Below are positions 1 to 64,000 of a DNA stretch of 64,000 nucleotides, one piece after another (position 1 is the first letter of the stretch; each line of letters starts with the position of its first letter). The DNA lies in the IMG/VR virus record IMGVR_UViG_3300030108_006260, positions 176,444-240,443 of that record; one strand, given 5' to 3'. The notes under the pieces are model-generated. The model made no database searches. It saw nothing but the letters and a program-made list of their open reading frames with translations, and was not told where the DNA came from. The translations under genes and the position numbers were made by a program.

Positions 1-3000
1 TTCCCCTTCTTCCAAAAGAGCTTGTGACAATACGGGGAAAAGCACCCCTGGTCTGGAATATTCCTACGGAGGAGCTTATACCATCAAGGGGGTCACTTAT
101 GTCTCCTCTCGCGTACCTGATAAGAAAGTCAGACCTTCTTCTTCTTGTGAGGTTCAAATCACGGTCAATAGCATTAAACCAATCAGCAAACTTTGGAACA
201 ACAGACAGAGACTGCCTTCCTAGAGGGTGACTAAACATGTTAGGGTCACCAGGAAAACAGGGCTCATCTTCGGAAGGAGGAGAAGCCGGGGTACGGTCAA
301 CTTCCTCGTGGTCTTCTAGAGTAGATCTTACACCAGACCTTCCTCTATCAGGGTTTGTTCCCTCAGGACCCTGTGTAGGATTGATAGTACTAGACCTATC
401 TGATATCTGAGATCTAGCGTCCTCCACTAGACGAGCACACTCTTCTAACTGCTCATTGATCTCTTCCTGGGAGAAGGAGCCAGAGTTAAGTGCTATTTCC
501 GTACAGAACTCCTGGGCACGCTGTAGGGTTGAAATTACCTCGTCCTCTGCTCCTTCGGGGAGATCAGACTGGGACCATATAGCAGCGCTAACAACGTTAT
601 AAGAGGACTGTCCTTGTGGAAGGATTGCGTTATACTGGTCCCGTAGCTGTGAGAGGTCCGCCTGGGTTATTGGAGAGTTAGAATCACGTAAAGAGCTTAT
701 GGCGTCAGAGAAGGTGCTTATACGACGAGATAGACTAGTTAAAATATCAGCTGCCCCTCCTCTCCTCTCACCAAAAAACATAGGCTGAGAGGGTCCTCCC
801 GTGATGAACCTGGGTATCCCGAGTTCGTCTATGCTTCTAGTGTAGTTGAGTGTTATGGAATAATCCGGAACAGTAGAGCCTGCTACTGACCCCGAGGTAA
901 CGGGTAAGGACCACCTGATACTATCGATTAGTGCATACCTCTCCCGGTATGCATTAAAGATCGGTTTGTTTAACAGCAACCACGGACGAAACGCCAGGCT
1001 TATCTGATAGTTGTCAGCAGCAGCCAAGAGCTTCTGAAACTCAAGCATTGCTAGCTTCTCAAGCCTAATTATAGATGTAATCTGGAAATAATTTCTTACC
1101 TGAACCTTGATCCCGTGCCGGGAAGCAAGACTAGGACTCCACACGCCCACAGTCTTAGCAGGATTGTAGTTTCTTAATTCCGTTCCCTCCGATACGTCGG
1201 CTCTACCCACGAAAGATCCATTAGCAACAACAGCAGTAGTTATTTCGTTTCCTTCTTCATCAAAGGATTCACTAAGGAGGTGATGGTCTAAAGTAAGAAC
1301 CTCTTTGTAGGGCCCATAGTCCCGTGGATCAAAGTCATACTGAGCAAACTCAAATATCAAATCACCAGTTCCAGAAACCCAGAACCTGTAGTCTACCTTG
1401 TCACATGCGTCACTTATCATGTGAAGTCGGTTAGTCCAGTTCAGGTTAGTAGCGGCATTTGACTGTGAAATTAGGCCAAGCTCGTCTATAAGACCTAGAG
1501 TAGGTGATTGACGAGAGGGATAGATCATGTTTACTGTCTGAGCGTCTACCGCCCACAAACCTTCCCTTCTTGTCTCAACACCGGCAGCGTGGACCTCGTC
1601 CTCACTCCAGTATCGACGAAGTGATGGACTCTGGTCTAGTTGTCCGTCACGCACAGACAGAGGACGAGTTAAGGAAGAAGTACCTACTAAGTCAGTACCC
1701 CCGAACTCTTGACTGGACACATTTATCCTCTTTGGAGATCCAAACAGGCATAGGTTATACCAGTCCTCCCACCACTCGGTTATGGCAGAGGATCCTTCTT
1801 CTGCCCTAGGGTAGATGGCACCAGAAACAGCGTAGGGGGGTCGAGTTTCTCCTTCAATTGAAGGTCTTCCCCACGGATATACCCCAGGACGCATCCTACC
1901 AATTCTTCCGGCGCCCCTAGATGATGTCGAAGTCAAAGGACGAGATTGTACAGGAGTCCCTTCGGTACCAGGAGGAGACTCAGGATTCTGGTCCGAACGA
2001 ACCTGGTCCAGTTGAGAGTCGATAGGTCTAGATACAGAGGAGTCTTGCTCGGAAGGGTCTCCAGAGGAAACCCCAGTGTCCTCAATCTCAGACAGGAGGC
2101 TGTTGTACCTATCTCTATCAGAGTCGGACAGTCTTCCTCTTCTCTCCAGTTTTCTTCTCAAAAAATGAAGCTCTGAGGCGGCGCTCCTTGAATTTCTTCT
2201 TCTTTCTGCGACTATTCTTCTCTCAACTGTTGTTCCTGCACGAGCAACTAAACCTTGAGCGTTGTCTATGAAGGTAAGTGCAGCAATCATCTCCCTAAAC
2301 TTAAGGGCAACCCAGGGGTTGGTATAGTTGTTACTAACTACAAGGTCCTGAAAAAAAGATCTGCTGAATTCTACGTTTGATTGCTCTCTGAATATCTGCA
2401 ACCCTCTGAACGGCGTAGTATTAGTAGGGTCAGCCGCAGCAGTAGCTTGCTGGCCTGGAAGAACAGCCAGAACTGTGTTAGTGTTAACACGCATGCTGTG
2501 CATTATGTGCCGTATATCACTGCACGACACAGAGACTATATTTTCTCCTGTGATGTAGTTCTCTGAAGTCGGCTTGTTTACTATCAGACCGGTAAACACG
2601 GGTAGCCACTCATCTGAATCAGAAGCAGGGTTGTGTATCCACACCCTAACGTGGTCTTGTTTATGGAAAATACTAGACCAATAGTGCAAAGGAAATCGAC
2701 GTCCCCCCGACTGAGGGTCTACAGGGTTAGATCCTGGGTTCTTCTTTCTGTCGTATATTTCCTTCTTAGCTGTCTCATCGTAGTCGATATGTGCTCCGCG
2801 AGATCTGGAAGAAGATGCTACAGTACGGAACTGATCCAGTTGTATGTTCTCTGGAGTAAGAGTAAACTTGTGACCTGAGTTGTCCAGCCGTAGATCACAT
2901 TTATTAGGGGAAGACCCAAGGCCATACGTAACAGATATTGAGCCTATAAGGTAGTCACTTACGTCCTGGCCCTCAATGTACACTATTGCATCATGGTAAA

Positions 3001-3427
3001 ATACCTGATGTGGTTGCTCTTTAAAGTAGTGAGGAGGGTTTACTGGAGAGGGAAAAGCTTCTCTCTCAGGTGTAGCGTCTCCTGATCTCCTTGGATCCGG
3101 GTCTTCCTGTCTGTATAACGAAGAACTTCCTGTACCAACGGCGTCTGGGTCTACTCTAGGGTCTGGGGACCTTCCCTGGTTTCCCTGTCCCGACCTCTCT
3201 CCCCTGATTATTCTAAGAGCCTGCTCCTCGGCGGACCTTCGTCTTTGAGAAGGGCTTTGGCCCCCTGCAAGAGGAACATCGTCAACAGAAGGATCTGGAG
3301 AAGGAACTCCGTCCGTAGAAGCCAAAGAAGCAGAAGAATACGAACTCAGGTTGTCAAGAACATCCTGACCTGAAGGTACTAACCTCTCAGCCTGGTCCCC
3401 GCGTATCTCTTTGTCGTCTTCGGCCAT
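1..3427 (-). CDS. Baseplate hub / central tail protein (gp27/gpD-like), >1140 aa, runs off the window start; possible C-terminal M23 peptidase
   Basis: Manual translation from ATG at 3427 (MAEDDKEIRG...). Read directly over most of its length; absence from the ORF track is consistent with no stop before base 1. Contains AIVYIEGQDVSDYLIGSISVTYGLGSSPNKCDLRLDN and WLPVFTGLI...IVSVSCSDIR, typical of phage hub proteins; last residues DPLDG...IVTSSFGRRG. Confidence 0.6.
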   Translation of the reverse strand, partial: MAEDDKEIRGDQAERLVPSGQDVLDNLSSYSSASLASTDGVPSPDPSVDDVPLAGGQSPSQRRRSAEEQALRIIRGERSGQGNQGRSPDPRVDPDAVGTGSSSLYRQEDPDPRRSGDATPEREAFPSPVNPPHYFKEQPHQVFYHDAIVYIEGQDVSDYLIGSISVTYGLGSSPNKCDLRLDNSGHKFTLTPENIQLDQFRTVASSSRSRGAHIDYDETAKKEIYDRKKNPGSNPVDPQSGGRRFPLHYWSSIFHKQDHVRVWIHNPASDSDEWLPVFTGLIVNKPTSENYITGENIVSVSCSDIRHIMHSMRVNTNTVLAVLPGQQATAAADPTNTTPFRGLQIFREQSNVEFSRSFFQDLVVSNNYTNPWVALKFREMIAALTFIDNAQGLVARAGTTVERRIVAERRRNSRSAASELHFLRRKLERRGRLSDSDRDRYNSLLSEIEDTGVSSGDPSEQDSSVSRPIDSQLDQVRSDQNPESPPGTEGTPVQSRPLTSTSSRGAGRIGRMRPGVYPWGRPSIEGETRPPYAVSGAIYPRAEEGSSAITEWWEDWYNLCLFGSPKRINVSSQEFGGTDLVGTSSLTRPLSVRDGQLDQSPSLRRYWSEDEVHAAGVETRREGLWAVDAQTVNMIYPSRQSPTLGLIDELGLISQSNAATNLNWTNRLHMISDACDKVDYRFWVSGTGDLIFEFAQYDFDPRDYGPYKEVLTLDHHLLSESFDEEGNEITTAVVANGSFVGRADVSEGTELRNYNPAKTVGVWSPSLASRHGIKVQVRNYFQITSIIRLEKLAMLEFQKLLAAADNYQISLAFRPWLLLNKPIFNAYRERYALIDSIRWSLPVTSGSVAGSTVPDYSITLNYTRSIDELGIPRFITGGPSQPMFFGERRGGAADILTSLSRRISTFSDAISSLRDSNSPITQADLSQLRDQYNAILPQGQSSYNVVSAAIWSQSDLPEGAEDEVISTLQRAQEFCTEIALNSGSFSQEEINEQLEECARLVEDARSQISDRSSTINPTQGPEGTNPDRGRSGVRSTLEDHEEVDRTPASPPSEDEPCFPGDPNMFSHPLGRQSLSVVPKFADWFNAIDRDLNLTRRRRSDFLIRYARGDISDPLDGISSSVGIFQTRGAFPRIVTSSFGRRG

Positions 3428-3482
3428 AATTTCAGTATATCAAATAATCCACCACCTATAATTTTAGTAGATAGCTGGGTAG

Positions 3483-3998
3483 CTAAGAGGAAGCAGAGTC
3501 TTCTTTACTGTGTAATAAATCTATAATTCTGGGTAGATCGTACGGACGACAAGAGTACCTAGTATGGTATGAGTCCCAAGGATTTATAAACGAAGTGTTT
3601 AGTACACCAATGGAAGGTATTCCCATAAACCCGGCGTAGGTTACTTCAGAAGACGAGAAGCTTTGCCCAAATTCTGAAATAACTACGTCAGATCTGCAAA
3701 GAATCCATAAATCCATTAGCACTGTATTTTCAGTAGAAGGGTCACTATCCCTAGACGTCATTATATCCTCAAAAGATGAAGACATAACAGCATCAAAAAG
3801 ACGTGATACATAAGTTCCCTCGAAAAGAGGAGCTGCTTTTTCTAGGCGTAGTGAAGGGTCCCTACCGGAAACAGAAGAGGACAGTGAGGGTGAAACAGAC
3901 CCTGACGATGCATAAAAAGTGTAGTCACCCAAAACGCTAGACCAAGAGTGGGGTCTACTCATGGGGTTTCTTGCCAAATAAATAAGAGGTGAAGTCAT
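3483..3998 (-). CDS. Nucleoside 2-deoxyribosyltransferase-like protein (NDT/Rcl/MilB fold)
   Basis: N-terminal IYLA strand and DLWILCRSDVVI...SSEVTYAGFMGIPSI match the NDT pattern DL..I..SD.VV...E.GYA...GKP. Confidence 0.6.
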   Translation of the reverse strand: MTSPLIYLARNPMSRPHSWSSVLGDYTFYASSGSVSPSLSSSVSGRDPSLRLEKAAPLFEGTYVSRLFDAVMSSSFEDIMTSRDSDPSTENTVLMDLWILCRSDVVISEFGQSFSSSEVTYAGFMGIPSIGVLNTSFINPWDSYHTRYSCRPYDLPRIIDLLHSKEDSASS

Positions 3999-4594
3999 AT
4001 CTTTGTCTTTAATCCCTTTCTACCGAACTCTCTTTCGATAAGAAGCGAAACTATCTGGTCAGTTTCTCCCTGGGATAAGAAACAAGATGAAAGGTGCTTT
4101 ATCATGCATATTTCATCTAAGGATGTCATGATTCCAAGTACCTTATTAGGGTCAATCTCGCAAACACTGTCCCCCATGTTTGTATTAATGTCTAATATAG
4201 TGCTCTCGCTAGACTTTACGGCAGAAAAATATCCCTGCTGCCTAGATAGGCGGTCTGAAAGAGCTGAATATAGTATATTCTCATAAACCTGGTGAGGTAT
4301 CTGGTGCTGCTCTTCTTTCTCCTCTAATATTCTAGACCTTATCCCGTCGTATAAGTCCATACCGATCTGGGCGGTCTCGTGAGAGTGCAGGTCCTCTAGC
4401 TCTTCAAGAGACTCCTTTAGAATGGATTCTCTCTTTTTCTTATCCTCGTCAGTTTCACCTTCTGACGGAGGAGAAAACCTAGAAACAAGAGATGCCTTCT
4501 CTTTTTCGTACGTTCTGAACTCTTCCCTAAGCCTATTTTTCCACCTAGAGATCTCGTCAGTGGCATTAAATTTTTCCTTAAGAAAAGAACTCAT
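3995..4594 (-). CDS. Hypothetical protein (charged, helical)
   Basis: 199-aa ORF with 4-bp overlaps to both neighbours. Confidence 0.6.
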   Translation of the reverse strand: MSSFLKEKFNATDEISRWKNRLREEFRTYEKEKASLVSRFSPPSEGETDEDKKKRESILKESLEELEDLHSHETAQIGMDLYDGIRSRILEEKEEQHQIPHQVYENILYSALSDRLSRQQGYFSAVKSSESTILDINTNMGDSVCEIDPNKVLGIMTSLDEICMIKHLSSCFLSQGETDQIVSLLIEREFGRKGLKTKI

Positions 4595-5163
4595 AACTCT
4601 GTAGCCAATTTCTGGCCCCTCATTGCTTTAGTAAGACCCGCTTCGTATCGAAGCTCCTTGAGAATATCTACCTGAACACGAAGTATATTAAAAGACTGGT
4701 TTGCGTTTAGTACAACCCGCTGAGCTGCATCTAGTATTCTTGATATACGAATCAAAGCATCCTCGATCTCTGGGCAGGTAAGGGATACAATGCTTTGCCT
4801 CTGCGCATCGTTCTTAAGTCCCATAACCTCTCTTTTAGAGAAGAGGTGGGACCTGACAATGGAGTGAAGTCTCTCTAGCTTGCTTTTATGGTTAGTGTAA
4901 ACAAGGGAAATGTATGATGATCTGTCTTTTATTGAAAGAAGACGTGCTGACACCTCAAGACCAACAGATAGGTCAGCTGGCCCTTGAATCTGCCTAATAC
5001 TGGTGTCCGCGTCTTCCATGTAAGGAAAGTAGCCGGATAGTTCTTTGATTAGAGAAAGATCGGCCTTGAACTTCTTTGCTGATCGCAAGGATGCCTCTAC
5101 TACGGGATCCTCTCGATACTCGGACACTTTTACGGTCCACCAGTTGTCGTCTTTTATACTCAT
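4591..5163 (-). CDS. UvsY-like recombination mediator
   Basis: All-helical; C-terminal FNILRVQVDILKELRYEAGL resembles the T4 UvsY end (...MRAFEAGK); lies near the Mre11 and RecA genes. Confidence 0.45.
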   Translation of the reverse strand: MSIKDDNWWTVKVSEYREDPVVEASLRSAKKFKADLSLIKELSGYFPYMEDADTSIRQIQGPADLSVGLEVSARLLSIKDRSSYISLVYTNHKSKLERLHSIVRSHLFSKREVMGLKNDAQRQSIVSLTCPEIEDALIRISRILDAAQRVVLNANQSFNILRVQVDILKELRYEAGLTKAMRGQKLATEL

Positions 5164-5423
5164 AGAATCATAACCTGAACGTTAGGGGAGTTGATTGACC
5201 CTATAGAGTGAGAGACTGATTTTCTTATACATAGCCATGTTTCATTTTTCATAAGTAAATCACTCTCACCATAGTGAGCCTTTACAATAGGAGAAAACCA
5301 CCGAATCAAATCATCTACTTTACCTTTGTATATGGAGGCATCTCCGTCGTCCCTCACAATAAGAAGGACGTGTTTTCCTTGAGACAAAGCTTTCCATATA
5401 ATGTTGTATGCGTCGTCAGACAT
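5160..5423 (-). CDS. Hypothetical protein
   Basis: 87-aa ORF overlapping both neighbours in operon fashion. Confidence 0.55.
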   Translation of the reverse strand: MSDDAYNIIWKALSQGKHVLLIVRDDGDASIYKGKVDDLIRWFSPIVKAHYGESDLLMKNETWLCIRKSVSHSIGSINSPNVQVMIL

Positions 5424-6450
5424 CTTGGAACGAAAGTAGTAAAGATTCTATTTCTTCTAGTGCCATATCCATAACAGTACCTTCAGCACCCTGCTGTTTA
5501 ACTCCATCGATAAGTAGCTGCTTAAGTGATCCGCTCATATCGAGGCTCAGTGAGCTTAGTGTCTTTTTGACCTCATACTTCACTACGTTTGTAGGAATAT
5601 CCTCGGAAACCAAATCAGACTTACTGTCTAAAACTAACTTTACGTAAGCGTTTGAAGGAACACTGTCACCTATTTTAGCTTTGACTAACTGGTTAGTATC
5701 AATAGGTATAAACTCAGGGGAGTCGGGGAAGTCAGTATCTACCAGTAGCACACCCTTAGGCCAATCACTGTCAAATCTAGTCTGGAGAGGACTACCTGGA
5801 TAATAAGCACACGGACCTACCCTCTGCATCTTATGGATGTCACCTAGGGCCCAGTATGTTACATCAAGAGACGGGTCAGGAGGAGACTCTCCCGTATCCA
5901 TACGATAGTAATCTCCGGTAGAAAGCTTTATCTCTGTCTGAGAGCCACGAATAGTTTCGTGCGCAACCATAACGAAGTTTTTTGCCCCAGTAGCTATGCT
6001 AGACTCATGGAAATCTATAACTGCTTTCCTAGATTCCTCAGGAAAGCATCCCTTATTGTGAAATAGTAAACAAAAGACAGTGTCATCTATCTGGTGATAA
6101 GTAGTACTGTCAACTATTACGGAGTTGGACAACCTCTCATGCTTGCACAACATACTAAGGTAGTTAAGAGCAGTATAGCCGCTGTGGTCTACCAGATCAT
6201 GATTGCCAGGAATAACCAGTATGTTGTACCCAGCAGCGTCATAATCAAGTATTTTACGCTCTACAAGGTCCCTCTCTTCAGGGGAAGGGTCAGAAACATC
6301 AAAAATGTCTCCAGCAATGACCACAGTATTAACTCCTGCGTCTGCTGCTGTATCAAAAATCTGATCTAGGGCCTCCTCTTGTCTTTCGAGGAAGTTAGGC
6401 AAAAACCTAGACCCTCCTATGTGGAGGTCGCCTGTGTGTATGAACTTCAT
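5416..6450 (-). CDS. sbcD: Mre11/SbcD-like recombination nuclease (T4 gp47-like)
   Basis: Metallophosphoesterase motifs HTGDLHIG, IAGDIFD, PGNHD, ALGDIHK, YPGSP. Confidence 0.92.
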   Translation of the reverse strand: MKFIHTGDLHIGGSRFLPNFLERQEEALDQIFDTAADAGVNTVVIAGDIFDVSDPSPEERDLVERKILDYDAAGYNILVIPGNHDLVDHSGYTALNYLSMLCKHERLSNSVIVDSTTYHQIDDTVFCLLFHNKGCFPEESRKAVIDFHESSIATGAKNFVMVAHETIRGSQTEIKLSTGDYYRMDTGESPPDPSLDVTYWALGDIHKMQRVGPCAYYPGSPLQTRFDSDWPKGVLLVDTDFPDSPEFIPIDTNQLVKAKIGDSVPSNAYVKLVLDSKSDLVSEDIPTNVVKYEVKKTLSSLSLDMSGSLKQLLIDGVKQQGAEGTVMDMALEEIESLLLSFQDV

Positions 6451-7092
6451 TTATATATTAGCTATTATTCTTTCATCCCGAAGATAGTTCAGTATGAGGG
6501 CCGACGCCTCTTCTCTTTTTATAAAAGATCTCTGCGTTCGGTCCCCATGTACATGGTAGCGACCCTCCCTAGACATCCACAGTCTGATATGACTAATACC
6601 TACCCTTTCAGTAGATAGTTGTTCTTTAAAGTGAACGAGAACAACAGGGTGTCTCTTACATATTAGTACTAGACCAAACCAAGAAGCTACGCCCTCTTCT
6701 ACCTTAAGACCTTTCTGGTTTATCACTACGAATATACTCTTGCTCTGAATTGCAGCAAGAACACGGTCATAGGCATGTTCGTCTATGGGTACCACACCTA
6801 TAGCATCCCCTAAAAATCTGGCTAGTGGAAGAACATACCTGTGCTCCGCCGATAGTATCTCTGTAGGGTGAGAAGGGTATGCATCCTGGGGACGGTAAGA
6901 GAAAGAGGGCTTCGAGTCTAGACCTATAATGTTAGGGTCGTCATTACCCATTTTAATGGGTTTACCGTCAAAACCATACAAAGTAGTTTTGTCTGTCTTA
7001 GAAGAGGGGTCGGATCCCATGTACCCCTGGTCTACCATATCAGATGTAACTGAAGGAGTGCCAGAAAAATCAGGTCTTGTTTTTTCAGTCAT
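6451..7092 (-). CDS. Hypothetical protein
   Basis: 213-aa ORF abutting sbcD. Confidence 0.6.
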   Translation of the reverse strand: MTEKTRPDFSGTPSVTSDMVDQGYMGSDPSSKTDKTTLYGFDGKPIKMGNDDPNIIGLDSKPSFSYRPQDAYPSHPTEILSAEHRYVLPLARFLGDAIGVVPIDEHAYDRVLAAIQSKSIFVVINQKGLKVEEGVASWFGLVLICKRHPVVLVHFKEQLSTERVGISHIRLWMSREGRYHVHGDRTQRSFIKREEASALILNYLRDERIIANI

Positions 7093-7556
7093 GATAGGCT
7101 CATTGAATCTAAGTATGATCTTAGAATTTTTCTAGCGGATTTAAGAGTCCTACACCTGGAAGTTATAAGCTCTCCGTCTATTTTTAGTGTTACACCAGAA
7201 ACCCTGGTTCCCTTTGAATCATAGGTAGAACGTAAAGACCCTACCTGATCCCCACAAACAAAAATAGTTAGTGGAGCCCACGTACAATAAAGCGAAGAAC
7301 CCTTAGTTCTAGATTCAAAGTCTGTATATCCGAAGACCATGTAAGATGTTTTACAAAGGGTAGCTTCCTCTACAGAATCAATATCTTCCTGTAGGTATAG
7401 CTTCCAGCCAGAGTCCTTGCTCAAAGCAACAGCAGAAGACCACAATGAAGACTGAAATCTTCTAACGTGGACCCCACAACGAGTGGCTCCAAAGTCAATA
7501 ACACCAGGATTGTCTTCCAAAAAGACAAGGACTTCTGAGGGACAAAAAGAACTCAT
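7089..7556 (-). CDS. Hypothetical protein
   Basis: 155-aa ORF in the same operon. Confidence 0.55.
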   Translation of the reverse strand: MSSFCPSEVLVFLEDNPGVIDFGATRCGVHVRRFQSSLWSSAVALSKDSGWKLYLQEDIDSVEEATLCKTSYMVFGYTDFESRTKGSSLYCTWAPLTIFVCGDQVGSLRSTYDSKGTRVSGVTLKIDGELITSRCRTLKSARKILRSYLDSMSLS

Positions 7557-7559
7557 GTT

Positions 7560-8870
7560 CTACACAGCAGTTACTTCTTTTGCTTTAGTCTTTCTTTTAC
7601 GCTTAGGGGTGCGATCACTACCCTCATTATCGCTTTCTTCCTCGTCAGAGGAAGAAGAGGAGTAATCTTTAGAAAAAGAGGAGTCACTAAACTGCTCGAA
7701 TATGTTTTCCTCATCCTCTGACGCCTCAAGGTCTACCTCATCGTACAGAGATGCCCAGTCGTTTGCCTTAAAGAACAAGTCAAAAGCTTTACCTGAAATA
7801 AGCTGGCTCCTGCACAGCTCACGAAACTCATTTGTGGCAAATAAAGGAAGTATGTCCTTCTCATAGTGGTTTTTATTGTTCCATTCAAACTCACCAGGAA
7901 CATCAAGAGATAGAGATCTATATTTTCCTGCCCTTACGAACTGACCAGTCATCTCAAGATATCCCTTTGTGTCTCGAACCCTCTCAAATCCACGACCAAA
8001 AGCTACACAAAGAGTGTCCTTTATATCCAAGAATGGAACAAATTGTTTATTCTTCTTGGTAGAGATATTGATGAACCGCATTGAACGTCTTCTTTCTTCA
8101 AAGACCTTTCCTACAGCACTCATTCTAACCTGAAGATCGGGATAAAACCCTACAGCCTGTCCTCCCGGCTGGTACTCAGGGTTTCCGAATAACTGACCAG
8201 GGTTTAGGCGTAGCTGATTTGTAGCAAACCAGCTAACGTTTTTTCTTCCAAGCTTGGTCTTGATAAGCGGCATATACTGAGAATGAACCGAAGCGCTTAC
8301 GGCACGTCTACCATCAGTATCATCTATCTCATATGCCTCTGGCAACATAGCTGCCAAACTATCAACAATGAATAGTGCCTGAGGCTTAGGTCTCGATCCG
8401 TCCTCATTAGGGTCGTAGTCAGGTAGAGCCCTCAAAAGCCTAGCCATCATTCGATAGGATGCCTCCCCCGTAGTGGGCTGGAAATAGTTAAAGTACGGGT
8501 TCTTTTTACCGTCGTTTGTTCTTATGCGAACACCTATGCTTCGCAGGTACTTAGAGTCAGCACTTGCTTCATGATCAAAGACAAAAACAGGTACTTTCTC
8601 TTCTAAAGCTGATGCGATCAAATGGTAGCTCAAGGTGCTTTTTGCGGATCCCTGAGGTCCATAAGCAACAGTGAACTTACCCGGAGGAAGACCTCCTCCG
8701 GTAATAAGATCCATTATCAAAGATCCCATGGACAATGATCCAGCAACAAAGGATCCACGGTCCAAGTTAACAGGGGGATTGTCAAGACCGGGCCCCAGCC
8801 TTTCTGCTAAAGCAGCTAGCTCTATGGGGTCACTTACGAACTCTTGTTCTGGTTTTTTCTTTTTAGCCAT
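7560..8870 (-). CDS. recA: RecA/UvsX recombinase
   Basis: GSLIMDLITGGGLPPGK, Walker A GPQGSAKST, FDHE, Walker B FIVDSLAAM, NQLR...GNPEYQPGGQAV. Confidence 0.92.
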   Translation of the reverse strand: MAKKKKPEQEFVSDPIELAALAERLGPGLDNPPVNLDRGSFVAGSLSMGSLIMDLITGGGLPPGKFTVAYGPQGSAKSTLSYHLIASALEEKVPVFVFDHEASADSKYLRSIGVRIRTNDGKKNPYFNYFQPTTGEASYRMMARLLRALPDYDPNEDGSRPKPQALFIVDSLAAMLPEAYEIDDTDGRRAVSASVHSQYMPLIKTKLGRKNVSWFATNQLRLNPGQLFGNPEYQPGGQAVGFYPDLQVRMSAVGKVFEERRRSMRFINISTKKNKQFVPFLDIKDTLCVAFGRGFERVRDTKGYLEMTGQFVRAGKYRSLSLDVPGEFEWNNKNHYEKDILPLFATNEFRELCRSQLISGKAFDLFFKANDWASLYDEVDLEASEDEENIFEQFSDSSFSKDYSSSSSDEEESDNEGSDRTPKRKRKTKAKEVTAV

Positions 8871-8871
8871 C

Positions 8872-10584
8872 TTATGATTCTTTTACACTTTCAGAAGGAA
8901 GTATTCGGCCCCTACTGTCGAAGCTAACGTCACAGGACCATTTGTTAGAAGGAGAATATGCTCTGGGGTAAGGGTCAACCCAAACCCTAAGTGGTTCATT
9001 TGAGGGAGACTTAAATGATGGCCGGAGAAAAGAAGATCTTATCTTTTTCAGGTAAGGGGAAAACATAGAAAACAAGTAAGAAGAGAAATCCACGTACGAT
9101 AGTTCTCCAAGAAGTACCCTATCCAACTCCTCTTCTATCTCTGCATGAAAATCAGGGTCTATAAAATCAGGAAACACCTGTCTAAGAAATGTAACACATG
9201 CCTCTCCTTTAGGAGTTATTTGTATCAATCCTCTGGACATGGTCACCATGTCAAACTCTACTAGGGAATCTAATATAATAGAAACGTTGGACGGCCTTAG
9301 AATAAGGGAAGAGTCTAAGAAACCTACGACGTCAGATAGGGACGTACCAAACTTATAAGGAGTCTTAGTGTGTAGAGAAGACTCTAATATTCCCGTCTCT
9401 TCACAAGAAACAGGTATACTAGGTGAGCTAAACAAGAAGCTGCTTACCTTGTGCCACCCCGGCTTTACAAGCTCAGTGCTAGTAGCCTCCACAATTAGGT
9501 CGCTACCTTCTAAAGGTCTATAGGTACAGATGTTTGTCTGAGTAATACTGGTGACCGACTGAGACGCGAGGGCCCTAAACCATATGGAAGCGTATACGGT
9601 TCTGAGGTCACCCTTTATGCCTGAGGAAGAAGGAGTGATGGAAGGGTCTAAGGGAAATAATCCAAAGTATCTATCGGATGCATCTCCTATGAAGTCAGCA
9701 CCAGCGGTTTTGGTTATGAAAGACACTCCCTTATCAAAGGACTGAATGGACGTTTCTTTTGTTTCAAAGTCAGAGTTACCTACCAACTTACGTGTCATGA
9801 GAGACTCTAACAGACCTGCACTATATGAAGGAGAAAATCCGTACCTTGATGAAAGGAACGAGCATAGAGAAACTAGCCCAAAGCAGGAGGGAGGATCCTC
9901 TGCACTCTTTACTTCTTGGTACTCAGGTGTACATGAGGACAATAATTCCATGGCTCTCTCTGCCTTATCCCTATCAGGGATAGGAGTAGATTCGGCCAAA
10001 GCGCCACTCTCAAGCAAAGAGGATATCTGATAGTCCACCGTAGACCTTGATAGTCTGGTGTTCTTGGCTAAGATAGAAAGAACTACACCGCTGTGTCTTT
10101 CCAGGGCAACAGTGCCTATCCTGGAGGAGACTTCTTTAGAGGTCACAACAGAGGATAGATTCTCAACAAGACGACAAGACAGATAGTATGAAACCAAGGA
10201 GGTAGAGACGTCTATATTCTCATAAGAGAGACCAGAAGAAAGGTCTCCCAATTTTATTCTGTAGAAGGACGCACCACACTTGTTAGCCATAGATTCTACC
10301 CTAGAACTTATGAACTCTCCTAGGGGAGACCTATAAAAAGCTGAGTAGACTTTATCCCCTTCCGAGAAGGCGGAGGATAATCTAGAAAAAACACTAGAGT
10401 TAAGTATGCCTATCTTGGGCAGGAAGGATTTATCCTCTATTTTAAATGGCATTCCATCAGAATGTAATCCCTCAAAAACACCATCTGTAGATAAAACAGA
10501 CCATGAAGAAGGGTCCTCAAAGCGATCTATACAAGAGACTATTAAAGATGCTCTGGAGATGTTCTCTACTACTATGTAGTTCAC
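8872..10584 (-). CDS. topA: DNA topoisomerase IA-like protein, apparently catalytically degenerate
   Basis: TOPRIM-like start YIVVENISRA; later LYASIWFRALASQ, PGWHKV, LRPSNVSIILDSL, TPKGEAC, DFHAEIEEELDRV follow TopA order. DxDREGE and ITYxRTD motifs are missing. Confidence 0.7.
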   Translation of the reverse strand: MNYIVVENISRASLIVSCIDRFEDPSSWSVLSTDGVFEGLHSDGMPFKIEDKSFLPKIGILNSSVFSRLSSAFSEGDKVYSAFYRSPLGEFISSRVESMANKCGASFYRIKLGDLSSGLSYENIDVSTSLVSYYLSCRLVENLSSVVTSKEVSSRIGTVALERHSGVVLSILAKNTRLSRSTVDYQISSLLESGALAESTPIPDRDKAERAMELLSSCTPEYQEVKSAEDPPSCFGLVSLCSFLSSRYGFSPSYSAGLLESLMTRKLVGNSDFETKETSIQSFDKGVSFITKTAGADFIGDASDRYFGLFPLDPSITPSSSGIKGDLRTVYASIWFRALASQSVTSITQTNICTYRPLEGSDLIVEATSTELVKPGWHKVSSFLFSSPSIPVSCEETGILESSLHTKTPYKFGTSLSDVVGFLDSSLILRPSNVSIILDSLVEFDMVTMSRGLIQITPKGEACVTFLRQVFPDFIDPDFHAEIEEELDRVLLGELSYVDFSSYLFSMFSPYLKKIRSSFLRPSFKSPSNEPLRVWVDPYPRAYSPSNKWSCDVSFDSRGRILPSESVKES

Positions 10585-10898
10585 GATACCTCCATAAGAG
10601 CCGATTCTGCAATCGAGGACGTAAGAATACCTTCTGACTTGAACTGTAGGTGACCTCCCCTAAATATACGTAGCTGGGGTACACGGACGCAACTAGTCTC
10701 TGGCAAACTGGATCCAAGCTCACTTGCTTCAGTAGACGCTACTAAATATCCAAGACCTGAAAATCTAGATTCGAACAAACTAAGAAGTGACAAAGACCTA
10801 GAACTCATAGAGTCGCCTGGTGTTACTAGTAGTAAAACTAAGGGTGTTTTAAGTCTAACCAGAGCTGACGCTGAATCGTAAGTTAATTTGGTGATCAT
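10581..10898 (-). CDS. Thioredoxin-fold protein lacking CxxC
   Basis: 105 aa; PLVLLLVTPGDSMS at the WCGPC position; VRVPQLRIFRGG matches the cis-Pro/beta-hairpin. Confidence 0.55.
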   Translation of the reverse strand: MITKLTYDSASALVRLKTPLVLLLVTPGDSMSSRSLSLLSLFESRFSGLGYLVASTEASELGSSLPETSCVRVPQLRIFRGGHLQFKSEGILTSSIAESALMEVS

Positions 10899-10901
10899 AG
10901 C

Positions 10902-10933
10902 AAAAAGGGAAGGAGATAATCTCCTTCCCTTTT
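10902..10933 (-). terminator. Rho-independent terminator after SSB (symmetric, could act in both directions)
   Basis: AAAAGGGAAGGAGA-taa-TCTCCTTCCCTTTT perfect hairpin. Confidence 0.8.
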
Positions 10934-10954
10934 ACACTAAGGCACTACTTTTTA

Positions 10955-11989
10955 TTACAAATCGTCAAAGTCATCGAAGTCATCGTCGAAGTCGTCATCC
11001 ATGTCGTCGACGGGAGGACTCTTTTTCTTTGTCTTCTTGGGAGGAGTATCCTCCTCATCATCGTCGTCGAAGTCGTCGAAGTCATCATCGTCGTCTTCTT
11101 CTACAGGTTCGACCTTTTTAGGCTTTCGCCTCTTAGGTGAAGGAGGAACATCCTCTTCATCGTCCTCGTCGTCATCGTCCTCGTCGTCATCCTCTGGTTC
11201 AGGTTCAGGCTTTTTAGCCTTTCTCTTCTTCTTGGGGGATTTTTTAGCAGGAACGTCGTCGTCGTCATCATCATCTTCGTCATCAACAGAAACAGATGCC
11301 TTCTTCTTACTTGGAAGAACTACCGAAGAGTCAGGGCCCCCAGAAGAGTCCTCTCCTTCGAAGTAACCGTGGCGACGCAAATCCATTCTAATTTTATCAA
11401 GGTCAGGCTCCAGCCAGTACTCGCTGAAGTCAACTACCTCTAGGGACAGTTCGCTCTCATCAAGAGGAGCCCTATCACCCTTCTGTACTTGCCACTCGAT
11501 CCCACCTCTCTTTTTAGAGTTCTGCTTCATAAGATGAATGTCGCATCCATTTTTCTTATGGCTGACAGAATAAGGTGTTCCCTTGACAGAGTTTAGTTTC
11601 TTTAGGTCAACAAGCTGCCTCATGACAGTCGGGGAAATGTCTAGTGCTACCATAGGATCTGATGTACCTGAGCCCTGGGCCTCTCTGTCGATAGCATTCA
11701 TCATGTATCGAACAGAAGGACGCATGCCAAGTTCACAACAAGGACATCCTCCCTTTTTAGAGGGGGATTCTGTCTCTTCGTCCCAGTTGTTGCAGTCTAC
11801 GGGGTATCTCTTGATCTGACCGTCTTTGTTCTTGAACTCGATCCAATGCTGTGCGTAAGAAAAGACTCCTCCTACTACACGGAAGGTGTAGAACTCGTCT
11901 TTCTTAGGCATCTGAGCAATGTTAATGTCTTGCTTCCAGTTGTGGTCCTTTGACCGTGGTTTAACATCATCGAAATCTTTTAGTGCCAT
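10955..11989 (-). CDS. Single-stranded DNA-binding protein (T4 gp32-like)
   Basis: QHW...C...GCPCCE Zn site, RYMMNAIDR, GCDIHL; long acidic C-terminal tail ending DDFDDFDDL. Confidence 0.75.
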   Translation of the reverse strand: MALKDFDDVKPRSKDHNWKQDINIAQMPKKDEFYTFRVVGGVFSYAQHWIEFKNKDGQIKRYPVDCNNWDEETESPSKKGGCPCCELGMRPSVRYMMNAIDREAQGSGTSDPMVALDISPTVMRQLVDLKKLNSVKGTPYSVSHKKNGCDIHLMKQNSKKRGGIEWQVQKGDRAPLDESELSLEVVDFSEYWLEPDLDKIRMDLRRHGYFEGEDSSGGPDSSVVLPSKKKASVSVDDEDDDDDDDVPAKKSPKKKRKAKKPEPEPEDDDEDDDDEDDEEDVPPSPKRRKPKKVEPVEEDDDDDFDDFDDDDEEDTPPKKTKKKSPPVDDMDDDFDDDFDDFDDL

Positions 11990-12014
11990 TATTACCTGTT
12001 ATACGTTTTACGTT

Positions 12015-13229
12015 CTAAAGTGTTTGATTCTCTTTTTCAAGTTGAACATCACGAGAATCCAAGTGTTGGTCTACATACTCTGTCAACCCAAAAGATAGAC
12101 AGACCATGTTCCTTAAGTCTGTTGGTAAGTTTTTAAGTAGAATCTTCACAGAGTCTGACGCCAGTTCATTTACAGAAGAGGAGTCGGGTGGTGCCTCGAT
12201 AAAACTAGCAAGTGTTGCTGTTTTAAGTGGATGGTCTAATGACCTTACCTGGCTGGCCCTGACCATTCCATATATGGAGGATATATGACCTTCAGAATAG
12301 CCAGAAAGGGTGCTCAGTGCCTTGTTGTCAAGAGGGCCCCTTTTGGACTCGTGCTTACGCCTAACATCCTCTAGTTTAGAGTAATGTTGCCAGGTGTTTG
12401 AGGATACTTTTATTATGTTAGAGTCTTCCTTCAAATGTAGGAGCATTCTTTGACGAATCCACCATCTTGCATGTCCTACAAAACGTGCATTAGAGATATG
12501 ATCGTAAGAAGATACTGCTCTAAGAAGACCAAAACTACCATTCTGGTAACAGTCAAGGGAATGATCTTCACTTATCGCTTGTGACTTAGCCTGCTTGAAT
12601 ATTACCCTAGCATACGCCTCAAAAATTCTATCATAAATCTTACGTAGTGATTTTATCCTAAGACCTATGTATCGAACCACACCAAAGGCAGTACGTGGCT
12701 CTAGACCAGAGTCTAGTTCTATTTTATTACAAGAAGAATCAAATTTAGAAGCAGCAACAAAGTCCTCTGCAATAGTAGCTTTAAGTCCAGATATTGAAGC
12801 ATCTACGTACCCCTCGGTCATAGAATACCACTCTGTAAGTATTTGCTCGAAAACCATTCGAGTGAGAGGAAGACTTAGTACAATTTCAAGCTGTCTCTGC
12901 TTGTCATCGTTTAACATAGCAAGCTGTAAGTCCATACATCGTGACAAGAAGTTGGCTTCGCGCGCTTCATTGTCTGCTGGAACGTCTTTTAACGTATCTT
13001 CAATATATGCTACACTTCTACGATAGATTGCCTTATTTCTATCTAAGTTAGAGGCTACTTCAGCACCCAAGTCTAATATACGAGACTGTACATAGGAGTT
13101 CTCTAGTATAAGAAGCCTAATGCAGTCCATTACTAGTGACGAACACTGAGCAAAAAGAGGAAACAGCTCCTCTTGGGTCAGGGTGTCACCAGAGTTTACC
13201 TTGTCTATGAATTTTCTGGCACTAAGCAT
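12015..13229 (-). CDS. Phage RNA polymerase sigma70-family factor
   Basis: Region 2 DCYQNGSFGLLRAVSSYD...RFVGHARWWIRQ, region 3 VRSLDHPL, region 4.1 LPTDLRNMVCLSFGL. Confidence 0.85.
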   Translation of the reverse strand: MLSARKFIDKVNSGDTLTQEELFPLFAQCSSLVMDCIRLLILENSYVQSRILDLGAEVASNLDRNKAIYRRSVAYIEDTLKDVPADNEAREANFLSRCMDLQLAMLNDDKQRQLEIVLSLPLTRMVFEQILTEWYSMTEGYVDASISGLKATIAEDFVAASKFDSSCNKIELDSGLEPRTAFGVVRYIGLRIKSLRKIYDRIFEAYARVIFKQAKSQAISEDHSLDCYQNGSFGLLRAVSSYDHISNARFVGHARWWIRQRMLLHLKEDSNIIKVSSNTWQHYSKLEDVRRKHESKRGPLDNKALSTLSGYSEGHISSIYGMVRASQVRSLDHPLKTATLASFIEAPPDSSSVNELASDSVKILLKNLPTDLRNMVCLSFGLTEYVDQHLDSRDVQLEKENQTL

Positions 13230-13675
13230 TATGTCAATCCTGAAAGCTTCTTATTAGGGGAGGATACGGCCTTCCTTGACTTCTCGTTGTTAGGGGACAA
13301 GATGGTCTCTGCAAGTTTCATGAGGTGAGGACATAATCCTATCTTCTGTGTCCCTGTGTAGGAAGTGGGAATGTCTGATTTACGTATTTTTACTTCAGTT
13401 GCATCGTTTGATGCCAAACTAAGAGCAAGTCGGTATCTGAAATAGTTACAAGAGCACGATACGGTACACGGAGAAGTAGATGAAACTTTTTCGTCATATA
13501 CCTTTATCTTTGGTACTCGTAAGTCCTTACCACCACTTACAACAGCTGAGAATAAAATAAACTCATCGTTGGGGTCATCGGACTCTGACCTTCCTAGCTT
13601 CTCTATTCTATAGTATGATTTCCACGATCTCTTATCGTTTTGACTCATGGCTACAAGCTGACCCAGATTAATCAT
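13229..13675 (-). CDS. SWIM zinc-finger protein
   Basis: VSCSCNYF...GLCPHL (CxC-xn-CxH). Confidence 0.7.
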   Translation of the reverse strand: MINLGQLVAMSQNDKRSWKSYYRIEKLGRSESDDPNDEFILFSAVVSGGKDLRVPKIKVYDEKVSSTSPCTVSCSCNYFRYRLALSLASNDATEVKIRKSDIPTSYTGTQKIGLCPHLMKLAETILSPNNEKSRKAVSSPNKKLSGLT

Positions 13676-13925
13676 CTAGGTTACCTTGTACGATATCAAG
13701 GGTACGAAGGCATGCCTTTAGCTTACGTATAGCAAACTTATTTTTAGGGTGCGACATACCTCTTTTAAGATCAGATACAGTAGACCCCTGAATAAGGAAA
13801 GAAAGAGACTGTGCTATGTGGAATATAGCATCATCTTCTGTCACACCCTGTTTTAGGGTCACAAACCCTAAAAGTTCCTGTGCGTCCATTCCTGTTGCTA
13901 CGTGTGCTTTTCTTCTCTTGCTCAT
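13668..13925 (-). CDS. Hypothetical protein
   Basis: ORF; ATG at 13925 (MSKRRKAH) preferred to the upstream TTG. Confidence 0.5.
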   Translation of the reverse strand: MSKRRKAHVATGMDAQELLGFVTLKQGVTEDDAIFHIAQSLSFLIQGSTVSDLKRGMSHPKNKFAIRKLKACLRTLDIVQGNLDD

Positions 13926-13985
13926 ACTATGGTTGTATTTCCAGGTAAGCAAAAGAAGAAAACACGTAAGGTGTATAAAGAATAG

Positions 13986-15923
13986 TCACGAACCAGTTTT
14001 TACAAGGTCCACAACTTCACATACACCACCAGAACACGCTAATGTGTGACTTCCAACCGTATTGTCCGTCTCCTCGTAAGAGGAAAGCTGAGACCAGTCT
14101 ATATCTGGCATGCTTTCTACGAGTGAGTTGTAAGTTTCTACGTCTACTTCCTCGTAAGGAGCCTGCTCGTAAACGTGGTCCGATTGGGGAAGGAAAGATA
14201 TGCCAGACACAGTGTCAAAATTATCCCACAGCCACTGTCCTACTTCCATGAAGTCATCGTCCTTATAATAAACAGTGCAAGATGGCTTGTGCTCACACCA
14301 GTGGTTCTGGTAAATCAACCATAGGTTCAACTGGTCTAGGGCAGATACGCTCTTGACCACCTTAGAAGACTTGGGGCTTTTTATTGGAAAAGAGAATACA
14401 AGAGCACTATCGTTAAATCCATCTTCCTCACAGGGAACACCTACGTCTTGTAGAAAAGTTCCGATTGGATCTTTCTTATCAATACGAACTCTCCTAATGT
14501 AATGAGAAGAGAAGCGTGCGTGAATTCCACTAGAGGAGTTTACTAACTGACTTACTGTGCCACTAGGTTTAACTGCGGTAACTGCTACACTGGCATTAAT
14601 TCCCAACATAGATGCCCACTTAGCATTAGTAGATACTGCATGGTCTCTTAGTCGTTCCAAAAGTGCAGGCAAGTCTTTGTTGTTTGCGTCTCCTAGAACA
14701 GGATGATCCATAATACCTGTGAGAGAAACTCCCAAAAGCCTCTCTTCCTCGGTGTTCTTCGACCATATTTTTCTAAGGTATCTAAATTTAGTAAGAGTAC
14801 TTTGCAGAGTACCTAAAGCAGCAGCTACTGTTATCTTGTCCTTAAGTGTCTGCTCGGTGTCCTCGGACCTAACAACAACTTCAGACAGGTTACAGAACTG
14901 ATAAGGTCTAAGTATAATTTCTGAGCAAGGATTTGTGCCGAAGTCGCGGTCAGAGTCGCGTCTTCCATTCTTAGCAGCCTGCTTCTGAGCAGCGACTCTG
15001 CTGAACACGCCACGTTCTCCCGATTTGCTTTCGTAAAGGGATGTCCATTCATTAAGGAACACTCTGAAGTCTGGCTTCTCTGTGTAGCAAGCGGAGTTGT
15101 TAGCCAGTGACCTCTGCTTCTCTTCAATGTACCACTGCCCTGCCTTGGCTCCCCTCATCCTGTCGTCGCTAAGGTTGCTCAAACTAATAAGAGCAGACCT
15201 TCTAACTCCTCCAACTACCACTATTTCTGCTATCTTACATACAAGGTCATGACATTCAAGAGAGGAAAGCTTTCGACCCGCTGCTTTTTTGAACAGGGAC
15301 ACAGAAAAGTTGAACAACTTTTCTAAGGGCTCAGGACCTGATGACCTTCCTCCAAATGTCTTAAGTCTGGCTCCTGCCTTTCTGACCTTAGAAAGGTCCC
15401 ATTGAGGTACCTGACCGTTGTACAACAGGCTTATGAGTGTCTTAAAAGAAGATGCCCATCCTATCCTAGAATCAGCAACATGTATAATGGTTTCGGACTG
15501 GTAGAACTCTTCTGCTACATCAGGTAGCTTATTAACATATTGTCGTTCTACAGAGAATCCTACGCCTGTTCCGCACATCAAAATGTACATTATCTCGTCA
15601 AAGGCGAGTGGATGGTCGATAGGAAGGTAAGAGCAGTTATAACCAGCTACTGAGTCCCTCTTAAGGGCTGGACCAGCAGTCATTAGAGCACGCATACTCG
15701 GCATGGTCTCGAAGCTTAGTATTTTAGGAGAAAGGGCTCTGATCTCTTTTTCTAGAGAAGGATTCCTCTCTACAAAGAAAGATATGTACCTCTCTACGGT
15801 CTCTTCCCACGTCTCCCTACGTTCTTTTTCATCGATCCACCTTGCGTACCTAGATAGGTGAATAAATTGTGAGTAAGAAGGTGTCCCAGTTGCTGCGAAA
15901 AAACCAGTAGGCTCATGTGTCAT
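13986..15923 (-). CDS. nrdJ: Class II (adenosylcobalamin-dependent) ribonucleotide reductase
   Basis: SRYARW, PSMRALMTAG, YNCSY, GGVRRSALISL, TNPCSEIIL, VKPSGTVSQL, WCEHKPS, C-terminal LACSGGVCE. Confidence 0.95.
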   Translation of the reverse strand: MTHEPTGFFAATGTPSYSQFIHLSRYARWIDEKERRETWEETVERYISFFVERNPSLEKEIRALSPKILSFETMPSMRALMTAGPALKRDSVAGYNCSYLPIDHPLAFDEIMYILMCGTGVGFSVERQYVNKLPDVAEEFYQSETIIHVADSRIGWASSFKTLISLLYNGQVPQWDLSKVRKAGARLKTFGGRSSGPEPLEKLFNFSVSLFKKAAGRKLSSLECHDLVCKIAEIVVVGGVRRSALISLSNLSDDRMRGAKAGQWYIEEKQRSLANNSACYTEKPDFRVFLNEWTSLYESKSGERGVFSRVAAQKQAAKNGRRDSDRDFGTNPCSEIILRPYQFCNLSEVVVRSEDTEQTLKDKITVAAALGTLQSTLTKFRYLRKIWSKNTEEERLLGVSLTGIMDHPVLGDANNKDLPALLERLRDHAVSTNAKWASMLGINASVAVTAVKPSGTVSQLVNSSSGIHARFSSHYIRRVRIDKKDPIGTFLQDVGVPCEEDGFNDSALVFSFPIKSPKSSKVVKSVSALDQLNLWLIYQNHWCEHKPSCTVYYKDDDFMEVGQWLWDNFDTVSGISFLPQSDHVYEQAPYEEVDVETYNSLVESMPDIDWSQLSSYEETDNTVGSHTLACSGGVCEVVDLVKTGS

Positions 15924-16085
15924 TTGATACAAGTCTCCATTTCTGCGAAGACGCAGAAAAACAAATACCTTCCCAGAATCATCCTCAGTAGGAGGGAGGG
16001 AAGGTCAATTTTTAACCTCTCTGAAGAGGTATAAAGTAGATAAGAGGATACAAGGTAAGAGTAAGTACAGTAAACAGGAAAAATG

Positions 16086-16541
16086 CTACAACCACTTATT
16101 AAGTGACTTCATGTACGCATTTAGGTGCTTTCTTAAGCAAGAAATGGCCAAGTCCAAAGATTTTTCATCCACAGCAGATGATACTGTAGGTACGAGGTCA
16201 GATTGTGCAACTTTCCAAACCTTAGAATCTACCTTAAAGGCATGTGCAATCTGAAGATAACTGTTACTTACAGCAGAAAGAGTAACTGCTTTATCTGAAG
16301 CAGAGTAAGAACTAGACTTATCCAAGGTGACTAAGAGAAGGTTGCTGATCTTTAGCAGTTCTTGTGCTCTCTTTACTGTGTACGTGTTGTCCTCTCCACC
16401 AGAAGACTTGTGTCCCCTAGATTCAAGGGAGGATTTAAGTGAAGACACCAAAGTCATTAGCTCGTCCTTTTCATCTTCAGGCAGAGAATCCGATAGTATC
16501 AACTTCTTAATCTCAAGAAGTGTATCCAAGGCACTAGTCAT
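16086..16541 (-). CDS. Hypothetical protein
   Basis: 151-aa helical ORF. Confidence 0.55.
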   Translation of the reverse strand: MTSALDTLLEIKKLILSDSLPEDEKDELMTLVSSLKSSLESRGHKSSGGEDNTYTVKRAQELLKISNLLLVTLDKSSSYSASDKAVTLSAVSNSYLQIAHAFKVDSKVWKVAQSDLVPTVSSAVDEKSLDLAISCLRKHLNAYMKSLNKWL

Positions 16542-16544
16542 TAG

Positions 16545-17381
16545 TCAAATCTTTTTCCTCAGAGAGGACACAGGAAGTAGCATAGAGTCTAGACTAGGAC
16601 TGAAACATATTCCGGCATACGTACATCCTGACCAGGACCCCTCACTAGAGGATTTACATATACCGTCGGGTATATGACCGGAATAGAGTGAGTCCCTCGC
16701 TTCAGAGTAAGATTCCACTGCATCGGTGTACGTGTCAGGTATAGGATCTACTACAAAAACCTTAAAATCCTGAGGACGGTCTCTACTTAGGTAGACAAAA
16801 ACAATCTTGTCTAGATCCCAACCTTCTTGTAAGTTTATTCCCTCAAGGTAAGCTGATGCCTGTACATGGTGTTTTTTATAAGGAGAGGTAAGCTTTGGAA
16901 GATTAGAAGAACCTGTGGTCTTAAACTCCCACACCGCATTCATTGAAGGAACTATACCATCTACGTGGGCACCTAGAGATCCTTCTATGTTGTATTCCTC
17001 ATACATCTGAGGTCTACCGCAGACAGGACAGCTACGGGAACCTAACCTCTCCTTTTCTATAACACCACAGCATGACCAATGGCCATACAAAACATTATTC
17101 ATTCCTAAGAACTGCTGTATAACTTCGTGGACGGCAGTTCCTATGCCTACGTAAAACCTAAACCCATAAGACTCTTCTCTGAGAGCTTCGTCAGGGTACC
17201 TGTGATGTATAACCATCTCCCTGGGACAGAATGGAAGCCTAGAAGCCCTGAACTCATACTTCTGGGGGTAGAAAATACCAGGGCTAGGATCTAGATCAGA
17301 CTGCTTATTACTGCCTATAGAAGCAGAGATGAGGTCCGCTGCCTGTTTCTCAAGCTTGCTCTTCTTTTTAAGACTAGACAT
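16545..17381 (-). CDS. Cas4-like / RecB-family PD-(D/E)XK exonuclease
   Basis: ASRLPFCPR, GTAVHE, HVDG, WEFKTT, QASAY, and C-terminal C...CTYAGIC Fe-S ligands. Confidence 0.85.
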   Translation of the reverse strand: MSSLKKKSKLEKQAADLISASIGSNKQSDLDPSPGIFYPQKYEFRASRLPFCPREMVIHHRYPDEALREESYGFRFYVGIGTAVHEVIQQFLGMNNVLYGHWSCCGVIEKERLGSRSCPVCGRPQMYEEYNIEGSLGAHVDGIVPSMNAVWEFKTTGSSNLPKLTSPYKKHHVQASAYLEGINLQEGWDLDKIVFVYLSRDRPQDFKVFVVDPIPDTYTDAVESYSEARDSLYSGHIPDGICKSSSEGSWSGCTYAGICFSPSLDSMLLPVSSLRKKI

Positions 17382-18312
17382 TAGAAATCTTGGATTTTAG
17401 CCACTCAATCTGATTATCGTCTAGGCTTCCGGGGTCATCTCCATCAGGTAAACGAAGTACTGAGAACGAAGTAAATGACTTCAGACTCTTTTTTATTTCT
17501 GCTGCTGCCTTCTTTCCCGCTGCGTCACCGTCCATTAGTACGAAGACATGCTTTTTGCTAAGTAGCAGTAGTAGGTCTCTTTTTGAAAAGGACCAGTTAG
17601 TTGAACCAAGTATCGACAAAGCCGGTATGCCCTGACTTAGTAAGTAGAGAGCATCGAATTCTCCCTCAACGAGAACTACAAATGGATAAGATCCGTAGTG
17701 GTCTACAACAAAGTCAAAAGGGAATAGTACTTTACGGGCAGAACACCATGGTGCTCTATAGTACTTAACCTCGGGAGAAGTGTCTAGCCTTCGTGCAACA
17801 TAACCAACTAGGGATCCCTGCTGGTAGTAGGGCCATAGTATACGGTCAACACCAGAATGGTCCCACCTAAAACTTGGGACCTTGGATAAGAAGGAACTTG
17901 TAGTTCCTCTCCAGTCTCCCCCGTCCCAAATTGATAAATTCTTAGGGAGATGACCTTCTTCAGTAGAAGAAGACCCCTCAAGCCTTGACTTAAGTCCTGA
18001 GAAAAGATTTTTATTTATTACTTTTTCGGTGAAAGTCTCAGACTCGAATGACATGGAGCTGAACTTAGCTAGACCCATCTCGGGTGCGAGTTTGTTCCAA
18101 CTACCTGACCAGTTACAGACCCAGCAGTGGCACTTTTTACCGTTACGAGTTATTTCAAGTTTATATTTAGAGTCACTTCCTTTGTCGTGAGGAAAAGGGC
18201 AGCATATTTTTATGTCTTTCCTACCGACTCTATAGTCAATACCAGCGCGACTAAGTTCGCTGGTGATATGAAGCTCAGCTTCTATCGGATTAGGCCATAT
18301 AAACTTCTTCAA
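17374..18312 (-). CDS. dnaG: DNA primase (DnaG-type)
   Basis: Zn finger CPFPH...CHCWVC; TOPRIM VLVEGEFDAL, MDGDAAG, DDPG. Confidence 0.9.
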   Translation of the reverse strand: MKKFIWPNPIEAELHITSELSRAGIDYRVGRKDIKICCPFPHDKGSDSKYKLEITRNGKKCHCWVCNWSGSWNKLAPEMGLAKFSSMSFESETFTEKVINKNLFSGLKSRLEGSSSTEEGHLPKNLSIWDGGDWRGTTSSFLSKVPSFRWDHSGVDRILWPYYQQGSLVGYVARRLDTSPEVKYYRAPWCSARKVLFPFDFVVDHYGSYPFVVLVEGEFDALYLLSQGIPALSILGSTNWSFSKRDLLLLLSKKHVFVLMDGDAAGKKAAAEIKKSLKSFTSFSVLRLPDGDDPGSLDDNQIEWLKSKISNV

Positions 18313-18316
18313 AGAA

Positions 18317-18658
18317 TCACTCGCTGATGAGAGAGTCTTTCTCCTCGCTAGGACCTGATAGGATCAGTTCAGTCCTGGAGATAAGATCATTCCATCGCAC
18401 GGCACCTAAGGGTGTGGAAGATGGGTCCATCTCTTTAGCGTGAGATAACCACTCTCCTAACAAGTTTAGGTGGGCATGAGGAGTAACAAAAATCTGAGTC
18501 AAAACAAGGAGAGGTGGATTGGAGTAATCCGAAATTGGTACATGTTCCTTACTCAAGGTAAGGTCCATTACCTTAGTGTCTCCTACTAAGTAGGTAACCA
18601 AGTGGTACTGGTCATCATGAGATGAAACCTGAACATTAACTAATGGAAGGGTCTTCAT
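18317..18658 (-). CDS. Hypothetical protein
   Basis: 113-aa ORF. Confidence 0.55.
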   Translation of the reverse strand: MKTLPLVNVQVSSHDDQYHLVTYLVGDTKVMDLTLSKEHVPISDYSNPPLLVLTQIFVTPHAHLNLLGEWLSHAKEMDPSSTPLGAVRWNDLISRTELILSGPSEEKDSLISE

Positions 18659-18675
18659 GGTAGCCCTTTACAGTA

Positions 18676-19527
18676 TCAAGGAGCCAGTGCCACTACTCCC
18701 GTTCCTTGGTAGGCAGCACGCCAGCTGCTCACAAGTTGAGCACTGTTATAGAAAGGAGGCTCAGTGGAACGAATCTTAAATGTGGATGTCCACTTAAGGT
18801 TCGCGGGATCCTGTGCGTTTTCCGAGAACTGGACTCCTTGCGGAGTGAAAAATCCTCGTAGGAAAATATCAGGATACACCAAGCTATGGTAGCTTATGAA
18901 CACAAAGTTTGGTCTTCCATCCGGGAGTATCTTTTCCTCGTCTAAAAGTTCAAAAAATTCGTAGAAATCAAATAATCCTTGAGGGAGAGCTACTACTTCT
19001 GCTTTTGTTTTTGAAATTGTACCTCCGTCTGAATCCCCTCTGCTTAGTCGTACAGGCATTATATTTCCTGCCTGGAAAGTTATATTCATCTCGGGTTCGT
19101 CAAAAAAAGTAGACCTAGAACCGTTTCTCCAAGTATGGAGTATGGTTCCCGACCTTGTTTGCTGCTGAGAGGCTCGTATAGGGAACTGCCACTGTACACT
19201 TTCTGGTCCTGCCCAAAATAATATGTACCTTCCTTGCGCAGCGAAACTTTCGGTAGTCATAATCATAGGAGCAGTACGCTGTACGTAGGGGCCCCGGCTT
19301 TGTCCCTGTCCAGATACCTTACCTGATACAATGGATCCTCCGGTAATAGTAGGAGGGTCTATTAGCTGTTCGAAACCTGCGTTCCTCTGACGAAGGAGGT
19401 CTAATATCCTCTCCTCATTTTCTACTAAGGATCTAAGACTGTCAAAACCAGATAGGTTATCCTCTGCGTTAGATCCTATACCTGATTGGTTTTGTCCTGG
19501 TTGAAGTGGGTTGTTAGGTCCTGACAT
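18676..19527 (-). CDS. Tail tube-like / baseplate-associated structural protein
   Basis: ILFWAGPESVQW...QQTRSGTILHTW...MNITFQAG and FLRGFF...FSENAQDP...WTSTFKI resemble tube-fold proteins of large myophages. Confidence 0.45.
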   Translation of the reverse strand: MSGPNNPLQPGQNQSGIGSNAEDNLSGFDSLRSLVENEERILDLLRQRNAGFEQLIDPPTITGGSIVSGKVSGQGQSRGPYVQRTAPMIMTTESFAAQGRYILFWAGPESVQWQFPIRASQQQTRSGTILHTWRNGSRSTFFDEPEMNITFQAGNIMPVRLSRGDSDGGTISKTKAEVVALPQGLFDFYEFFELLDEEKILPDGRPNFVFISYHSLVYPDIFLRGFFTPQGVQFSENAQDPANLKWTSTFKIRSTEPPFYNSAQLVSSWRAAYQGTGVVALAP

Positions 19528-19540
19528 TACTATTCTCTCT

Positions 19541-19577
19541 AAAAGAAAAGCCCCAGGGCAGTCATCCCTAGGGCTTT
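19541..19577 (-). terminator. Rho-independent terminator
   Basis: AAAGCCCCAGGG...CCCTAGGGCTTT stem followed by a T-rich tract on the - strand. Confidence 0.6.
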
Positions 19578-19596
19578 AGTTTCTATATAAGCAGTC

Positions 19597-20286
19597 TTAT
19601 AGGGACTCGATGTGGGAGTCACCATCTGATGTGACTTCTGCCATCTTCTCCTTAGCAAACTTCTGAACAATACCCACGGAATTTCCGATTATGAAAGTTA
19701 GGTCTTGTGCAGTAAGATCTAGGTTAGCCAACTCATTTTTAGCCTGCCTAGCCTTAAGATCACCACTAGCAATGGCCTCAACGATTGCCTCCACGCGAGG
19801 AGAAGGTCCGCCTTCTTCCGATGACTCGAACTCTATGTCAGAGCTTACGTCATTCAATCCTGCATCAAACGCACTAGAAGAATCGTCTGTGATCGATACA
19901 ATTCCATTGTTTTTAGAAATTTCGTCACCAGACGATTTCATCCTAGCAATGTCCCTGTTCTTATAACCTATTTTCTTGTATGCTTCTGCAAGAGCTTCTT
20001 TAACCCCGTCCCGCATAAGTTCTTCCTCTGCTTGAGAGGCCGGAATTAGTTCGAGAGCCCCAGCATCAAGGAACTGTCTAAGGCTAGAGCTATTCTTTAT
20101 CATTGAGGGAGTAGCCTTGTTGCTTAGGCATACAGGGTACCTAGTATTAGGTATTGCTTCCCTATGAGTCTTTCCTGACCCATCGTTAAGAGTCAGGACA
20201 ACAATTCCTCTTTCTTTAGAGGTGTTCCTCACATATATAGGCTCACCGCTGTCAATAACACTATCTAAGTATATGAAAGAACTCAT
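19597..20286 (-). CDS. Hypothetical (probable virion) protein
   Basis: 229-aa ORF; N-terminal IYVRNTS motif shared with neighbours. Confidence 0.55.
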   Translation of the reverse strand: MSSFIYLDSVIDSGEPIYVRNTSKERGIVVLTLNDGSGKTHREAIPNTRYPVCLSNKATPSMIKNSSSLRQFLDAGALELIPASQAEEELMRDGVKEALAEAYKKIGYKNRDIARMKSSGDEISKNNGIVSITDDSSSAFDAGLNDVSSDIEFESSEEGGPSPRVEAIVEAIASGDLKARQAKNELANLDLTAQDLTFIIGNSVGIVQKFAKEKMAEVTSDGDSHIESL

Positions 20287-20288
20287 AA

Positions 20289-20447
20289 TTAATCTTCATC
20301 CTTGCTTTGTTCTTGGTTAGAGGAAGTAGAAGAATCAATTTCCTTGTCTTCGTCTTTCTTATCGGAAGATTCTAATCTTTCCTTTAAGTTCTTCCCGTCA
20401 ATTGTATTTTTAGACGAAACAACGTCTCCATATTTTACAATAGCCAT
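20289..20447 (-). CDS. Small hypothetical protein (52 aa), not in ORF track
   Basis: MAIVKYGDVVSSKNTIDGKNLKERLESS...KDED* fills the gap between two - strand genes. Confidence 0.55.
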   Translation of the reverse strand: MAIVKYGDVVSSKNTIDGKNLKERLESSDKKDEDKEIDSSTSSNQEQSKDED

Positions 20448-20463
20448 ACCGTGTTTTTACCTT

Positions 20464-21450
20464 TTACAGACTTCTTGGCATTATTCCAGATGAAGTAAAC
20501 AACTCAGAGGGCCATAAACCCGATCTGGAAGCTATGAGGCGAGTCCTTGCCCATCTACCATTACGAACCGAGTGATTCCACCTGCCATAACTAGACCTTC
20601 CTAGCATAGCAAGTAACCTTTTAGAAAATACCTCTGGTTTTTCCAGAGGATCACTTATTTTTAGAGCAGCAGAAAGAAATCTCCACGCAATTGCAGGAGC
20701 ATTGACGCTGTGGCTCCACAGCACAGACAGAGCAAGGTCTAGTTCGGGAGATTCCACAACAGGATTATCGTGTTTCCCTCCGTAGAGCCACTGACTTAGG
20801 GTCTTCTTATCACCCGCAGTTATAGTCTTTCGGGTACAATACCTATGAAAGTGTTCCATTCCAAAAGAAGTCTGTGCATGGAACCCTTTAGGGTCAGAGA
20901 AAAGATTATGAAATAAAATAGCCCATGAAACAGATCTGTCCCAATCAGGACCACTTCTTGGTACTTTACCCTGATTGGGGGTAAACTCTTCTCTTATTGA
21001 GAATCCATATACTAGGTCTCCTGCGGAGACTTTTTTATTCCTAGACCTGACCTTAACTGTGTCGTCGCTAAGATACCTAAGGTCCCCCTTAGTAGAGACA
21101 TACCAATTCTTTTCAGCCAGTGCACTCCATAACTCGTTTAGAGCAGGAATTCCGTGAACCAGTTCAAGCATTCGAAGAAGCTTCCACAAGCTTCCCTGGT
21201 CATCAGCTGCTGAAAAATCTTCGTGAGCTAGCTCCTTAGGGTAAACTGCAATTGCCTGGTGCAGACCAGCTGTCATAGCTGTGCCATCATACATGGTTAT
21301 GGCACCAAACTTACCTCCGGATTCTACCTGAGAGGTAAGCCACAGTACCCTAGACCAGTGACTAGAGGCAGTATTGGGTTCCCAGTCTACCGTTCCCTTG
21401 ATAGAAGGGCCAGAATAGGAGTTGTACGAAACACGAGTTACTTTGGTCAA
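20464..21450 (-). CDS. Putative lysozyme-fold peptidoglycan hydrolase (endolysin or virion lysin)
   Basis: LTSQVESGGKFGAITMYDGTAMTAGLHQ resembles the E-S-x-G...S/A-x-G-h-h-Q lysozyme-like core. Confidence 0.45.
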   Translation of the reverse strand: MTKVTRVSYNSYSGPSIKGTVDWEPNTASSHWSRVLWLTSQVESGGKFGAITMYDGTAMTAGLHQAIAVYPKELAHEDFSAADDQGSLWKLLRMLELVHGIPALNELWSALAEKNWYVSTKGDLRYLSDDTVKVRSRNKKVSAGDLVYGFSIREEFTPNQGKVPRSGPDWDRSVSWAILFHNLFSDPKGFHAQTSFGMEHFHRYCTRKTITAGDKKTLSQWLYGGKHDNPVVESPELDLALSVLWSHSVNAPAIAWRFLSAALKISDPLEKPEVFSKRLLAMLGRSSYGRWNHSVRNGRWARTRLIASRSGLWPSELFTSSGIMPRSL

Positions 21451-21977
21451 GTGCTAGACTTCTTTCTCCTACCTCTGCGTCGCTTCGGTGCTTCTTCAGC
21501 CTTCTCTTCAGCCTTCTCTTCAGCCTTCTCTTCAGCTTCAGCTCCAGATTTGGCTTCTTCAGCCTTCTTAGCCTCTTCAGCCTTCTTAGCCTCTTCAGCC
21601 TTCTTAGCCTCTTCAGCCTTCTTAGCCTCTTCAGCCTTCTTAGCCTTAGCAGCTTCTTCAGCTTCCTTAGCCTTCTTAGCCTCTTCAGCCTTCTTAGCCT
21701 TAGCAGCTTCTTCAGCTTCCTTAGCCTTCTTAGATTTGGCTTCTTCTTCAGCCTTAGCAGCTTCTTCAGCTTCCTTAGCCTTCTTGGCCTTAACGCTTCT
21801 CTTGTCCAGAGGCATGTTAGTGTCCTCTACGCAGGTAACAGAAACACCATACTTTTTAAGTTCTTCTACAGACTGGCTGCTAAGGAAAGCAGTCCTCTTA
21901 GAGTAAGGAGGGACCCTAAGTCCCTTAACAAAAACCAGGGAACCGTTAGGGTTCTTTATCTCGTATCTTCTTGCCAT
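21447..21977 (-). CDS. Low-complexity Lys/Ala/Glu repeat protein
   Basis: Tandem AEEAKK repeats, basic C-terminus KRRRGRRKK. Confidence 0.65.
   Translation of the reverse strand: MARRYEIKNPNGSLVFVKGLRVPPYSKRTAFLSSQSVEELKKYGVSVTCVEDTNMPLDKRSVKAKKAKEAEEAAKAEEEAKSKKAKEAEEAAKAKKAEEAKKAKEAEEAAKAKKAEEAKKAEEAKKAEEAKKAEEAKKAEEAKSGAEAEEKAEEKAEEKAEEAPKRRRGRRKKSST
21490..21790 (-). repeat. Coding tandem repeats (18-bp unit encoding AEEAKK; 12-bp unit encoding AEEK)
   Basis: ttcttagcctcttcagcc units directly visible. Confidence 0.85.
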
Positions 21978-22006
21978 TTCAATAAATCCTTGAATTAATG
22001 TATAGT

Positions 22007-22381
22007 TTACTTAGCTACCCACCCGGTATTAGTTGCAGACCCGGATTCTTTCACATAAAGAGTGGTCGATGCTCCACCCTCTTTATCAACATATAGATCA
22101 CCAACTGACCCAATTACAGACCCATTTGGAGCACCCACCCCAGCAAGAACAACAGCCCCTCCTAATACAGACTCTGCTCTGTTATCCTCGTTTGTGGACG
22201 TAGGAGAGGTAGACCACTCGATGTTGCCGCTAGCTGCCAGGCTTATAAGTTGGTCCCTACTGCGTTCGAGTTCGTCTGAGGTTAGTTGTAGTTGAATGGT
22301 CTTGTTGGGTCCCAAGACCCCTACTGTCGATCCAACAGGAAGACGACTTGATGTCTTGTTAGTAATAGTTACTAGAGGCAT
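22007..22381 (-). CDS. Small virion protein with tailspike-type C-terminal motif
   Basis: GVGAPNGSVIGSVGDLYVDKEGGASTTLYVKESGSATNTGWVAK is a motif common at phage fibre/spike termini. Confidence 0.55.
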   Translation of the reverse strand: MPLVTITNKTSSRLPVGSTVGVLGPNKTIQLQLTSDELERSRDQLISLAASGNIEWSTSPTSTNEDNRAESVLGGAVVLAGVGAPNGSVIGSVGDLYVDKEGGASTTLYVKESGSATNTGWVAK

Positions 22382-22571
22382 TTTTTCTCCAAAAAAAAGT
22401 AGTTAGGGGGTGCTTCCCTGGATTTTCCAGTATATAACATCAGGGTCTCCCGTCTTTATCAATTAGGTACAGAAGCAGAGTAAGAGAGCCAGAGTAAGGT
22501 ACCTAGTTACCCTTACTACTATGTAGTAAGCGCATGTTCCCTGTTAGTTTAGAATAACTTATATATCGTGC

Positions 22572-25500
22572 ATGAGTTTAAAGGTCAGAATAACTAATAA
22601 GACCCGCAGTATAATAGCGGTGAACAAGGTCAAGAGGAAAGTACCGCCTTTAAGTACTACTACTTTTGAAATTAGTATATCAGACCTTGACGTACTTAGG
22701 CCATTCCTGCTTTCTCATAGGGAAAAGGGCCAAATAGACTTTGATGTTTTTAATGACCCGGGGTCTGTGGACAGCAGTGACACTGAACTTGTTACACTAG
22801 CGGACATACCTGACGTAATACCGGGAGGTGGAGGATCATCTGACGCATTAGATATATCCTACGATAATACTGCATCAGGATTAACAGCTACCAACGTAAA
22901 GGAAGCCATTGACGAAGTGGTATCCGCAGGGGGCTCCGGAACGGACAACCAGACAGCGTCTGAAGTTCCTTTCACACCTGCTGGTAACCTGACGTCCACT
23001 AATACTCAAGCTGCGTTAGAGGAGCTAGATGCAGAAAAAATAGATGTTGCTCATTTAGGGACAGGAGGTGCAGCACACGCTAGTGCCACTACCAGCACTG
23101 CTGGCTTCATGTCCTCTACGGACAAAGTTAAACTAAATAGCATAGAGTCCGGTGCTGACGTAACAGACACTGCTAACGTCACGTCAGCCGGAGCGCTCAT
23201 GCGCTCAGGCGGAACCATGACCGGCAATATTGTCATGTCTCCGTCACAAACAGTAGATGGCAGAGATCTGTCTGTAGACGGTGCCAAGTTAGATGGAATA
23301 GAGCCTGGAGCGGACGTAACAGACGCATCGAATGTCACTCTTGCTGGAGCGCTCATGCGTACTGGCGGTACCATGACAGGTGATGTGGTATTTAGCGGGA
23401 GTCAAACATTCGACGGTCGTGATGTGTCCGTTGATGGATCCAAGTTAGATGGCATAGAACCAGGAGCCGAAGTTAACACAGTGGATACTGTGTTCGGACG
23501 CACCGGAAATGTAGTTGCAACAGCAGGAGACTACGAAGCAAGCGAGGTTAGCTATGACAACACTACTAGCGGACTAACAGCTACTGATGTTAAGGCCGCT
23601 ATTGATGAGGTAGCAGCAAGTGTAGGAGGGGGAGGAACTGACGACCAAACAGCAGCCGAAGTACCTTTTACACCCTCCGGAAATTTATCGTCAACAGATG
23701 TACAAGATGCCCTAGAGGAGCTGGACTCTGAGAAGTTATCAACCACCCATGCAGGAACGGGCGGTACTTCCCATGCAAATGCCACTACCGGCACTGCTGG
23801 CTTCATGTCTAGTGGAGACAAGACTAAGCTAAACAGTATAGAGACAAACGCTGACGTAACGGACACCGCTAATGTCACGTCAGCCGGAGCGCTTATGCGC
23901 TCTGGCGGCACTATGACAGGCAATATTGTTATGTCAGGCGCCCAGACGGTAGACGGAAGAGACCTGTCTTCGGACGGTTCCAAGTTAGACGGTATCGAGT
24001 CCGGTGCTGACGTAACAGACACTGCTAATGTCACTTCAGCCGGAGCGCTCATGCGCTCAGGCGGAACCATGACGGGTGACATTGTATTCAATGCCAGTCA
24101 AACGTTTGACGGTAGGGACCTTTCAGTAGACGGGTCCAAGCTAGATGGGATCGAGCCTGGGGCTGAAGTTAACACGGTAGATACAGTTCATGGAAGAACT
24201 GGTGACATAGTTGCTGTTGCTGGAGATTATTCAGCAGACGAAGTCAGCTATGATAACGCAACGTCAGGACTAACAGCCACTGACGTCAAAGCAGCTATTG
24301 ACGAGTTAGCTGCGAGCGGAGGAGGGGGAGGTACCGATGACCAGACAGCAGCAGAAGTACCATTTACTCCCGCAGGAAACATAGCAGCAACTGACGTCCA
24401 AGATGCTATAGAAGAACTAGACTCTGAGAAGCTATCAGCTACCCACGCAGGAACAGGAGGAGCTGCCCATTCAAATGCCACTACTGGCACTGCTGGCTTC
24501 ATGTCCAGTGGGGATAAGACTAAACTAGACGGTATCGAGTCCGGTGCTGACGTAACAGACACTGCTAATGTCACTTCAGCCGGAGCGCTCATGCGCTCTG
24601 GCGGAACTATGACAGGCAATATTGTCATGTCTGGTTCCGAGACAGTAGATGGACGAGATCTATCTGTGGACGGTGCTAAACTAGACGGGATAGAGACAAA
24701 CGCTGACGTAACTGACACCGCTAATGTCACGTCCGCTGGAGCGCTTATGCGCTCTGGCGGAACTATGACAGGAAACATTGTCATGTCTGGAGCAGAGACC
24801 GTAGATGGACGAGATCTATCTGTGGACGGTGCTAAGCTAGACGGGATAGAGTCCGGAGCTGAAGTTAACACAGTAGACACTGTTCATGGACGAACAGGAG
24901 ATGTTGTCGCCGTAGCAGGAGACTATGCAGCAAGTGAGATTAGCTACGACAACACCACTAGCGGACTCACAGCAACAGACGTAAAAGCAGCTATAGATGA
25001 GGTTGTAGCAAGTGCAAGTACCGATGACCAGACAGCAGCAGAAGTACCATTTACTCCCGCAGGAAACATAGCAGCAACTGACGTCCAAGATGCTATAGAA
25101 GAACTCGACTCTGAGAAGCTATCGGCTACCCACGAAGGAACAGGAGGGGCGTCACACGCTAATGCCACTACAGGTACTGCTGGTTTCATGTCTAGCGGAG
25201 ACAAAACTAAGCTAAACAGCATAGAGTCAGGGGCGGATGTAACGGACACTGCTAATGTTACATCAGCTGGAGCGCTAATGCGTTCCGGGGGGACCATGAC
25301 TGGCAATATTGTCATGTCTGGAGCAGAGACCGTAGATGGAAGAGACCTATCGGTCGACGGGTCCAAACTAGACGGGATTGAACCTGGAGCTGAGGTCAAT
25401 ACAGTAGACACTGTTTTCGGCCGAACAGGTAATATAATAGCAGTTTCTGGTGATTATGCAGCGAGTGAGGTCAGCTACGACAATACTACGAGCGGACTCA

Positions 25501-28500
25501 CAGCCACTGACGTAAAAGAAGCTATTGATGAGTTAGCTGCAAGTGGTGGATCGGGAACTGACGACCAGACAGCGGCAGAAGTTCCATTTACCCCCGCTGG
25601 AAACATATCTGCAACTGACGTACAAGATGCCATAGAAGAGCTGGACACAGAGAAACTAGCAGCTACCCACGAAGGAACAGGAGGCGCGTCACATGCTAAC
25701 GCAACTACCGGCACTGCTGGCTTTATGTCCAGTGGGGACAAGACTAAACTAGACGGTATTGAGTCCGGAGCGGATGTAACAGACACTGCTAATGTCACTT
25801 CAGCTGGAGCACTCATGCGCTCAGGCGGCACCATGACGGGTGACATTGTATTCAATGCCAGTCAAACGTTTGACGGTAGGGACTTGTCTGTAGATGGCGC
25901 AAAACTAGACGGCATAGATCCAGGTGCTGAAGCGAATACAGTAGACACTGTATTCGGAAGGACAGGAGACATTGTTGCTGTTGCAGGGGACTATGCAGCG
26001 AGCGAGGTTAGCTATGACAACACAACGAGCGGCCTCACAGCCACTGACGTAAAGGCAGCTATCGATGAGGTTGCTAGCTCTGTAACCGATGATCAGACGG
26101 CACTTGAGGTTTCCTTCACTCCGTCCGGAAATATAGCAGCGACAGATGTACAGAACGCTATAGAAGAACTAGACTCTGAGAAGCTAGCGGCTACTCACGA
26201 AGGAACAGGCGGGGCTTCCCATGCGAATGCTACTACTGGCACTGCTGGCTTCATGTCTAGCGGAGACAAGACTAAACTAGATGGCGTAGAGGCGGGAGCG
26301 GATGTGACAGACACTGCTAATGTCACGTCATCCGGAGCGCTTATGCGCTCTGGCGGCACCATGACAGGCAATATTGTCATGTCTAGCACAGAGACAGTAG
26401 ACGGACGAGATCTATCTGTGGACGGTGCCAAGCTAGACGGAATTGAATCAGGGGCAGAGGTAAATACAGTAGACACTGTTTTTGGAAGAACAGGAGATGT
26501 AATTGCTGTTGCGGGTGACTATGCGGCAGAAGAAGTCAGTTACGACAACACCACGTCTGGTCTTACAGCAACCGACGTCAAAGCAGCTATTGACGAGGTA
26601 GCTGCTAGCGTAGGAGGGGGTACGGACGACCAAACAGCGGCAGAAGTCCCATTTACTCCTGCGGGGAACATAGCTGCAACAGATGTCCAAGATGCTATAG
26701 AAGAACTAGACTCTGAGAAGCTATCAGCTACCCACGAAGGAACGGGAGGAGCGTCACACGCAAATGCCACTACGGGTACTGCTGGTTTCATGTCTGCTAC
26801 AGACAAAGTTAAGTTGAATGGCATAGAGTCCGGTGCTGACGTAACAGACACTGCTAACGTCACGTCAGCCGGAGCGCTCATGCGCTCAGGCGGCACCATG
26901 ACCGGAAATATTGTCATGTCAGGTGCCCAAACTGTAGATGGAAGAGATCTGTCGGTGGATGGCGCCAAGCTAGACGGAATTGAATCGGGAGCGGAAATAA
27001 ATACAGTAGACACCGTTCACGGAAGAACAGGTGACGTGGTTGCTGTTGCAGGGGATTACTCTGACTCTGACATCAGCGTAGATCCTTCTGGATTTAACGT
27101 AATCAGTTCGTCCGCAACTACACAAGCTCTCTATAACGCAGAAAATGACGCACGTCTTCTCGACGCTAGGTCCTCCGGAGTCAGGTTCTTCGACGGATTT
27201 GGATCAACAGGAGGCACTACAATAGCCGTTGGGGCAGGGTCAGGAGTTACATTAGATTTATCAACTGACCCTGTAAGCTATGCGACTCCTTCGTGGGGGG
27301 CCCAAACCCTAACTCCCCCTGCTAGCCAGATTAGTTTCTTGATATGCGATTCGGCAGGCACACTTTCATGGCTGTCAGCCGAGCCGACACCATCACAACG
27401 TAGAACATCCGTACTTATTGGAACCGTAGCTACTCAAGGAACCACCATAACGGCTGCAATCTCGAACGCAATGCCCGTTCGTAACTCCATTCAGCAACTC
27501 CGAGATATGATGGAGGGTATGGGTAAGGTTAGGTTAGGGACAGGAACTGTCCCTCAACCTGTTACATCGACACTGGGATTTACTGTAACCTCAGGTTCTA
27601 TTCTGGTTCCTGGAATTTCAGTTGCATCAAACCCCAACAACCCTCACTCTTTTGTGTATCCAGGGTCTGCTTCTCCTGCTTCTTTTCAATATGCCACACC
27701 CTCAGGGTCTGACGGTGTAACTAGAACCGCAATAATACCTGACCAATACTGGAACGGTAGTACGTTGGTAACGATAGGAGGAAACTCCAACAGGGCAGCA
27801 ATACATACAATATATTTGTTCCCGTCTAGCAATATACGAGTAGCTAGGCCACAGCAGTTCTACTCTTCTATGTCAAGGGCACTTAGTGCCTTAGCTACAC
27901 GCATATACACTACCCCTGCTGGTTATGAAGCTAACGGTTTTATCGTAGGTTACATCATAGCCAGAAGGAACGCTACAAACCTGGCTTCATCTTCGGATGC
28001 TCTATTTGTGTCAACAAACCAGTTTGGAGGAATTGGAGGAGGAACAGCAGGTATTATACAGGGAGTTACTAGCGTTAATGGTCAGGCGGGACCAGCTGTA
28101 ACCCTAAACGAGTTTGTATCGGACGTGTTCCGCGTACAGGACAACACGGACACAACAAAAAAGATAGCATTCAATGCCTCTGCTATAACTACAGGAACAG
28201 TCCGTACAATTACGATGCCGGACGCAGACGTAGACCTTGGATCTCTCGGAGGAGGTGGAGGTGTTACCAGCGTAAACGGTGACTCTGGGCCTGCTGTAAT
28301 TTTGAATGAATTTGAATCGGATGTATTCCGAGTTCAAGACAACACAGATACCACAAAGAAAATATCTTTTGACGCGTCTGCAATAACCACGGGTACTGTA
28401 CGAACGATTACGATGCCGGATGCTGATGTGGACCTGGGGTCTCTTGGAGGCGGGGGAGGAGGTCCGGAGGAAAGTACTGGCGCTAGAGACTTCAGCTCAG

Positions 28501-29180
28501 CGAACTACTATGCAGGAGCAGCAGGAACTGGTGTAGGAAACGCATCCGGATTTATAGGAAGCGCACTAGTACGAATCAACGGAAGCTTTGCCGGATTAGG
28601 AAACCAAGTTTTCTTCGGAAATAACTGGTTCTTCATCAACGATGGTGGCTGGTACATCGGGATGAATGAAGACAGATTTAAGTTTGGAGTAGGGCAGGCT
28701 AGCGATGGTGTGGTCCTTGAAAACTTCGTAAATGCGGAGTTACCTTCTTACAATATTTATGGAAGGCTATTTCTTGTAACTTTAGCCTACGATGGAACGG
28801 ATGCACGCGGTTACGTTAATGGAGAACATTTTGTAACACTCACACCCTCAGGTGGATATGACACCAGCTTTGCATCTGACATGCTTATGCTAGGAAGAAG
28901 TAATAACGGAGGAGCAGCGGCTCCTTCGTCTGCCTGTTCCATACTTGGTGCCGGGTATTCCGAGGCCGTAATAACGGAGTCAGAAGTTATCGACCATTTT
29001 GTAGCGTGTATGGAATCCGGGGCATTCGAAGACCTTCCGACTACAGGATTCGAAAATATGTATTCATTCGAGGGACTTAGCAGTGCGCCTGCTACCCTTA
29101 GTGATGTAGGATCTGCGGCTGACACAGACCTGACCCTGAACGGATCGTTGACTGTGTCCGACTTTACCACCAGGTGGTGA
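22572..29180 (+). CDS. Long repetitive fibre protein (2202 aa) with C-terminal LamG/concanavalin-like domain
   Basis: Seven large repeats with fibre motifs (ATTGTAGFMSSGDKTKLDGI, GGTMTG, TVFGRTG, VTSVNG); C-terminal GWYIG...LFLVTLAYDGTDARGYVNG...LMLG is LamG-like. Confidence 0.8.
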   Translation: MSLKVRITNKTRSIIAVNKVKRKVPPLSTTTFEISISDLDVLRPFLLSHREKGQIDFDVFNDPGSVDSSDTELVTLADIPDVIPGGGGSSDALDISYDNTASGLTATNVKEAIDEVVSAGGSGTDNQTASEVPFTPAGNLTSTNTQAALEELDAEKIDVAHLGTGGAAHASATTSTAGFMSSTDKVKLNSIESGADVTDTANVTSAGALMRSGGTMTGNIVMSPSQTVDGRDLSVDGAKLDGIEPGADVTDASNVTLAGALMRTGGTMTGDVVFSGSQTFDGRDVSVDGSKLDGIEPGAEVNTVDTVFGRTGNVVATAGDYEASEVSYDNTTSGLTATDVKAAIDEVAASVGGGGTDDQTAAEVPFTPSGNLSSTDVQDALEELDSEKLSTTHAGTGGTSHANATTGTAGFMSSGDKTKLNSIETNADVTDTANVTSAGALMRSGGTMTGNIVMSGAQTVDGRDLSSDGSKLDGIESGADVTDTANVTSAGALMRSGGTMTGDIVFNASQTFDGRDLSVDGSKLDGIEPGAEVNTVDTVHGRTGDIVAVAGDYSADEVSYDNATSGLTATDVKAAIDELAASGGGGGTDDQTAAEVPFTPAGNIAATDVQDAIEELDSEKLSATHAGTGGAAHSNATTGTAGFMSSGDKTKLDGIESGADVTDTANVTSAGALMRSGGTMTGNIVMSGSETVDGRDLSVDGAKLDGIETNADVTDTANVTSAGALMRSGGTMTGNIVMSGAETVDGRDLSVDGAKLDGIESGAEVNTVDTVHGRTGDVVAVAGDYAASEISYDNTTSGLTATDVKAAIDEVVASASTDDQTAAEVPFTPAGNIAATDVQDAIEELDSEKLSATHEGTGGASHANATTGTAGFMSSGDKTKLNSIESGADVTDTANVTSAGALMRSGGTMTGNIVMSGAETVDGRDLSVDGSKLDGIEPGAEVNTVDTVFGRTGNIIAVSGDYAASEVSYDNTTSGLTATDVKEAIDELAASGGSGTDDQTAAEVPFTPAGNISATDVQDAIEELDTEKLAATHEGTGGASHANATTGTAGFMSSGDKTKLDGIESGADVTDTANVTSAGALMRSGGTMTGDIVFNASQTFDGRDLSVDGAKLDGIDPGAEANTVDTVFGRTGDIVAVAGDYAASEVSYDNTTSGLTATDVKAAIDEVASSVTDDQTALEVSFTPSGNIAATDVQNAIEELDSEKLAATHEGTGGASHANATTGTAGFMSSGDKTKLDGVEAGADVTDTANVTSSGALMRSGGTMTGNIVMSSTETVDGRDLSVDGAKLDGIESGAEVNTVDTVFGRTGDVIAVAGDYAAEEVSYDNTTSGLTATDVKAAIDEVAASVGGGTDDQTAAEVPFTPAGNIAATDVQDAIEELDSEKLSATHEGTGGASHANATTGTAGFMSATDKVKLNGIESGADVTDTANVTSAGALMRSGGTMTGNIVMSGAQTVDGRDLSVDGAKLDGIESGAEINTVDTVHGRTGDVVAVAGDYSDSDISVDPSGFNVISSSATTQALYNAENDARLLDARSSGVRFFDGFGSTGGTTIAVGAGSGVTLDLSTDPVSYATPSWGAQTLTPPASQISFLICDSAGTLSWLSAEPTPSQRRTSVLIGTVATQGTTITAAISNAMPVRNSIQQLRDMMEGMGKVRLGTGTVPQPVTSTLGFTVTSGSILVPGISVASNPNNPHSFVYPGSASPASFQYATPSGSDGVTRTAIIPDQYWNGSTLVTIGGNSNRAAIHTIYLFPSSNIRVARPQQFYSSMSRALSALATRIYTTPAGYEANGFIVGYIIARRNATNLASSSDALFVSTNQFGGIGGGTAGIIQGVTSVNGQAGPAVTLNEFVSDVFRVQDNTDTTKKIAFNASAITTGTVRTITMPDADVDLGSLGGGGGVTSVNGDSGPAVILNEFESDVFRVQDNTDTTKKISFDASAITTGTVRTITMPDADVDLGSLGGGGGGPEESTGARDFSSANYYAGAAGTGVGNASGFIGSALVRINGSFAGLGNQVFFGNNWFFINDGGWYIGMNEDRFKFGVGQASDGVVLENFVNAELPSYNIYGRLFLVTLAYDGTDARGYVNGEHFVTLTPSGGYDTSFASDMLMLGRSNNGGAAAPSSACSILGAGYSEAVITESEVIDHFVACMESGAFEDLPTTGFENMYSFEGLSSAPATLSDVGSAADTDLTLNGSLTVSDFTTRW
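22855..27060 (+). repeat. Seven tandem coding repeats (three of ~696 bp, four of ~530 bp)
   Basis: Each unit starts at SYDN (about 22858, 23550, 24246, 24942, 25473, 26010, 26538). Confidence 0.85.
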
Positions 29181-29194
29181 TAGAAATAGTGGTA

Positions 29195-30334
29195 TCAGAC
29201 CAAACCGAGGCGAGAGAACAAAGGAAGTACTTGACTGTTTCCGCCGTTGACTGTCTGAACGCGAGTCACCAGGCTTGTTAGACCAAAATCGTAAGGACGG
29301 GTTGCGATGGCTCCGACAGAAACTCTACGTAAGGCGTTTCTCTTCGTCTTCTCTAGCTCAGAGTCCAGATAATCCTTTAGACGACTCATAGCACTCTCGT
29401 AGATTCCTGTACGATCTACGTCAAGAGTAACAGTCTGACCAGAGAAACTGAAGCTAAGTTCTCCTTCACTGAGATACTGTGCTTGTAGTCCCCACCAGGC
29501 AGCAGCAGCGATAAGGAATGTGGTCATACCATATTGAGTAGGAAAAGAGTGCAGGCTCCATCCCGTAATGGGGTTGGTCTGGTTGATTATATCAACGCCT
29601 CTCTGAAGGTACCCGTACAGGTCTGCGTCAGAGTACGCCTGAACGTGGCCTATCTTTTTCTGTAGCTTGTCTATTAGCATCCGGAAGTCAGGCTGTAGCT
29701 GCCAGAACAGCATCTCGGGGACCCGGATCTGCTGGATGAAGGTACTCGCAGGCGATAAGGGCGTCTGACGAGTGTTCCATACGACCATGTAGCTACCTGT
29801 TTGAGTCAGGGGAGCGGTATCTACGTAGTAGACGTAGTACTGACCCTGCTGCACTTCTTGCACAGTAGGCGAGAGGTCTGTCACTGTAGACCCACACATT
29901 AGGGATACCTTGACGCTATCTTGTCTGTCCTTGAACTTGATGAGGGACCGCTCAGATTGTCCACAGAAAGTAAGGTTGAAGTACTGTCTCTCGTCAGGAG
30001 TAGCTTCAATATTATCGCATATGACGAAGTTAGCAGATCGTGTAACTTGTCTGCCCCCGTTTGTGAGCATAACCCACTCTATCTGCCAGGGAGTATCAGA
30101 AGTGGATAGCTCTGCGTCTGCTGGAACAAACCAGGAAAACTGCCAGCGACCGGGTGAGGCCGGGACTTGTGTAGCAACACCTGTCTGTATTGCCTCCTCA
30201 GTGGGAGACATGATTGAAAGAGAAGGATAAGCAGATGGGTCTGAAGGTAGAAGCGGCGTACCGTCCTCTTCTATGAATAGCTCCTGAAATAGTACAGATG
30301 TACCGCGAACTACTTTTTGAGGTGAGGTGGCCAT
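29195..30334 (-). CDS. Neck / head-tail adaptor protein with N-terminal Ig-like domains
   Basis: AYSDADLYGYLQRGVDIIN...FSFSGQTVTLDVDRTGIYESAMSRL resembles head-completion adaptors of large myophages. Confidence 0.55.
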   Translation of the reverse strand: MATSPQKVVRGTSVLFQELFIEEDGTPLLPSDPSAYPSLSIMSPTEEAIQTGVATQVPASPGRWQFSWFVPADAELSTSDTPWQIEWVMLTNGGRQVTRSANFVICDNIEATPDERQYFNLTFCGQSERSLIKFKDRQDSVKVSLMCGSTVTDLSPTVQEVQQGQYYVYYVDTAPLTQTGSYMVVWNTRQTPLSPASTFIQQIRVPEMLFWQLQPDFRMLIDKLQKKIGHVQAYSDADLYGYLQRGVDIINQTNPITGWSLHSFPTQYGMTTFLIAAAAWWGLQAQYLSEGELSFSFSGQTVTLDVDRTGIYESAMSRLKDYLDSELEKTKRNALRRVSVGAIATRPYDFGLTSLVTRVQTVNGGNSQVLPLFSRLGLV

Positions 30335-30415
30335 ATCTAGAGAACTTTTATAAGGGTTATCCTACTGGTAACAGGGACTAAATAAGTACCCAAACGAACA
30401 AGCTAAAGGTAAATT

Positions 30416-31546
30416 TTGGGCGCAAATGGCTACAGACCTCCGGATGACGATAGAGTCGTATCCAAAACTGACATCCTAGGGGACTTACCCCAGAGGCATG
30501 CCAGAGAGGATCTAATTCCAATAATCGCCAGGGCTTCCCAAAACGCCAGCAACGTAAACCCTACGTATTTTGAATACTTCCAGAGGATTAAAACTGGAAG
30601 AAGATGCTCGTGTTGGACCGTAGAAACGGAACCAGCAGGTATATGCCCTTGTTGCTTTGGAACTGGAGTTGTTGGGGGCTACAACAAAAGGGGAACTAAG
30701 ACACATGTGTTTGATGTCACACACCCTAAAACGAGCACAGCGAACATAAGTCCTGACTATAACCAAGTAACACGTCCTTGTTACTGGTCCCTCATCAAAA
30801 GTGCTGTCTATGGGGTCATGGACTTTGACTTCGATATACGAAAAAACATAGGAGTCCTTGATACACTAGACATCAAGGACTATTCCCCTGAGGGGACAGA
30901 AATTAACTACTGGGTCAAATCCCCTAGTGAGACAGAGTACAAGAGACTCACACACGAAGAGATCCAATGTAGACTTGGACAGAAGAGAATTCAAATCAGA
31001 GTAGAGATGAAGAGAGTGTCACCTTCCTCACCTCTGCCTAAGTTAGTGTGCATAAGAGTAGCATATAGAATTATACCTCTAACAGAGATACGCGTCAACA
31101 TACCAAGAGCACAAGAGTCCCTAACACTTGAAGAGTTGGGAATATATCAAAGCTTCTCTAGCCAATCTTTCTGGCTAGACAACACTCTAAAAAACATCTC
31201 TACCGAAGACTGGCTATACAACACTTTAGACGGTACTCGGTGGAAAGTAATAGAGTCATCTGACAACAAGCCGCATGGGATACTTACGTCTTGGGATCTT
31301 ACATGTAGGCTTATACAGAGCTACGAATCTTACTCACTCATACCCATAGGTAAGACAGTAACAAGTAAGCTACCGGAGGCCGTAAAGTCAATACAAACTG
31401 ATAAAGAGCTAGAAGATTTCGTCTACAAAAGTGACTCAAACCACCTTAGAAAGCCAGGTAACAGAGCACAGACCTCCCAACCTGACGGTCCATACGTAAC
31501 TCCACCCGGACAAACTGACGTTAGCAACAAGAAGAGAGAAGTGTAG
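30416..31546 (+). CDS. Neck / head-completion protein with Zn finger
   Basis: GRRCSCW...CPCCFGTGVVGGY; C-terminal ISTEDWL...GTRWKV barrel. Confidence 0.5.
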   Translation: MGANGYRPPDDDRVVSKTDILGDLPQRHAREDLIPIIARASQNASNVNPTYFEYFQRIKTGRRCSCWTVETEPAGICPCCFGTGVVGGYNKRGTKTHVFDVTHPKTSTANISPDYNQVTRPCYWSLIKSAVYGVMDFDFDIRKNIGVLDTLDIKDYSPEGTEINYWVKSPSETEYKRLTHEEIQCRLGQKRIQIRVEMKRVSPSSPLPKLVCIRVAYRIIPLTEIRVNIPRAQESLTLEELGIYQSFSSQSFWLDNTLKNISTEDWLYNTLDGTRWKVIESSDNKPHGILTSWDLTCRLIQSYESYSLIPIGKTVTSKLPEAVKSIQTDKELEDFVYKSDSNHLRKPGNRAQTSQPDGPYVTPPGQTDVSNKKREV

Positions 31547-31547
31547 T

Positions 31548-31754
31548 ATGAAAACTTCAAAAATAAAAAGATACCAGAGTAATCTTATGGAGTTAAGAAG
31601 ACTACGGAATCCTGAAAACTACGACAAGGAAAAAGAGAAGGTAATACTTGATTTAATGTCGATTATTTGGGAGTCCATGAGCGTTGAAGAAAGGGATTTC
31701 TTCCACAAGAACAGTGCATTGTCTTGGCCGCCACCTGTCACCGAAGAAGATTGA
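31548..31754 (+). CDS. Hypothetical protein
   Basis: 68-aa ORF tightly packed between neighbours. Confidence 0.5.
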   Translation: MKTSKIKRYQSNLMELRRLRNPENYDKEKEKVILDLMSIIWESMSVEERDFFHKNSALSWPPPVTEED

Positions 31755-31757
31755 TCT

Positions 31758-32171
31758 ATGACGTACTACATTTTTAGAGCAGACCCAGAAACAAGCCCGC
31801 CACCTAGCAATGTGGCAGCTTCCTCAGTTCCCCTTGCAGCTCCCGACCGTACAGTCATCACAATTGGAGCCAAGATGTTCTCCTCGTCTGACGTTGCAAT
31901 TATCAGCCGAACTGAACAAGCTCGAAGGGTAGGACGTAGGTCGAACGATCGTTTTGGAGACACTTCTCGTGTCCAGCCTTCTCACGGAAAAACCATCAAC
32001 GTCGGATTCGACGGGATAGAGCTGGAGGACCTCGTATTCGAGAACCTAGACCAGTACACACAGGATGCTGTAGCGGACCTCGTTTACGCCAGGTACCTCA
32101 TTGTCAGTCAGGACCCAAATAGGGCAAATACGGCTGCTTATCTAGATCCACCCGACATACGGGCTCTGTAG
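31758..32171 (+). CDS. Hypothetical protein
   Basis: 137-aa ORF. Confidence 0.55.
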   Translation: MTYYIFRADPETSPPPSNVAASSVPLAAPDRTVITIGAKMFSSSDVAIISRTEQARRVGRRSNDRFGDTSRVQPSHGKTINVGFDGIELEDLVFENLDQYTQDAVADLVYARYLIVSQDPNRANTAAYLDPPDIRAL

Positions 32172-32175
32172 TTCC

Positions 32176-32583
32176 ATGTCTTCTCTTGAGATAGATCTCA
32201 GGCATCATGAAGACGGCTCTTACATGCTTGAGATCCGAACAAGGGGAGGCAAGTCGGACATCAACATCACAGGAATTATACACGATATTGTCGTGGACAA
32301 AATCAGGTATCTACAGAAAAAGCTAGATATATCGGAAAAGTATAAGGACTGGATGTTATCTTCTACTACAGAGACACACGAAAGTCTAACAACTCTTAAG
32401 ATTCGATATGACAGCATCTACAAGAGGCTGAGCTTGACGACTGAAGCGGTGTCGGAGTTGGTTTCATCGTGGGAAGAAGGAAAAGAAAGCAGTCTAGTGC
32501 TAAAGAACCTGAGGCAGGTTCTTGCTCAAAACGAGAGCTTCTTAGAAGAAGATCTCTCCCTCCAGAAGGAGAGCGGCAAGTAA
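32176..32583 (+). CDS. Hypothetical protein
   Basis: 135-aa ORF. Confidence 0.5.
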   Translation: MSSLEIDLRHHEDGSYMLEIRTRGGKSDINITGIIHDIVVDKIRYLQKKLDISEKYKDWMLSSTTETHESLTTLKIRYDSIYKRLSLTTEAVSELVSSWEEGKESSLVLKNLRQVLAQNESFLEEDLSLQKESGK

Positions 32584-33020
32584 GAATACTTGCCATGGAC
32601 CCTGGGCGTAAGAACTTTGCCTGGGCCCTAAGAGAAGAAGGAGAGGTCACACGAGTAGGGTGGGTAGATCCCATCGACACTGTGACAGAGGACACTGCTT
32701 TCATTAATAGCTGCATCGAGCTTCTTGTCGATACTCAGCCAGACTTTGTTGTGCTAGAGAGGTTCATGGTGAGGGGAGGAGGCCAGTCAATGTTGGCTGA
32801 GACTCTAAACCAGATGATCGGAAGAGTAGCTGTCCTAACCCGTACCTACGCAGGCGTAGAGCTGATCCAGATTACGTCGGCTCAGTGGAAGAACTGGTGG
32901 AACAAGTCCATCAAAGAGGACTGGCATGAAGCCTATGCAAACGTGGAAAGCATACACCAACGAGACGCCTGCGGTATGAGCGAGTACATCCAAAACTACT
33001 GGATCGACAAGAACCTGTGA
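32469..33020 (+). CDS. ruvC: RuvC-like Holliday junction resolvase
   Basis: RILAMDPGRKNFAWA, PDFVVLERF, ITSAQWKN, HQRDAC. Confidence 0.8.
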   Translation: MGRRKRKQSSAKEPEAGSCSKRELLRRRSLPPEGERQVRILAMDPGRKNFAWALREEGEVTRVGWVDPIDTVTEDTAFINSCIELLVDTQPDFVVLERFMVRGGGQSMLAETLNQMIGRVAVLTRTYAGVELIQITSAQWKNWWNKSIKEDWHEAYANVESIHQRDACGMSEYIQNYWIDKNL

Positions 33021-33049
33021 CTGGCTCAGCAAGTTTTTTTTTAAAAAAT

Positions 33050-33346
33050 TTAGTTCCGGCAGACGTGCTCTGAGTTGAAGTCGAGTACAATATTTCCAGT
33101 AAGAGGGTCTACTGTAGGTGATACGGTACTTTCGGTCGACCACATACCTCCAGAATCCTCACACAGCTCTCGCTCCGTCTTGCTGCGACAAGAAGCACCT
33201 GTCCATACTCTTCCTCCTTGTACGCACTCAGAGATGCGCTCTTGAAGCAAAGCCTCCCTACACCCTGGAGAATACTGACAAGCATCGCTCACAGTCTCCC
33301 TGGCGCAAGAGACAACAACAAGAAGTAGGATGAGTAGTGCTCTCAT
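33050..33346 (-). CDS. Cys-rich putative lipoprotein
   Basis: MRALLILLLVVVSC signal/lipobox; repeated C...GG.W motifs. Confidence 0.55.
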   Translation of the reverse strand: MRALLILLLVVVSCARETVSDACQYSPGCREALLQERISECVQGGRVWTGASCRSKTERELCEDSGGMWSTESTVSPTVDPLTGNIVLDFNSEHVCRN

Positions 33347-33741
33347 CGCAGGACCCTTAGGGACCCGAGTATGTCCTGAAGAGTATCCTCGTTTGTCTCT
33401 GTAGCAAGAGCATGAGATTCTATGCGCTGCATAAGGCAGTCCCAGCTGCCCTGGTAGTGGCCTCTACACACTCTGGTGGCCATGAGTGCACCAATAGCTA
33501 ACTGAGCCTCTACGTCCTCTACAGGGAAGCTGGAGAGCATCTCTGATATGCTGTCCCAATCCTTGACCCATAACCTCTCGTCAGACCACATGAATACAGC
33601 ATCTAGCTTTGCATCGTAAGACTGGGGGCTGGAAAGCTCCTCCAGTATCTCTTCAATTAAAGTAAACTCAAGGCTAGTGTCTACGTTAGGAGACATCTTG
33701 ATGTCAGGTTGTTCGTCTGTAAGAGTGTTTCTCTTAGTCAT
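33343..33741 (-). CDS. Hypothetical protein
   Basis: 132-aa ORF with AGAGGA RBS-like sequence upstream. Confidence 0.55.
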   Translation of the reverse strand: MTKRNTLTDEQPDIKMSPNVDTSLEFTLIEEILEELSSPQSYDAKLDAVFMWSDERLWVKDWDSISEMLSSFPVEDVEAQLAIGALMATRVCRGHYQGSWDCLMQRIESHALATETNEDTLQDILGSLRVLR

Positions 33742-33923
33742 ATCCTCTATTTACAAATAGTAAATGAATATGTTCTTAGTCTATAAGAGACTGATCTACG
33801 TACATGGGTAGCTTAGAGTCACTCGTACTCTGGATATGCCTATTGTTCCTCTCATGGAACACTACTAAGGACTTAGGAGTAAGTGTCTACTTGGCCCACA
33901 GTGGCACAGTAGATCCAAGTGTG

Positions 33924-34154
33924 TCACTCGTTGAGGTAGAACTCATCGAAGTCGGAGGGGTCTTCTTCCTCATCAAGGAATTCTCTACCCAGGTATCGGT
34001 TGAGACTTTGAAGTAGGGGAACTAAGGAATCTGGATCGGGATCACTGGGTTCCCAGTCATTTGCAAGTTGCTCATCCTCTATAGCGGAGGAGAGGAAGGT
34101 ACGTATACGGAGGATCTGTTCCTCACTCATAGACTCTAGATCTTTTATTGCCAT
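33924..34154 (-). CDS. Small acidic hypothetical protein
   Basis: 76-aa acidic ORF. Confidence 0.5.
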   Translation of the reverse strand: MAIKDLESMSEEQILRIRTFLSSAIEDEQLANDWEPSDPDPDSLVPLLQSLNRYLGREFLDEEEDPSDFDEFYLNE

Positions 34155-34559
34155 TAGATTACCTGGAAGATAAGTAAGTAGATATAATCTCTAATGGGAG
34201 ATAGCAGGTATTAGATATTAGATGTGGGTGAGTGTAGCTTTGTCTCTCAGGCGGGGAGTAGATAGTGGGCCTTCGGCAGGTCATCAGCTCCCCCGCACCC
34301 CGGTTACTTGGCTCTAGACCCAGCGTCTAGTTAACTCTAATTCTAATTATTTAATTTAAGGATCCCTGGGGAGGGGAACCGCTTGAAGTGAGTTAATGAA
34401 CGAATTAGGTTTACAATTCACGACCCCCAAAATCGTAACTTTTTTAGTTAAAAGTTGTAAGACCATGATATCACTAAGGATAGTGCCTTAAACCTGGCTA
34501 CCACTGGTATCTTCTAAATATTTTATATTTATTTTAACTATAAATGTAAATAAAATGGA

Positions 34560-35345
34560 GTGACTACAAATGTACGATGCCAGGTGCATGGCGAAATGAT
34601 CCGAAGGGACTGCTCCCTTTCCAAGTGTGTCTTCTCTACAAAGTATCCGGGAGTCAAAAACTGCATCCTCGTGTATATGGCTAAGCAGGGCATAGACAGC
34701 TTGAAGCCCCTGGACATCTCCTTACTCAAGGGCATTCCCAGCAACCAAGTCAGCAGGAGCCTATCGAAGGCAACGGTGCTGATGCGCAATAACACCCTCA
34801 AGGTTTCCAACCAGGTAGACATCGAACCTAAGTTCAAGGTTTTGATGGGAATGAATACTTGCTACCACTGTGAGACACCCATCACGAGTAAGAACCAGAG
34901 GCACAGCGTAGAGTCTAAAATCCCCCGGACAGGAGAGAAGGTGGTCTACTGCTCTTCTAAGTGTGCAGAGGCACGTCCTGCTCAGTATGTTGCAGCAGAG
35001 GCTGCCTGCGGAACGGACATCAAGAACATCGTGTCCTGGGCCGTCAAGAAGTATTCCACCTTAGGAGGACTTGAGCAGGCACTCGGCATGAACAGGACAC
35101 TTTTAGGTAAAACCCTGAAGGACTTGCTTGGCCTGGAGGCAGACACACTTTACTCTACCACTGAAAGAGTCAAGACTCGGTCAAAGTCTTTGGTACGTAG
35201 AACAGGGAGCCGACCTGAGTGGCTTACGTCTTTTCACGAGATACTCCAACCCCTGATAGACGACATGAGTGACGAGCATGGCCCTCCTACAGTCGACCAT
35301 TCTTCGTTGATAGAAAACGTCAATAATGTTATTGAATCTATCTAA
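34560..35345 (+). CDS. Zinc-finger protein, possible transcriptional regulator
   Basis: Cys cluster CQVH..C....C.F; CYHC...YCSSKC treble-clef; HTH-like LGGLEQALGMNRTLL. Confidence 0.55.
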   Translation: MTTNVRCQVHGEMIRRDCSLSKCVFSTKYPGVKNCILVYMAKQGIDSLKPLDISLLKGIPSNQVSRSLSKATVLMRNNTLKVSNQVDIEPKFKVLMGMNTCYHCETPITSKNQRHSVESKIPRTGEKVVYCSSKCAEARPAQYVAAEAACGTDIKNIVSWAVKKYSTLGGLEQALGMNRTLLGKTLKDLLGLEADTLYSTTERVKTRSKSLVRRTGSRPEWLTSFHEILQPLIDDMSDEHGPPTVDHSSLIENVNNVIESI

Positions 35346-35429
35346 TCATTAGAGTCGCTAAAAAACTACTTATCTAGTGGCGTTGGTACCAAACATTCGG
35401 GCAGATATCGCCCACCTTAGGAGATTTTC

Positions 35430-36248
35430 ATGAGAGATAACATTAACCACCGGATCCTTGCTCGTTTGAGCAATGCAGTAGAGGACCGGAATCTTCCTCC
35501 CCGGTCGGACATGTATCTTGCCGATGTTCAACCCATTGACGCAACACAGTGTAAGATCCTCGTAGGATATGACAGCCATGTAGCAGGAGAGCCTAGGCTT
35601 TCTCAGATTGAAAGGTTCGTAGAGTCTCGCTGGAACAACGCTGTTGTTGCACAGGCTACCACGGCCCGCAATCATGACGGAGCAGAAGCTGTATCTATCC
35701 TAGTGACAGCCAATGTTCCTACTCGTAATGTTGCTGATGCTACAGTCATGCGTAGGATCACCGCAGGAACCTACATGGATAACCAGACAGGTCATGTCTG
35801 GGTTGTCGCAGACAACGGAACCAATAAATATCTCATGAGGCGCCCTGAAAAGCCCATCGAGGAGATTGTTGGAGCCCCAGAGCGTGTTTCTAGGAAGCAA
35901 GCCCGCTTTGAAGATCTACGCACAGCCTCGGCTATGGTAGGTGAGGGTGACACTGTTCGTTTCTGGGACGGCTCTATGCCCATGGTAGGCAAGGTAACAT
36001 CCTCAGCAGCAGACTCCTTGTCTGTATCTGCAAACGGCAGGTCCTACAAGATCAGCCCCGAGGCTGTTTTCAATGTGGTCGAGCGCTCGGAGTCCAGGCT
36101 CAGCGGCGAACAGTCAACTCTAGAGGACTACTACGCCCGTGCTTTTGGAAGTGAAGACTTTGCTCGTAAGTTTACACGCAAGCTAAACAGGCAAGAAGAT
36201 CCACTTTCTTCTGACACCGGCTGGTCCGGTGGTGGAAGTGAGGACTGA
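35430..36248 (+). CDS. Hypothetical head-module protein
   Basis: 272-aa ORF with AGGAGA RBS; C-terminal SH3-like segment. Confidence 0.6.
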   Translation: MRDNINHRILARLSNAVEDRNLPPRSDMYLADVQPIDATQCKILVGYDSHVAGEPRLSQIERFVESRWNNAVVAQATTARNHDGAEAVSILVTANVPTRNVADATVMRRITAGTYMDNQTGHVWVVADNGTNKYLMRRPEKPIEEIVGAPERVSRKQARFEDLRTASAMVGEGDTVRFWDGSMPMVGKVTSSAADSLSVSANGRSYKISPEAVFNVVERSESRLSGEQSTLEDYYARAFGSEDFARKFTRKLNRQEDPLSSDTGWSGGGSED

Positions 36249-36270
36249 TTTATAGGCGTTATGCCTTTTC

Positions 36271-36531
36271 ATGTCAAAACGACTTAAAAGACTTAGAGTT
36301 CTATCTAAAAAGTTAGATTCTCTTCTGGATAGGGGTGAAAACCTCAGGTTTCCTCGTGATCCAGATAAAACAGTAGATGAGAATGTGCCCGTAAGCCCTC
36401 ATGGGTTTCCGGGCATTCTCACTGATACCATGGGAGGCCCAGGTAGTGCCCGGCATAGGGAACACCAAGCTCCTGGGCCTCGTGGTATAGCCTCCTCGGA
36501 AGAAGAGGAAGAAGAGGAAAAGGATGACTAG
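36271..36531 (+). CDS. Hypothetical protein
   Basis: 86-aa ORF with KRLKRLRVLS leader. Confidence 0.5.
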   Translation: MSKRLKRLRVLSKKLDSLLDRGENLRFPRDPDKTVDENVPVSPHGFPGILTDTMGGPGSARHREHQAPGPRGIASSEEEEEEEKDD

Positions 36532-37129
36532 GGAAAATCCCTTTAAAAATCTATCATCTGACCAGAGAGAACTTATAGAGAAAGCCTACGAGTCGGGACA
36601 GTCTCCTGAGGAGATAGGTATAAAGTTCGAGCTGGACTTTGACGATGTACGGTTTTATTGTGAAAACTTCATCACACCTCCTAAATCTAGGTATGAGAGA
36701 CTGCAAGAGATTGTATCAGATCTAGAAAGCACGACAGAGCAGTGTAGGCATCGTATTGACAGCGGGAGCCAAGACTCTGCAATGATGATACAGTCATATC
36801 AGAGGCTTATGTCCGAGTACCGTGTTGCACTTGCGGAGTTGGATGAAGTTAAGACCCCCACTGATGTAGTTGAGGACATCGTAAAGAAAGTCCTGAACCC
36901 ATTTGTAATAGGAATAGCAAAGGTGTCCACAGAGGAGACTAAGAAGCTACAAGAGGAGCTGATTAAGCTAAACGTACCTAGTAGAGATGCTAAGGGTATG
37001 TCTGAAGAGATTTTTCGTAGGCTAATGGCCAACGTAAAAACAAACTTGGTAGATGCTGAACGTGCATTGAATGGGTACTATGGAATAAAGTCGAAGAAGA
37101 ATGACGACATCATGGGAGGCATACGATGA
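36524..37129 (+). CDS. Putative terminase small subunit
   Basis: N-terminal HTH (GQSPEEIGIKFEL) then coiled coil; upstream of the large terminase. Confidence 0.45.
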   Translation: MTRENPFKNLSSDQRELIEKAYESGQSPEEIGIKFELDFDDVRFYCENFITPPKSRYERLQEIVSDLESTTEQCRHRIDSGSQDSAMMIQSYQRLMSEYRVALAELDEVKTPTDVVEDIVKKVLNPFVIGIAKVSTEETKKLQEELIKLNVPSRDAKGMSEEIFRRLMANVKTNLVDAERALNGYYGIKSKKNDDIMGGIR

Positions 37130-37428
37130 ATCCTCAGATAAAAGCTAGACTTGCCCATGTTGCTTCTAATGTCCGGTTACTAGAAAAATTTTCTAAAATT
37201 TTACTAGCAGAGATCAGTACGTCTGATGAAGTACTGAGAGATCTTGGAGTAGTCGAGGACACCGAGAACGAAGAAGATGAGTGCGACATGTCCCTGGATC
37301 CTATGGATTGTGGCATGGACGATGGATCTGTCCCTGCGGGCCCCAGGAACGAGCCAAACAAATCCATTTACCAGGTGTCCACAGGACATGGACAGTCTAC
37401 AGTAGATATGTTCACTTCTGTTGCCTGA
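37126..37428 (+). CDS. Hypothetical protein
   Basis: 100-aa ORF with IKARLAHVAS leader. Confidence 0.55.
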   Translation: MNPQIKARLAHVASNVRLLEKFSKILLAEISTSDEVLRDLGVVEDTENEEDECDMSLDPMDCGMDDGSVPAGPRNEPNKSIYQVSTGHGQSTVDMFTSVA

Positions 37429-37455
37429 GACCTGTTGTCTTATTAGAGGATAATT

Positions 37456-40400
37456 ATGCTTGACTTTGAATCGTCATCTTTTGACGAAGAGAACAGCCAT
37501 CTATTAGACTTAGATAGGCTTATCGAACAGGTAATAGAATCTGGACTAGATCCTAGTGTATTCGACCACGCCATTGACATTGAATACGCTAAAAACGTAA
37601 TAGACTTTGCACTTAATCCTGATTTCTTGGACACTGTTCTATGGGCTAAACAGGCCGAGCAAGCAGTAAGGCTATTTTCTGAGTATTGTCCCGAGTGTAC
37701 CGACATGGACTTCTTCAATGATGTCCCTGTTGATGCTGTTATGGGAACATTCAAGTCTAAGGTAGTATTACTTGAGAACGGTGTCTGCCCAGTATGTTCT
37801 AAAAACAAGAAGGAGCTGTTCAAAGAGCTTCCTTTTGAGCTGGTTTCTTGTTTGGGTCAGCGCGCAGGAAAGACTGCTCTTACCGGAGGAGTTCTTGCCC
37901 CTTATTACGTACACAAATTTCTACAAATACCTAACCCTGCGCGGCACTATGGTCTAATGAAAGGATCTTTCTTTCAGATGACCTTTGTTGCCGTTACAGC
38001 AGGACAGGCTTATGAGTCTGTGTGGATGGCGTTTAAGGGTGCTATCGCAAACAGCCCGTGGTTCCAGAAGTACATAGCCAGACTTCATGCAATAGAAAAA
38101 GAAAGAAACCTCGAAAAGGGAGACCTCGTAAAGGTCCTTGACACTGGCATCTTGTTTAAAAACAAGATGCTTTCTTGCAGCTTTGCCGCAGCAGATATGA
38201 AATCTCTTCGTGGTAGAACACGTGTATTCTGTGTAAGTGGAGATACTAGTATTGTAACAAATAGTGGTATCGTTCACGCGAGAGATATATCTTCATTAGA
38301 AGATCCCTTGTTCCTTACAAAAGATGGCGGGTACAAAAAAGTCACACGTTCTTTTGAAAGAGAAACTGATACATTACGCATAGTAAGTTCTTGTGGGTAT
38401 GAACTAACCGGGAGCACGGAACACCCTGTCCTAATCGCAAACCCTGACGCTACGTTACAGTACAAACCGCTCGGAGAATTGTCTGAGGGGGACGTTCTAG
38501 TTATATCGAGAGACCCCCAGCAGATGAGACCTGACGCAGACCCAGGACCACTTCCTGCTCCGCCTAAGAAAGGTCCACTGGGTCACAACAACAGGAAGTA
38601 CATACCTACTGATAAGATGACAGCAGACCTTGCGTACCTCCTTGGAATCCTGGCAGCAGAGGGGTACCTTACTAAAAAAGTGGTTAGGTGGCACACTTCC
38701 GATAAAGATATATTAGACAAGTCCTTAGCTTCTTTTGAGTCTGTTTTTGGTACCCTTCCTAAAGTTATACCGCATGATTCTCTTGAGGAAAACTGGTCCC
38801 CAGGTTGGTATATTGAGGCACAGAGCCCTATTGTATACAACTTCCTGAAGGGTATAGGGCTAAGTGGAAAGTCCCACGAGAAAACTGTTCCTTGGTCGAT
38901 ATTGAGGAGTAACAGTTCTTGTGTGAGGAGCTTCCTTGCTGGTTACCTAGACGGAGATGGCAACGTTGAGTTCGATTCTGAAGGAAAAGCCAAGGCTGTT
39001 ACGGTTCATAGTAAGAGCGAGGACCTTCTTCGAGAAGTTCAGCTACTTCTTCTTTCTCTAGGTATCGTATCCCATAGGTCAAAATACACTAGGGAGATAA
39101 AAGGCAAAGAAGGAACATACTACAAACTACAGATGTTCGGTAAAAATGTAGGACTTTTTAGTCAGAAGGTCGAGTTGATACCAAGAAAAAGAGGAAGTTC
39201 CACTCCATCTGAGTACATAGACACTGACCGTGTTTACCTAGACCTAGGTGAATTACACACAATGTCAGAAGAAACCAACTTTGCACTATACTACAAGAGA
39301 AACTATCAAAACTCTGTCTATGCTTCGACTATAAAAAAGAAATTTTCTGTTCTTCAGGATAGTCACCCTGATGTGGCAGGTAGATTGTCTGAGTTCTTTG
39401 AGCAGAACCTATTTTTCGATCCAGTAAAGTCGATAGAAGAAACAGGCATTCAGAAAGTGTACGACTGGACCGTAGAGGATGAGCATAATTTCATAGGAAA
39501 TGGAATAATACAGCATAACTGCGCAATTGACGAATTGGGCTGGTTCAACTCATCTGATATGAAAAGGGCAAATGCAGATGAAACCTACGCTGCTTTATCA
39601 AACTCACTGAGAACTATACGCTCTGCTTCAGACCGTCTGTGGGACCAGGGAAACTATAATACTCTCCCAGGATACATGGCCAACTTTTCCTCACCCAGCT
39701 CTCAGTATGATAAGATTATGAGGCTCCTAAAAGAAGGAGAGCGAGATAAGAGAAAGGTTTGCTTTCACATGGCGTCTTGGGAGGCGTCACCGCTAATTAC
39801 TAGAAAGAGTCTTTCTTCCGAAGAACTGAACGATCCAGTAAAGTTTTGGAGAGACTTTGGTGCCGTTCCTCCTCTTGCCAACAACCCGTTCATAGAATCG
39901 GAGAGTGCTATAAAGTCCACACAATCGGCTACTAAGCCTGTGATAAACTGGAGACCTAAATACGTACAGGACAAGGTCAATCCTGATATGAGGTACATTG
40001 CTGCGGAGCTGGTGGGTAACGTAAAAGACAGGCTAACGCCTCGTCTGATAGCAGTGGATGGCGGAGAGAGGCAGAACTCCTTCGCTATTGGAATATTCCG
40101 AATGGAACCAAAGCCCGATGGAGGATTCCAGATCATACAGGATGCCATTATCGAAGCAAAACCAGAGAAGATAGAAAGAACAAACGAGGTCATACCCGTT
40201 CACTTTCCTACCATGTTCGACCTTGTACTTAAGCTATCTGACAAATATAAGGGTCTGAACGTTTTAGCGGTTGTGTACGATAGGTGGCAGTCTACTGGAG
40301 AGGTTCAACGCCTCCGTGAGATGAAGGTTAAGGCAGAGAGATACTCTCCAAAAGAGTCAGATTTCAAGATACTTCGTAACATGGTATACAGCGGTGACTT

Positions 40401-40752
40401 CAAGACACCAAAATGGGAACACAAAGAACTTTCAGACCTGGACATCAGCAACGTAGCTGAGGTCCGTAAAGCACCCTATACACACCAAGCTATACAGTTT
40501 GCTACAGTAAGATCTGTCGGTAAGAAAATAGTCAAGCCTGAGGTTGGAGAAGATGACTTGTTCCGTGTATGTGTTCTTGGAGCACATTACCTCATAGACA
40601 ATCAAAAGGACTTTATCTCTAAGAACTTCGGTGCAAGTAAAGATAGGGGATCTATAGGTACTGTAGCTATGAAGACGAGCAACAGTACATATTTTGGGGC
40701 GCGGTCAAAGACTAACATTGGGTCGGTTAGAGGTAAGTACAAGAAGTTTTAG
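37456..40752 (+). CDS. terL: Terminase large subunit (intein-containing)
   Basis: Walker A GQRAGKT, LRGRT, Walker B AIDE after the intein, SSP, RNase H-like IAVDGG...YDRWQS...EDDL. Confidence 0.9.
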   Translation: MLDFESSSFDEENSHLLDLDRLIEQVIESGLDPSVFDHAIDIEYAKNVIDFALNPDFLDTVLWAKQAEQAVRLFSEYCPECTDMDFFNDVPVDAVMGTFKSKVVLLENGVCPVCSKNKKELFKELPFELVSCLGQRAGKTALTGGVLAPYYVHKFLQIPNPARHYGLMKGSFFQMTFVAVTAGQAYESVWMAFKGAIANSPWFQKYIARLHAIEKERNLEKGDLVKVLDTGILFKNKMLSCSFAAADMKSLRGRTRVFCVSGDTSIVTNSGIVHARDISSLEDPLFLTKDGGYKKVTRSFERETDTLRIVSSCGYELTGSTEHPVLIANPDATLQYKPLGELSEGDVLVISRDPQQMRPDADPGPLPAPPKKGPLGHNNRKYIPTDKMTADLAYLLGILAAEGYLTKKVVRWHTSDKDILDKSLASFESVFGTLPKVIPHDSLEENWSPGWYIEAQSPIVYNFLKGIGLSGKSHEKTVPWSILRSNSSCVRSFLAGYLDGDGNVEFDSEGKAKAVTVHSKSEDLLREVQLLLLSLGIVSHRSKYTREIKGKEGTYYKLQMFGKNVGLFSQKVELIPRKRGSSTPSEYIDTDRVYLDLGELHTMSEETNFALYYKRNYQNSVYASTIKKKFSVLQDSHPDVAGRLSEFFEQNLFFDPVKSIEETGIQKVYDWTVEDEHNFIGNGIIQHNCAIDELGWFNSSDMKRANADETYAALSNSLRTIRSASDRLWDQGNYNTLPGYMANFSSPSSQYDKIMRLLKEGERDKRKVCFHMASWEASPLITRKSLSSEELNDPVKFWRDFGAVPPLANNPFIESESAIKSTQSATKPVINWRPKYVQDKVNPDMRYIAAELVGNVKDRLTPRLIAVDGGERQNSFAIGIFRMEPKPDGGFQIIQDAIIEAKPEKIERTNEVIPVHFPTMFDLVLKLSDKYKGLNVLAVVYDRWQSTGEVQRLREMKVKAERYSPKESDFKILRNMVYSGDFKTPKWEHKELSDLDISNVAEVRKAPYTHQAIQFATVRSVGKKIVKPEVGEDDLFRVCVLGAHYLIDNQKDFISKNFGASKDRGSIGTVAMKTSNSTYFGARSKTNIGSVRGKYKKF
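38230..39519 (+). mobile_element. Intein with LAGLIDADG homing endonuclease in terL (430 aa)
   Basis: CVSGDT start, block B TEHPVL, LLGILAAEG and FLAGYLDGDG, ends IIQHN followed by Cys. Confidence 0.93.
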
Positions 40753-40822
40753 GACAAACAACAGGTAACTTCAAGGTTCCTTCGGTTATTTACGTCTGGA
40801 CCCTATACATCAGGAGCACAGT

Positions 40823-41179
40823 GTGGCTGGCAATATCGAAAAATTTATCAGGGATACTCATAAGCAGTACAACATTAAGTATGCCCTTACAGGTGAGAGA
40901 ATCCGTAAGATTAGGTATAAGCTAGCTGCGGCCGATATCGTAGATTCTGTACACCCTAACGACGAGAAATTGGCCCAGAACATAATCCTTGCGGATTACA
41001 ATAAGGCGTCTTCTACTATGCGTACTGCTTCCGCTACAGGGCACACTACACATGGTTTTTCTCAGAAAAACGCGGGAATGTGCCCCCGGTGTGGCCAGGG
41101 AATGGTATTCGCTAACCTTGCTTCTCAGTCTGAAGCAAGATACTGTCACAGCTGCCACGTCTGCGTACCTGTAAACTAA
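40823..41179 (+). CDS. Zinc-ribbon protein
   Basis: CPRCG...YCHSCHVC. Confidence 0.6.
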   Translation: MAGNIEKFIRDTHKQYNIKYALTGERIRKIRYKLAAADIVDSVHPNDEKLAQNIILADYNKASSTMRTASATGHTTHGFSQKNAGMCPRCGQGMVFANLASQSEARYCHSCHVCVPVN

Positions 41180-41183
41180 TAGT

Positions 41184-41552
41184 ATGCCTTCCTATAAAAT
41201 AGAAGCTGCTAGCTTAGAGCTGGTGGCTGGAGATCTACTTAAAGAGGGTCTTGTAGATGAGGCAGCTGAACTTCTTTCTCTTGCTTCTTCGTCAATGACG
41301 GAGAAGGATCAAGAGTTACAAATGAATGTGTTTGAAAGGGTCCTTTCTGACACCCCTGTTGATGTTTCTACTTTGTCTTTAGATCCTAAGACTAAGGTGA
41401 TGAAGTTTTCAGTAACAGGAATGGACGTATTATCTCTTCCTAAGTTTTTGGATAAATTAATGCGCCGTTTGTCTAACTACGGTACCACCGATTATACCCT
41501 GGAAGGTGTAGACCGTGGTAGGTCTCTTGTGGCAAGGATCAAGATTGGGTAG
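41184..41552 (+). CDS. Hypothetical protein (putative capsid-targeting leader)
   Basis: LELVAGDLLKEGLVDEAAELLSLA leader. Confidence 0.55.
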   Translation: MPSYKIEAASLELVAGDLLKEGLVDEAAELLSLASSSMTEKDQELQMNVFERVLSDTPVDVSTLSLDPKTKVMKFSVTGMDVLSLPKFLDKLMRRLSNYGTTDYTLEGVDRGRSLVARIKIG

Positions 41553-41606
41553 CTGCGAACGATGAGTTCATTCCTCCTCCTTATAAAAGACTCCTAACTG
41601 GTAACT

Positions 41607-44600
41607 ATGTCTAGCATTAAACTAAATTACAACAAAATGAAGATCGCATCCCTACGCAGGGCAGCTGTAGGGGGTAGTAGTTTTGGATTTGGTAATGGTG
41701 GAGGATCCGGTGGTAGTGGCGGGTTCTCAGGTCCCTTCAGTTATGGTGGAGGAGGCGGAGGAGGAAGGAACTCCCACAATAGGTACAACCCTGTATACGA
41801 TGACCTTTCCGAGGGCACTATTATCGAGCAGTTCATGCCGGTGGACCCTCGTCGCCTGCATAGGATTTGGAGAAGAATTTATCTTCAGGACCCTGTTGCC
41901 GGTCCTGCTGTAGAGCTGTACAAAGACCTTCCTTGGTCTGACTTTGAACTCCTTGGTATTGATGACCCTGCTGTAGCGCGTTTATACACTGACGCAATGA
42001 ACGCAATCAATATCAATGACCTTTTGCCTGAACTCTCAGCGGAGTTTCTGACAATGGGAAAGGTTATTGGTCATCTTACAATGAATGAATCCAAAGGTCA
42101 TTGGGATCGATGTATTATACATGATCCTGATTGGATTCGAGTAACTCCTATTCCTATTCCTGGATTCCAGCCTAAGCTAGACATTATTGCTACTCCTGAA
42201 ATGAGAGCATGGTCCCACTCTAAAGATCCTAGAGACCTGCAAGCTCAAGAAGAAGTCGAAGAGCTGGTGGAAATGATTCGTAGGGGGTTGGACATTCCTC
42301 TTCCTACAGAGCAGACGTTCTACATTCCTAGGAGAACCTCCCCCTATGATGTGATAGGTGCATCTGCCTATACACGAATCATCATGTTCGTTGCTTATGA
42401 GAAGGCCCTCGTAAATGCAACAATCGCGGCTTCTAGAAGAAGAGCATCTCGTATACGCCACATCACGGCTGGAATCGACGACGTTTGGGAGCCAAGTCCG
42501 GACGAGATTAACGACCTATCCAACTTGTTCATGCAAGCGGACGAGGACCCTGTTGGAGCTATTGTTGTGACCAGAACGGGTGTCAATGTGAACGAAGTGG
42601 GAGGTAGCTCTCCACAAGACATTCTTAAGATCTCGGATGAGTGGCAGTTCCTTCTACAAGGTAAACTTAATGCTCTTGGTGTTAGCGAGGCGTTTCTTAC
42701 GGGTGAGGCTTGCCTTGTCGGTGACAGTCTAGTTCCGACCTCTAAAGGTCTTGTTGAAATTGGTAGTTTCCGCAGCAGAGAAGACGGACAGTGGCAGGAC
42801 CTATCTGAAGAAGTAAGTTCTAGGTACGGTAGTGCCCCCACGTCTAAATGGCTATACAACGGATACAGAGAAACCTTCAAGTTAGAGACAAAGTCAGGGC
42901 ACACACTTCAGAGTACTCCTAATCATCCTGTTCTTGTATTTGATCAAGAATCGGGAGTAGCTGATTGGAAGAGGACAGACGAATTGTCTCTGGGAGATTT
43001 GCTCTGCGTTTCAACCGCTAAGATGGTCAGGACGGAGCCTCTCCCCCTCAATTTGAGTCTACCCTCTGTTCGAAGTGCTTCCTGCAAAGTTCCTTCTACA
43101 CCCTCTCACATGAATGCAGACCTAGCCTACTTGCTGGGGTGTGTTGTTGCTGAGGGATCTTCCACTAAACATATGGTTAGTGTGAGCAACTCTTCTCAAG
43201 ACATACTGTTTAGGTATGAAAGATGCTGGTCATCCGTGTTTGGAATGACAGGGTCCCAATACCCAGTTAGTAAGGCTGGCGATACAGGTGTTATTAACGG
43301 AGTATCTTTTACCGTAAATAACGACTGTTACGACTACAGGGTACATAGCATCATTGCTAGCCAGTGGCTAGAGGACTTGGGCGCAGCTAACGTAAAGTCT
43401 AAGGATAAGAGAATTCCTTGGTCTGTGCTTCAAGCGGATGAGGAATCCCAACTGGCGTTTCTTGGCGCTTATTTGGATTGCGATGGATCTATACACCACA
43501 ACAAGGGTCAGATATCATTCCACTCAAGCAGTAAGAAGCTTCTACGTGACCTACAGGCCTTACTAAACTCACATGGTTACGTTTGTAGGCGTACTAAAAA
43601 GTCTGTAGAGCTTACCCGGAGGGACAGTAAGGACCTTTGGGAAAGTCTGAAAAAATACGTGGTAACTAAGTCTTACCCATCTGATGAGTCCCTCGCTACC
43701 AAATCCAGAAACAGGTTTGGCGTACCTAACAACTTCGTCAAGAAAATAATTTCGGAAAGAAAAATCAAGCACAATCGTCATGGATCTTACTTCCTTAACG
43801 ACGAAGGCAAAGAGATTCTCGTTCCTAGTGTAAGAAGCCCATTGAACGACGAGAAAAAGTTCCTTTACGACAGGTATTCCTCTGGTAACTACGATGAATG
43901 GCTTGATAACCTCAAGAAAATAAGCCCAAGTACCCACAAAAAACTTATAGGTCTCCTAGACCTTAGGTATGACTTTACTCCCATTGTATCGCTTTCTACG
44001 GGAGGTAAGCAGCATGTATATGATATTTCTATGGAAGAAGGACACGAGCCTGCTTTTGTAGCAAACGCGCTTGTCGTCCACAACACTTACAATACCATGG
44101 AACAGCTCATGTCTGTCTTCTTGGAGAAGATCAAGGCGTTCCGTAACTTCTTTGTCAACCAGCTTTTGCTTGAGAAAATCATTAAGCCACTAGCTGTTAA
44201 GCACCACTTCGTCCACCGACGACAAGCGGACCTGGACCACAATGTACGCACTGGTGGAAGAAAAGATCCTGAGTACATCATACCCTCTATTGTATGGGAA
44301 AAAAGTCTCCGTCCTGTAGCTGACCGTGACTATCTAGAAATCCTAGATATGATGGAAAGCAAGGGGATTCCTATCACTCTTCGCACGTGGGCAAGTGCTG
44401 CTGGCTTCGACGTCGAGGCCGAGACTGAGCAGTTTGTAGACGACATACGTGTTCGTCGAAAGATGGCAGACCAAAAGAAAAAGATCGTAGAGCAGGCTCC
44501 AGAGGCAGCGGGTGGATCTGGTGGTGGCGATGGACTCGGTGGCGACATGGGAGGACTAGGCGGTATAGGTGATGACCTAGGCGGCCTCGGTGGAGATCTT

Positions 44601-45320
44601 GGCGGCCTCGGTGGCGATATGGGTGGCATGGGAGACCTTGGCGGTGACATGGGAGGCATGGGCGGAGGCGGAGGAGATGACCTCGGCGGCCTCGAACTAC
44701 CTCAGGTAGGAGCATCCTTTAAGGAAGCACAAGCAAAGAGGTATGCTCAGGATCAAGAGTTCCTCACTAAACTACGTGCCCTACCTTTTTGGGGAAATAA
44801 GAAAGAACTCCTAGGTGTAACCTACGATAGAGCAGAGCTTACGGTACGTAGGATTCTAGATCACATGGGGACGCGAGAGGCTTCTGTCCTATCCACCCGT
44901 GAAGAAAGAAACATCTTAGGTACTAAGAACAAGGTTAGTACTGGCGCACTAAAATTTATTCTTAGTAGAATAGGTCTAGTCAAGAATGGGAGCTTGAACA
45001 AAGACACCGCTATAAAGATCCAAGAAGAACTATCTGCTCGTCTTGGTAGTCATCCTGGTGTACTTGCTAATGAACTTAGGCAAGTAGCTGTGTGCTTAGC
45101 CATGGGTAAGCGAGCTACTATGGAAAGATCCGCAGAAGACTACGAGGAAGAGGCGAGGAAAGCCATCGTAGAGGCAGACCAACGCCGCAGGAATCTAAAT
45201 GTAAACTCTGACCTCGTAAACGCCACAATGAAGATGGCGGGAAGTGCAATAAAGGGCGAATCTAACGGAAATCGTTTATTAACCGGTTATGTAGAGGACA
45301 GTAGCCTACTAAAGGAATAA
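41607..45320 (+). CDS. Portal protein (intein-containing)
   Basis: IYLQDPVAGPAVELY...ALGVSEAFLTGE[intein]TYN portal signature; lies between terL and protease; Gly/Asp-rich tail. Confidence 0.8.
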   Translation: MSSIKLNYNKMKIASLRRAAVGGSSFGFGNGGGSGGSGGFSGPFSYGGGGGGGRNSHNRYNPVYDDLSEGTIIEQFMPVDPRRLHRIWRRIYLQDPVAGPAVELYKDLPWSDFELLGIDDPAVARLYTDAMNAININDLLPELSAEFLTMGKVIGHLTMNESKGHWDRCIIHDPDWIRVTPIPIPGFQPKLDIIATPEMRAWSHSKDPRDLQAQEEVEELVEMIRRGLDIPLPTEQTFYIPRRTSPYDVIGASAYTRIIMFVAYEKALVNATIAASRRRASRIRHITAGIDDVWEPSPDEINDLSNLFMQADEDPVGAIVVTRTGVNVNEVGGSSPQDILKISDEWQFLLQGKLNALGVSEAFLTGEACLVGDSLVPTSKGLVEIGSFRSREDGQWQDLSEEVSSRYGSAPTSKWLYNGYRETFKLETKSGHTLQSTPNHPVLVFDQESGVADWKRTDELSLGDLLCVSTAKMVRTEPLPLNLSLPSVRSASCKVPSTPSHMNADLAYLLGCVVAEGSSTKHMVSVSNSSQDILFRYERCWSSVFGMTGSQYPVSKAGDTGVINGVSFTVNNDCYDYRVHSIIASQWLEDLGAANVKSKDKRIPWSVLQADEESQLAFLGAYLDCDGSIHHNKGQISFHSSSKKLLRDLQALLNSHGYVCRRTKKSVELTRRDSKDLWESLKKYVVTKSYPSDESLATKSRNRFGVPNNFVKKIISERKIKHNRHGSYFLNDEGKEILVPSVRSPLNDEKKFLYDRYSSGNYDEWLDNLKKISPSTHKKLIGLLDLRYDFTPIVSLSTGGKQHVYDISMEEGHEPAFVANALVVHNTYNTMEQLMSVFLEKIKAFRNFFVNQLLLEKIIKPLAVKHHFVHRRQADLDHNVRTGGRKDPEYIIPSIVWEKSLRPVADRDYLEILDMMESKGIPITLRTWASAAGFDVEAETEQFVDDIRVRRKMADQKKKIVEQAPEAAGGSGGGDGLGGDMGGLGGIGDDLGGLGGDLGGLGGDMGGMGDLGGDMGGMGGGGGDDLGGLELPQVGASFKEAQAKRYAQDQEFLTKLRALPFWGNKKELLGVTYDRAELTVRRILDHMGTREASVLSTREERNILGTKNKVSTGALKFILSRIGLVKNGSLNKDTAIKIQEELSARLGSHPGVLANELRQVAVCLAMGKRATMERSAEDYEEEARKAIVEADQRRRNLNVNSDLVNATMKMAGSAIKGESNGNRLLTGYVEDSSLLKE
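42711..44084 (+). mobile_element. Intein with LAGLIDADG homing endonuclease in portal (458 aa)
   Basis: CLVGDS start, TPNHPVL, LLGCVVAEG and FLGAYLDCDG, ends VVHN followed by Thr. Confidence 0.93.
44511..44694 (+). repeat. Low-complexity GG(D/L/M) coding repeat in portal tail
   Basis: GGDMGGLGGIGDDLGGLGGDLGG... Confidence 0.75.
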
Positions 45321-45326
45321 AACGGA

Positions 45327-46065
45327 ATGTTCAAAACTGGTGAAAACATCGGATCTTCTCGTGTTTTTGAGGNNNNNNNNNNAGACTTGTCAACAAGGAA
45401 GAGACTACAGAGGAAACCTAAAGGTTGCCTCTGATAACTTTCTAACTTCTAGTCGTGAAATTGACGTAAGTTGGCTTCCTGCTGCGGCCGAGAAGTACCA
45501 GATTTCTGGTAACATCAACGACTACATCATCAATGAGATTCCTATTGTAACAGTAGGTGTTCCTAACAGGAACCTAGATGAGTTCCCTTATGAAGAGGTA
45601 ACCTCGTTCAACGAAGAGATTGGTCGGATGGTTTACCAGACCTTCATTGGTAAGCCAACTCACATCGATCACGATAATAGGGACCCACGTAAGGCAAAGG
45701 GAGTCCACTTTGATGCACAGTTACAGAAGGTAGGCAACGTCTGGAAGATTGTCGTTCTTGCTGGATGGGACAAGACAAAAGACCCTGAACTAGCTCGTGC
45801 AATTCTAAACAGAACACGTACTGGGTTTTCCATGGGTGCCCTCGTTGGATACACTCAGTGTTCCTACCCTGGATGTGACGCAACTAGTCCGAACGGAAAG
45901 ATTGCATGCCGTCACCAGGACTACGGACGTGGGAAGGGTCGTGTATTAGAGTCGCATCTAGTATATGAAAGATGTTACCGCATAAATTATATTGAAACCA
46001 GCTCAGTAGCAGATCCAGCAGACCATACTGCCCACGATAGGTGGGTAAAGCCCTGGAATACTTGA
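45327..46065 (+). CDS. Prohead (capsid maturation) protease; 5' part crosses an assembly gap
   Basis: PNRNLDEF...YQTFIGKPTHIDHDN...AKG...GFSMG...ETSSVADPAD. Likely start ATG 45327 (MFKTGENIG); the frame change coincides with the N run. Confidence 0.7.
45373..45382. other. Assembly gap (10 N)
   Basis: Run of N. Confidence 1.
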
Positions 46066-46139
46066 TATTTTAATCATTATTACCTATATGTTTGATACTT
46101 TAGCGCTTTTGATGTAGGATTTTTAGTCTACAAAAGTAG

Positions 46140-46168
46140 TTGACAGCTTATCATAGCGTGTTAAGTAT
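46140..46168 (+). promoter_or_regulatory. Sigma70-like promoter for endonuclease 1
   Basis: TTGACA, 16 bp spacer, weak -10 TAAGTA, 7 bp before ATG 46175. Confidence 0.4.
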
Positions 46169-46174
46169 CAAGCT

Positions 46175-48412
46175 ATGATAAGTAAAATTCAGAAAGCCCA
46201 AGCTAGGGTAGATAAAGCTGTACCTGACAGGTACCAGGTTGTTGCTCTCGAAGGCGAAGGAAAGCAAAAGAAAGCTACCGTTTTAGATAAAGAAAGGGAA
46301 GTACAGTTTACTTATGACTTAGATTCCCTAGTCAAAAGACTCAGGAAAGATCCTTCCCTAATCTTTGGTAAGACCGACGAAGAAGACATAGAGGAAGTAC
46401 AGCAGCGTATAAATTCTATTGTTAGCTGGTACAAAGTAGTAAGAGTACTTCGTGAAGAAAAGTACCCAAGAGTTCATCTAACTGACCTTAGATGCGGAAC
46501 CACATTTAGTTACATCCTAAATCAATTTGTATCAAATCTTAAGAAGAACCCAGATAGAGTATTCTTTTCTGCTAAAAGAGGAAATGTACTTTCAGTAAGA
46601 AACAACAAAGACCCTTTGCTTTTTCAGGCACAAGAGAGACTGAAGGAGGCAGGAGGTAAAAATCTTAAAGTTATATCCTACGATACAGAGACTGATAAGG
46701 CAACTATTCTAGACGAGGAAACAGAAGCGATAGATTCTTTTTCCTTTAAACACCTTTTATCAAATCTTAGAAGAGGAACCTCTTCAGGTAGGATAGAGAG
46801 CCCCCTATCAAAAGCCAGGATAATTGAAACCCTTACGCCTGGCCGTTTTACTATAATAGAAGCATTTTCAGATCGTCTATCAGGTAAAACAATCGTTGTT
46901 ATTCGAGACAAAGAAACAGGAGTCCGGTATAGAAACCTACTTTCCTATATTAAGTCTGCTCTAGAGAAAGATCCCTCTTACGTATTTGGGAGAACTCAGG
47001 ATGAGATTAACGATATCAGGAAAAGCACGAACTTGGAGCGACACGGAGTCGAGTTTCCTCTTCAGTCGGATGAGATAAAGGAAAAAATGAAGAGGACGCT
47101 CCAAGAAAAGTATGGAGTGGATAACTACTCTCAGACAGATGATTACGTGGAGTCGTTCAGAAGAACGAGCCTAGATCGCTATGGTGTTGAACACCCTATG
47201 AAATCAGAAGAAATTAGAAAACGGGCGATATCTAATTCATTAGAAAAGTACGACGGGATACACCATACTCAACACCCAGATGTCGTGTCTAAGATCCGAT
47301 CCACGAACCAAGAAAGGTATGGTGTAGACACTCCTCTGGAATCAAAGGAGATACAAGAAAAAGCGCTTAAGTCCCTTGAGAAGAACTGGGGAGTGACCAA
47401 TCCCCAGTTGCACCCTGACATTAGGGAAAGGACGTTCCAGACCAACGTAGAGAACGGTCGATTCACTTTATACGAGGGAAAAACAGTCCCTCAGATTGCA
47501 GATGAAATTGGATCTGGGATAGGATATGTACGTAGGCTCATATCTCGATTAGGGTATGAAGGGGCCAAACCTCTTTTCGATCAATATGAGCCAGGAGGTT
47601 CAACCCTTACACGATATACAGTATCTTTGTTCGGGGACAGGGACAATCTAATTGTAGACCGTAAACTAGAGGGCACTTCCTTTCGTCCAGATCTCTGCTT
47701 CCCTGAAGCTAAGGTCATCGTAGAAGCAGACGGACTATACTGGCACAGTGAGGGATCTAAGACTGAATCGTGGAATCCTAACTCCACGTACCATAAGAGA
47801 AAGCTCAAAGCCTATGAAGATGAGGGATATCGTGCTCTCTTCTTCCGTAGCGATGAGATTTATGAGAAGCCCGAAATCGTCAGAAGTATCACACTGAATG
47901 CTCTTGGAGAAAACGAACGTAGAGTCTTTGCGCGCAAGTGCTCCATCCAAGAAATCAGCCCTGACTTCTTTGACAGAGTACATCTTATGGGCAAAGGATC
48001 GGGCAGATGTTACGGACTCGTTCTTGATGGTGAAGTTCAGGCCGGTATCCAGGTTAGGTGGGTCAAAAAGAAGGCAAAACTACTTGATGTAAGTAGATTT
48101 GCTACCGCACCTTCTACATCAGTTGTAGGAGGATGGTCTAGGCTCATCAAGCACGTCTCTAAAGTAGAGAAGCCGCACACTATTCAAACCTTCATCGACC
48201 GTAGGTACGGGACGGGAGCGCATCTATCTTCACAGGGGTGGGTAAAGAGGACAGAAGAACCTAGCTTCCGTTGGACCGATGGTATTATGTCCCTCCACCG
48301 CATGAAATTTCCTGGTAATACAGGGTATGAGAACGGGTTCTTTAAGATATGGGACTGTGGTCAGGCTAAATGGACGTTATCTTTACCCAGTGGACACCTC
48401 GACTCGAATTAG
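46175..48412 (+). CDS. Free-standing Hef-like homing endonuclease 1 (repeats + Vsr-like nuclease + GNAT/Mom-like domain)
   Basis: TNLERYGV-type repeats; FRPDLCFP...VEADGLYWHS nuclease; RVFARKC...HLMG...SRFAT...VVGG...WDCGQ C-domain. Confidence 0.75.
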   Translation: MISKIQKAQARVDKAVPDRYQVVALEGEGKQKKATVLDKEREVQFTYDLDSLVKRLRKDPSLIFGKTDEEDIEEVQQRINSIVSWYKVVRVLREEKYPRVHLTDLRCGTTFSYILNQFVSNLKKNPDRVFFSAKRGNVLSVRNNKDPLLFQAQERLKEAGGKNLKVISYDTETDKATILDEETEAIDSFSFKHLLSNLRRGTSSGRIESPLSKARIIETLTPGRFTIIEAFSDRLSGKTIVVIRDKETGVRYRNLLSYIKSALEKDPSYVFGRTQDEINDIRKSTNLERHGVEFPLQSDEIKEKMKRTLQEKYGVDNYSQTDDYVESFRRTSLDRYGVEHPMKSEEIRKRAISNSLEKYDGIHHTQHPDVVSKIRSTNQERYGVDTPLESKEIQEKALKSLEKNWGVTNPQLHPDIRERTFQTNVENGRFTLYEGKTVPQIADEIGSGIGYVRRLISRLGYEGAKPLFDQYEPGGSTLTRYTVSLFGDRDNLIVDRKLEGTSFRPDLCFPEAKVIVEADGLYWHSEGSKTESWNPNSTYHKRKLKAYEDEGYRALFFRSDEIYEKPEIVRSITLNALGENERRVFARKCSIQEISPDFFDRVHLMGKGSGRCYGLVLDGEVQAGIQVRWVKKKAKLLDVSRFATAPSTSVVGGWSRLIKHVSKVEKPHTIQTFIDRRYGTGAHLSSQGWVKRTEEPSFRWTDGIMSLHRMKFPGNTGYENGFFKIWDCGQAKWTLSLPSGHLDSN

Positions 48413-49193
48413 GCTACTGGTCCTTGCTCAACAGGACTTGTCTAAGGTAAAGAAGAATGACTGGATCACTGTGTATCACGGTACACCTTTATTCAGACTA
48501 CCGCAGCTTATCAATGGATTTGATGCTACTGCTTCGTGGAAACGAGACTATAGAGCAGGGAAACACCCAGGTCTTTTCGTTACTACGGACATGAATACTG
48601 CGAAGAGCTTCGGTGGTGGTGCTGTTATCGAGATCAAGGTTAGGGCCAAGAACCTTCATGGCACTGATTACAGCGGAGACATAGGTAGGGATCAGGAGAA
48701 AGAGGGTAAAGACCACGATTGGATCCGTAGAAAACACCCCGAAAGCTTCAGACCGTACCTAACCTATACCATGAATCAGGAACATGAGCCCCAGGCCCTG
48801 CTCAGGGGAATAGTTAAGCCTAGTCAAATTACTCGTGTATGGATAAAGAGGCATAAAACTAAGGAGTGGGAACAATTTACACGAGAACAGTTCCTTAAGA
48901 GACAGGAAGTATTCAACAAGCAGTACTCCAAAGAAGAAAAATTCCAGGATGCTGGAATAGATCTTTCTAGTCCTAAACTTAATCTCCGAGATTTTGTATC
49001 CGCCTACAGAAAGTTTCATGGTTCCCCAGGAAACGAGGACAGGACTATTGAAAAGCTTGTATTCTTTGGAAAGAAAGATCCTTCTCGTGTTCGAGAAATA
49101 CTATCCCAGATGAAATTTGGAGGATCTAGTCTTGGTGAGCGCGCAGTAGAGAACCTTCTACGCCAAGTTATGACACTTGTACGGTCTTCATAG
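48390..49193 (+). CDS. ADP-ribosyltransferase-fold protein
   Basis: TVYHGT, GLFVTTDMNTAKSFG, AVIEIKV, EHEPQAL; likely GTG start at 48390 (MDTSTRIRLLVLA). Confidence 0.6.
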   Translation: MDTSTRIRLLVLAQQDLSKVKKNDWITVYHGTPLFRLPQLINGFDATASWKRDYRAGKHPGLFVTTDMNTAKSFGGGAVIEIKVRAKNLHGTDYSGDIGRDQEKEGKDHDWIRRKHPESFRPYLTYTMNQEHEPQALLRGIVKPSQITRVWIKRHKTKEWEQFTREQFLKRQEVFNKQYSKEEKFQDAGIDLSSPKLNLRDFVSAYRKFHGSPGNEDRTIEKLVFFGKKDPSRVREILSQMKFGGSSLGERAVENLLRQVMTLVRSS

Positions 49194-49228
49194 GATGTAT
49201 CCTGATACCGTTTCCATACTAAGACAGT

Positions 49229-49606
49229 ATGTCAGAAACCCCAGGTACTTCTTTAACCCACGTAAAAGTGGGAGACAAGCTAATTGTAACCGCTTCCAAG
49301 CACTGGCAGCCTCCCTATAAAGTAGTCATTGTCTCCAAAGTCGGAAGAAACTGGCTTTACGTAAAAAACTATAGGGAGGGAATGGTTGTTTCAGAATTCT
49401 CTAAGGGAGACAGAGGATTTTCTAGGAAAGATGGACGACCTAAGGTTATTAATACGGGCAAAGCTCATACGATTGAGAAATACGAGTACGATCAGAAGTA
49501 CGCAAGCCTTCTGAAAAAGGCCCGAGGAATCCTATCATCACCTAACCCGAAGGTAAGTCTTGAAGACCTGAAGTCTTTTGTTTCTTCCGTTGAAGAAACT
49601 TCTTAA
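49229..49606 (+). CDS. Hypothetical protein (SH3/KOW-like)
   Basis: VKVGDKLIV...VSKVGRNWLYV. Confidence 0.55.
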   Translation: MSETPGTSLTHVKVGDKLIVTASKHWQPPYKVVIVSKVGRNWLYVKNYREGMVVSEFSKGDRGFSRKDGRPKVINTGKAHTIEKYEYDQKYASLLKKARGILSSPNPKVSLEDLKSFVSSVEETS

Positions 49607-49746
49607 GTTTGTAAAAAAACTATAAGTTTAGTCACTTAGATAAAAAACCTATTAGTGTTGTTATCTAAGTGCTGCACGTAGTGCATCGCTTTAGTCTTAG
49701 TAGTAACTTTATTGTTCCTACACCCCAAGAGCGAGTCTATTTCCTT

Positions 49747-50820
49747 ATGGTTTTCCCTTCAAATCACACAGAACTACGAAAGCGTCTCCTATTTATTGCA
49801 GAGGCTGTTACTGTAGGACCTTCGATTGTTCGAAGGATCAAGATGAAGTTGGAAGACGAGGGAGAGGAGTCCTTGTCTCGACGAGAGAAGGCTATCCTAA
49901 ATAGGGCCCGTAAGGTTCATGATAGACTCACGAGTGGTAACATCGACCCTACATCGGAGACGATGCCTGCCCCCGATAAAAAGAAAAACTACGAGCACTT
50001 CAGGGAAGCGCTTGAAGAAGCAGGCATTGAAGTAGATCGTATGTCAGTTCCTGACATGATTGATCTTGTCAAAAAGAGTGTAGAAAAAGATCCTCTGACA
50101 TCATCTGACCCCGTACGTAAGACGATGGGGTCCATTAGCAAGTTCAGGAAACTACTTCTTGTTCAGAAGATGGGTCTTCCTGCTGCTATTAAGGACCTAT
50201 CCGAAGCAAATGACGAGAACATGAGGAATACAGCTTCAAAACTGAAGCCTCTTGTCTCAAGTATCTTAGGTCCTGTAAGCTTACTTACAGACCAACTCCA
50301 GGATATTTTTGATATGCTGGACGGCATTGATGGTAGAGACACTAAGGTTATCCGTAAAGCGTACTCCATGCTAAAAGAGGTAGAGTCTACCTACCGCAAC
50401 TATGGATCTGACATAAACGAGCAGCTTGCACCCATTAAAAACAAGCATGAGAGAGCAGCACAGGAGATTACTAAGGTACTTCGTGTTCGCTACAAAGATG
50501 CTATGCAGGAAATGAGGGAAAAGGGAGCTTCCCCCGAGCAGGCAGCAGAAGGCGCAATGAGCCTTCCTGTTATTCGTAAGTTGAAGTCACAGGCAGAGAC
50601 AATGAAGGCTCTGGCGTCCGGTGTGGACTTCGTATTGCAGGAGTTCTCCCACAGGTTCGTAGAATCAATGAAAAGTTTCAAGGAACTAAAGTCTGACTTT
50701 AGTTCCTTGTTGGATAAAAATGTTTCAAAAGTAGCTTTTGTTCCGTCTTTATCCGAAAGATTACGTAAAGTGTCTAAAACATTAGTCACTTTGCGGTATT
50801 TATACAATACGTCACATTGA
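49747..50820 (+). CDS. Helical hypothetical protein, putative internal head protein
   Basis: ATG 49747; LRKRLLFIAE leader and C-terminal LSERLRKVS. Confidence 0.55.
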   Translation: MVFPSNHTELRKRLLFIAEAVTVGPSIVRRIKMKLEDEGEESLSRREKAILNRARKVHDRLTSGNIDPTSETMPAPDKKKNYEHFREALEEAGIEVDRMSVPDMIDLVKKSVEKDPLTSSDPVRKTMGSISKFRKLLLVQKMGLPAAIKDLSEANDENMRNTASKLKPLVSSILGPVSLLTDQLQDIFDMLDGIDGRDTKVIRKAYSMLKEVESTYRNYGSDINEQLAPIKNKHERAAQEITKVLRVRYKDAMQEMREKGASPEQAAEGAMSLPVIRKLKSQAETMKALASGVDFVLQEFSHRFVESMKSFKELKSDFSSLLDKNVSKVAFVPSLSERLRKVSKTLVTLRYLYNTSH

Positions 50821-50914
50821 GTCCCTCCGTGACTCGGGTCCTGGCAATGGTGCGAGGCCCCAAAACGCTCGGAGGCCCACTCCCCAGTTTACTGGGATAA
50901 AGGTCAAAGAAAAC

Positions 50915-51844
50915 ATGGCAAAGCAAGACGCAGCAGCCTTACGAGCAGCCCGACAGAAGCGAATCGCATCGCGGACAAAGGGCACACAGTCTAATCCCGC
51001 AACCAAGACCGCCGCACCCACCGAGAAAGCGCCTGCGACCGCTCCTTCGGTACTTACCGCAGCAGTTTTGGACCCTCAGTCCGTAACTAAGACTGCCGAA
51101 ATCGATCTCATCGGTTACGGCCAGGCCCAGGATCCTTTCTGGGTTGTCCTAGCTAACGGTCGTCCTGTAGCTGAGATTCGTCTCAGCGATCAGGAAGATC
51201 CCTCTGGGATCGCCAAGCTCTTCGTGGGAGAGCAGTACGCCGCAGGCGTACGTGAAGCTGCTAAGCAGTTTCCATTCTCTGAGGTTCTAGAAGGTGTTCG
51301 CGCCCGTCCCTACCAGGCATCGGTTGCCACGGATGACGCGTACCGCACCATCGAAGCCAAGCTTACCGAGAAGCACGATGTTGCTCTTCGTGAGGCAAAG
51401 GCAAACGTCAGAGACGACATGTCCAACATGTTGAACCTCGTAGTTCTTGCACAAAACAAGAACTTCCTCCGCGAGAATCCTCTCAAGGACGAGCTTTTCC
51501 GTCGCATGGCGTCGGCAGGCATCGAGGACAGCAGGGCAATCGCCCTTATTGAAGGAGCCTTCCAGGCCCGAGCACCTGAGCACTTCGAAATCTGCTTCAA
51601 GCAGGCTATGAAGTGGATGGATCTTACTCCTCAGGCTCTCGGTGAACTTGAGGAGCAGATTAAGGATCTCGGATACCGTCAGCCTGTTGCTGCCGCTTCT
51701 GATGAGATTCGTGCAGCTTCTGCTGCTGCCCCCTCAGGCTCTCATAACGTCCCTCTCTACACCCGTACCGCAGGTAGCAATGCTGCTTCCAGCGAGAAGG
51801 AAGACATGAGGGCTGCTATGGGATTTGGTCGCCGCCAAAACTAA
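50915..51844 (+). CDS. Putative capsid scaffold protein
   Basis: Ala-rich helical protein with strong codon bias, just upstream of decoration and capsid genes. Confidence 0.5.
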   Translation: MAKQDAAALRAARQKRIASRTKGTQSNPATKTAAPTEKAPATAPSVLTAAVLDPQSVTKTAEIDLIGYGQAQDPFWVVLANGRPVAEIRLSDQEDPSGIAKLFVGEQYAAGVREAAKQFPFSEVLEGVRARPYQASVATDDAYRTIEAKLTEKHDVALREAKANVRDDMSNMLNLVVLAQNKNFLRENPLKDELFRRMASAGIEDSRAIALIEGAFQARAPEHFEICFKQAMKWMDLTPQALGELEEQIKDLGYRQPVAAASDEIRAASAAAPSGSHNVPLYTRTAGSNAASSEKEDMRAAMGFGRRQN

Positions 51845-51876
51845 TAACCCAAGTCTATTTTTAGGAGAGACAAACA

Positions 51877-52587
51877 ATGGCATTCGATACAACCCGATCA
51901 TATTTCAATGATCTTCGTGAACGTCCCGTAGCTGATGGTGCTTCCGTCAGCGAAGAGGGACAGGTTCTTGTGTACGTTACTTCGGGATCCGGCTCCCTTG
52001 CTGTTCAGCCTTCGGCTGGTGCAGCTAACGAGCGTGTCGCTGGTTTCGCTATCACAGACGCCCTTAAGCTTGTTACCAAGTCTGTAGTCGAGGAGCTTGT
52101 CGTTCCCACCGGTGGTGGTACCGTCGACCTTCGCAACCAGGCACTCGTAACGGGTTCCACCCGTGCTTACGATGTCACCGCCGCTGGCGCTCTTGCTCTT
52201 ACCGGAGCAGCACCCGCAGCTGGTGAGTACCAGCCTAACCTTGCCCAGGGTACAGTAACGTTCAACGCTGCTGAAGCTGGTAACACCGTTCGCGTCTTCT
52301 ATCGCTACAGCCCAACGCTTGAAGAGATTCTTGCTACGGACCACGAGCGTCCCATCAACAACCGTGCGCAGGACTTCTTCTCCTCGGTTTCCGTTGGCTG
52401 TCTAGACGGCGAAATCTTTACGACAATGTATGACACGAGTCAGACATACGCCGTAGGAGCTACCATTTACTCCGGCGCTGGTGGTCTATGCACCGCTGCC
52501 GCAGGCGGAACAGCTCTTGGCTTCGTATCCCAGGAGCCTTCCGTCGCTGACGGTCTTCTTGGTGTGAAGTACGCTAACCTTAGCTGA
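51877..52587 (+). CDS. Head decoration / minor capsid protein
   Basis: Strong RBS, Ala/Gly/Thr-rich beta protein, TTMYDTSQTYAVGATIY...G.V...P (beta-tulip-like). Confidence 0.65.
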   Translation: MAFDTTRSYFNDLRERPVADGASVSEEGQVLVYVTSGSGSLAVQPSAGAANERVAGFAITDALKLVTKSVVEELVVPTGGGTVDLRNQALVTGSTRAYDVTAAGALALTGAAPAAGEYQPNLAQGTVTFNAAEAGNTVRVFYRYSPTLEEILATDHERPINNRAQDFFSSVSVGCLDGEIFTTMYDTSQTYAVGATIYSGAGGLCTAAAGGTALGFVSQEPSVADGLLGVKYANLS

Positions 52588-52593
52588 TCTAGC

Positions 52594-52649
52594 GCCGCAA
52601 TCGCGGCTTTTTGGGAATGGCCTCGCTTTATGCGGGGCTTTTCTCTTTT
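52594..52649 (+). terminator. Two tandem rho-independent terminators
   Basis: GCCGC-aatc-GCGGC-TTTTT and GCCTCGC-tttat-GCGGGGC-TTTTCTCTTTT. Confidence 0.75.
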
Positions 52650-54174
52650 AAACCACACGTTCCCACCTGGCCTGACCACAGTCCCATATCTTAACCAGTC
52701 CCTCCTCATACCCAGATTCTTTAGGGTATCGCATACGATGAAATGTAGACCTCAAGTCTGTCCATGCAAAGGAAGTATTTTCACTGAGTCTTTTCCACCC
52801 TAGACTTTTAAGGTATTTTCCGTCTCCATACCTTCTATCTACGTAGGTTCGAATAGAGTTCGGAGACTCTTTATTGATCACATGTTTGATTAGCTTACTA
52901 AATCCGCCTACAACAGAGTATCCAGGTGCAGTACAGAATCTAGAGATGTCCATAAATTTTTTATTTCTTGTAATCCAACGAACTCTGATTCCTGCCACAA
53001 CCTTTCCATTGTGATAAAGGCCGTATCTTCTACCCATACCCCTACCCATCAAGTGGTTGTTCTGGAAGAACTCTACGGGGGCCTCATCTACCGTTGTGTT
53101 CCTGGCGTATACTCTAATGGACTTCCCTAGTTTATTGTCTATAATTGATTTTACTACATGAGGAGAATTTCGTATCTCGTCACCTCTGAAGAATAGGCTA
53201 TTCACTCCTACTTCATCGTACAATACCTTTTTATCTCTGTGATATTCTGATGAGCAATTTAGTTCACTATGCCAGTATAGTCCGTCGCACTCTACTACTA
53301 GGTTTCTTTCGGGTATGTAGAAGTCCGGCTTGAAAGATGTACCAGAGAGCTGCTTGTCTCTCACCACATTAAATCCTTTGAAGAAAGGAAGAACCATTTC
53401 TTCTAATGACGATCCTTTCTTTGGAGATGATACAATCGCATGGATTTGTTCTCTGGAGTAGTTTCTTTTAAGGAAATAAAGGTGACTCTTAGAGTACCCT
53501 GTACTTTCTGCTACGTCATCCACTTTTTTTCCCAATATACTTACAGGTTTACGAGGATTCCACGTCTCGTTTACGAGCATGCTTCTCAGCCTGTATGATT
53601 CTTCGGATACAGTTACATCCGACACATTATCAGTGACTGTAACATAGAACCTATTTTTGGATCTCCTAACGCTCTTTACTGAGACACGGTCCTTTGAAAT
53701 TAGGTCATATTCCTTTTGCCATTTGTCCCTAAGACTATCTTCGTCAGGTATAAACCTGTGGCTTTTATTTTTGGAAGATTTTACGAAGCTCTTCCAATCG
53801 CATTCAAAGTAGTACTTGTGCAACGCGTCATAGAACCTGAACCGGGGGTTATCGCCTTCTTCTCCTAGGCTCTCTTTAATGGAATACCTCAAATGGTCCG
53901 TAGAACTTTCTTTAATGTAGGCATTGTGCCTAGCAATTATGTCTACTGCGTTCTTTGGCCAAGTTCTATCAGGATTAGACTTTAATGCCCTATAAAAAGA
54001 ATCCCAGGCTACCTTTATTGTGTAGTCTTCGTACCTGTCTCTTATCGTAACCGTGTGTTTCGTCCGTATTCTTTGTCCCTCACGAACTTCTTCGCTGTCC
54101 ACTTGTTTGATAACAAACCTTTGGCGAGACACAGCATCAACTTTTAGCTGTAGATCTTCTATTCTACCAGTCAT
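52648..54174 (-). CDS. Free-standing Hef-like homing endonuclease 2 (antisense in the head operon)
   Basis: FKPDFYIP...VECDGLYWHS; RVYARNT...HLMG...SRFCT...VVGGFSKL...WDCGQ. Confidence 0.75.
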   Translation of the reverse strand: MTGRIEDLQLKVDAVSRQRFVIKQVDSEEVREGQRIRTKHTVTIRDRYEDYTIKVAWDSFYRALKSNPDRTWPKNAVDIIARHNAYIKESSTDHLRYSIKESLGEEGDNPRFRFYDALHKYYFECDWKSFVKSSKNKSHRFIPDEDSLRDKWQKEYDLISKDRVSVKSVRRSKNRFYVTVTDNVSDVTVSEESYRLRSMLVNETWNPRKPVSILGKKVDDVAESTGYSKSHLYFLKRNYSREQIHAIVSSPKKGSSLEEMVLPFFKGFNVVRDKQLSGTSFKPDFYIPERNLVVECDGLYWHSELNCSSEYHRDKKVLYDEVGVNSLFFRGDEIRNSPHVVKSIIDNKLGKSIRVYARNTTVDEAPVEFFQNNHLMGRGMGRRYGLYHNGKVVAGIRVRWITRNKKFMDISRFCTAPGYSVVGGFSKLIKHVINKESPNSIRTYVDRRYGDGKYLKSLGWKRLSENTSFAWTDLRSTFHRMRYPKESGYEEGLVKIWDCGQARWERVV

Positions 54175-54182
54175 GTCATTCT

Positions 54183-54210
54183 ACTATAGCTAGGGTTTAC
54201 TTGCTATCAA
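54183..54210 (-). promoter_or_regulatory. Sigma70-like promoter for endonuclease 2
   Basis: TTGATA-16-TATAGT, 8 bp before ATG 54174. Confidence 0.5.
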
Positions 54211-54266
54211 GCAATAACTCCATAAAACTTATACTTTCTTTGTTTATATCCTGGATGGAATAATCT

Positions 54267-54593
54267 ATGACTGACACTCCAATAGTTGCCCCTCCTTCCC
54301 CTCAATATGTGCCTTCCGTAGACGGTATTAATCTCCCGTACTCGGGGCATGCAGCCAGGAGACGAGCTTCCGTAGTGAACGGATCGTCTGTCATCGACAA
54401 CGAGCTTAACGTCACTGTCTCTTTAAATGTAGATTCTTCTGTAGGACCAAATCCAGAGACAGTCTACATCATAAGAAGGCTAAAGTACGGAAGCTTTGTT
54501 CCAAGTGCAGCTATGCATGTAGTCGGTCTTTCGTTCATTGAGAACTATTCTTTCGCCTTTAGCAGCGGAAAAAGGCCATATAGATTCTATTGA
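54267..54593 (+). CDS. Hypothetical protein
   Basis: 108-aa ORF. Confidence 0.5.
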   Translation: MTDTPIVAPPSPQYVPSVDGINLPYSGHAARRRASVVNGSSVIDNELNVTVSLNVDSSVGPNPETVYIIRRLKYGSFVPSAAMHVVGLSFIENYSFAFSSGKRPYRFY

Positions 54594-54597
54594 TTAT

Positions 54598-54635
54598 GTT
54601 TTGACCTATAATTTTATAAAATTATAGGTCAAAAC
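54598..54635. repeat. Perfect 38-bp palindrome
   Basis: GTTTTGACCTATAATTTTA|TAAAATTATAGGTCAAAAC. Confidence 0.95.
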
Positions 54636-54835
54636 CGTTAAAAGAACTTTTTCTTTTATCCTTATTCTATAAACGTTCCAAGTCTTATACCATTTCTGGT
54701 AACTTATCACCTCATGTGATCCAGAAGCTAGTCTTTAGGAGTGGCATCTCCTCCCAACAAAGGTCAAGTCTGATTTAGCGAAATAATTCGCACATAAAAT
54801 CAAAACTTTTCTAATAAACGAGAGAAAATAAACAA

Positions 54836-55957
54836 ATGTCAAGCCCATACGCTTCTGGTCCCGGTGTTAAAGTAATTCGAGGAACCGATATTCCTGCTAC
54901 CTCGCAGGACGGTCTTCGCGGAGGAATCCGCACCGCTGGCCGCACCATGGTTTCTGATGGACCCGCTTTCGGATCTAACGGAGAAATCAACGCTTCTTCT
55001 AAGCGCGAACTCATGCAGTCGATTGGTCACGTTGTGCACCAGTCTCGTCAGAGTGTCATGACGCGCCAAGCTTCTGCTGAGGTTCAGCAGCAGCGCCTTG
55101 CAAGCCTTCGTGAGGCTTACGCCGACAAGAGCGGAACCAAGTTCCAGGTTCTTGGTGAGGTTATCTCCGAGGAAATCTGGGAGACCCTTGGTCGTGAAGG
55201 TTTTTCCCGTCGTCTCCTTTCCGTTATGCCCCTCGCTAAGGGACAGACCGGTCGAGTAAAGGTACGTCGTAAGGATGTTGTTGCTTATCAGGTCACCACT
55301 GACGTGAAGATCACCGAGCAGCGCATTCGTCAGCCCTACGTATATCCTCCCGAGTTCTACCTCGGTGCCCAGATCCTCATCGAGGACAAGGAAATCGAGC
55401 AGGCATCCACTGACCTCCTTGACGCTAAGTTCCAGGACGGTCTTGAGGCTATCCTTCGTCGTGAGGACCTTATCACCCGCGCTCTTATGACTCGTGCAGC
55501 AACGACGTTCAACGACCTCGTTCTCTTCACCACGTTCAACCCGAGCGTTCTTACAACCCTCCGTACCCAGGTCAACCGCTGGGGTACCCCGGCCGCTACC
55601 ATGGTCATCGCTTTCGACATCTGGGATGACATCATCGCAGACGCCGACTTCGTTGCATGGTGGGACCAGGTCCACAAGCATGAGTTGATCCTTGAGGGTC
55701 GTCTTGGTAGCATGCTCGGAATGGAAATCATCACGGATGGTTACCGCTACGACACCCTCCAGGTTCTTGAGCCTGGTGAGGTCTTCGTTACCGCTTCTCC
55801 TGTTACCGTTGGTTCCATCGTTCAGCGTAAGGAACTCGACAGCCGCGCAATCGACCAGTACAACCTTGGTCGTCCTGCTCGTGGTTGGTTCATGGAGCAG
55901 ATCCAGGGACAGGTGATCGTCAACGGCCGCGCCGTCGACCGTGGTATCCGTGTCTGA
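54836..55957 (+). CDS. Major capsid protein (HK97 fold)
   Basis: 373 aa, strong codon bias, REGFSRRLL, VYPPEF, EAILRRED, GRLGSMLGMEII, RGWFM; followed by a strong terminator. Confidence 0.85.
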   Translation: MSSPYASGPGVKVIRGTDIPATSQDGLRGGIRTAGRTMVSDGPAFGSNGEINASSKRELMQSIGHVVHQSRQSVMTRQASAEVQQQRLASLREAYADKSGTKFQVLGEVISEEIWETLGREGFSRRLLSVMPLAKGQTGRVKVRRKDVVAYQVTTDVKITEQRIRQPYVYPPEFYLGAQILIEDKEIEQASTDLLDAKFQDGLEAILRREDLITRALMTRAATTFNDLVLFTTFNPSVLTTLRTQVNRWGTPAATMVIAFDIWDDIIADADFVAWWDQVHKHELILEGRLGSMLGMEIITDGYRYDTLQVLEPGEVFVTASPVTVGSIVQRKELDSRAIDQYNLGRPARGWFMEQIQGQVIVNGRAVDRGIRV

Positions 55958-55980
55958 TAAGTAGACGCTCTTTTGAGTTG

Positions 55981-56013
55981 AAAAGGCCCAGGTCTCTTGA
56001 CTTGGGCCTTTTT
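55981..56013 (+). terminator. Rho-independent terminator after MCP
   Basis: AAAAGGCCCAGGTC-tctt-GACTTGGGCCTTTTT. Confidence 0.85.
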
Positions 56014-56025
56014 CAATTGTATAGT
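55997..56025 (+). promoter_or_regulatory. Sigma70-like promoter for endonuclease 3, overlapping the MCP terminator
   Basis: TTGACT-17-TATAGT, 9 bp before ATG 56035. Confidence 0.6.
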
Positions 56026-56034
56026 GACCTGTCG

Positions 56035-57549
56035 ATGACCAAGGTGTCTCAGGAGTATGTTCTTCGTAGACTCTCGGAAGGAGCATCGTTAACCCTCATT
56101 GCTCGTGAACTCAAAGTCAGCCCTTCTACCCTAAAAAGGAAGGTAGACTTACCCAAGCAGGGTACCTTAGAATGGTATCGTATCAAGTTTCCGGACGCTG
56201 GGGTCGAGTCAGTGGAAGAAGGGAAGCTGATCCTTTCTGAAGGACGGAGAGTGTCACCGGGTGAGCTACGTCAGGAGAGTTCTTTCATATCTAATAAGGA
56301 CCGTCTACTTCAGCGGTGGGCCCGTGGGGACAGTATTAGTACCATCGCTAAAGAGCTAAAGACTTCAAGGACTAGACTAGCGCCCCGTCTAGGAATACCT
56401 CCTATAGGTACAGTCGACTATTACTCTTTTCTGCTTTCACTTCTTACTTCCTCAATTAAGGTGAAGGAACTGATCCCTGGAGATGTGGTTCAACTCGAAT
56501 GCAGGGACGTGAAGAGGGGTGTACAATTCACAGCGCCTGCCTGGTGGGTTGTTTCTAGGTTACGTAAAGATCCTGACTACACTTTCTTTCCAAGCCAAGA
56601 CGAAAGAAAGAGCAAGATGATTGCAAACGGTACGATTTCTACGATCAGCGGGATGACACTGCCTGCCTACGCTGAACAGGTCGGGGCCTCCTACGCTACT
56701 GTACACAAGAGGCTGTCTTTAGTAGGGGAAGAGAACGCTATTCGTTCTTTTGACGGGTACTCCACCAGGGAAAGCACCCTAGAGTCTATGGTGTCCTCTT
56801 GGGTGGAGGACGTAGGCTGTTCTTTCGTGCGTAATAACAAGCTAGAGGGAACATCGTACCTCCCTGACCTCGTTGTGCATTCTAGGCGGCTGGTTATTGA
56901 ATGTGATGGTCTCTACTGGCACTCAGAAGCTCAAAAGGAAAAGAACTATCATCGAGACAAGAAGCTAACATACCAGAACCTTGGGTATAAATCAATCTTT
57001 CTTAGGGAAGATGAATTGCTCAAGTCGCCTGACATATGTCGAAGTATTATACTTAATCACCTAGGGTCTAACAGAAGGGTGTACGCTAGAAAGACCACTG
57101 TCTCCTCAGGGGGAAGAGATTTTATCTCGCAAAATCACTTGATGGGAAAGGGGAAGGGTACAACATGGTCCCTCATTTCAGGAGATGACATCGTTGCTGC
57201 TATGCAAGTTCGGTGGGTATCCAGAGATAAAGGTATACTTGACATCTCTAGGTTCTGTTCTTCTCCTGGTGTTACTGTGGTAGGGGGATTTTCTAAGCTG
57301 ATAAAGCATGTCACAGAAGAAATGAAGCCTAATTCTATACAGAATTTCATAGACCTGCGCTACGGGTCGGGCAGCTACCTGCGTGGGATGGGGTGGAAGT
57401 CTCACAGAACTTACCTATCATTCAGGTGGACAGACTGTAGAGGTAACACGTTCCATAGAATGAGGTACCCAGGTAAAACTGGATATGAACATGGTCTTTT
57501 GAAAATATGGGACTGTGGACAAGCCAAGTGGACTTTAGACCTGTCCTAG
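56035..57549 (+). CDS. Free-standing Hef-like homing endonuclease 3 (HTH + Vsr-like + GNAT/Mom-like)
   Basis: Two HTHs (SLTLIARELKVSPSTL; SISTIAKELKTS), YLPDLVV...IECDGLYWHS, RVYARKT...WDCGQAKW; likely start ATG 56035. Confidence 0.75.
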   Translation: MTKVSQEYVLRRLSEGASLTLIARELKVSPSTLKRKVDLPKQGTLEWYRIKFPDAGVESVEEGKLILSEGRRVSPGELRQESSFISNKDRLLQRWARGDSISTIAKELKTSRTRLAPRLGIPPIGTVDYYSFLLSLLTSSIKVKELIPGDVVQLECRDVKRGVQFTAPAWWVVSRLRKDPDYTFFPSQDERKSKMIANGTISTISGMTLPAYAEQVGASYATVHKRLSLVGEENAIRSFDGYSTRESTLESMVSSWVEDVGCSFVRNNKLEGTSYLPDLVVHSRRLVIECDGLYWHSEAQKEKNYHRDKKLTYQNLGYKSIFLREDELLKSPDICRSIILNHLGSNRRVYARKTTVSSGGRDFISQNHLMGKGKGTTWSLISGDDIVAAMQVRWVSRDKGILDISRFCSSPGVTVVGGFSKLIKHVTEEMKPNSIQNFIDLRYGSGSYLRGMGWKSHRTYLSFRWTDCRGNTFHRMRYPGKTGYEHGLLKIWDCGQAKWTLDLS

Positions 57550-57596
57550 ACTTATATCCATGTAAACGTACTATACACCATAATATTACCTTATAG

Positions 57597-57629
57597 GAGG
57601 TGCCCACTTTTGGGGGCGCCTATTTCTTT
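57597..57629 (+). terminator. Possible terminator
   Basis: GGTGCCC...GGGCGCC followed by TATTTCTTT. Confidence 0.4.
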
Positions 57630-57710
57630 GCCTATAATAGGACACTATACACGCATAGGTAACTACCTAATAACAGGTTATATTTTTGTGCCTTCTTATC
57701 TAAGTATACT

Positions 57711-57926
57711 ATGAGAGATATCAAAGAAAGACTTCTACGCATAGGTCTTGAGATCAGGTCCTCCTTGGATGCCCGGTCTGTAGCGGAGGAACTATTTTCC
57801 GCTCATGCACTAATGCAAGAATCTCTCGATAAGAGAGACCCTACTTCCTTTGCCTCTGCATTTAGAGACGCAAAGAAGTCACTTTCTAGGTTAAGAAGAG
57901 TCCTTAGGCTGAACAGCAGACCCTGA
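57711..57926 (+). CDS. Hypothetical protein (putative internal head protein)
   Basis: MRDIKERLLRIG leader. Confidence 0.55.
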   Translation: MRDIKERLLRIGLEIRSSLDARSVAEELFSAHALMQESLDKRDPTSFASAFRDAKKSLSRLRRVLRLNSRP

Positions 57927-57969
57927 TCCTCTAGGCTGTCTATTATCTCGTTACGGATTAAAAATTTAA

Positions 57970-58326
57970 ATGGAAAAAAGTATTGCAGAAAGACTGCGCC
58001 AGGTGTCCAAAAACATCGACAAACTGGCCCAAGTAAAAGAGATAGTGGAATCCAGCATAGGTCTTAGCCCCCAGGAGCAGATATGTGCCGCAGCATCTAT
58101 TGGCGCAGAGTATATTGCTGCTATGACAGGAAACCAGGATGAATCTGGGCTGATATATCGTGCTTACGAAGAAATACTCGCGTCACTATCACAGTCCCCC
58201 GCTATAGAAGAGATGCTACAGTGGAGCCGTGTTCCCCTTACTAAAGAAGCTTCATACAAAGAAGACCTTGATGATGCCTGGGTAGGGTTTAGGCTGGCTC
58301 TCCTTTCTGCTGGGAGGTCAAAATGA
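57970..58326 (+). CDS. Hypothetical protein (putative internal head protein)
   Basis: MEKSIAERLRQVS leader. Confidence 0.55.
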   Translation: MEKSIAERLRQVSKNIDKLAQVKEIVESSIGLSPQEQICAAASIGAEYIAAMTGNQDESGLIYRAYEEILASLSQSPAIEEMLQWSRVPLTKEASYKEDLDDAWVGFRLALLSAGRSK

Positions 58327-59042
58327 GTTTTTATAGCAGGATACTGGCTGTAGCAGGAATTAAATCAGCTGCTGCTAAGAAAAAGAAGACTACCAAGAAG
58401 TCGCCTAAGAAGACGCCTAAGAAGTCGCCTAAGAAGACTACCAAGAAAACAACTCCTTCTGTGGAGGATGCGTTTTACGCTCTACGCACCTGCTTGCACA
58501 GTGACCTTGGAAAAGGGACTGGATCGAGAGAGATGCGCCTCCTAGATCGTATAAAGTACGCTTTAGAGGTAGAGGGGTATAAGCTAACCACCTCTACTAA
58601 TGAACCAGGGTCAATGCCCAAGACACCTAGTAGACTAAGTTCTTCCACTCACTTTGTAGCTAGCGGTGGTATGTGTACTCTTATAAGAGGATCTGCTCCT
58701 GAGGGATTAGACATCAATGCTGTAGTATCTCTTTCCGACTTGTTTCGTAGTAAGCAGTGCTACAAGTGCACCATAGACCCATCTGATAACACTAACTCCA
58801 GGTCTCGTGGTGCAAACATGGCGCTTCCTAAGCCAGTTACCTGGCATAAGCTGCAAAAGTATGGGCTCTCTGTTGAGAATGTACTTGATGATGAGGGTAA
58901 AGTGCTACTAAAGAAGTACACTATCGAAGGAGTGAGTAGTTACACTGTAGATAGTCATACATTTTTTATGTCAAATAAAGAAAAGTTCCGCCGATGGATG
59001 GACGGACTTGATAGGTCAATCTCTAACTACCTAGAAAAGTAA
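58323..59042 (+). CDS. Protein with histone H1-like (S/T)PKK repeats
   Basis: KKKKTTKKSPKKTPKKSPKKTTKKTTP after leader YSRILAVAGIKSAA. Confidence 0.55.
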   Translation: MSFYSRILAVAGIKSAAAKKKKTTKKSPKKTPKKSPKKTTKKTTPSVEDAFYALRTCLHSDLGKGTGSREMRLLDRIKYALEVEGYKLTTSTNEPGSMPKTPSRLSSSTHFVASGGMCTLIRGSAPEGLDINAVVSLSDLFRSKQCYKCTIDPSDNTNSRSRGANMALPKPVTWHKLQKYGLSVENVLDDEGKVLLKKYTIEGVSSYTVDSHTFFMSNKEKFRRWMDGLDRSISNYLEK

Positions 59043-60436
59043 TGCTATCCTTCGTCAAAAAAGCAACTGTGCAGGATGCAGAGTCCGCAGCAAGGATTTA
59101 TTCCCAGTACCTTAATAGGGACGTAGACCTAAGCGTAGACTTTAATTCGATTCCTGTTAGTCTTTTGGATGCGCAGGCTGACGACGGAGTTTTGTACCTT
59201 AAGTTTTCTTGGCAAGCGGAAGATATAGGTAATGATTATAGAATTATTAGGAGTAAACTGGGTAAGGAAGTACGAGTACGCATAAACTCTGAAGAAATGG
59301 TAGGAGTCTTAGGTACAACAACGGAGATTCCTCCAGGTGCTGACATGGACACCTATAAAAATTCTCCATTTGTTCTGGCTATGACTTTTCCTTCTTCTAA
59401 GTTTGCTTCTTTTAAGGGCTCCATCATAGGAATCGACGTTCCCTCTAACATCCGGGACCTTCTTCCCATAGCAGATGACTTAGAGTACGATCCTCACATT
59501 ACAGTTGCCTTCTTCCCTAACCTAAGTACAGAAGATATACCTCTGGTACTCAGGGCAGCTAAAGAAGCCGCTAAGAAAGTTGGGTCCTTTTCTGTACGTG
59601 TTACCCAAAGCAAGACGTTTCCTACTCCTGACGAAGAAGGTAACTATCCTCATGTAGCTCTTATCGAAAGTGATGAGCTTAGATTTATGCATGAGGAGAT
59701 AGTACGCGTGCTAGAGCACTATTCTCCAGGATTAGTAAGTACTGATTTTGTTGGTAAGAACTACAATCCTCACATTACTCTTAAGTATTCTAAGAATCCA
59801 TCGTCTTACTCTCCCATTAAAGAGCTGAAGTGGAGCGTAGACTCTATGTTCCTGTCTTACAGAGGAGGGGACGAGTTTTTCCCTATACCCCTTAGTGGTG
59901 AAAAGTGTGCCTCAGGTGGGGGATCCATACAAGTAGGTGATGTGACGATTCCTGTCATGTCAGTAAATGACAACGACAACATAATATCTATAAATTTAGA
60001 GAGAGGCAAACACTCTGACTTAGTATCTACATGTGAGGGGCAACAAGTTACGTTGTCTACCCCCTCTTACAATAAAAAGATACAGATTTTAGAGGTTTCC
60101 GAAGAAGGTCCCGATCGCTTCTCTTTATCTTATCGTCCCTTAGTTACTTATATGTCAAAAAAGTCACGGTACCTACTCATAAAGGTGTCTAACCTCCTTG
60201 AGTTGAGAGGGTTTACCGCTTTATCTAAGCGTGTGGCTTCACTTTTAGACTTTTCTCCTGAGGAATCTGAATCAGAGGGGACTGAAGAGGAAGAACCAGA
60301 AGACGTAGACGCCCTAGGACCGGGCTTTCCCGGAACTGACCCCCGCATCGTAACTTATGTTAAGGCTCCACAGACTACTCAAACTATTGACGAGCCAAAG
60401 TTCCCTATGACCTTACCCCTGCACGAGAGAATTTAG
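59042..60436 (+). CDS. Multidomain protein with central 2H phosphoesterase (2'-5' RNA ligase / Acb1-like) domain
   Basis: Two HxT motifs: DPHITVAF and NPHITLKY. Confidence 0.8.
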   Translation: MLSFVKKATVQDAESAARIYSQYLNRDVDLSVDFNSIPVSLLDAQADDGVLYLKFSWQAEDIGNDYRIIRSKLGKEVRVRINSEEMVGVLGTTTEIPPGADMDTYKNSPFVLAMTFPSSKFASFKGSIIGIDVPSNIRDLLPIADDLEYDPHITVAFFPNLSTEDIPLVLRAAKEAAKKVGSFSVRVTQSKTFPTPDEEGNYPHVALIESDELRFMHEEIVRVLEHYSPGLVSTDFVGKNYNPHITLKYSKNPSSYSPIKELKWSVDSMFLSYRGGDEFFPIPLSGEKCASGGGSIQVGDVTIPVMSVNDNDNIISINLERGKHSDLVSTCEGQQVTLSTPSYNKKIQILEVSEEGPDRFSLSYRPLVTYMSKKSRYLLIKVSNLLELRGFTALSKRVASLLDFSPEESESEGTEEEEPEDVDALGPGFPGTDPRIVTYVKAPQTTQTIDEPKFPMTLPLHERI

Positions 60437-60439
60437 CAA

Positions 60440-61279
60440 ATGGATAAAGAAATCAAGAAGATGTACACGGCATCCGCCCGTCTACAGCGTGTCGTGTACA
60501 ACGACTTTATGGAAAAGACAGCGAATCCCGCAATTATGGGTATAGCACGTGCTTTGCTTCCAGCACTCAAGTCACTTGGTCCTCAGGTCCTGAAGCTTGT
60601 TGCTAAAGTACCTCCTGCTGCGTGGGCTAACATCATTCCTACTATAGTACGTGGCATAGCTCCTAAGGAAAACCCTGCTGGGGTAACCGCTTCTTCGTCC
60701 AGCAAGGAGGCATTTGGTCCTGCCGCTGGTCTTGCCATGCGTATGCTTGCACCTGCTGCACTGGACATGGTTATGGGTGACGATGACGAGCCAGAGGATA
60801 TGGATGCATCTTCTGAAAATGAAGAGGACATGGACGAGGATAAAGAAGGTATTGCTCCTCTTGCTGGTCTAGCCCTCAGTACGCTCGCTCCCATGGCTCT
60901 AGACTCTCTTATGGGAGACGATGACGAAGCCACTACAGCTTCTAAGAACGATGAAAACGACGAAGATGAGGATGAGGACAAGGAGGGCTTAGGGCCCTTG
61001 GCTGGACTGGCACTCAGTACTCTTGCTCCTATGGCTATTGACTCCATCATGGGAGACGACGATGAGGCTACAACAGCTTCCGCACACTGTGAGGTAATCG
61101 AAACTGTCCTCAAGAAGCACAAGGTTGCTCATGCAGAAATTGTGGCCAAGTCTCTTTACCTTGCGGCCCTTGAGACCAGAAATTCCCATAAAAAGAAGCC
61201 ACGTAAGGCTGTAGCAGAGGCAGTCAAGCTCGTGCAACGGATGCAGGACGAGCTTGAGGCACTCAGGGCTTACCTATAA
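60440..61279 (+). CDS. Repeat protein: amphipathic/hydrophobic peptides separated by acidic spacers
   Basis: Three PxAGLA...LAP.A.D..MGDDDE units plus one cationic amphipathic segment. Confidence 0.65.
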   Translation: MDKEIKKMYTASARLQRVVYNDFMEKTANPAIMGIARALLPALKSLGPQVLKLVAKVPPAAWANIIPTIVRGIAPKENPAGVTASSSSKEAFGPAAGLAMRMLAPAALDMVMGDDDEPEDMDASSENEEDMDEDKEGIAPLAGLALSTLAPMALDSLMGDDDEATTASKNDENDEDEDEDKEGLGPLAGLALSTLAPMAIDSIMGDDDEATTASAHCEVIETVLKKHKVAHAEIVAKSLYLAALETRNSHKKKPRKAVAEAVKLVQRMQDELEALRAYL

Positions 61280-62100
61280 TGGATCCGCTTTCTCTAGAAC
61301 AGCAGAAACAGGCAATTTCGTCTGCTTCTAAGACTCTTTTATGGGAAATTCTAGAGGAAGAAGGCGCTTGGCTTAAGGTTCTGGGGGTTCTTCCTAGGGA
61401 ATACTTCGACTCTTTTCTCTCTGCTCTTAGGAGAGCAGGAGTTACAGGAGAGAATACGAACAAAGTTCGAGCACATGCATCTATGTTCGTAAAGAACAAG
61501 GTAAGCCTTCCTCACTTGCAGGCTGCCCTTGTGCAGGCATGGAATCCTTCCGACCTTAAAGACTCTGCTTCTTGGTTGAAAGAGAAGGGATTTTTGTCTA
61601 CTCCTCTGTCTCCTCTTACTGTAGATGACAAAAAGGAGATAGTAAAGTCCGCAAGTTCTGTTCCCTCTGCTACAAAAGAGAGAATGCTCCGTCAGGCAGG
61701 AGGTAAAAAACCAAGATCAAACCACCCTCCTGACGGTGCTTCTTTAGAGGGCCGTAAACTGTGGAACAGAGTCCTGAGGAATCCTGGTAGAAGAAAAATC
61801 ATTTTTGGCCCCAAGTCTCTGAGTGACCAGTGGTCTCTCGCTACTAAGTTTTGGCTAAAAGAATGTGCAGATCAGGGTGTTGCCCCCTATAAATCGGACG
61901 CGGAATCTAGCTCTAAGTCCATGCACGCTCAGAATGTCATAAGTAGAGCTATGCAAGAGCTACATGGGGGTCTATGTTACGATGGGTACTCTATGAGCCG
62001 TCCTGCGGCTCGCGCCTATAAGAAGCTATGGCGCCAGCTAGAACGAGATGGTGTTTCGTTAGGAAGTTGGACCTCTATAAAGCCTAAGAGAAAAATCTAA
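61279..62100 (+). CDS. Hypothetical protein
   Basis: 273-aa ORF with 1-bp overlaps to neighbours. Confidence 0.6.
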   Translation: MDPLSLEQQKQAISSASKTLLWEILEEEGAWLKVLGVLPREYFDSFLSALRRAGVTGENTNKVRAHASMFVKNKVSLPHLQAALVQAWNPSDLKDSASWLKEKGFLSTPLSPLTVDDKKEIVKSASSVPSATKERMLRQAGGKKPRSNHPPDGASLEGRKLWNRVLRNPGRRKIIFGPKSLSDQWSLATKFWLKECADQGVAPYKSDAESSSKSMHAQNVISRAMQELHGGLCYDGYSMSRPAARAYKKLWRQLERDGVSLGSWTSIKPKRKI

Positions 62101-63575
62101 TGAGTATTTACGACGAGACAGAAAGTTACTCTATACACCTACAGAAGGTGGCGCACATGGTATTGTCGTCACCTGACATTAAGGTTGCTACACTTTCCAA
62201 GTTAGTGGGTGAAGCAGGTCTATTTGATAGGGAGCTAGCTTCCATACTTACGGTCCTTTACTCTCACAATAACTTAAGTGGAAGAGGCATGCCTGAGGCT
62301 AGCAAGCCCATTGTCCTTTTAAAGAGGATTGCAGAAGACCTACAGGACCGTGGATTCTATTTTCCATCGTTTTCTCGTAGGCTCAAGCACATCGAATCCG
62401 CTACAAATGGGTCTTTCGAGAGAAAAGAAGGGTCCCAGTACGGAGGCGGTGAGTCTCAAGCGCTAGACAGGCCCCTACGGTCTCTTAGAGAAAAGCTCTA
62501 CGAGGTTAGGCTCCATGATGCTGGGCACGCCAAAGATGAGGGTGGTAAGGACATAACAAAACGTACCGGAGAAGAGACTCTATCCATGGTGGAGAAGCTC
62601 ATAGGGGCTATTAAGACCTTAGAGACAGAGGGGTCTCCTTATGGAGTGAGTGATAGTTCGGACAGAGCTAACTCCCGTCGAAATGAATTCTTGGACAAGA
62701 GGTTCGATGAGTTCGGACAGAAGCTGAACTTCTCGGTAGGGTCTACCGCAGAGGGACAGAAGATAGAAATGTATCACCTGCACCCTGTCCACACCGAAGA
62801 TTTTGGAGAACGTACCTACGCAATATCCGAAGACAACTATGCCCTACTTGTTTCGGTTATGAGGAAAGCAGTTCCTGACTGGTCACCTTCCGAATCCTAC
62901 GCGTATGTGGACAATATTATTCCTCCTATCTATCCCTCTAAAGATAGGGGCAGATCTATCGAGTCACCCGACAGATCTACACAGAAGCAAAGAGAGCAAG
63001 AAGCGCAAAAAGAGAGGGACTTACTAACGTCTATCTCTCAGAAGGGTGAATACGATCAGTCTGTAGTCCGTACTATAAGGCTTCCCTTCGCTCCTGACCA
63101 GATAGACGACAACTTCCCCAGCCTGGAGCTTGACTCCGACACTTATATCGGACAAAACGTATCTAAGGTTGTTGTCGAAAGTATAAACCGGATGAGATTT
63201 TCGGGGTTCGTAGACTTTGATCAAGACTATCGAATGATGATAATGTGGGCGAACGCACCAAGTGACGATCACAAAGACGTCATGGGAAAAACATATAGAG
63301 ATTTACTAGAAAAAGTATTGAAGGCGTACTCTTCTAAGTTTGGTGACCTACTCAAGGTAAAGCCCGAGGTTAGGAAGATAAAAAGGGGTGCAGCCCTTTA
63401 CTTCCCCAAGCCCATAAGCCTACATGTTTTGGTAAAATCGTTCACTCCACTTCAAAACCTCCTAAACCAGACGAACGCAAGTATTGAGAACGCGGAAATA
63501 GCTCGTGGCCTTGAGAGGTCTTTCAACAGGGAGATCAACGATGATGAGCTTCCTGGACACATGGAGAATTCCTGA
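62100..63575 (+). CDS. Hypothetical protein (putative internal head protein)
   Basis: 491-aa ORF; HLQKVAH / IKVAT leader. Confidence 0.6.
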   Translation: MSIYDETESYSIHLQKVAHMVLSSPDIKVATLSKLVGEAGLFDRELASILTVLYSHNNLSGRGMPEASKPIVLLKRIAEDLQDRGFYFPSFSRRLKHIESATNGSFERKEGSQYGGGESQALDRPLRSLREKLYEVRLHDAGHAKDEGGKDITKRTGEETLSMVEKLIGAIKTLETEGSPYGVSDSSDRANSRRNEFLDKRFDEFGQKLNFSVGSTAEGQKIEMYHLHPVHTEDFGERTYAISEDNYALLVSVMRKAVPDWSPSESYAYVDNIIPPIYPSKDRGRSIESPDRSTQKQREQEAQKERDLLTSISQKGEYDQSVVRTIRLPFAPDQIDDNFPSLELDSDTYIGQNVSKVVVESINRMRFSGFVDFDQDYRMMIMWANAPSDDHKDVMGKTYRDLLEKVLKAYSSKFGDLLKVKPEVRKIKRGAALYFPKPISLHVLVKSFTPLQNLLNQTNASIENAEIARGLERSFNREINDDELPGHMENS

Positions 63576-64000
63576 TGAGTCAAGGTTACATACAATGTTA
63601 CAGACAGCAGGGGTTCATCTCTATAAGTGTAGTTGCTCTAGATAATGACGGTGTTCCTGTAGTTCCTGACTCTGACCCGTTAGCAGAGCTTTTCCGAATT
63701 GACCCAAACACTGGTACAGCTGCAAAGGACCTGAACATAAACGGACTGACGGGAGAAATAAGCCTGCCACTAGTTGCTGGCTCTTCTTTTCTCTATAGTG
63801 GGGCTCTAGATTTATCAGAGGCTCTATTCGAGCACTATGAAATAACAGTAACCTATTCCTATAATTCTGGAGCAGACACGGCAGTCCATCATATTAGGTT
63901 GTTTATATCAAACATAGACCAGATTCTTTACGAGAGTAGAAACGTAACTGTTGCATCCGTAGGAACTACCTTTAAAGCACCAACACCTGACATTCCATAA
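63575..64000 (+). CDS. Ig-like virion structural protein
   Basis: LDNDGVPVVPDSDP resembles the neck protein N-terminus (EEDGTPLLPSDP); beta-rich; stop at 63998-64000. Confidence 0.45.
   Translation: MSQGYIQCYRQQGFISISVVALDNDGVPVVPDSDPLAELFRIDPNTGTAAKDLNINGLTGEISLPLVAGSSFLYSGALDLSEALFEHYEITVTYSYNSGADTAVHHIRLFISNIDQILYESRNVTVASVGTTFKAPTPDIP

What the first reader, a model, noticed from the sequence alone, without database searches (positions are those of the whole stretch)
35430..63575. Shared leader and [K/R]-x-A sites suggest a capsid cargo-loading and processing system
Seen: many unrelated head-cluster proteins carry an amphipathic motif: HRILARLSNA (35430), KRLRVLSK (36271), IKARLAHVAS (37126), RIRLLVLAQ (48390), LRKRLLFIAE and LSERLRKVS (49747), IKERLLRIG (57711), IAERLRQVS (57970), YSRILAVAG (58323), SARLQRVV (60440), IHLQKVAH (62100). 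Longer forms occur as LLIKVSNLLELRG...KRVAS (59042) and LELVAGDLLKEG (41184). [K/R]-x-A-[S/A/G] recurs in MCP (RTAG, RQAS), scaffold (RIAS, KTAA, RTAG), portal (KIAS), protease (KVAS) and the cargo proteins. Known: T4 and phiKZ package internal proteins via propeptides removed by the prohead protease. Inference: an analogous but distinct targeting and cleavage code that loads effectors for injection with the DNA.
Basis: partly seen in the sequence, partly recalled or inferred. Interest (0 to 1): 0.8.

Follow-up and report, generated by a model that had tools for sequence, protein, structure and literature searches.

The report
Shared leader peptide on phage-head proteins
In an uncultured marine giant phage, about a dozen unrelated proteins encoded among the head genes carry the same ten-residue tag at one end. 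It looks like a differently spelled version of the phage T4 signal that loads proteins into the capsid and is then cut off, so it may let the injected proteins of such phages be predicted from sequence.

Summary
The window is the last 64 kb of a ~240-kb marine jumbo-phage contig.

- **Leader motif.** Seven otherwise unrelated head-module ORFs carry R-[LI]-x-x-[VIL]-[SAG] at residues 6-13. None of 36 other proteins does, and 5000 shuffles never reach this count. Orthologues in related contigs keep it. Untrained families, the scaffold N-terminus and two C-termini match the same profile. Consensus: phi-x-x-R-L-x-[K/R]-[V/L]-[A/S].
- **Cleavage-like site.** [K/R]-x-A-S is 3.6-fold over-represented in virion-module proteins only (17 vs 4.7). 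It is conserved near the N-termini of portal, scaffold, protease and capsid protein.
- **Protease.** It models as a T4 gp21-like fold.
- **Leader swap.** One tagged protein belongs to an ADP-ribosyltransferase (ART) family. In T4-like phages its members sit behind gp23 and carry T4-type capsid-targeting leaders shared with their neighbours.

Best reading: a T4-like capsid-targeting and processing leader with a different code. It tags an ART, a 2H phosphoesterase, a lysine-rich protein and others. Packaging, cleavage and injection are untested. The assembly gap is really 3 nt and in frame.

The parts
35430..36248 (+). 272-aa ORF of unknown function. Variant leader NHRILARLSN at residues 6-15 (nt 35445-35474). 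Internal RTAS at residue 164.
   Evidence: Orthologues read K-I-[IL]-D-R-L-A (L013, L015). The site at 164 is kept as [KR]-x-A-[AS] in 3/3 orthologues. No Pfam or PHROG hit.
36271..36531 (+). 86-aa ORF. Leader RLKRLRVLSK at residues 4-13 (nt 36280-36309), then an acidic, Gly/Pro-rich tail with GFPGILTD.
   Evidence: Strict motif at residue 7. The orthologue has KLRKLA. Residues 5-48 align to 59042 residues 388-431.
37126..37428 (+). 100-aa ORF. Leader IKARLAHVAS at residues 5-14 (nt 37138-37167).
   Evidence: Orthologues read LQRRLIRVAR (L002) and VRKRLFRSS (L013).
37456..40752 (+). Large terminase interrupted by a LAGLIDADG intein. Context gene.
   Evidence: Pfam Intein_splicing and LAGLIDADG_3. 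phrog_17415 terminase large subunit. Orthologues lack the intein.
41184..41552 (+). 122-aa ORF. A weak motif-like element AAELLSLASS lies at residues ~27-36.
   Evidence: Orthologues read ARAIMRLARG and ARELYRIAKS.
41607..45320 (+). Portal protein with an intein. N-terminal NKMKIAS-LRR (KIAS at nt 41640-41651), followed by a Gly-rich linker.
   Evidence: phrog_16240; intein. [KR]-[IT]-A-S-L-R-[KR] is kept in all four close relatives with an N-terminus; L008 has HTAG.
45327..46065 (+). Prohead protease, 243 aa once the 10-N gap (45373-45382) is read as 3 nt. L-K-V-A-S at nt 45418-45432.
   Evidence: phrog_18299 E 1.6e-55. Gap resolved. AF2 pLDDT 93 with a 97-sequence alignment; best PDB fold hits are the three chains of T4 gp21 5JBL (prob 0.72-0.92, TM 0.37-0.52). 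H96, S149 and E204 are invariant. L-[KR]-x-A-S is kept in 6/7 relatives.
48390..49193 (+). 267-aa putative ADP-ribosyltransferase (YHGT...LINGFDA). Leader TRIRLLVLAQ at residues 5-14 (nt 48402-48431). Lies in a homing-endonuclease-associated insertion.
   Evidence: Pfam ART-PolyVal E 0.012. Two homologues carry PF18760. ESM-atlas neighbours include PARP and Arr clusters. The GTG 48390 start fits homologues P0151-P0153.
49747..50820 (+). 357-aa helical protein between protease and scaffold, a candidate core protein. N-terminal LRKRLLFIAE (nt 49774-49803) and C-terminal LSERLRKVSK (nt 50749-50778).
   Evidence: The C-terminal copy sits 14 residues from the end (counted from the last residue of the 10-mer) in the window and in every positional counterpart (L002, L003, L005, L006, L007).
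50915..51844 (+). Scaffold-like protein. N-terminal RAARQKRIAS (RIAS at nt 50960-50971). Further sites KTAA(31), REAA(113), RMAS(197), RAAS(266), RTAG(284).
   Evidence: Sits between protease and MCP; phrog_20988 homologue of PaBG gp082. N-termini of scaffold orthologues, which were not used for training, score 10-15 bits on the cargo profile. Site conservation.
54836..55957 (+). Major capsid protein. G-I-R-T-A-G at residues 30-35 (RTAG at nt 54929-54940) and T-R-Q-A-S at residues 76-80 (RQAS at nt 55064-55075).
   Evidence: 33% identical to jumbo-phage MCPs. Both sites are conserved in relatives. Homology to the 280-aa capsid protein 6WKK starts at residue ~81-105, so ~80 residues are an N-terminal extension.
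57711..57926 (+). 71-aa ORF. Leader IKERLLRIGL at residues 4-13 (nt 57720-57749).
   Evidence: Positional counterparts in L002, L003 and L007, unrelated by BLAST, start M-x3-LKTRILRVAE, SRIRLLKVAN and HKIRLLRLAN.
57970..58326 (+). 118-aa ORF. Leader IAERLRQVSK at residues 5-14 (nt 57982-58011).
   Evidence: Orthologues read LQKRFLKVSD, IQERLIRVGR and LEKRFLKVAH.
58323..59042 (+). 239-aa ORF. Leader FYSRILAVAG at residues 3-12 (nt 58329-58358), followed directly by a Lys-rich [ST]PKK tail and then a conserved domain.
   Evidence: Five orthologues keep R-[LI]-[LM]-x-[VL]-[AS]-[SAG] followed by K-rich tails. Conservation drops sharply after the motif. SPKK repeats.
59042..60436 (+). 464-aa protein with a 2H phosphoesterase domain (two H-x-T motifs). 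A motif pair YLLIKVSN...SKRVAS lies near the C-terminus (residues ~375-400, nt 60164-60241), then an acidic linker and a conserved GPGFPGTD tail.
   Evidence: Pfam 2_5_RNA_ligase2 at 41.7 bits and LigT_PEase at 37.3 bits, both above cut-off; Acb1 below cut-off. The C-terminal elements are conserved in 6 orthologues.
60440..61279 (+). 279-aa ORF with three acidic 46-aa repeats. Weak variant ASARLQRVV at residues 11-19 (nt 60470-60496).
   Evidence: Orthologues read KRLRQLV and KMRRMV, with V instead of a small residue. In L003 and L007 the element is internal, after an extra N-terminal domain. Repeats.
62100..63575 (+). 491-aa ORF. Variant YSIHLQKVAH at residues 10-19 (nt 62127-62156).
   Evidence: Six orthologues keep phi-x-phi-Q-[KR]-[VL]-A at the same place. 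Not found by the leave-one-out profile.

Best explanation
This is a head-assembly address and processing code of the T4 type, spelled differently.

Proposed mechanism:
1. A ~10-residue amphipathic leader has the consensus phi-x-x-R-L-x-[K/R]-[V/L/I]-[A/S/G]. It is usually placed so that the Arg is residue 6-8, and occasionally it lies at or near a C-terminus.
2. The leader docks otherwise unrelated proteins onto the scaffold/core while the prohead is built.
3. The gp21-like prohead serine protease then cuts at or just after the [K/R]-x-[A/S/G] tripeptide that ends the leader.
4. It also cuts at the [K/R]-x-A-S sites spread over scaffold, portal, MCP propeptide and its own N-terminus.
5. This frees the mature proteins inside the shell, and they leave it with the DNA.

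Tagged proteins include a putative ADP-ribosyltransferase, a 2H phosphoesterase, a Lys-rich SPKK protein, an acidic-repeat protein and several small ORFs of unknown function.

Shown: the motif, its terminal position, its conservation, the enrichment, the protease fold, and the lineage-specific leader swap.
Inferred: docking, the scissile bond, presence in virions, and injection.
For: 1. The terminal motif is non-random and confined to head-module proteins. It is conserved in orthologues and in untrained families of related contigs, mostly within 25 residues of an N-terminus or 15 of a C-terminus.
2. The carriers are unrelated apart from the motif. The signal is at the protein level, not the DNA level.
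3. Hydrophobic positions at -3, +1, +4 (and +8, +11 in the 57970 family) give one helix face.
4. In the 58323 family a conserved leader is followed by a non-conserved Lys-rich linker and then a conserved domain.
5. [K/R]-x-A-S is enriched 3.6-fold in virion-module proteins only. It ranks second in an unbiased scan and is conserved in the N-terminal parts of portal, scaffold, protease and MCP. It recurs in the 47%-identical relative L008.
6. The MCP site R-Q-A-S (77-80) lies where homology to a shorter solved capsid protein begins.
7. The protease shows a gp21-like fold and invariant His and Ser.
8. ART family as a natural experiment.
- The same catalytic core carries this leader in the window's clade (P0151-3, P0163).
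- It carries T4-CTS-like leaders in T4-like contigs that encode Portal_T4, Peptidase_S77, Gp23 and gp13. There the gene sits just behind gp23 and shares its leader with 4-7 neighbours.
- It carries other leader types, or none, elsewhere.
- The T4 IPII/IPIII leader MKTYQEFIAE was read from NC_000866.
9. T4 precedent (PMC9026906, PMC3012670).
- Ten leader residues suffice for loading. Positions 4 and 7 target; positions 8 and 10 (P3 and P1) direct cutting.
- The packaged ART Alt is cut at both ends.
- gp21 carries its own motif near its N-terminus.
Against: - There are no proteomic, structural or genetic data for this clade, and cultured phages with the same protease family lack the code.
- The fold match to gp21 is weak (E 0.037, TM 0.4-0.5). 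The protease is not in Pfam Peptidase_S77.
- The residue after the leader is variable, whereas the structural sites prefer Ser.
- The 58323 family lacks K/R at the putative P3.
- About half of the internal [K/R]-x-A-S sites are not conserved.
- The protease's own LKVAS is modelled as a beta-strand, and in distant homologues it is a generic hydrophobic-small strand, so it may be structural.
- In a relative's replication-gene region the profile also hits several small proteins at internal or C-terminal positions. Its specificity outside the window is therefore not established.
Confidence: 0.6

Rival explanations
1. Processing signal only. [quoted passage not shown] Incorporation into the prohead is specified elsewhere in each protein.
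For: The end of the leader coincides with the enriched [K/R]-x-A-S pattern. Portal, scaffold, protease and MCP need no address tag, yet they carry it too.
Against: Conservation extends over ~10 residues with helical periodicity and a fixed distance from Met1, which is more than a P3-P1 site needs. In the ART family the whole leader, not just a tripeptide, is exchanged between lineages and shared with neighbours, as for the T4 CTS.
Confidence: 0.15
2. Uncleaved assembly helix. The leader is a docking or coiled-coil segment that stays on the mature proteins, for example binding scaffold, portal or DNA-facing shell. The [K/R]-x-A-S excess has another cause, for example a basophilic phosphorylation motif R-x-x-S or a structural preference.
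For: There is no direct evidence of cleavage. P1' is variable after leaders. The protease LKVAS is a predicted strand. The P1 DarB N-terminal signal works without a known shared cleavage consensus (PMC9024508).
Against: A gp21-like protease is encoded in the module. Ala is specifically required before Ser: [K/R]-x-S-[SAG] and [K/R]-x-G-[SAG] are not enriched. Sites cluster in the scaffold and in N-terminal extensions of MCP and portal, the classical protease substrates. No kinase was seen in the window.
Confidence: 0.15
3. An address for somewhere other than the capsid. The amphipathic N-terminal helix targets the proteins to the membrane, to a host factor, or to a protease as a degron.
For: Short amphipathic N-terminal helices serve such roles elsewhere (general knowledge). 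One tagged ART homologue (P0163) lies beside ribonucleotide reductase, not in a head module.
Against: In the window all strong instances are in the head module, and the scaffold, portal and protease share the core. The same ART family in T4-like phages sits behind gp23 with CTS-like leaders.
Confidence: 0.05
4. Chance resemblance, or a remnant of common ancestry of small paralogous genes.
For: The motif is short and rich in common residues.
Against: Shuffles never reach the observed count. Leave-one-family-out profiles find the other families and an untrained one. There is no similarity outside the motif. The carriers range from 71 to 491 aa and include recognisable enzymes.
Confidence: 0.03

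Closest known systems
Phage T4 capsid targeting sequence (CTS) of internal proteins IPI/IPII/IPIII and Alt, processed by prohead protease gp21
   Same: - A ~10-residue N-terminal leader is shared by otherwise unrelated, fast-evolving proteins.
- The leader ends in the protease's P3/P1 motif, which also recurs in scaffold and capsid propeptides.
- An ADP-ribosyltransferase is among the carriers.
- The protease carries its own motif near its N-terminus.
- The protease has a gp21-like fold.
(PMC9026906, PMC3012670.)
   Different: - The sequence code differs: R-L-x-[K/R]-[V/L]-[A/S] here, MKTYQEFIAE in T4.
- The putative P3 is basic and P1 is small, whereas T4 uses L/I-x-Glu.
- The protease is not a sequence member of Peptidase_S77.
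- C-terminal and near-C-terminal copies exist.
- Portal and scaffold N-termini carry the full leader-like helix.
- Nothing has been tested experimentally.
phiKZ / 201phi2-1 / SPN3US giant-phage head proteolysis (gp175 / gp245, motif [S/A/G]-x-Glu)
   Same: These are jumbo phages in which many head and ejection proteins, the portal and the MCP lose N-terminal propeptides to a diverged gp21-like protease. Cleavage motifs are repeated within propeptides (PMC10052503, PMC5694885).
   Different: - Their propeptides are mostly long (111-254 residues) and have no shared leader consensus.
- Cleavage is after Glu.
- Here the leaders are 11-13 residues with a clear consensus, and no [S/A/G]-x-E pattern is general.
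Phage P1 DarB N-terminal capsid localisation signal
   Same: An N-terminal ~30-residue signal is sufficient to load a large anti-restriction enzyme and a reporter into the capsid (PMC9024508).
   Different: No consensus is shared among the P1 Dar proteins, whereas here one consensus is shared by at least ten families. The P1 protease is HK97-like by HHpred, according to that paper.
Encapsulin cargo-loading peptides
   Same: Short, conserved terminal peptides (N- or C-terminal) on unrelated cargo enzymes encoded next to an HK97-fold shell gene (10.1101/2021.03.18.436031; established knowledge).
   Different: Encapsulins have no portal, terminase, scaffold or protease, and the peptide is not removed. 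Their consensus is unrelated.
Herpesvirus assemblin maturation and release sites ([V/L/I]-x-Ala|Ser)
   Same: A protease of the same structural superfamily as gp21 that cuts between Ala and Ser, with a P3 determinant. This is from established knowledge and was not tested here. It resembles the enriched [K/R]-x-A-S.
   Different: P3 is aliphatic there and basic here. The resemblance is a lead only; the scissile bond here is unknown.

Membership tests
T4-type CTS / gp21 processing system | A prohead serine protease of the gp21/assemblin fold is encoded in the head module | tested here: met
   phrog_18299 head maturation protease. AF2 model pLDDT 93. The only PDB fold hits with meaningful probability are the three 5JBL chains of T4 gp21 (prob 0.72-0.92, TM 0.37-0.52, E 0.04-0.1). 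His96 and Ser149 are invariant. The match is weak.
T4-type CTS / gp21 processing system | The protease is a sequence member of Peptidase_S77 (Pfam PF03420) | tested here: not met
   No Pfam hit for the window protein or for 7 relatives even at E<=10. No PDB sequence hit.
T4-type CTS / gp21 processing system | A short N-terminal leader is shared by otherwise unrelated head-internal proteins | tested here: met
   Seven strict and about four variant carriers in the window, conserved in relatives and unrelated apart from the motif.
T4-type CTS / gp21 processing system | The leader ends in the protease's cleavage motif, which recurs in scaffold, MCP and other head proteins | tested here: inconclusive
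   The leader ends in [K/R]-[V/L/I]-[A/S/G]. [K/R]-x-A-S is enriched and conserved in scaffold, portal, MCP and protease. That this is the cleavage motif is inferred.
T4-type CTS / gp21 processing system | Cleavage C-terminal to Glu (L/I-x-E, or S/A/G-x-E in giant phages) | tested here: not met
   No conserved x-x-E follows the leaders or the portal and scaffold sites. Only the MCP site is followed by S-x-E. No such pattern is among the enriched ones. The test is by sequence only.
T4-type CTS / gp21 processing system | The leader is sufficient to load a foreign protein and is removed in the virion | not testable with these tools
   Needs expression or proteomic experiments. There is no cultured host, and no cultured relative has the code.
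ADP-ribosyltransferase, ART-PolyVal-like (ORF 48390) | Match to the family profile and an H-Y-E-type NAD-binding signature | tested here: inconclusive
   PF18760 E 0.012, 16.8 bits, below the 31.2-bit cut-off. Two of 77 homologues carry PF18760 in precomputed annotation. A YHG[TS] motif occurs in nearly all homologues listed. ESM-atlas neighbours include PARP and Arr clusters.
2H phosphoesterase superfamily (ORF 59042) | Profile match above the curated cut-off and two H-x-[TS] motifs | tested here: met
   2_5_RNA_ligase2 at 41.7 bits (cut-off 27) and LigT_PEase at 37.3 bits (cut-off 23.3). The motifs PHITV and PHITL are in the sequence. Acb1 scores 19.8 bits, below its 27-bit cut-off, so an anti-CBASS role is not established.
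Encapsulin cargo-loading system | An HK97-fold shell without portal, terminase, scaffold or tail genes | tested here: not met
   Terminase, portal, protease, scaffold, a connector and a spike-like protein are all present.

The most novel reading that the evidence does not exclude
A whole clade of uncultured marine jumbo phages (contigs of 240-424 kb) uses one sequence-readable address tag, R-L-x-[K/R]-[V/L]-[A/S] at residue ~7. It is coupled to a gp21-fold protease whose specificity has shifted from 'after Glu' to a basic-P3 / Ala-P1 site resembling the herpesvirus assemblin Ala|Ser rule. If so, the complete packaged and injected proteome of such phages can be read from metagenomes alone; here that would be an ART, a 2H phosphoesterase, a histone-like SPKK protein and acidic proteins. 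Leader types could also be used across phage lineages as a general predictor of capsid cargo. The ART family shows at least four discrete leader classes.
Probability: 0.45. Interest if true: 0.7.

Novelty: new variant of a known kind. Interest (0 to 1): 0.62.

Why it matters
Proteins injected with phage DNA act before any phage gene is expressed. They include anti-restriction factors, RNA-polymerase modifiers and anti-signalling enzymes, and they are hard to identify without virions.

A clear consensus leader, tied to the head protease's code, would allow three things:
- injected effectors of uncultured giant phages could be predicted from sequence;
- a second natural tag besides the T4 CTS and P1 DarB would be available for loading foreign proteins into capsids;
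- a case would be documented in which a gp21-like protease changed specificity together with all of its substrates.

The ART family, which has a swappable leader, shows that such tags are modular and lineage-specific.

Tried and rejected
- **DNA-level explanation** (promoter, repeat or RNA element overlapping gene starts). Rejected: codons for the conserved residues vary and no direct repeat coincides with the motif. There is no Rfam family or tRNA in the window.
- **Paralogy of carriers.** Rejected by all-against-all BLAST.
- **Composition artefact for [K/R]-x-A-S.** Rejected by per-protein shuffles, re-ordered control patterns and the reverse pattern.
- **Experimental support from cultured relatives.** PaBG (L011) and Erwinia Alexandravirus (L019) share the MCP and protease families at 33-39% identity but show neither the enrichment nor the leader. 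The PaBG paper has no cleavage data. The ART family has no match in 50,697 phage records.
- **Protease sequence searches.** Pfam and PDB gave nothing. A first AF2 model from 8 sequences was unusable at pLDDT 51. A 97-sequence alignment from the representative search fixed this.
- **Genome contigs.** GTDB holds no relative of the MCP.
- **Walking the rest of the 240-kb contig.** Not feasible: a DNA-pattern fetch returns only ~6.5 kb.
- **[S/A/G]-x-E or L/I-x-E as the real cleavage motif.** Only the MCP site fits.
- **'GFPG..TD' as a second general tag.** It occurs only in the 36271 and 59042 families, with a loose variant in 37126.

Full report
**What the window is.** The window is the last 64 kb of IMG/VR contig UViG_3300030108_006260 (240,443 bp; L001 is 100% identical). 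GC content is 45.8%. Near-identical DNA is assembled in at least a dozen marine metagenome runs from several studies.

- The left half encodes replication and nucleotide-metabolism genes on the minus strand: RecA, topoisomerase, class II RNR and a sigma factor. It also encodes a 2202-aa spike-like protein.
- From ~35.4 kb a plus-strand head module runs to the contig end. It comprises:
  - small ORFs;
  - TerL with a LAGLIDADG intein (37456-40752);
  - portal with an intein (41607-45320);
  - prohead protease (45327-46065);
  - a homing-endonuclease island (46175-49606);
  - a helical 357-aa protein (49747-50820);
  - a scaffold-like protein (50915-51844);
  - a virion structural protein (51877-52587);
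  - an HNH endonuclease on the opposite strand (52648-54174);
  - the MCP (54836-55957);
  - another endonuclease (56035-57549);
  - eight ORFs (57711-64000).
- The MCP is only ~33% identical to those of cultured jumbo phages such as PaBG, Lu11, BcepSauron and Erwinia phages. It is 82-88% identical to MCPs on seven other IMG/VR contigs of up to 424 kb, and 47% identical to one more (L002-L010).

**The assembly gap.**
- The 10 N at 45373-45382 lie in codon ~16 of the protease. Read literally, the ATG at 45327 is out of frame with the long ORF after the gap.
- Orthologues read M-x-K-x-G...RVFEG-x-[ST]-C...GNLKVAS without interruption, which predicted a true gap of 3 nt.
- Contigs from four public runs span the place with exactly 7 of the 10 N left out.
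- The sequence is therefore continuous, and the protease is one in-frame ORF of 243 codons.

**The terminal motif is real.**
- The strict pattern R-[LI]-x-x-[VIL]-[SAG] occurs 14 times in the 62 proteins of the window. Seven occurrences lie at residues 6-13 of head-module ORFs (36271, 37126, 48390, 49747, 57711, 57970, 58323). An eighth lies 20 residues from the C-terminus of 49747.
- None lies in the first 25 residues of the 36 other proteins (Fisher p 0.0013). In 5000 composition-preserving shuffles the mean was 0.25 and the maximum 3.
- A position-specific profile was built with each family left out in turn. It ranks five of eight families second to fourth among 54 control N-termini.
- The top 'control' in every run is probably the 48390 ORF, which was never in the training set. 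Its identity was not printed, but it is the only untrained N-terminal hit of that score in the full scan.
- Orthologues only 30-55% identical keep the motif.
- In relatives the profile also picks up families it was not trained on:
  - the positional counterparts of 57711 (M-x3-LKTRILRVAE, SRIRLLKVAN, HKIRLLRLAN);
  - the scaffold N-terminus (RAARLKRIAS);
  - the C-terminus of every 49747 counterpart, always 14 residues from the end;
  - the C-terminus of a 78-129-aa family.
- Over 51 collected instances the consensus is R (41/51), L (40/51), x, [R/K] (37/51), [V/L/I] (50/51), [A/S/G] (50/51), with a hydrophobic residue often three positions before the Arg. These instances were selected, so the counts describe the motif rather than test it.
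- Hydrophobic positions at -3, +1, +4 (and +8, +11 in the 57970 family) lie on one helix face.
- The carriers share no other similarity. Codons for the conserved residues vary, and no DNA repeat coincides with the sites.
- Weak points:
  - 35430, 60440 and 62100 carry variants that the leave-out profile misses, although each is conserved within its own family.

**The [K/R]-x-A site is real and is the same thing as the end of the leader.**
- In 5525 aa of virion-module proteins, with inteins and endonucleases removed, [K/R]-x-A-[S/A/G] occurs 32 times. Each of eleven re-ordered control patterns occurs 7-20 times.
- The excess is carried by [K/R]-x-A-S: 17 observed against 4.7 +- 2.2 expected. 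The other 13,237 aa have 5 against 9.4.
- Ser or Gly in place of Ala gives no excess.
- An unbiased scan of all reduced-alphabet patterns ranks '+.AS' second, after Gly runs.
- The excess recurs in the head loci of L002-L007, and in the more distant L008 (9 vs 2.8). It is absent from PaBG and from an Erwinia Alexandravirus head module.
- Conserved sites lie where prohead proteases usually act:
  - portal residues 12-15 ([KR]-[IT]-A-S-L-R-[KR], followed by a Gly-rich linker);
  - scaffold residues 16-19, 31-34 and 284-287;
  - the protease N-terminus (L-[KR]-x-A-S);
  - MCP residues 32-35 and 77-80.
- Homology of the MCP to a shorter solved capsid protein (6WKK) begins at about residue 81-105. 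The R-Q-A-S site therefore sits at the end of an ~80-residue N-terminal extension.
- The leaders end in K-V-S, R-V-G, K-V-A, R-I-G, H-V-A, R-L-A and similar, that is [K/R]-x-[A/S/G].

**The protease.**
- It has no Pfam or PDB sequence match.
- It belongs to a large family (1,645 representatives at E<=0.001). The family includes cluster C mycobacteriophages and many jumbo phages, and members often carry inteins.
- With a 97-sequence alignment AlphaFold2 gives pLDDT 93.
- The only PDB fold hits with appreciable probability are the three chains of T4 gp21 (5JBL; prob 0.72-0.92, TM 0.37-0.52, E 0.04-0.1).
- His96, Ser149 and Glu204 are invariant.
- I take this as a diverged gp21-like serine protease. 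The evidence is suggestive, not strong.

**A natural experiment: the ART family.**
- ORF 48390 has a YHGT...LINGFDA core, a sub-threshold hit to ART-PolyVal, and homologues annotated with that family. Its language-model neighbours are in PARP and Arr clusters.
- Its 77 homologues keep the catalytic core but have leaders of 0-44 residues that fall into discrete classes.
- The closest homologues (P0151-P0153), and P0163 from a relative of this clade, have R-L-x-[KR]-[VLI]-A.
- In contigs that are T4-like by Pfam, the ART gene sits just downstream of gp23. L027 encodes Portal_T4, an intein-bearing Peptidase_S77, Gp23 and gp13; L022 encodes Gp23, gp13 and gp15.
- Shared leaders in these and other contigs:
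  - In L027 the ART gene shares its leader with its neighbours: about six genes begin M-x-K-x-Q-L-K-E-x-I-R-K.
  - In L022 a second protein shares L-[LF]-R-x-Y.
  - In L028 four consecutive genes begin MK[LI][FY]x-IL[FY]E.
- The T4 IPII and IPIII leaders, read from NC_000866, are MKTYQEFIAE.
- In a further lineage (L024) five consecutive genes, two of them ART paralogues, begin with R-V-[AL]-[SG]-R-Y-L or R-L-I-R-L-A-S.
- The same enzyme therefore carries the leader of whichever phage lineage it lives in, and shares it with unrelated neighbours.
- This is the behaviour described for the T4 capsid targeting sequence:
  - ten residues suffice, with positions 4 and 7 for targeting and 8 and 10 for processing;
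  - the packaged ART Alt is cut at both ends;
  - gp21 has its own motif near its N-terminus (PMC9026906).

**What the tagged proteins are.**
- 48390: a putative ART.
- 59042: a 2H phosphoesterase with both H-x-T motifs. The Acb1 model scores below its cut-off, so an anti-CBASS role is not established.
- 58323: the leader is followed directly by a Lys-rich [ST]PKK tail. By established knowledge of SPKK motifs this suggests DNA binding.
- 60440: three acidic 46-aa repeats.
- 49747: a helical protein tagged at both ends, encoded between protease and scaffold, and a likely core component.
- 35430, 36271, 37126, 57711, 57970 and 62100: no recognisable family.
- 36271 resembles the C-terminal module of 59042: motif, acidic linker, then GFPG..TD.

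**Most likely mechanism.**
- Shown:
  - a conserved terminal helix on unrelated head-module proteins;
  - its end coincides with a tripeptide-plus-Ser that is enriched and conserved in the classical protease substrates;
  - a gp21-like protease;
  - lineage-specific leader exchange in a family that T4-like phages place among CTS-bearing genes.
- Inferred:
  - the helix docks its carrier on the scaffold/core during prohead assembly;
  - the protease cuts at or next to [K/R]-x-[A/S/G], with P3 basic and P1 small, analogous to P3/P1 recognition in T4 and phiKZ;
  - 11-13-residue peptides and scaffold fragments leave;
  - the mature proteins stay with the DNA and are ejected.
- I put this at about 0.6.

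**Rivals.**
- A processing signal without a targeting role (0.15).
- An uncleaved docking helix, with the [K/R]-x-A-S excess having another cause (0.15).
- A non-capsid address (0.05).
- Chance or paralogy (0.03).

**Against the favoured reading.**
- There are no experimental data for the clade.
- The fold match is weak.
- The residue after the leaders is variable.
- The 58323 family lacks the basic P3.
- About half of the internal sites are not conserved.
- The protease's own LKVAS is modelled as a strand, and in distant homologues it degenerates to a generic hydrophobic-small strand.
- In a relative's replication region the profile also hits several small proteins internally or near their C-termini.

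**Comparison and novelty.**
- It works like the T4 CTS/gp21 system and the phiKZ/SPN3US propeptide system.
- It is not a sequence member of Peptidase_S77, and it does not use the 'after Glu' rule.
- Unlike phiKZ-type phages it has short leaders with a clear consensus.
- Unlike P1, the consensus is shared by many proteins (PMC9024508).
- Unlike encapsulin loading peptides, it sits in a full tailed-phage head module that has a protease.
- I rate it a new variant of a known kind.
- It matters as a sequence-readable predictor of packaged proteins in uncultured giant phages, and as an apparent co-evolutionary shift of a protease and all its substrates.
- It rests on computation only.

Noticed in passing
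window 37456-40752, 41607-45320, 46175-48412, 52648-54174 (-), 55885-57549: The head module is invaded by five selfish elements: LAGLIDADG inteins in TerL and portal, and three free-standing homing endonucleases (two DUF559/Vsr-like paralogues and one HNH on the opposite strand). Relatives lack most of them. In L002 the protease is directly followed by the 49747 counterpart, and the 51877 counterpart is followed by the MCP after ~570 bp.
   Followed up: partly
L009 and L010, 8754-11169: In two related contigs the MCP gene is split into three ORF pieces (query residues 1-114, 116-199 and 229-373), separated by ~0.5-0.8 kb. This suggests introns or other insertions inside the capsid gene.
   Followed up: no
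window 36271-36531 and 60200-60436: The 86-aa ORF 36271 resembles the C-terminal ~90 residues of the 2H phosphoesterase 59042: leader-like helix, acidic linker, then GFPG(x0-2)TD. The 37126 family has a looser PAGPR / PGTD element. This may be a second short linear motif or an adaptor module.
   Followed up: partly
window 22572-29180 (+), 22007-22381 (-); L021 15245 and 20106: The 2202-aa spike-like repeat protein and a divergently transcribed 124-aa ORF both begin M-x-L-x-(V)-x-I-T-N-K-T. Two proteins in a related contig begin MPVLTIQNLTRK and MPTLRVKNLTSK. This is another shared N-terminus, in tail-like genes, and it is unexplained.
   Followed up: no
window 41700-41780 and 44529-44694: The portal has a Gly-rich N-terminal linker and a C-terminal array of imperfect GG(D/L)(L/M)GG repeats with a 21-30 nt period.
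   Followed up: no
L024 9073-15201; L027 9045-13712; L028 5593-8689; L025 1656-3226: Runs of consecutive, unrelated genes that share an N-terminal leader occur in several other phage lineages, with a different consensus in each. The ART family is a recurrent member. Leader clustering may be a general, searchable signature of capsid cargo.
   Followed up: partly
L021 5718-6248 (-) and 7207-7521 (-): In a relative's replication-gene region, a very acidic 176-aa protein ends with AKARIVRLAG (16 residues from its end) and a 104-aa protein ends with FAKDLLRVSS (9 residues from its end). These may be further C-terminally tagged proteins, or they may be false positives of the profile.
   Followed up: no
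window 1-3400: The first 3.4 kb has no ORF longer than 101 aa, no tRNA and no Rfam match. It was not examined further.
   Followed up: no
window 49611-49666 and 50765-50791: A 27-nt A/T-rich element (GTAAAAAAACTATAAGTTTAGTCACTT) is repeated twice just upstream of the 49747 gene and once near its 3' end. It may be a regulatory element.
   Followed up: no
window 45383-46382: Near-identical sequence is assembled in at least 12 marine metagenome runs from several studies between 2014 and 2020, so this phage is widespread in the sea. Its host is unknown, and no relative of its MCP occurs in 185,579 GTDB genomes.
   Followed up: partly

What the first reader, a model, noticed from the sequence alone, without database searches (positions are those of the whole stretch)
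46175..57549. Three paralogous nuclease+GNAT-like genes with variable-copy N-terminal repeats in the capsid operon
Seen: 46175(+), 52648(-) and 56035(+) share a Vsr-like PD...E.DGLYWHS domain and a C-terminal RV(Y/F)AR...HLMG...SRF...VVGG.S.L...WDCGQ domain. Their N-termini carry about 4, 3 and 1 copies of a 50-65 aa repeat (e.g. ATVLDKEREVQFTYDLDSLVKRLRKDP; VTIRDRYEDYTIKVAWDSFYRALKSNP; LECRDVKRGVQFTAPAWWVVSRLRKDP), plus ERYGV repeats or HTHs. Each follows a conserved head gene (protease, decoration, MCP). Inference: mobile endonucleases with modular recognition arrays; the Mom/GNAT-like domain could modify DNA for self-protection, giving a one-gene restriction-modification-like element.
Basis: partly seen in the sequence, partly recalled or inferred. 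Interest (0 to 1): 0.65.

Follow-up and report, generated by a model that had tools for sequence, protein, structure and literature searches.

The report
Hef-like homing endonucleases with Mom-like domain
Three genes in the head-gene region of a marine jumbo phage are free-standing "Hef-like" homing endonucleases, a known family of selfish DNA-cutting genes. Each joins a Vsr-type nuclease to a Mom-like acyltransferase-fold domain and a variable array of small DNA-binding-type modules; the role of the acyltransferase part has never been tested.

Summary
ORFs 46175-48412(+), 52648-54174(-) and 56035-57549(+) share a roughly 270-residue core and carry 4, 3 and 1 copies of a roughly 65-residue N-terminal unit. 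A fourth paralog with 5 units lies outside the window.

The core is a Vsr/EDxHD nuclease: its profile hits I-Bth0305I at E 1.8e-8. It is fused rigidly to a GNAT-fold domain (AF2 pLDDT 95). Phage Mu Mom is the top Foldseek hit, and the residues aligned to Mom H48, R101, D139 and R141 are invariant in 57 homologs.

PHROGs and deposited phage annotations call this family "Hef-like homing endonuclease". Iyer et al. 2021 already described jumbo-phage Mom domains fused to REase-fold nucleases as restriction-modification-like. PA5oct, their example with five such enzymes, has exactly five matches to this core.

Relatives with 82-88% identical major capsid protein (MCP) have the three intergenic sites empty, partly filled, filled, or holding a decayed copy. 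Copies cluster by site rather than by genome, which is typical of free-standing homing genes.

The repeat unit folds as alpha-beta3-alpha. It has no Pfam family and weakly resembles cysteine-less DUF723/DUF4379 modules.

Verdict: a new member of a known kind. Whether the Mom-like domain modifies DNA is untested.

The parts
46175..48412 (+). HEF1, 745 aa, a Hef-like homing endonuclease downstream of the head maturation protease gene (site A)
   Evidence: phrog_3339 'homing endonuclease' E 6.6e-57. A positional ortholog at 54% identity is present in L007. The site is empty in L002, L003 and L005.
46181..47005 (+). HEF1 array of four alpha-beta3-alpha units (residues 3-277)
   Evidence: An independent HMM finds 4 domains. 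AF2 model of unit 1 has pLDDT 88.
47006..47470 (+). HEF1 six 23-residue 'YGV' repeats (DUF7487 type)
   Evidence: Pfam DUF7487 E 1.2e-27. The period of 23 residues was read.
47600..47908 (+). HEF1 Vsr/EDxHD-type nuclease domain. A short putative HTH lies just before it, at about 47504-47590.
   Evidence: The family profile hits I-Bth0305I (3r3p) at E 1.8e-8 and Vsr at 3e-4. The catalytic D, E, H and E residues are invariant.
47909..48409 (+). HEF1 C-terminal GNAT-fold, Mom-like domain
   Evidence: Homologous to the modelled HEF2 domain.
52648..54174 (-). HEF2, 508 aa, a Hef-like homing endonuclease between a virion structural gene and the MCP block, on the antisense strand (site B)
   Evidence: phrog_3339 E 3e-44. 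Copies in the same place and orientation occur in L007 and L010. The site is empty in L002, L003 and L005.
53542..54165 (-). HEF2 array of three units (residues 4-211); the third is marginal in the independent test
53119..53418 (-). HEF2 nuclease domain (residues 253-352). A putative HTH lies at about 53452-53532.
   Evidence: AF2 model m5f18c4a4e5dc, pLDDT 95; profile hit to 3r3p.
52651..53118 (-). HEF2 GNAT-fold, Mom-like domain (residues 353-508). H374, R412, S426, D446 and R448 align to Mom H48, R101, S114, D139 and R141.
   Evidence: Foldseek top hit is Mom 8bv8 at E 1.5e-6. VIA Z is 11-12.6 to GNATs. hhalign to the Mom profile gives E 4e-4, scoring 31.4 against a shuffle maximum of 26.6.
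56035..57549 (+). HEF3, 504 aa, a Hef-like homing endonuclease downstream of the major capsid protein gene and its terminator (site C)
   Evidence: phrog_3339 E 3.2e-40. Orthologs in L003, L005 and L007 form a clade (98). The site is empty in L002 and L004, and holds a broken copy in L006.
56047..56394 (+). HEF3 two resolvase-type HTH motifs
   Evidence: Pfam HTH_7 E 1.2e-10, two stretches.
56413..56604 (+). HEF3 single alpha-beta3-alpha unit
   Evidence: Independent HMM i-E 8e-8.
56773..57546 (+). HEF3 nuclease domain (to 57075) plus GNAT-fold domain (57076-57546)
   Evidence: Alignment to HEF2.
55990..56025 (+). Terminator-like hairpin after the MCP gene, overlapping a sigma-70-like promoter (TTGACT, 17 nt, TATAGT) that ends 9 nt before the HEF3 ATG
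   Evidence: consensus matches only.
54183..54210 (-). Sigma-70-like promoter (TTGATA, 16 nt, TATAGT) ending 8 nt before the HEF2 ATG
   Evidence: consensus match only.

Best explanation
These are free-standing homing endonuclease genes of the Hef-like family, sitting in intergenic gaps of the head module of a marine jumbo phage.

Architecture. Each protein has a modular N-terminal DNA-recognition region, built from 1-5 alpha-beta3-alpha units plus 'YGV' repeats or resolvase-type HTHs. A short HTH follows, then a Vsr/EDxHD-type nuclease, then a rigidly attached GNAT-fold domain related to phage Mu Mom.

Inferred mechanism.
1. During co-infection the nuclease cuts a relative that lacks the gene, in or near the adjacent conserved head gene.
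2. Recombinational repair copies the endonuclease gene, and flanking markers, into the cut genome.
3. Each paralog is an old lineage tied to one site.
4. The Mom-like domain is most likely an active acyl- or aminoacyl-transferase acting on a DNA base at or near the recognition site. This would give the carrier genome immunity to its own nuclease, like a restriction-modification system.

What is shown and what is inferred. Shown: the family, the folds, the conserved residues, and the presence/absence and site-specific phylogeny. Inferred: cleavage, homing, DNA binding by the units, and any modification. I put the modification step alone at about 0.35.
For: Family.
- phrog_3339 and phrog_559 'homing endonuclease', E 1e-36 to 1e-57.
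- 363 phage records match the core; annotations include 'Hef-like homing endonuclease' and 'nuclease/acetyltransferase'.
- A review states that Hef of phage U5 cleaves nrdB (PMC2988022).

Nuclease.
- Profile hit to I-Bth0305I (3r3p) at E 1.8e-8 and to Vsr.
- D284, E295, H302 and E333 are invariant in 57 of 57 homologs.

GNAT domain.
- Model pLDDT 95, pTM 0.89.
- Mom is the top Foldseek hit; Z is 11-12.6 to GNATs.
- hhalign to the Mom profile gives E 4e-4 over 126 columns. The score beats 100 of 100 block shuffles.
- The equivalents of Mom H48, R101, D139 and R141 are 57/57; the S114 equivalent is 50/57.
- R101 is Mom-specific within GNATs (PMC7261163).

Mobility.
- L002 lacks all three genes. 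L003 and L005 have site C only. L007 has all three. L006 has a broken copy.
- Site A and site C copies form clades, with support 99 and 98.
- No intron RNA was found.

Prior prediction of the R-M-like role: PMC7824862. PA5oct has five copies of this core.
Against: No cleavage, homing or modification has been measured for these proteins.

The C-domain is not detected by Pfam Mom or phrog_1384. The hhalign probability is only 35%. Mom is nearly tied with other GNATs in Foldseek and is absent from the top 50 entries by Z.

Mom's HTH-like insertion, which is essential in Mu Mom (PMC13219725), is missing.

Self-protection by modification is hard to reconcile with homing during co-infection, because both genomes would see both activities.

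Positional orthologs are only 38-54% identical while flanking genes are 55-87% identical. Recent homing among the sampled genomes is therefore not shown. Public marine contigs showed no endonuclease-free variant of this phage.
Confidence: 0.7

Rival explanations
1. They are single-chain restriction-modification-like weapons, not homing elements. The nuclease attacks host or superinfecting-phage DNA, while the Mom-like domain broadly protects the phage genome. Several paralogs would give several specificities.
For: This is the published reading of the same fusion in jumbo phages (PMC7824862). Many paralogs occur per genome: 4 here and 5 in PA5oct. Promoter-like sites of host type precede three of the genes, which would allow early expression.
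Against: The genes sit at the same intergenic points next to conserved head genes and are sporadically present among close relatives. Their clades are site-specific and one copy is decayed. That is the pattern of homing genes. The review on T4-related phages describes Hef as a homing endonuclease that cleaves nrdB (PMC2988022). The two roles are not exclusive.
Confidence: 0.2
2. The GNAT-fold domain is non-catalytic. It would serve as a scaffold for dimerisation or DNA clamping, which a double-strand cut needs. Self-immunity would come from sequence differences at the occupied site, as in other free-standing homing endonucleases.
For: There is no Pfam GNAT or Mom hit. Mom's essential insertion is absent. 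Mu Mom is a dimer (PMC7261163), and the I-Bth0305I paper links that enzyme's dimerisation to its catalytic activity (PMC3239194). I-Bth0305I works without any GNAT domain.
Against: The residues aligned to Mom's catalytic and substrate residues are invariant in 57 diverse homologs. They are at least as conserved as the nuclease active site, which is unusual for a mere scaffold. The homodimer prediction gave no verdict.
Confidence: 0.25
3. Modify-then-cut: the Mom-like domain acylates a base in the target, and the Vsr-type nuclease, whose relatives recognise a distorted base pair, nicks next to the lesion. Modification would then be part of the attack, not of immunity.
For: Vsr recognises a T:G mismatch by intercalation (PMC3239194). 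The two domains are predicted to be rigidly coupled (pTM 0.89). No separate immunity logic would be needed during co-infection.
Against: This is pure inference. I-Bth0305I cuts fully paired DNA without a modifying domain. Known Mom activity protects DNA from nucleases.
Confidence: 0.08

Closest known systems
Hef (phage U5) and Hef-like free-standing homing endonucleases of T4-related, ViI-like, Campylobacter and jumbo phages (phrog_3339, phrog_559)
   Same: The same two-domain core, nuclease plus C-domain, is matched end to end. They are free-standing genes between conserved phage genes, often with several copies per genome: LIMEstone1 has four (PMC3296691).
   Different: Core identity to deposited phages is only 23-34%. 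The N-terminal alpha-beta3-alpha arrays gave no tblastn match in 50,697 phage records. Their relatives are in marine and other metagenomes.
I-Bth0305I, the prototype of the EDxHD (Vsr-fold) homing endonuclease family (PDB 3r3p)
   Same: Homologous nuclease domain (E 1.8e-8) with conserved catalytic residues. Modular DNA-binding region plus HTH on the N-terminal side of the nuclease (PMC3239194).
   Different: I-Bth0305I is intron-encoded, uses NUMOD motifs, and ends with the nuclease. Here the genes are free-standing (no Rfam intron), use different modules, and carry an extra C-terminal GNAT-fold domain.
Phage Mu Mom (PF25680; PDB 8bv8), a Gly-tRNA-dependent DNA adenine N6 modifying GNAT
   Same: GNAT fold, and the top Foldseek hit. 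The equivalents of H48, R101, S114, D139 and R141 are aligned and conserved.
   Different: Not detected by the Pfam Mom or phrog_1384 HMMs. It lacks the essential HTH-like insertion and the C-terminal tail. It is fused to a nuclease and to sequence-recognition modules. The donor and the acceptor are unknown.
Jumbo-phage 'Mom domain fused to REase-fold endoDNase' of Iyer et al. 2021
   Same: The same family. PA5oct, cited there as having five momylating enzymes, has exactly five matches to this core.
   Different: That paper reads them as restriction-modification-like defence. The comparative data here add the homing-type distribution.
DUF723/DUF4379 'treble-clef zinc finger' modules of phage nucleases (T5orf172, HNH, RNase_T fusions)
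   Same: The unit's shape and language-model features point to these clusters: TM 0.60-0.67 over about 60 residues and a feature score of 0.88. Both occur as tandem arrays in nuclease-associated proteins.
   Different: No HMM match and no conserved cysteines. No solved structure matches clearly: best Foldseek E is 0.08, to dsRNA-binding domains of the same alpha-beta3-alpha topology, and best Z is 4.6.

Membership tests
Hef-like homing endonucleases (phrog_3339 / phrog_559) | Family HMM match covering both the nuclease and the C-terminal domain | tested here: met
   E 3e-40 to 7e-57 for all three, with profile coverage to the C-terminal end. tblastn of the core hits genes annotated as Hef-like.
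Hef-like homing endonucleases (phrog_3339 / phrog_559) | Free-standing gene between conserved phage genes, sporadic among close relatives | tested here: met
   The three sites are empty, filled or decayed in L002-L010. There are no intron RNA matches.
Hef-like homing endonucleases (phrog_3339 / phrog_559) | Site-specific cleavage of the gene-less allele and preferential inheritance in crosses | not testable with these tools
   Needs enzyme assays and mixed infections.
EDxHD / Vsr-fold homing endonucleases (I-Bth0305I type) | Nuclease domain homologous to the I-Bth0305I and Vsr catalytic domain | tested here: met
   Profile A2 against the PDB: 3r3p at 1.8e-8, 1cw0 at 3.4e-4, 1vsr at 4e-3. The individual proteins score below the Pfam Vsr and DUF559 cut-offs, except HEF3 for DUF559.
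EDxHD / Vsr-fold homing endonucleases (I-Bth0305I type) | Conserved catalytic acid, His and acid residues | tested here: met
   D284, E295, H302 and E333 (HEF2 numbering) are 57/57. D297 is D in 51 and N in 6; I-Bth0305I has N at this position.
EDxHD / Vsr-fold homing endonucleases (I-Bth0305I type) | N-terminal DNA-binding region with the nuclease at the C-terminus | tested here: not met
   The DNA-binding-type modules are N-terminal, but the nuclease is followed by a GNAT-fold domain of about 155 residues. This is an extended architecture.
Mom family (Pfam PF25680) | Match to the family HMM above the gathering score | tested here: not met
   No PF25680 or phrog_1384 hit, even at E 10. Mu Mom itself scores 2e-75.
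Mom family (Pfam PF25680) | GNAT fold | tested here: met
   138 Foldseek matches at E <= 1e-3, with 8bv8 (Mom) first at 1.5e-6. VIA Z is 11-12.6, rmsd 2.4-3.1 A, over 120-130 residues.
Mom family (Pfam PF25680) | Mom-essential residues H48, R101, S114, D139 and R141 (H58, R111, S124, D149 and R151 in the 2026 numbering) | tested here: met
   They align to H374, R412, S426, D446 and R448 in hhalign and are conserved 57/57, with S at 50/57. Caveat: the alignment probability is 35%, although the score exceeds 100 of 100 block shuffles.
Mom family (Pfam PF25680) | HTH-like insertion (about 35 residues after the aligned His), essential for momylation | tested here: not met
   Only 29 residues follow the aligned His. 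The model shows one short helix and two strands there. The requirement is from PMC13219725.
Mom family (Pfam PF25680) | Gly-tRNA-dependent formation of N6-carbamoylmethyl-adenine in dsDNA | not testable with these tools
   Biochemistry is needed.
DUF723 / DUF4379 treble-clef modules (for the repeat unit) | Family HMM match | tested here: not met
   1 of 56 units matches, at E 0.11. There is no hit in the whole genome.
DUF723 / DUF4379 treble-clef modules (for the repeat unit) | Zinc-chelating Cys/His set | tested here: not met
   Alignment A4 has no conserved Cys or His column; the only nearly invariant column is an Asp.
DUF723 / DUF4379 treble-clef modules (for the repeat unit) | Shared fold | tested here: inconclusive
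   TM 0.60-0.67 to Atlas clusters carrying DUF723/DUF4379, with feature-based hits to the same families. The domain is short, and no solved structure supports the match.

The most novel reading that the evidence does not exclude
Hef-type homing endonucleases are bifunctional. A programmable array of alpha-beta3-alpha units, each reading a few base pairs, directs both a Vsr-type nuclease and a Mom-like DNA acyl- or aminoacyl-transferase to one site. A single polypeptide would then be a self-immunising, restriction-modification-like homing element, and the unit array would be a new modular DNA-recognition code.
Probability: 0.2. Interest if true: 0.75.

Novelty: new member of a known kind. Interest (0 to 1): 0.4.

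Why it matters
The family is widespread: 363 deposited phage genomes and more than 800 metagenomic clusters.

It was shown in 2026 that Mu Mom uses Gly-tRNA to modify adenine. The Hef C-domain keeps the aligned catalytic residues, so a direct experiment is now obvious: does a homing endonuclease also write a DNA mark?

If it does, that would explain how free-standing homing genes avoid cutting their own genome. It would also add a sequence-directed DNA-acylating enzyme to the toolbox.

The variable unit arrays are a candidate modular DNA-binding scaffold. As it stands, this locus is a well-behaved example of a known kind.

Tried and rejected
- Megablast of the region against phage records found no match. 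The phage is known only from marine metagenomes.
- phmmer of the core against the PDB found no hit; only the profile search worked.
- hhalign of the family profile against the single Mom sequence, and in global mode, gave nothing. Only local profile-profile alignment with a Mom family alignment gave the match.
- The Pfam Mom, Pfam GNAT and phrog Mom-like HMMs did not detect the C-domain.
- tblastn of the HEF1 repeat region against phages found no match. The word-based protein search of that region returned only the protein itself.
- Foldseek and VIA-align of the unit against solved structures gave nothing significant.
- The DUF723 HMM found nothing in the genome.
- The homodimer prediction of the nuclease+GNAT core gave no verdict, score 0.00. 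This is not evidence either way.
- I laid contigs from four marine runs on 52500-58400. All pieces were 100% identical and fragmentary. There was no joint that skips HEF2 or HEF3, so no endonuclease-free variant was seen. The single joint listed has a 23-letter side and is not credible.
- Rfam found no group I or II intron or other RNA family around the genes.
- The neighbours of the fourth paralog are unannotated, so they add nothing on target choice.
- I considered recent intragenomic duplication as the origin of the paralogs and rejected it, because copies group by site across genomes.

Full report
WHAT IS THERE

The window is the last 64 kb of a single 240,443-bp viral contig. IMG/VR classes the contig as a provirus, and CheckV estimates it 62% complete.

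The region of the finding lies in the head module. PHROGs assigns a portal gene (41607-45320), a head maturation protease (45340-46065), a virion structural protein (51877-52587) and the major head protein (54836-55957). The MCP is only about 33% identical to those of PaBG- and Lu11-type jumbo phages. Near-identical DNA occurs in marine metagenomes of at least four studies.

- HEF1, 46175-48412(+), 745 aa.
- HEF2, 52648-54174(-), 508 aa.
- HEF3, 56035-57549(+), 504 aa. The longer TTG frame from 55885 overlaps the MCP gene and is unlikely to be the true start.

A fourth paralog of 622 aa lies outside the window, at genome C1:105952-107820(-).

THE CORE: NUCLEASE PLUS GNAT-FOLD DOMAIN

PHROGs places all three proteins in phrog_3339 and phrog_559, both described as homing endonuclease, at E 1e-36 to 1e-57. 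The profile matches run to the C-terminus. Pfam gives only sub-threshold Vsr and DUF559 hits.

A word-based search found 826 relatives, mostly metagenomic and mostly carrying DUF7487. A profile of 57 of them hits the catalytic domain of I-Bth0305I (PDB 3r3p) at E 1.8e-8, and Vsr itself at 3e-4. I-Bth0305I is the prototype of the EDxHD homing endonuclease family. The acid, His and acid residues that align with the I-Bth0305I and Vsr active site are invariant.

AlphaFold2 of HEF2 residues 240-508 with this alignment gave pLDDT 95 and pTM 0.89, so the two domains are predicted to form one rigid body.

Residues 358-508 are a GNAT fold:
- Foldseek finds 138 PDB chains at E <= 1e-3. Phage Mu Mom (8bv8) is first at 1.5e-6, nearly tied with ordinary acetyltransferases.
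- VIA-align gives Z 11-12.6 (rmsd 2.4-3.1 A, 120-130 residues) to many GNATs.

IS THE C-DOMAIN MOM-LIKE?

The Pfam Mom HMM (PF25680) and phrog_1384 do not detect the domain.

I took the Mu mom gene from AF083977, collected its relatives and aligned 28 of them. Local profile-profile alignment of the Hef C-domain against this Mom profile gives E 4e-4 over 126 columns, at probability 35%. The score of 31.4 exceeds all 100 block-shuffled Mom profiles, which have mean 17.5, sd 3.2 and maximum 26.6.

The alignment pairs five motifs in order, giving these equivalents (HEF2 residue to Mom residue):
- H374 to H48.
- R412 to R101.
- S426 to S114.
- D446 and R448 to D139 and R141.

These are the residues that two papers found important for Mom activity (PMC7261163; PMC13219725, which numbers them 10 higher). 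R101 is described there as Mom-specific within the GNAT superfamily. In the 57-sequence alignment, H374, R412, D446 and R448 are invariant and S426 is present in 50. They are also kept in all positional orthologs.

Against membership, the HTH-like insertion that is essential in Mu Mom is absent. Only 29 residues follow the aligned His, and they are modelled as a short helix and two strands.

My reading is that the C-domain is a GNAT-fold domain specifically related to Mom, probably catalytic, but not a member of the Pfam Mom family. Its donor and acceptor are unknown.

ALREADY KNOWN

tblastn of the core finds 363 deposited phage genomes, including Campylobacter, Vibrio, Acinetobacter, Klebsiella, Dickeya and T4-like coliphages. 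The genes are annotated there as 'Hef-like homing endonuclease', 'homing endonuclease' or 'putative nuclease/acetyltransferase protein'.

Published points that bear on this family:
- A review describes Hef of phage U5 as an endonuclease that cleaves nrdB (PMC2988022). The original paper, Sandegren et al. 2005, is not held.
- The I-Bth0305I paper already included the Hef type in the Vsr-like family (PMC3239194).
- LIMEstone1 carries four free-standing Hef-like genes (PMC3296691).
- Iyer et al. [quoted passage not shown] They predict that momylation protects the phage while the nuclease attacks other DNA, and they cite PA5oct as having five such enzymes (PMC7824862).

PA5oct has exactly five matches to the present core, so it is the same family. 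It remains untested.

MOBILITY EVIDENCE

Nine IMG/VR loci encode close relatives of the MCP; in eight of them the best segment is 82-88% identical, and L008 is more distant at 47%. Their synteny with the window is:

| Locus | Site A (after protease) | Site B (before MCP block, antisense) | Site C (after MCP) |
|---|---|---|---|
| L002 | empty | empty | empty |
| L003, L005 | empty | empty | occupied |
| L004 | empty | other genes, about 6 kb | empty |
| L006 | empty | empty | copy broken across three frames |
| L007 | occupied | occupied | occupied |
| L010 | not covered by the locus | occupied | two tandem copies |
| L009 (same arrangement as L010 where they overlap) | not covered | not covered | two tandem copies |

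L007 has all three sites occupied in the same orientations as the window.

A maximum-likelihood tree of the cores groups the site C copies of the window, L003, L005 and L007 (support 98). It groups the site A copies of the window and L007, together with metagenomic relatives (support 99). The paralogs of one genome do not group together. The paralogs are therefore old, site-bound lineages, not recent duplicates.

Positional orthologs are only 38-54% identical while flanking genes are 55-87% identical. Recent transfer among the sampled genomes is thus not demonstrated.

No intron or other RNA family flanks the genes. Contigs from four further marine runs are 100% identical to the window and show no endonuclease-free variant.

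THE N-TERMINAL MODULES

An HMM of the units finds 4, 3, 1 and 5 copies in HEF1, HEF2, HEF3 and HEF4. It finds 1-3 copies in most metagenomic relatives, sometimes at the C-terminus.

An HMM built only from units of other proteins recovers 4, 3 and 1 copies. The third HEF2 copy is at the noise level, scoring 8.1 against a shuffled maximum of 8.2.

Units within one protein are at most 32% identical. Copy number differs even between positional orthologs:
- Site A: 4 against 3.
- Site B: 3 against 2 and 2.
- Site C: 1 in all.

An AF2 model of one unit, from an alignment of 56 units, has pLDDT 88 and the order helix, three strands, helix. No solved structure matches clearly. The best Foldseek hits are dsRNA-binding domains of the same topology at E 0.08, and the best Z is 4.6.

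ESM-Atlas searches point to clusters carrying DUF723/DUF4379 ('treble-clef zinc finger'), joined to T5orf172, HNH or RNase_T domains. This holds by features (0.88) and by shape (TM 0.60-0.67). Three results argue against membership of those families:
- The DUF723 HMM does not match the units.
- The units have no conserved cysteines.
- Pfam DUF7487 does not cover them.

I take the unit to be an unclassified, probably DNA-binding module, possibly a zinc-less relative of DUF723. That is a lead, not a result.

HEF1 additionally has six exact 23-residue 'YGV' repeats (DUF7487). HEF3 has two resolvase-type HTH motifs. All three have a short HTH-like stretch just before the nuclease.

GENE CONTEXT

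The MCP gene ends in a conserved hairpin-plus-T-run, both in the window and in the relatives. HEF3 begins after it.

The two best sigma-70-like matches that precede a gene in 45800-58200 end 8 and 9 nt before the ATGs of HEF2 and HEF3. A TTGACA/TAAGTAT pair ends 6 nt before the HEF1 ATG. None of the three has a Shine-Dalgarno sequence.

Terminator-like hairpins follow the structural gene, the MCP gene and HEF3. The promoter scan as a whole is not enriched over shuffles (17 found against 15.1 expected), so this is only suggestive. It points to autonomous, perhaps leaderless, cassettes rather than members of the late capsid operon.

HOW IT MOST LIKELY WORKS

Shown:
- Family membership.
- The two folds.
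- Conserved active-site residues in both domains.
- The modular N-termini.
- The sporadic, site-specific distribution.

Inferred from what is established for Hef, I-Bth0305I and other free-standing phage homing endonucleases:
- The N-terminal modules and the HTH position the nuclease on a site in or beside the neighbouring conserved head gene of a genome that lacks the insert.
- The cut is repaired from the carrier genome during co-infection.
- That repair copies the endonuclease gene and nearby markers into the cut genome.

Inferred from the conservation pattern and from Mom: the GNAT-fold domain transfers an acyl or aminoacyl group to a base in DNA bound by the same protein. The simplest purpose is immunity of the carrier genome. 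I give that step about 0.35.

The rivals are a non-catalytic scaffold role, a defence-type R-M role without homing, and a modify-then-cut mechanism. A homodimer prediction gave no verdict.

VERDICT

Its functional inference matches a published but untested hypothesis.

This locus is a new member of a known family. Its modest new points are the unclassified variable unit arrays, the clear empty/occupied/decayed series at three head-module sites, and the mapping of Mom's catalytic residues onto the Hef C-domain.

Noticed in passing
window 41607-45320 (insert at about 42714-44084): The portal gene carries an in-frame insert of about 457 residues (residues 370-826) with Pfam Intein_splicing and LAGLIDADG_3 hits. 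The portals of the relatives align to residues 1-369 and 827-968 only. This is an intein with a homing endonuclease in the portal protein.
   Followed up: partly
genome C1:105952-107820 (-), outside the window (L012:5952-7820): A fourth Hef-like paralog of 622 aa with five N-terminal units. A near-identical protein is on record from Tara and NCBI (P0012). Its neighbours have no PHROG match; a DNA methyltransferase gene lies about 5 kb away at L012:12799-13680.
   Followed up: partly
L010:8754-11166 (also L009): In two relatives the MCP gene is split into three pieces in different frames. The first gap (9105-10000) encodes a LAGLIDADG_2 endonuclease. Rfam finds no group I intron there. Two Hef-like genes follow in tandem.
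   Followed up: partly
L006:11562-12832: The site C Hef-like gene of this relative matches in three consecutive pieces in different frames. It is a decaying copy.
   Followed up: no
window 48327-49606: Two ORFs follow HEF1: one of 288 aa, whose start overlaps the HEF1 end by 86 nt, and one of 125 aa (phrog_3032, unknown function). Neither has a counterpart in the relatives' loci, and neither has a Pfam hit. They may be cargo or a separate insertion.
   Followed up: partly
window 46127-46175, 54174-54210, 55997-56037: Promoter-like -35/-10 pairs end only 6-9 nt before the ATG of HEF1, HEF2 and HEF3, and no Shine-Dalgarno sequence is present. This suggests leaderless transcripts made by host-type RNA polymerase.
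   Followed up: no
L004:3700-9800: This relative has about 6 kb of other genes (seven ORFs) between the structural gene and the MCP gene, where the window has HEF2. Site B is a general insertion hotspot.
   Followed up: no
window 52500-58400: Contigs from marine metagenome runs of several studies match this stretch with no differences at all. The same phage genotype is geographically or temporally widespread.
   Followed up: partly
window 54839-56086 (-): A 415-codon open frame lies antisense to the MCP gene. The relatives have shorter antisense frames at the same place. It is probably a by-product of MCP codon usage.
   Followed up: no

What the first reader, a model, noticed from the sequence alone, without database searches (positions are those of the whole stretch)
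59408..59911. Acb1-like 2H phosphodiesterase bracketed exactly by K-x-A-S sites
Seen: the 2H domain (HITV...HITL) starts right after KFAS and ends at KCAS, inside a 464-aa protein that also has KKAT, KRVAS and a leader-like helix. Known: T4 Acb1 is a 2H enzyme that degrades CBASS cyclic nucleotides; other 2H enzymes act on RNA 2',3'-cyclic phosphates or 2-5A. Inference: the prohead protease excises a free anti-defence nuclease that is injected with the genome and acts before phage gene expression.
Basis: partly seen in the sequence, partly recalled or inferred. Interest (0 to 1): 0.75.

Follow-up and report, generated by a model that had tools for sequence, protein, structure and literature searches.

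The report
Head-operon 2H phosphoesterase in marine megaphage
A giant marine phage encodes, in its head-gene operon, a three-domain protein whose middle domain is an intact 2H phosphoesterase; that domain is flanked by two flexible linkers carrying a short motif that recurs in the phage's head proteins, so the head protease may cut the enzyme free for delivery with the DNA, but this is unproven.

Summary
ORF 59042-60436 (464 aa) has a 2H phosphoesterase domain with both H-x-T motifs. KFAS (res 120-123) and KCAS (288-291) lie exactly in the two low-confidence linkers of an AlphaFold model.

K-x-A-S is not enriched genome-wide. [KR]-x-A-S is enriched about 4-fold in the head module (17 seen, 4.2 expected), and about 2.7-fold in six related phages. 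It sits at conserved places in the major capsid protein, portal, protease and scaffold-like proteins. It is therefore a credible maturation-protease motif.

- The domain is nearer LigT/ThpR-type RNA 2',3'-cyclic phosphodiesterases (Z 15-16) than Acb1 (Z 9.4; Pfam Acb1 below cut-off).
- Orthologues keep only a loose form of the linker motifs.
- The "leader helix" and KRVAS lie in folded parts.
- Packaging and injection rest only on context: a core, translationally coupled gene three genes after the major capsid gene in every relative examined.

Delivery of 2H domains by virions was already predicted for polyvalent phage proteins. I read this as a new variant of a known kind, of moderate interest, with the substrate unknown.

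The parts
59042..60436 (+). Whole gene: 464-aa protein built as N barrel, 2H domain, second barrel, helical hairpin and conserved C-terminal peptide
   Evidence: ORF list. 22 full-length homologues of 37-50% identity. AF2 model with mean pLDDT 78.
59042..59398 (+). N-terminal split beta-barrel domain (res 1-119); helix 13-23 packs on it
   Evidence: AF2 pLDDT 88 when folded alone. Only weak fold matches, Z 5-7.3, to tail-tube/Hcp/Dit and PilZ/YcgR-N barrels. No sequence family found.
59399..59410 (+). KFAS (res 120-123) in linker 1
   Evidence: Position. pLDDT below 50 at 118-124. The aligned column keeps Ala in most of the 23 family members, followed by S/G/A/D/E; K/R at -3 in only 7 of 23.
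59414..59896 (+). 2H phosphoesterase domain (res 125-285)
   Evidence: Pfam PF13563 and PF02834 above cut-off. VIA Z 16.4 to D. radiodurans RNA 2',3'-cyclic phosphodiesterase and 15.2 to P. horikoshii LigT. Foldseek E 1e-6 to the rotavirus VP3 phosphodiesterase.
59495..59506 (+). First catalytic H-x-T motif, HITV (res 152-155)
   Evidence: P151, H152, I153, T154 and V155 are invariant in 23 sequences.
59771..59782 (+). Second catalytic H-x-T motif, HITL (res 244-247)
   Evidence: P243 and H244 are invariant; T246 and L247 are at least 90% conserved.
59903..59914 (+). KCAS (res 288-291) in linker 2
   Evidence: Position. pLDDT below 50 at 286-292. Homologues show [KR]-x-A in 11 of 22, and [KR]-E-G or [KR]-V-E-A in most others.
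59918..60250 (+). Second split beta-barrel plus helical hairpin (res 293-403)
   Evidence: AF2. It draws the same weak fold matches as the N domain, Z 6-7.3. The beta part is replaced in divergent family members.
60227..60241 (+). KRVAS (res 396-400), inside helix 392-402; unlikely to be a cleavage site
   Evidence: AF2 secondary structure, with pLDDT about 86 for that block. Not conserved in the alignment.
60311..60433 (+). Most conserved part of the family: C-terminal peptide (res 424-464) after an acidic disordered linker
   Evidence: Invariant G426, P427, G431, I436, K441, Q444 and R463. Kept even in divergent members that lack the second barrel. Single copy in the genome. Partner unknown: the complex prediction gave no answer.
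45340..46065 (+). Head maturation protease, with KVAS at res 28-31 (nt 45421-45432)
   Evidence: phrog_18299, E 1.6e-55. [KR]-[VI]-A-S is conserved in 4 of 4 orthologues.
54836..55957 (+). Major capsid protein. Two candidate maturation sites: G-E-I-N-A-S (res 49-54, nt 54980-54997) and R-Q-A-S (res 77-80, nt 55064-55075)
   Evidence: phrog_2522. G-E-x-N is invariant, followed by A/V then S/G/A, across PaBG, Lu11, RSL1, BcepSauron, GR11A and Sen-NF. [KR]-x-A-S near res 79 is present in most clade members examined.
41607..45320 (+). Portal protein (with intein); KIAS at res 12-15 (nt 41640-41651)
   Evidence: phrog_16240. Intein. [KR]-x-A-S at res 12 in 3 of 3 orthologues.
50915..51844 (+). Scaffold-like 309-aa protein; RIAS at res 16-19 and RAAS at res 266-269
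   Evidence: Weak match to the C-terminal part of PaBG gp082. N-terminal [KR]-x-A-S and C-terminal T-R-[ST]-A-S are conserved in orthologues.
57970..64000 (+). Tightly packed late operon holding the gene: products of 118, 239, 464, 279, 273, 491 and 141+ aa, with starts overlapping the preceding stops by 1-4 nt
   Evidence: ORF coordinates. No convincing + strand terminator inside the operon. The same gene order occurs in 7 related contigs.

Best explanation
The gene encodes a core, late, head-module protein of a clade of uncultured marine megaphages.

Shown:
- A catalytically intact 2H phosphoesterase of the LigT/ThpR type is inserted between two small split beta-barrels.
- These are followed by a helical hairpin, an acidic disordered stretch and a very conserved C-terminal peptide.

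Inferred:
- The protein is built into the prohead, with the barrels and/or the C-terminal peptide serving as the anchor.
- The assemblin-type head protease of this clade cuts head proteins at [KR]-x-A|S.
- In this phage it cuts both linkers (KFA|S, KCA|S) and frees a 168-residue enzyme, S123-A290.
- The enzyme leaves the capsid with the DNA. Before any phage gene is expressed, it hydrolyses a 2',3'-cyclic-phosphate, 2'-5'-linked or cyclic-oligonucleotide product of a host defence.
- Which substrate it acts on is unknown. The fold argues first for RNA or nucleotide 2',3'-cyclic phosphates, or 2-5A-like molecules, rather than Acb1-type substrates.
For: 2H identity and intact active site.

Domain boundaries coincide with the motifs.

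Head-module context:
- Portal, protease, scaffold-like and capsid genes lie upstream.
- The operon is translationally coupled.
- The position is identical in L002, L004/5 and L014-L017.
- The gene is present in all 6 MCP-anchored loci with enough flank.

A late structural operon is a poor place for an enzyme meant to act early, unless the enzyme is packaged. This argument rests on the precedents of T4 Alt and the internal proteins, cited from my own knowledge.

Processing motif:
- [KR].AS is 17 observed against 4.2 expected in the head module, with controls flat.
- The conditional test gives P 1.8e-4 in the head module and no signal in the rest of the genome.
- In six relatives the count is 58 observed against 21.5 expected.
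- The motif is conserved at the N-terminal regions of portal, protease, scaffold-like protein and MCP while the flanks vary.

Precedent for the idea: 2H domains fused to MuF or portal modules in injected polyvalent proteins were predicted to counter nucleotide signalling (PMC5512222). BFVD fold matches include 2H domains inside actinophage capsid-morphogenesis and structural proteins.
Against: - There is no proteomic or biochemical datum. No cultured relative carries the protein: tblastn against 50,697 phage records found nothing.
- The orthologues P0014 and P0017 have no [KR]-x-A-S in either linker. K/R at -3 is present in only 7 of 23 (linker 1) and 11 of 22 (linker 2) family members.
- The widely conserved MCP motif G-E-x-N-A-[SG] does not recur in this protein.
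- The motif was chosen post hoc, and in an unbiased scan R.AS ranks only 6th of 8,000.
- The related loci share ancestry, so they are not independent replicates.
- The C-terminal peptide is not shared with any other protein of the genome, so it is not a common packaging tag.
- The complex prediction with MCP and the scaffold-like protein gave no answer.
- The gene is core and syntenic, unlike most accessory anti-defence genes.
Confidence: 0.4

Rival explanations
1. The protein is an uncut structural ring component of the neck or tail channel. The two barrels would be tail-tube/Hcp-like domains forming a pseudo-hexameric trimer, as in hub proteins that carry an inserted domain. The 2H domain would be displayed in or near the DNA channel, and the protein would work intact.
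For: Both barrels draw the same top fold matches among tail-tube, Dit, Hcp and baseplate-hub chains: Z 5-7.3, for about 30 of the 50 best rows for the N domain. The gene is core and syntenic in the structural module. Linker motifs are not conserved literally.
Against: All barrel matches are below Z 8, which the tool itself calls the range of common arrangements. PilZ/YcgR-N and flavin-reductase barrels score as well. The gene lies three genes after the capsid gene, not among recognisable tail genes. No sheath or tube gene was identified nearby.
Confidence: 0.2
2. The protein is a cytoplasmic RNA end-healing enzyme. Made late, the 2H domain would open 2',3'-cyclic phosphate ends left by host anticodon nucleases or other metal-independent RNases, so that the phage's RNA ligases can reseal the RNA. 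It would be neither packaged nor processed.
For: The nearest relatives by sequence and fold are LigT/ThpR and RNA 2',3'-cyclic phosphodiesterases. The genome holds two RNA_ligase (PF09414) genes.
Against: The ligase genes lie about 157 kb and 228 kb away, not linked to this gene. No RtcB was found. The gene is embedded in the head operon and flanked by two non-enzymatic barrels and a conserved terminal peptide. [quoted passage not shown]
Confidence: 0.2
3. The protein is an Acb1-type anti-CBASS nuclease. The freed domain would cleave 3'3'-cGAMP, cA3 and related CBASS signals.
For: A sub-threshold Pfam Acb1 match occurs in 21 of 23 family members, best E 4.2e-6. Acb1 (7t26/7t27) appears among the fold matches. 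ESM-Atlas neighbours mix PF13563 and Acb1 labels.
Against: Acb1 scores 19.8-24 bits, below the 27-bit cut-off. Acb1 ranks 50th in Foldseek, and 18th in VIA (Z 9.4), behind LigT/CPDase (Z 15-16), VP3, AKAP18 and ns2. No Acb1 chain appears in the profile search of PDB sequences.
Confidence: 0.1
4. The two K-x-A-S in this protein are linker composition, not protease sites. Small and basic residues are common in flexible linkers, and the head-module enrichment would come from other proteins.
For: The literal motif is absent from the linkers of most orthologues. K.AS is at expectation genome-wide. Two K.AS in 464 aa has only P 0.013 before any correction. Some conserved [KR]-P-A-S sites in neighbouring proteins lie in conserved, probably folded, regions.
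Against: Both copies fall in the only two internal disordered segments, 14 of 464 residues. Ala at the same linker column is kept across the family. The same tetrapeptide is conserved at the N-terminal regions of classical protease substrates.
Confidence: 0.3

Closest known systems
LigT/ThpR and RNA 2',3'-cyclic phosphodiesterases (2H superfamily; PDB 5h7f, 4qak, 1vgj/1vdx, 2d4g)
   Same: Two H-x-T motifs and the same fold (Z 14.8-16.4; 27% identity to P. horikoshii LigT). Pfam LigT_PEase and 2_5_RNA_ligase2 score above cut-off.
   Different: Those are stand-alone cellular enzymes of about 170-185 aa. Here the domain is inserted between two barrels in a phage head-operon protein.
Viral 2',5'-phosphodiesterases: rotavirus VP3 C-terminal domain and coronavirus ns2
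   Same: A compact 2H fold (Foldseek TM 0.73 normalised to the target, E 1e-6; VIA Z 13.1-13.7). As I recall, VP3 is itself a virion-packaged multidomain protein whose phosphodiesterase destroys a host immune nucleotide.
   Different: They belong to eukaryotic RNA viruses and act on 2-5A of the OAS-RNase L pathway. Identity is only 19-22%. No proteolytic release is involved.
Phage Acb1 (T4 gp57B family, PF23474; PDB 7t26/7t27)
   Same: A phage 2H enzyme with H-x-T motifs that counters defence by degrading a nucleotide signal.
   Different: Below the Pfam cut-off, with Z only 9.4. Acb1 is a small free protein and, as far as I recall, is not encoded in a structural operon.
2H domains in phage polyvalent proteins fused to MuF or portal modules (Iyer et al. 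2017, PMC5512222)
   Same: A 2H domain carried by a head-associated protein, predicted to be injected with the DNA and to act as an RNase or to degrade defence nucleotides, with processing into separate units. BFVD fold matches to such actinophage proteins.
   Different: No MuF or portal domain and no second effector domain is present here. The carrier domains (two barrels plus a C-terminal peptide) are unrelated. The host clade is a marine megaphage.
T4 internal proteins and Alt: packaged, trimmed by the prohead protease gp21, injected (my own knowledge)
   Same: The proposed logic is the same: a late gene, capsid targeting, cleavage at a short protease motif, and action at the start of the next infection.
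   Different: T4 removes a short N-terminal targeting peptide at L/I-x-E. Here an internal domain would be cut out on both sides at [KR]-x-A|S. Nothing here has been shown experimentally.
Herpesvirus assemblin cleavage sites, (V/L/I)-x-A|S (my own knowledge; Welch et al. 1991 is reference 56 of PMC5512222)
   Same: Phage head proteases share the assemblin fold. The candidate sites here also have Ala at P1 and Ser at P1'. The MCP motif E-I-N-A-S resembles maturational sites of the V-N-A|S type.
   Different: P3 is basic here rather than aliphatic. The scissile bond is assumed, not mapped. The fold of this protease was not tested (no Pfam or PDB sequence match).

Membership tests
2H phosphoesterase superfamily | Two H-x-T/S motifs on the two lobes | tested here: met
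   HITV at 152-155 and HITL at 244-247. H152, T154 and H244 are invariant and T246 is at least 90% conserved in 23 sequences.
2H phosphoesterase superfamily | Profile match above the curated cut-off | tested here: met
   PF13563 at 41.7 bits (cut-off 27) and PF02834 at 37.3 bits (cut-off 23.3). All 23 members match both families.
2H phosphoesterase superfamily | 2H fold | tested here: met
   VIA Z 16.4 (5h7f), 15.4 (4qak) and 15.2 (1vgj) over residues 125-290. 47 Foldseek PDB matches with E up to 1e-3, the listed ones being 2H-fold entries.
Acb1 (anti-CBASS 2H nuclease, PF23474) | Profile match above the gathering score | tested here: not met
   19.8 bits for the whole protein and 24.0 bits for the domain alone, against a cut-off of 27.
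Acb1 (anti-CBASS 2H nuclease, PF23474) | Acb1 is the nearest solved structure | tested here: not met
   7t27 scores Z 9.4 at rank 18, and 7t26 is Foldseek rank 50. LigT/CPDase, Usb1, VP3, AKAP18 and ns2 all score higher.
Acb1 (anti-CBASS 2H nuclease, PF23474) | Hydrolysis of 3'3'-cGAMP, cA3 and other CBASS signals | not testable with these tools
   Needs an enzyme assay.
Substrates of the phage head maturation protease | A protease gene in the same head module | tested here: met
   45340-46065, phrog_18299, E 1.6e-55.
Substrates of the phage head maturation protease | A short motif shared with the capsid, scaffold, portal and protease proteins, located in accessible regions | tested here: inconclusive
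   [KR]-x-A-S is enriched in the head module and conserved in MCP, portal, protease and scaffold-like proteins. Two copies lie in disordered linkers here. The motif is not kept in most orthologues of this protein.
Substrates of the phage head maturation protease | Observed cleavage products in virions | not testable with these tools
   The phage is uncultured and no proteome is available.
Polyvalent proteins (Iyer et al. 2017) | Several effector domains in one polypeptide, typically with a MuF or portal module or an own peptidase | tested here: not met
   2H is the only enzymatic domain. No MuF, portal or peptidase domain was found by Pfam or PHROGs. The flanking domains are barrels without a family.
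PilZ / YcgR-type cyclic-di-GMP receptors (considered for the two barrels) | PilZ fold with the RxxxR and D/NxSxxG binding motifs | tested here: inconclusive
   Fold matches are only Z 5-6.5 and TM 0.4-0.57. I saw no RxxxR or DxSxxG motif in the family consensus. There is no Pfam PilZ hit.

The most novel reading that the evidence does not exclude
A clade of marine megaphages loads its capsid with a LigT-type 2H phosphodiesterase. An assemblin-like protease with [KR]-x-A|S specificity cuts the enzyme out of a carrier protein on both sides, and it is then injected to destroy a host defence nucleotide or cyclic-phosphate RNA end before phage transcription starts. This would be the first case of an internally excised, capsid-delivered nucleotide-degrading counter-defence enzyme. 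The flanking PilZ-like barrels could even bind the same nucleotides.
Probability: 0.2. Interest if true: 0.75.

Novelty: new variant of a known kind. Interest (0 to 1): 0.55.

Why it matters
Nucleotide-signalling defences (CBASS, type III CRISPR, Thoeris, Pycsar) and RNA-cutting defences act within minutes of infection. An enzyme that arrives with the DNA would beat them without waiting for gene expression.

Virion delivery of 2H domains has been predicted from domain architectures, but I found no report that demonstrates it. This family offers a compact, testable case in an abundant marine phage lineage: the gene occurs in more than ten marine metagenome runs.

The comparative derivation of a [KR]-x-A-S head-protein motif also gives a concrete, checkable prediction of the maturation protease's specificity in a group of giant phages for which no proteomics exists.

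Tried and rejected
- **DNA and protein searches of 50,697 phage records** with the gene found no match, so no cultured relative with a virion proteome is available.
- **PaBG comparison.** Only the MCP, the virion structural protein and the scaffold-like C-terminal part are shared. The genes downstream of the MCP have no BLAST match.
- **PHROGs on ten downstream genes of L002** gave nothing, so the neck and tail genes could not be placed.
- **Shared packaging tag.** The C-terminal peptide, N barrel and second barrel are single-copy in the genome.
- **Modular carrier idea.** A profile of the second barrel plus tail against 1.84 billion representatives found 18 proteins. All of the full-length hits that were scanned with Pfam carry the 2H domain, except one spurious repeat protein, P0035. 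The carrier was not seen with other cargo.
- **Duplication test.** Profile-profile comparison of the N and second barrels gave no sequence relation. Only the fold matches coincide.
- **MCP-type motif.** E-x-N-A-[SG] was searched in the genome and does not occur in the other head proteins.
- **Complex prediction.** The run with window-clade alignments gave no answer, neither for nor against.
- **ESM-Atlas look-ups** for the two barrels and the 491-aa neighbour gave only weak leads.
- **Region-limited word search** with the N domain found only the protein itself.
- **Literature.** Nothing was found on protease specificity in PaBG/RSL1-type phages, nor on the BCSR5 phosphodiesterase structure 9q2y.
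Full report
**What is there.** The window is the last 64 kb of a 240-kb IMG/VR virus record estimated 62% complete. Related contigs reach 392 and 424 kb. The gene occurs in more than ten marine metagenome runs, so this is an uncultured marine megaphage.

The window carries a head module:
- terminase and portal, each with a LAGLIDADG intein;
- a head maturation protease at 45340-46065 (phrog_18299);
- helical and scaffold-like proteins;
- a virion structural protein;
- the major capsid protein (MCP) at 54836-55957, about 33% identical to the MCPs of PaBG, Lu11, phiRSL1 and BcepSauron.

After a homing-endonuclease insertion, a tightly packed operon begins at 57970. In it most starts overlap the preceding stop by 1-4 nt. 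The finding is its third gene, 59042-60436.

**The observation.** All motifs are at the stated residues, and the finding's span equals S123-A290. Pfam places residues 150-276 in the 2H superfamily above cut-off.

An AlphaFold2 model built on 23 sequences has three confident domains, 9-117, 125-285 and 293-403, and a disordered tail. Its only internal low-confidence segments are 118-124 and 286-292, and these contain KFAS and KCAS. Cutting between Ala and Ser at both sites would release the complete 2H fold. By contrast, helix 13-23 is part of the N domain and KRVAS lies inside helix 392-402. The "leader" and the third site are therefore not supported.

**Is K-x-A-S more than chance?**
- Genome-wide it is not: 35 seen, 28 expected.
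- I then took the head module alone, with homing endonucleases and the portal intein removed (5,041 aa). There [KR].AS occurs 17 times against 4.2 expected from per-protein shuffles, and 0 of 1000 shuffles reach that count. This is 3.4 per 1000 aa, against 0.73 per 1000 aa in the rest of the genome.
- K.AS (8 seen, 2.1 expected) and R.AS (9 seen, 2.1 expected) are each enriched on their own. The permuted motifs K.SA, S.AK and SA.K, and E.AS and D.AS, are at expectation.
- Conditional on the A-S dipeptide, 33% of head-module copies have K/R at -3 against 12.9% expected (P 1.8e-4). The rest of the genome shows 10.6% against 11.0% expected.
- In an unbiased scan of 8,000 gapped triplets, R.AS ranks 6th. 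The signal is real but not overwhelming.
- In six related loci, the head-side genes give 58 seen against 21.5 expected, and five of the six loci are individually at P 0.02 or below. These loci share ancestry, so they are not independent replicates.

The motif is kept at the same places while the flanks change:
- portal residue 12 (3 of 3 orthologues);
- protease residues 28-31 (4 of 4);
- the N-terminal region and the C-terminal T-R-[ST]-A-S of the scaffold-like protein;
- MCP near residue 79;
- the 118-aa protein near residue 90 (5 of 5).

That distribution is the usual signature of a maturation-protease site. Separately, the MCP N-terminal region holds G-E-x-N, followed by A/V then S/G/A, invariant from this clade out to PaBG, RSL1 and Sen-NF. 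Both candidate sites have Ala-Ser at the putative scissile bond. This recalls the (V/L/I)-x-A|S specificity of herpesvirus assemblin, the fold shared by phage head proteases (my own knowledge). The scissile bond here is assumed, not mapped.

**How far does this apply to the 2H protein?** In the 22 homologues the literal motif is not conserved.
- Linker 1 keeps an Ala followed by S/G/A/D/E in most of the 23 sequences, with K/R at -3 in only 7.
- Linker 2 has [KR]-x-A in 11 of 22, and [KR]-E-G or [KR]-V-E-A in most others.
- The orthologues in the two best-covered relatives have no [KR]-x-A-S in either linker.

Excision is thus plausible in this phage. As a family trait it needs either a looser specificity or is not conserved.

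**What kind of 2H enzyme?**
- The family profile hits P. horikoshii and P. furiosus LigT-like proteins and the D. radiodurans RNA 2',3'-cyclic phosphodiesterase, but no Acb1 chain.
- VIA-align gives Z 16.4, 15.4, 15.2 and 14.8 for CPDase/LigT/YjcG, 13.8 for Usb1, 13.1-13.7 for rotavirus VP3 and MHV ns2, 9.9 for a phage BCSR5 phosphodiesterase, and 9.4 for Acb1.
- Foldseek ranks the compact VP3 phosphodiesterase first and Acb1 50th.
- Pfam Acb1 stays below its cut-off in all members.

"Acb1-like" is therefore not the best label. The domain is a LigT/ThpR-type 2H phosphoesterase of unknown substrate, with all catalytic residues under conservation.

**The flanking parts.**
- The N domain and the second domain have no sequence family and no detectable mutual sequence similarity.
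- Both draw the same weak fold matches, Z 5-7.3: tail-tube/Hcp/Dit/hub barrels, flavin-reductase split barrels and PilZ/YcgR-N barrels. That is a lead, not an assignment.
- The most conserved part of the whole family is the last 41 residues. It is kept even in divergent members that replace the second barrel or add 260-300 residues.
- This peptide is unique in the genome. Its partner is unknown, because the one complex prediction gave no answer.

**Context.**
- The gene order MCP, 88, 118, about 225, 2H protein, 160-280, about 275, 490-620 aa is the same in seven related contigs.
- Every MCP-anchored IMG/VR locus with enough flank has the gene. It is a core gene of the structural module.
- The MCP is 84-87% identical between these phages, while this protein is 40-43% identical. 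Its neighbours diverge as fast.
- Two RNA-ligase genes exist but lie about 157 kb and 228 kb away.

**Mechanism and rivals.** My best reading, at 0.4, has four parts:
- The protein is a capsid-internal carrier of a 2H enzyme.
- In this phage the head protease frees that enzyme.
- The enzyme is delivered with the DNA.
- It then removes a cyclic-phosphate, 2'-5' or cyclic-oligonucleotide product of host defence.

Shown are the enzyme class, the domain boundaries, the head-operon position and the motif statistics. Inferred are packaging, cleavage, injection and substrate.

The rivals are:
- an uncut neck or tail-channel ring protein (0.2);
- a late cytoplasmic RNA-healing enzyme (0.2);
- the specific Acb1/CBASS reading (0.1);
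- the view that the two sites in this protein are merely linker composition (0.3).

**Comparison with what is known.** Iyer et al. (PMC5512222) described 2H domains fused to MuF or portal modules in phage polyvalent proteins. They proposed injection with the DNA, processing into separate units, and action as RNases or against defence nucleotides. The same group noted 2H enzymes in jumbo phages (PMC7824862). A preprint reports that an ejected virion protein inhibits a CBASS effector (10.1101/2025.07.23.666291).

The present protein lacks MuF, portal and peptidase modules. It uses an unrelated carrier and belongs to an undescribed marine clade. I rate it a new variant of a known kind, with interest 0.55.

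Noticed in passing
window 37456-40752 and 41607-45320: The terminase large subunit (1098 aa) and the portal (1237 aa) each carry an intein with a LAGLIDADG homing endonuclease. In the portal it spans about residues 369-827.
   Followed up: partly
window 46175-48412 (+), 52648-54174 (-), 55885-57549 (+): Three paralogous free-standing homing endonucleases (phrog_3339/559, DUF559/DUF7487) are inserted in the head module. One sits directly after the MCP stop, and its longest ORF overlaps the MCP 3' end. Relatives have them at different places or lack them (L016, L017, L014).
   Followed up: partly
window 60440-61279: The 279-aa product next to the 2H gene holds about three tandem copies of a hydrophobic segment, each ending in a D/E-rich run followed by T-A-S. 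Orthologues in L002 and L004 are 163 aa and lack the repeats.
   Followed up: no
window 58323-59042: The 239-aa product just upstream is translationally coupled to the 2H gene. It has a 12-residue N-terminal peptide ending in V-A|G (V-L-A|A or V-L-A|G in relatives), then a lysine-rich K/T/S/P tract like a histone tail, then a Cys-containing conserved domain. It may be an internal DNA-binding head protein.
   Followed up: partly
window 54980-54997 (MCP res 49-54): G-E-x-N followed by A/V then S/G/A is invariant in the otherwise variable N-terminal region of MCPs, from this clade to PaBG, Lu11, phiRSL1, BcepSauron, Vibrio GR11A and Salmonella Sen-NF. It is probably the ancestral maturation cleavage site of this MCP family.
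   Followed up: partly
window 45374-45383: A run of 10 N (masked or unresolved bases) lies inside the 5' part of the protease gene.
   Followed up: no
L022:13989-15436: In one related IMG/VR contig the 2H-protein gene is split over three reading frames. This is either assembly error or a decaying copy.
   Followed up: no
window 22572-29180: A 2202-aa protein has many tail-fibre-like repeats, including an exactly repeated segment at residues about 506 and 1094.
   Followed up: no
P0008 (homologue), linker 1: One homologue carries a 40-residue Cys-rich insertion exactly at linker 1. This shows that the linker tolerates large insertions.
   Followed up: no
G000:C1:7833-8276 and 78099-78632 (outside the window): Two RNA_ligase (PF09414) genes are present in the same phage genome. 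No RtcB was found.
   Followed up: partly
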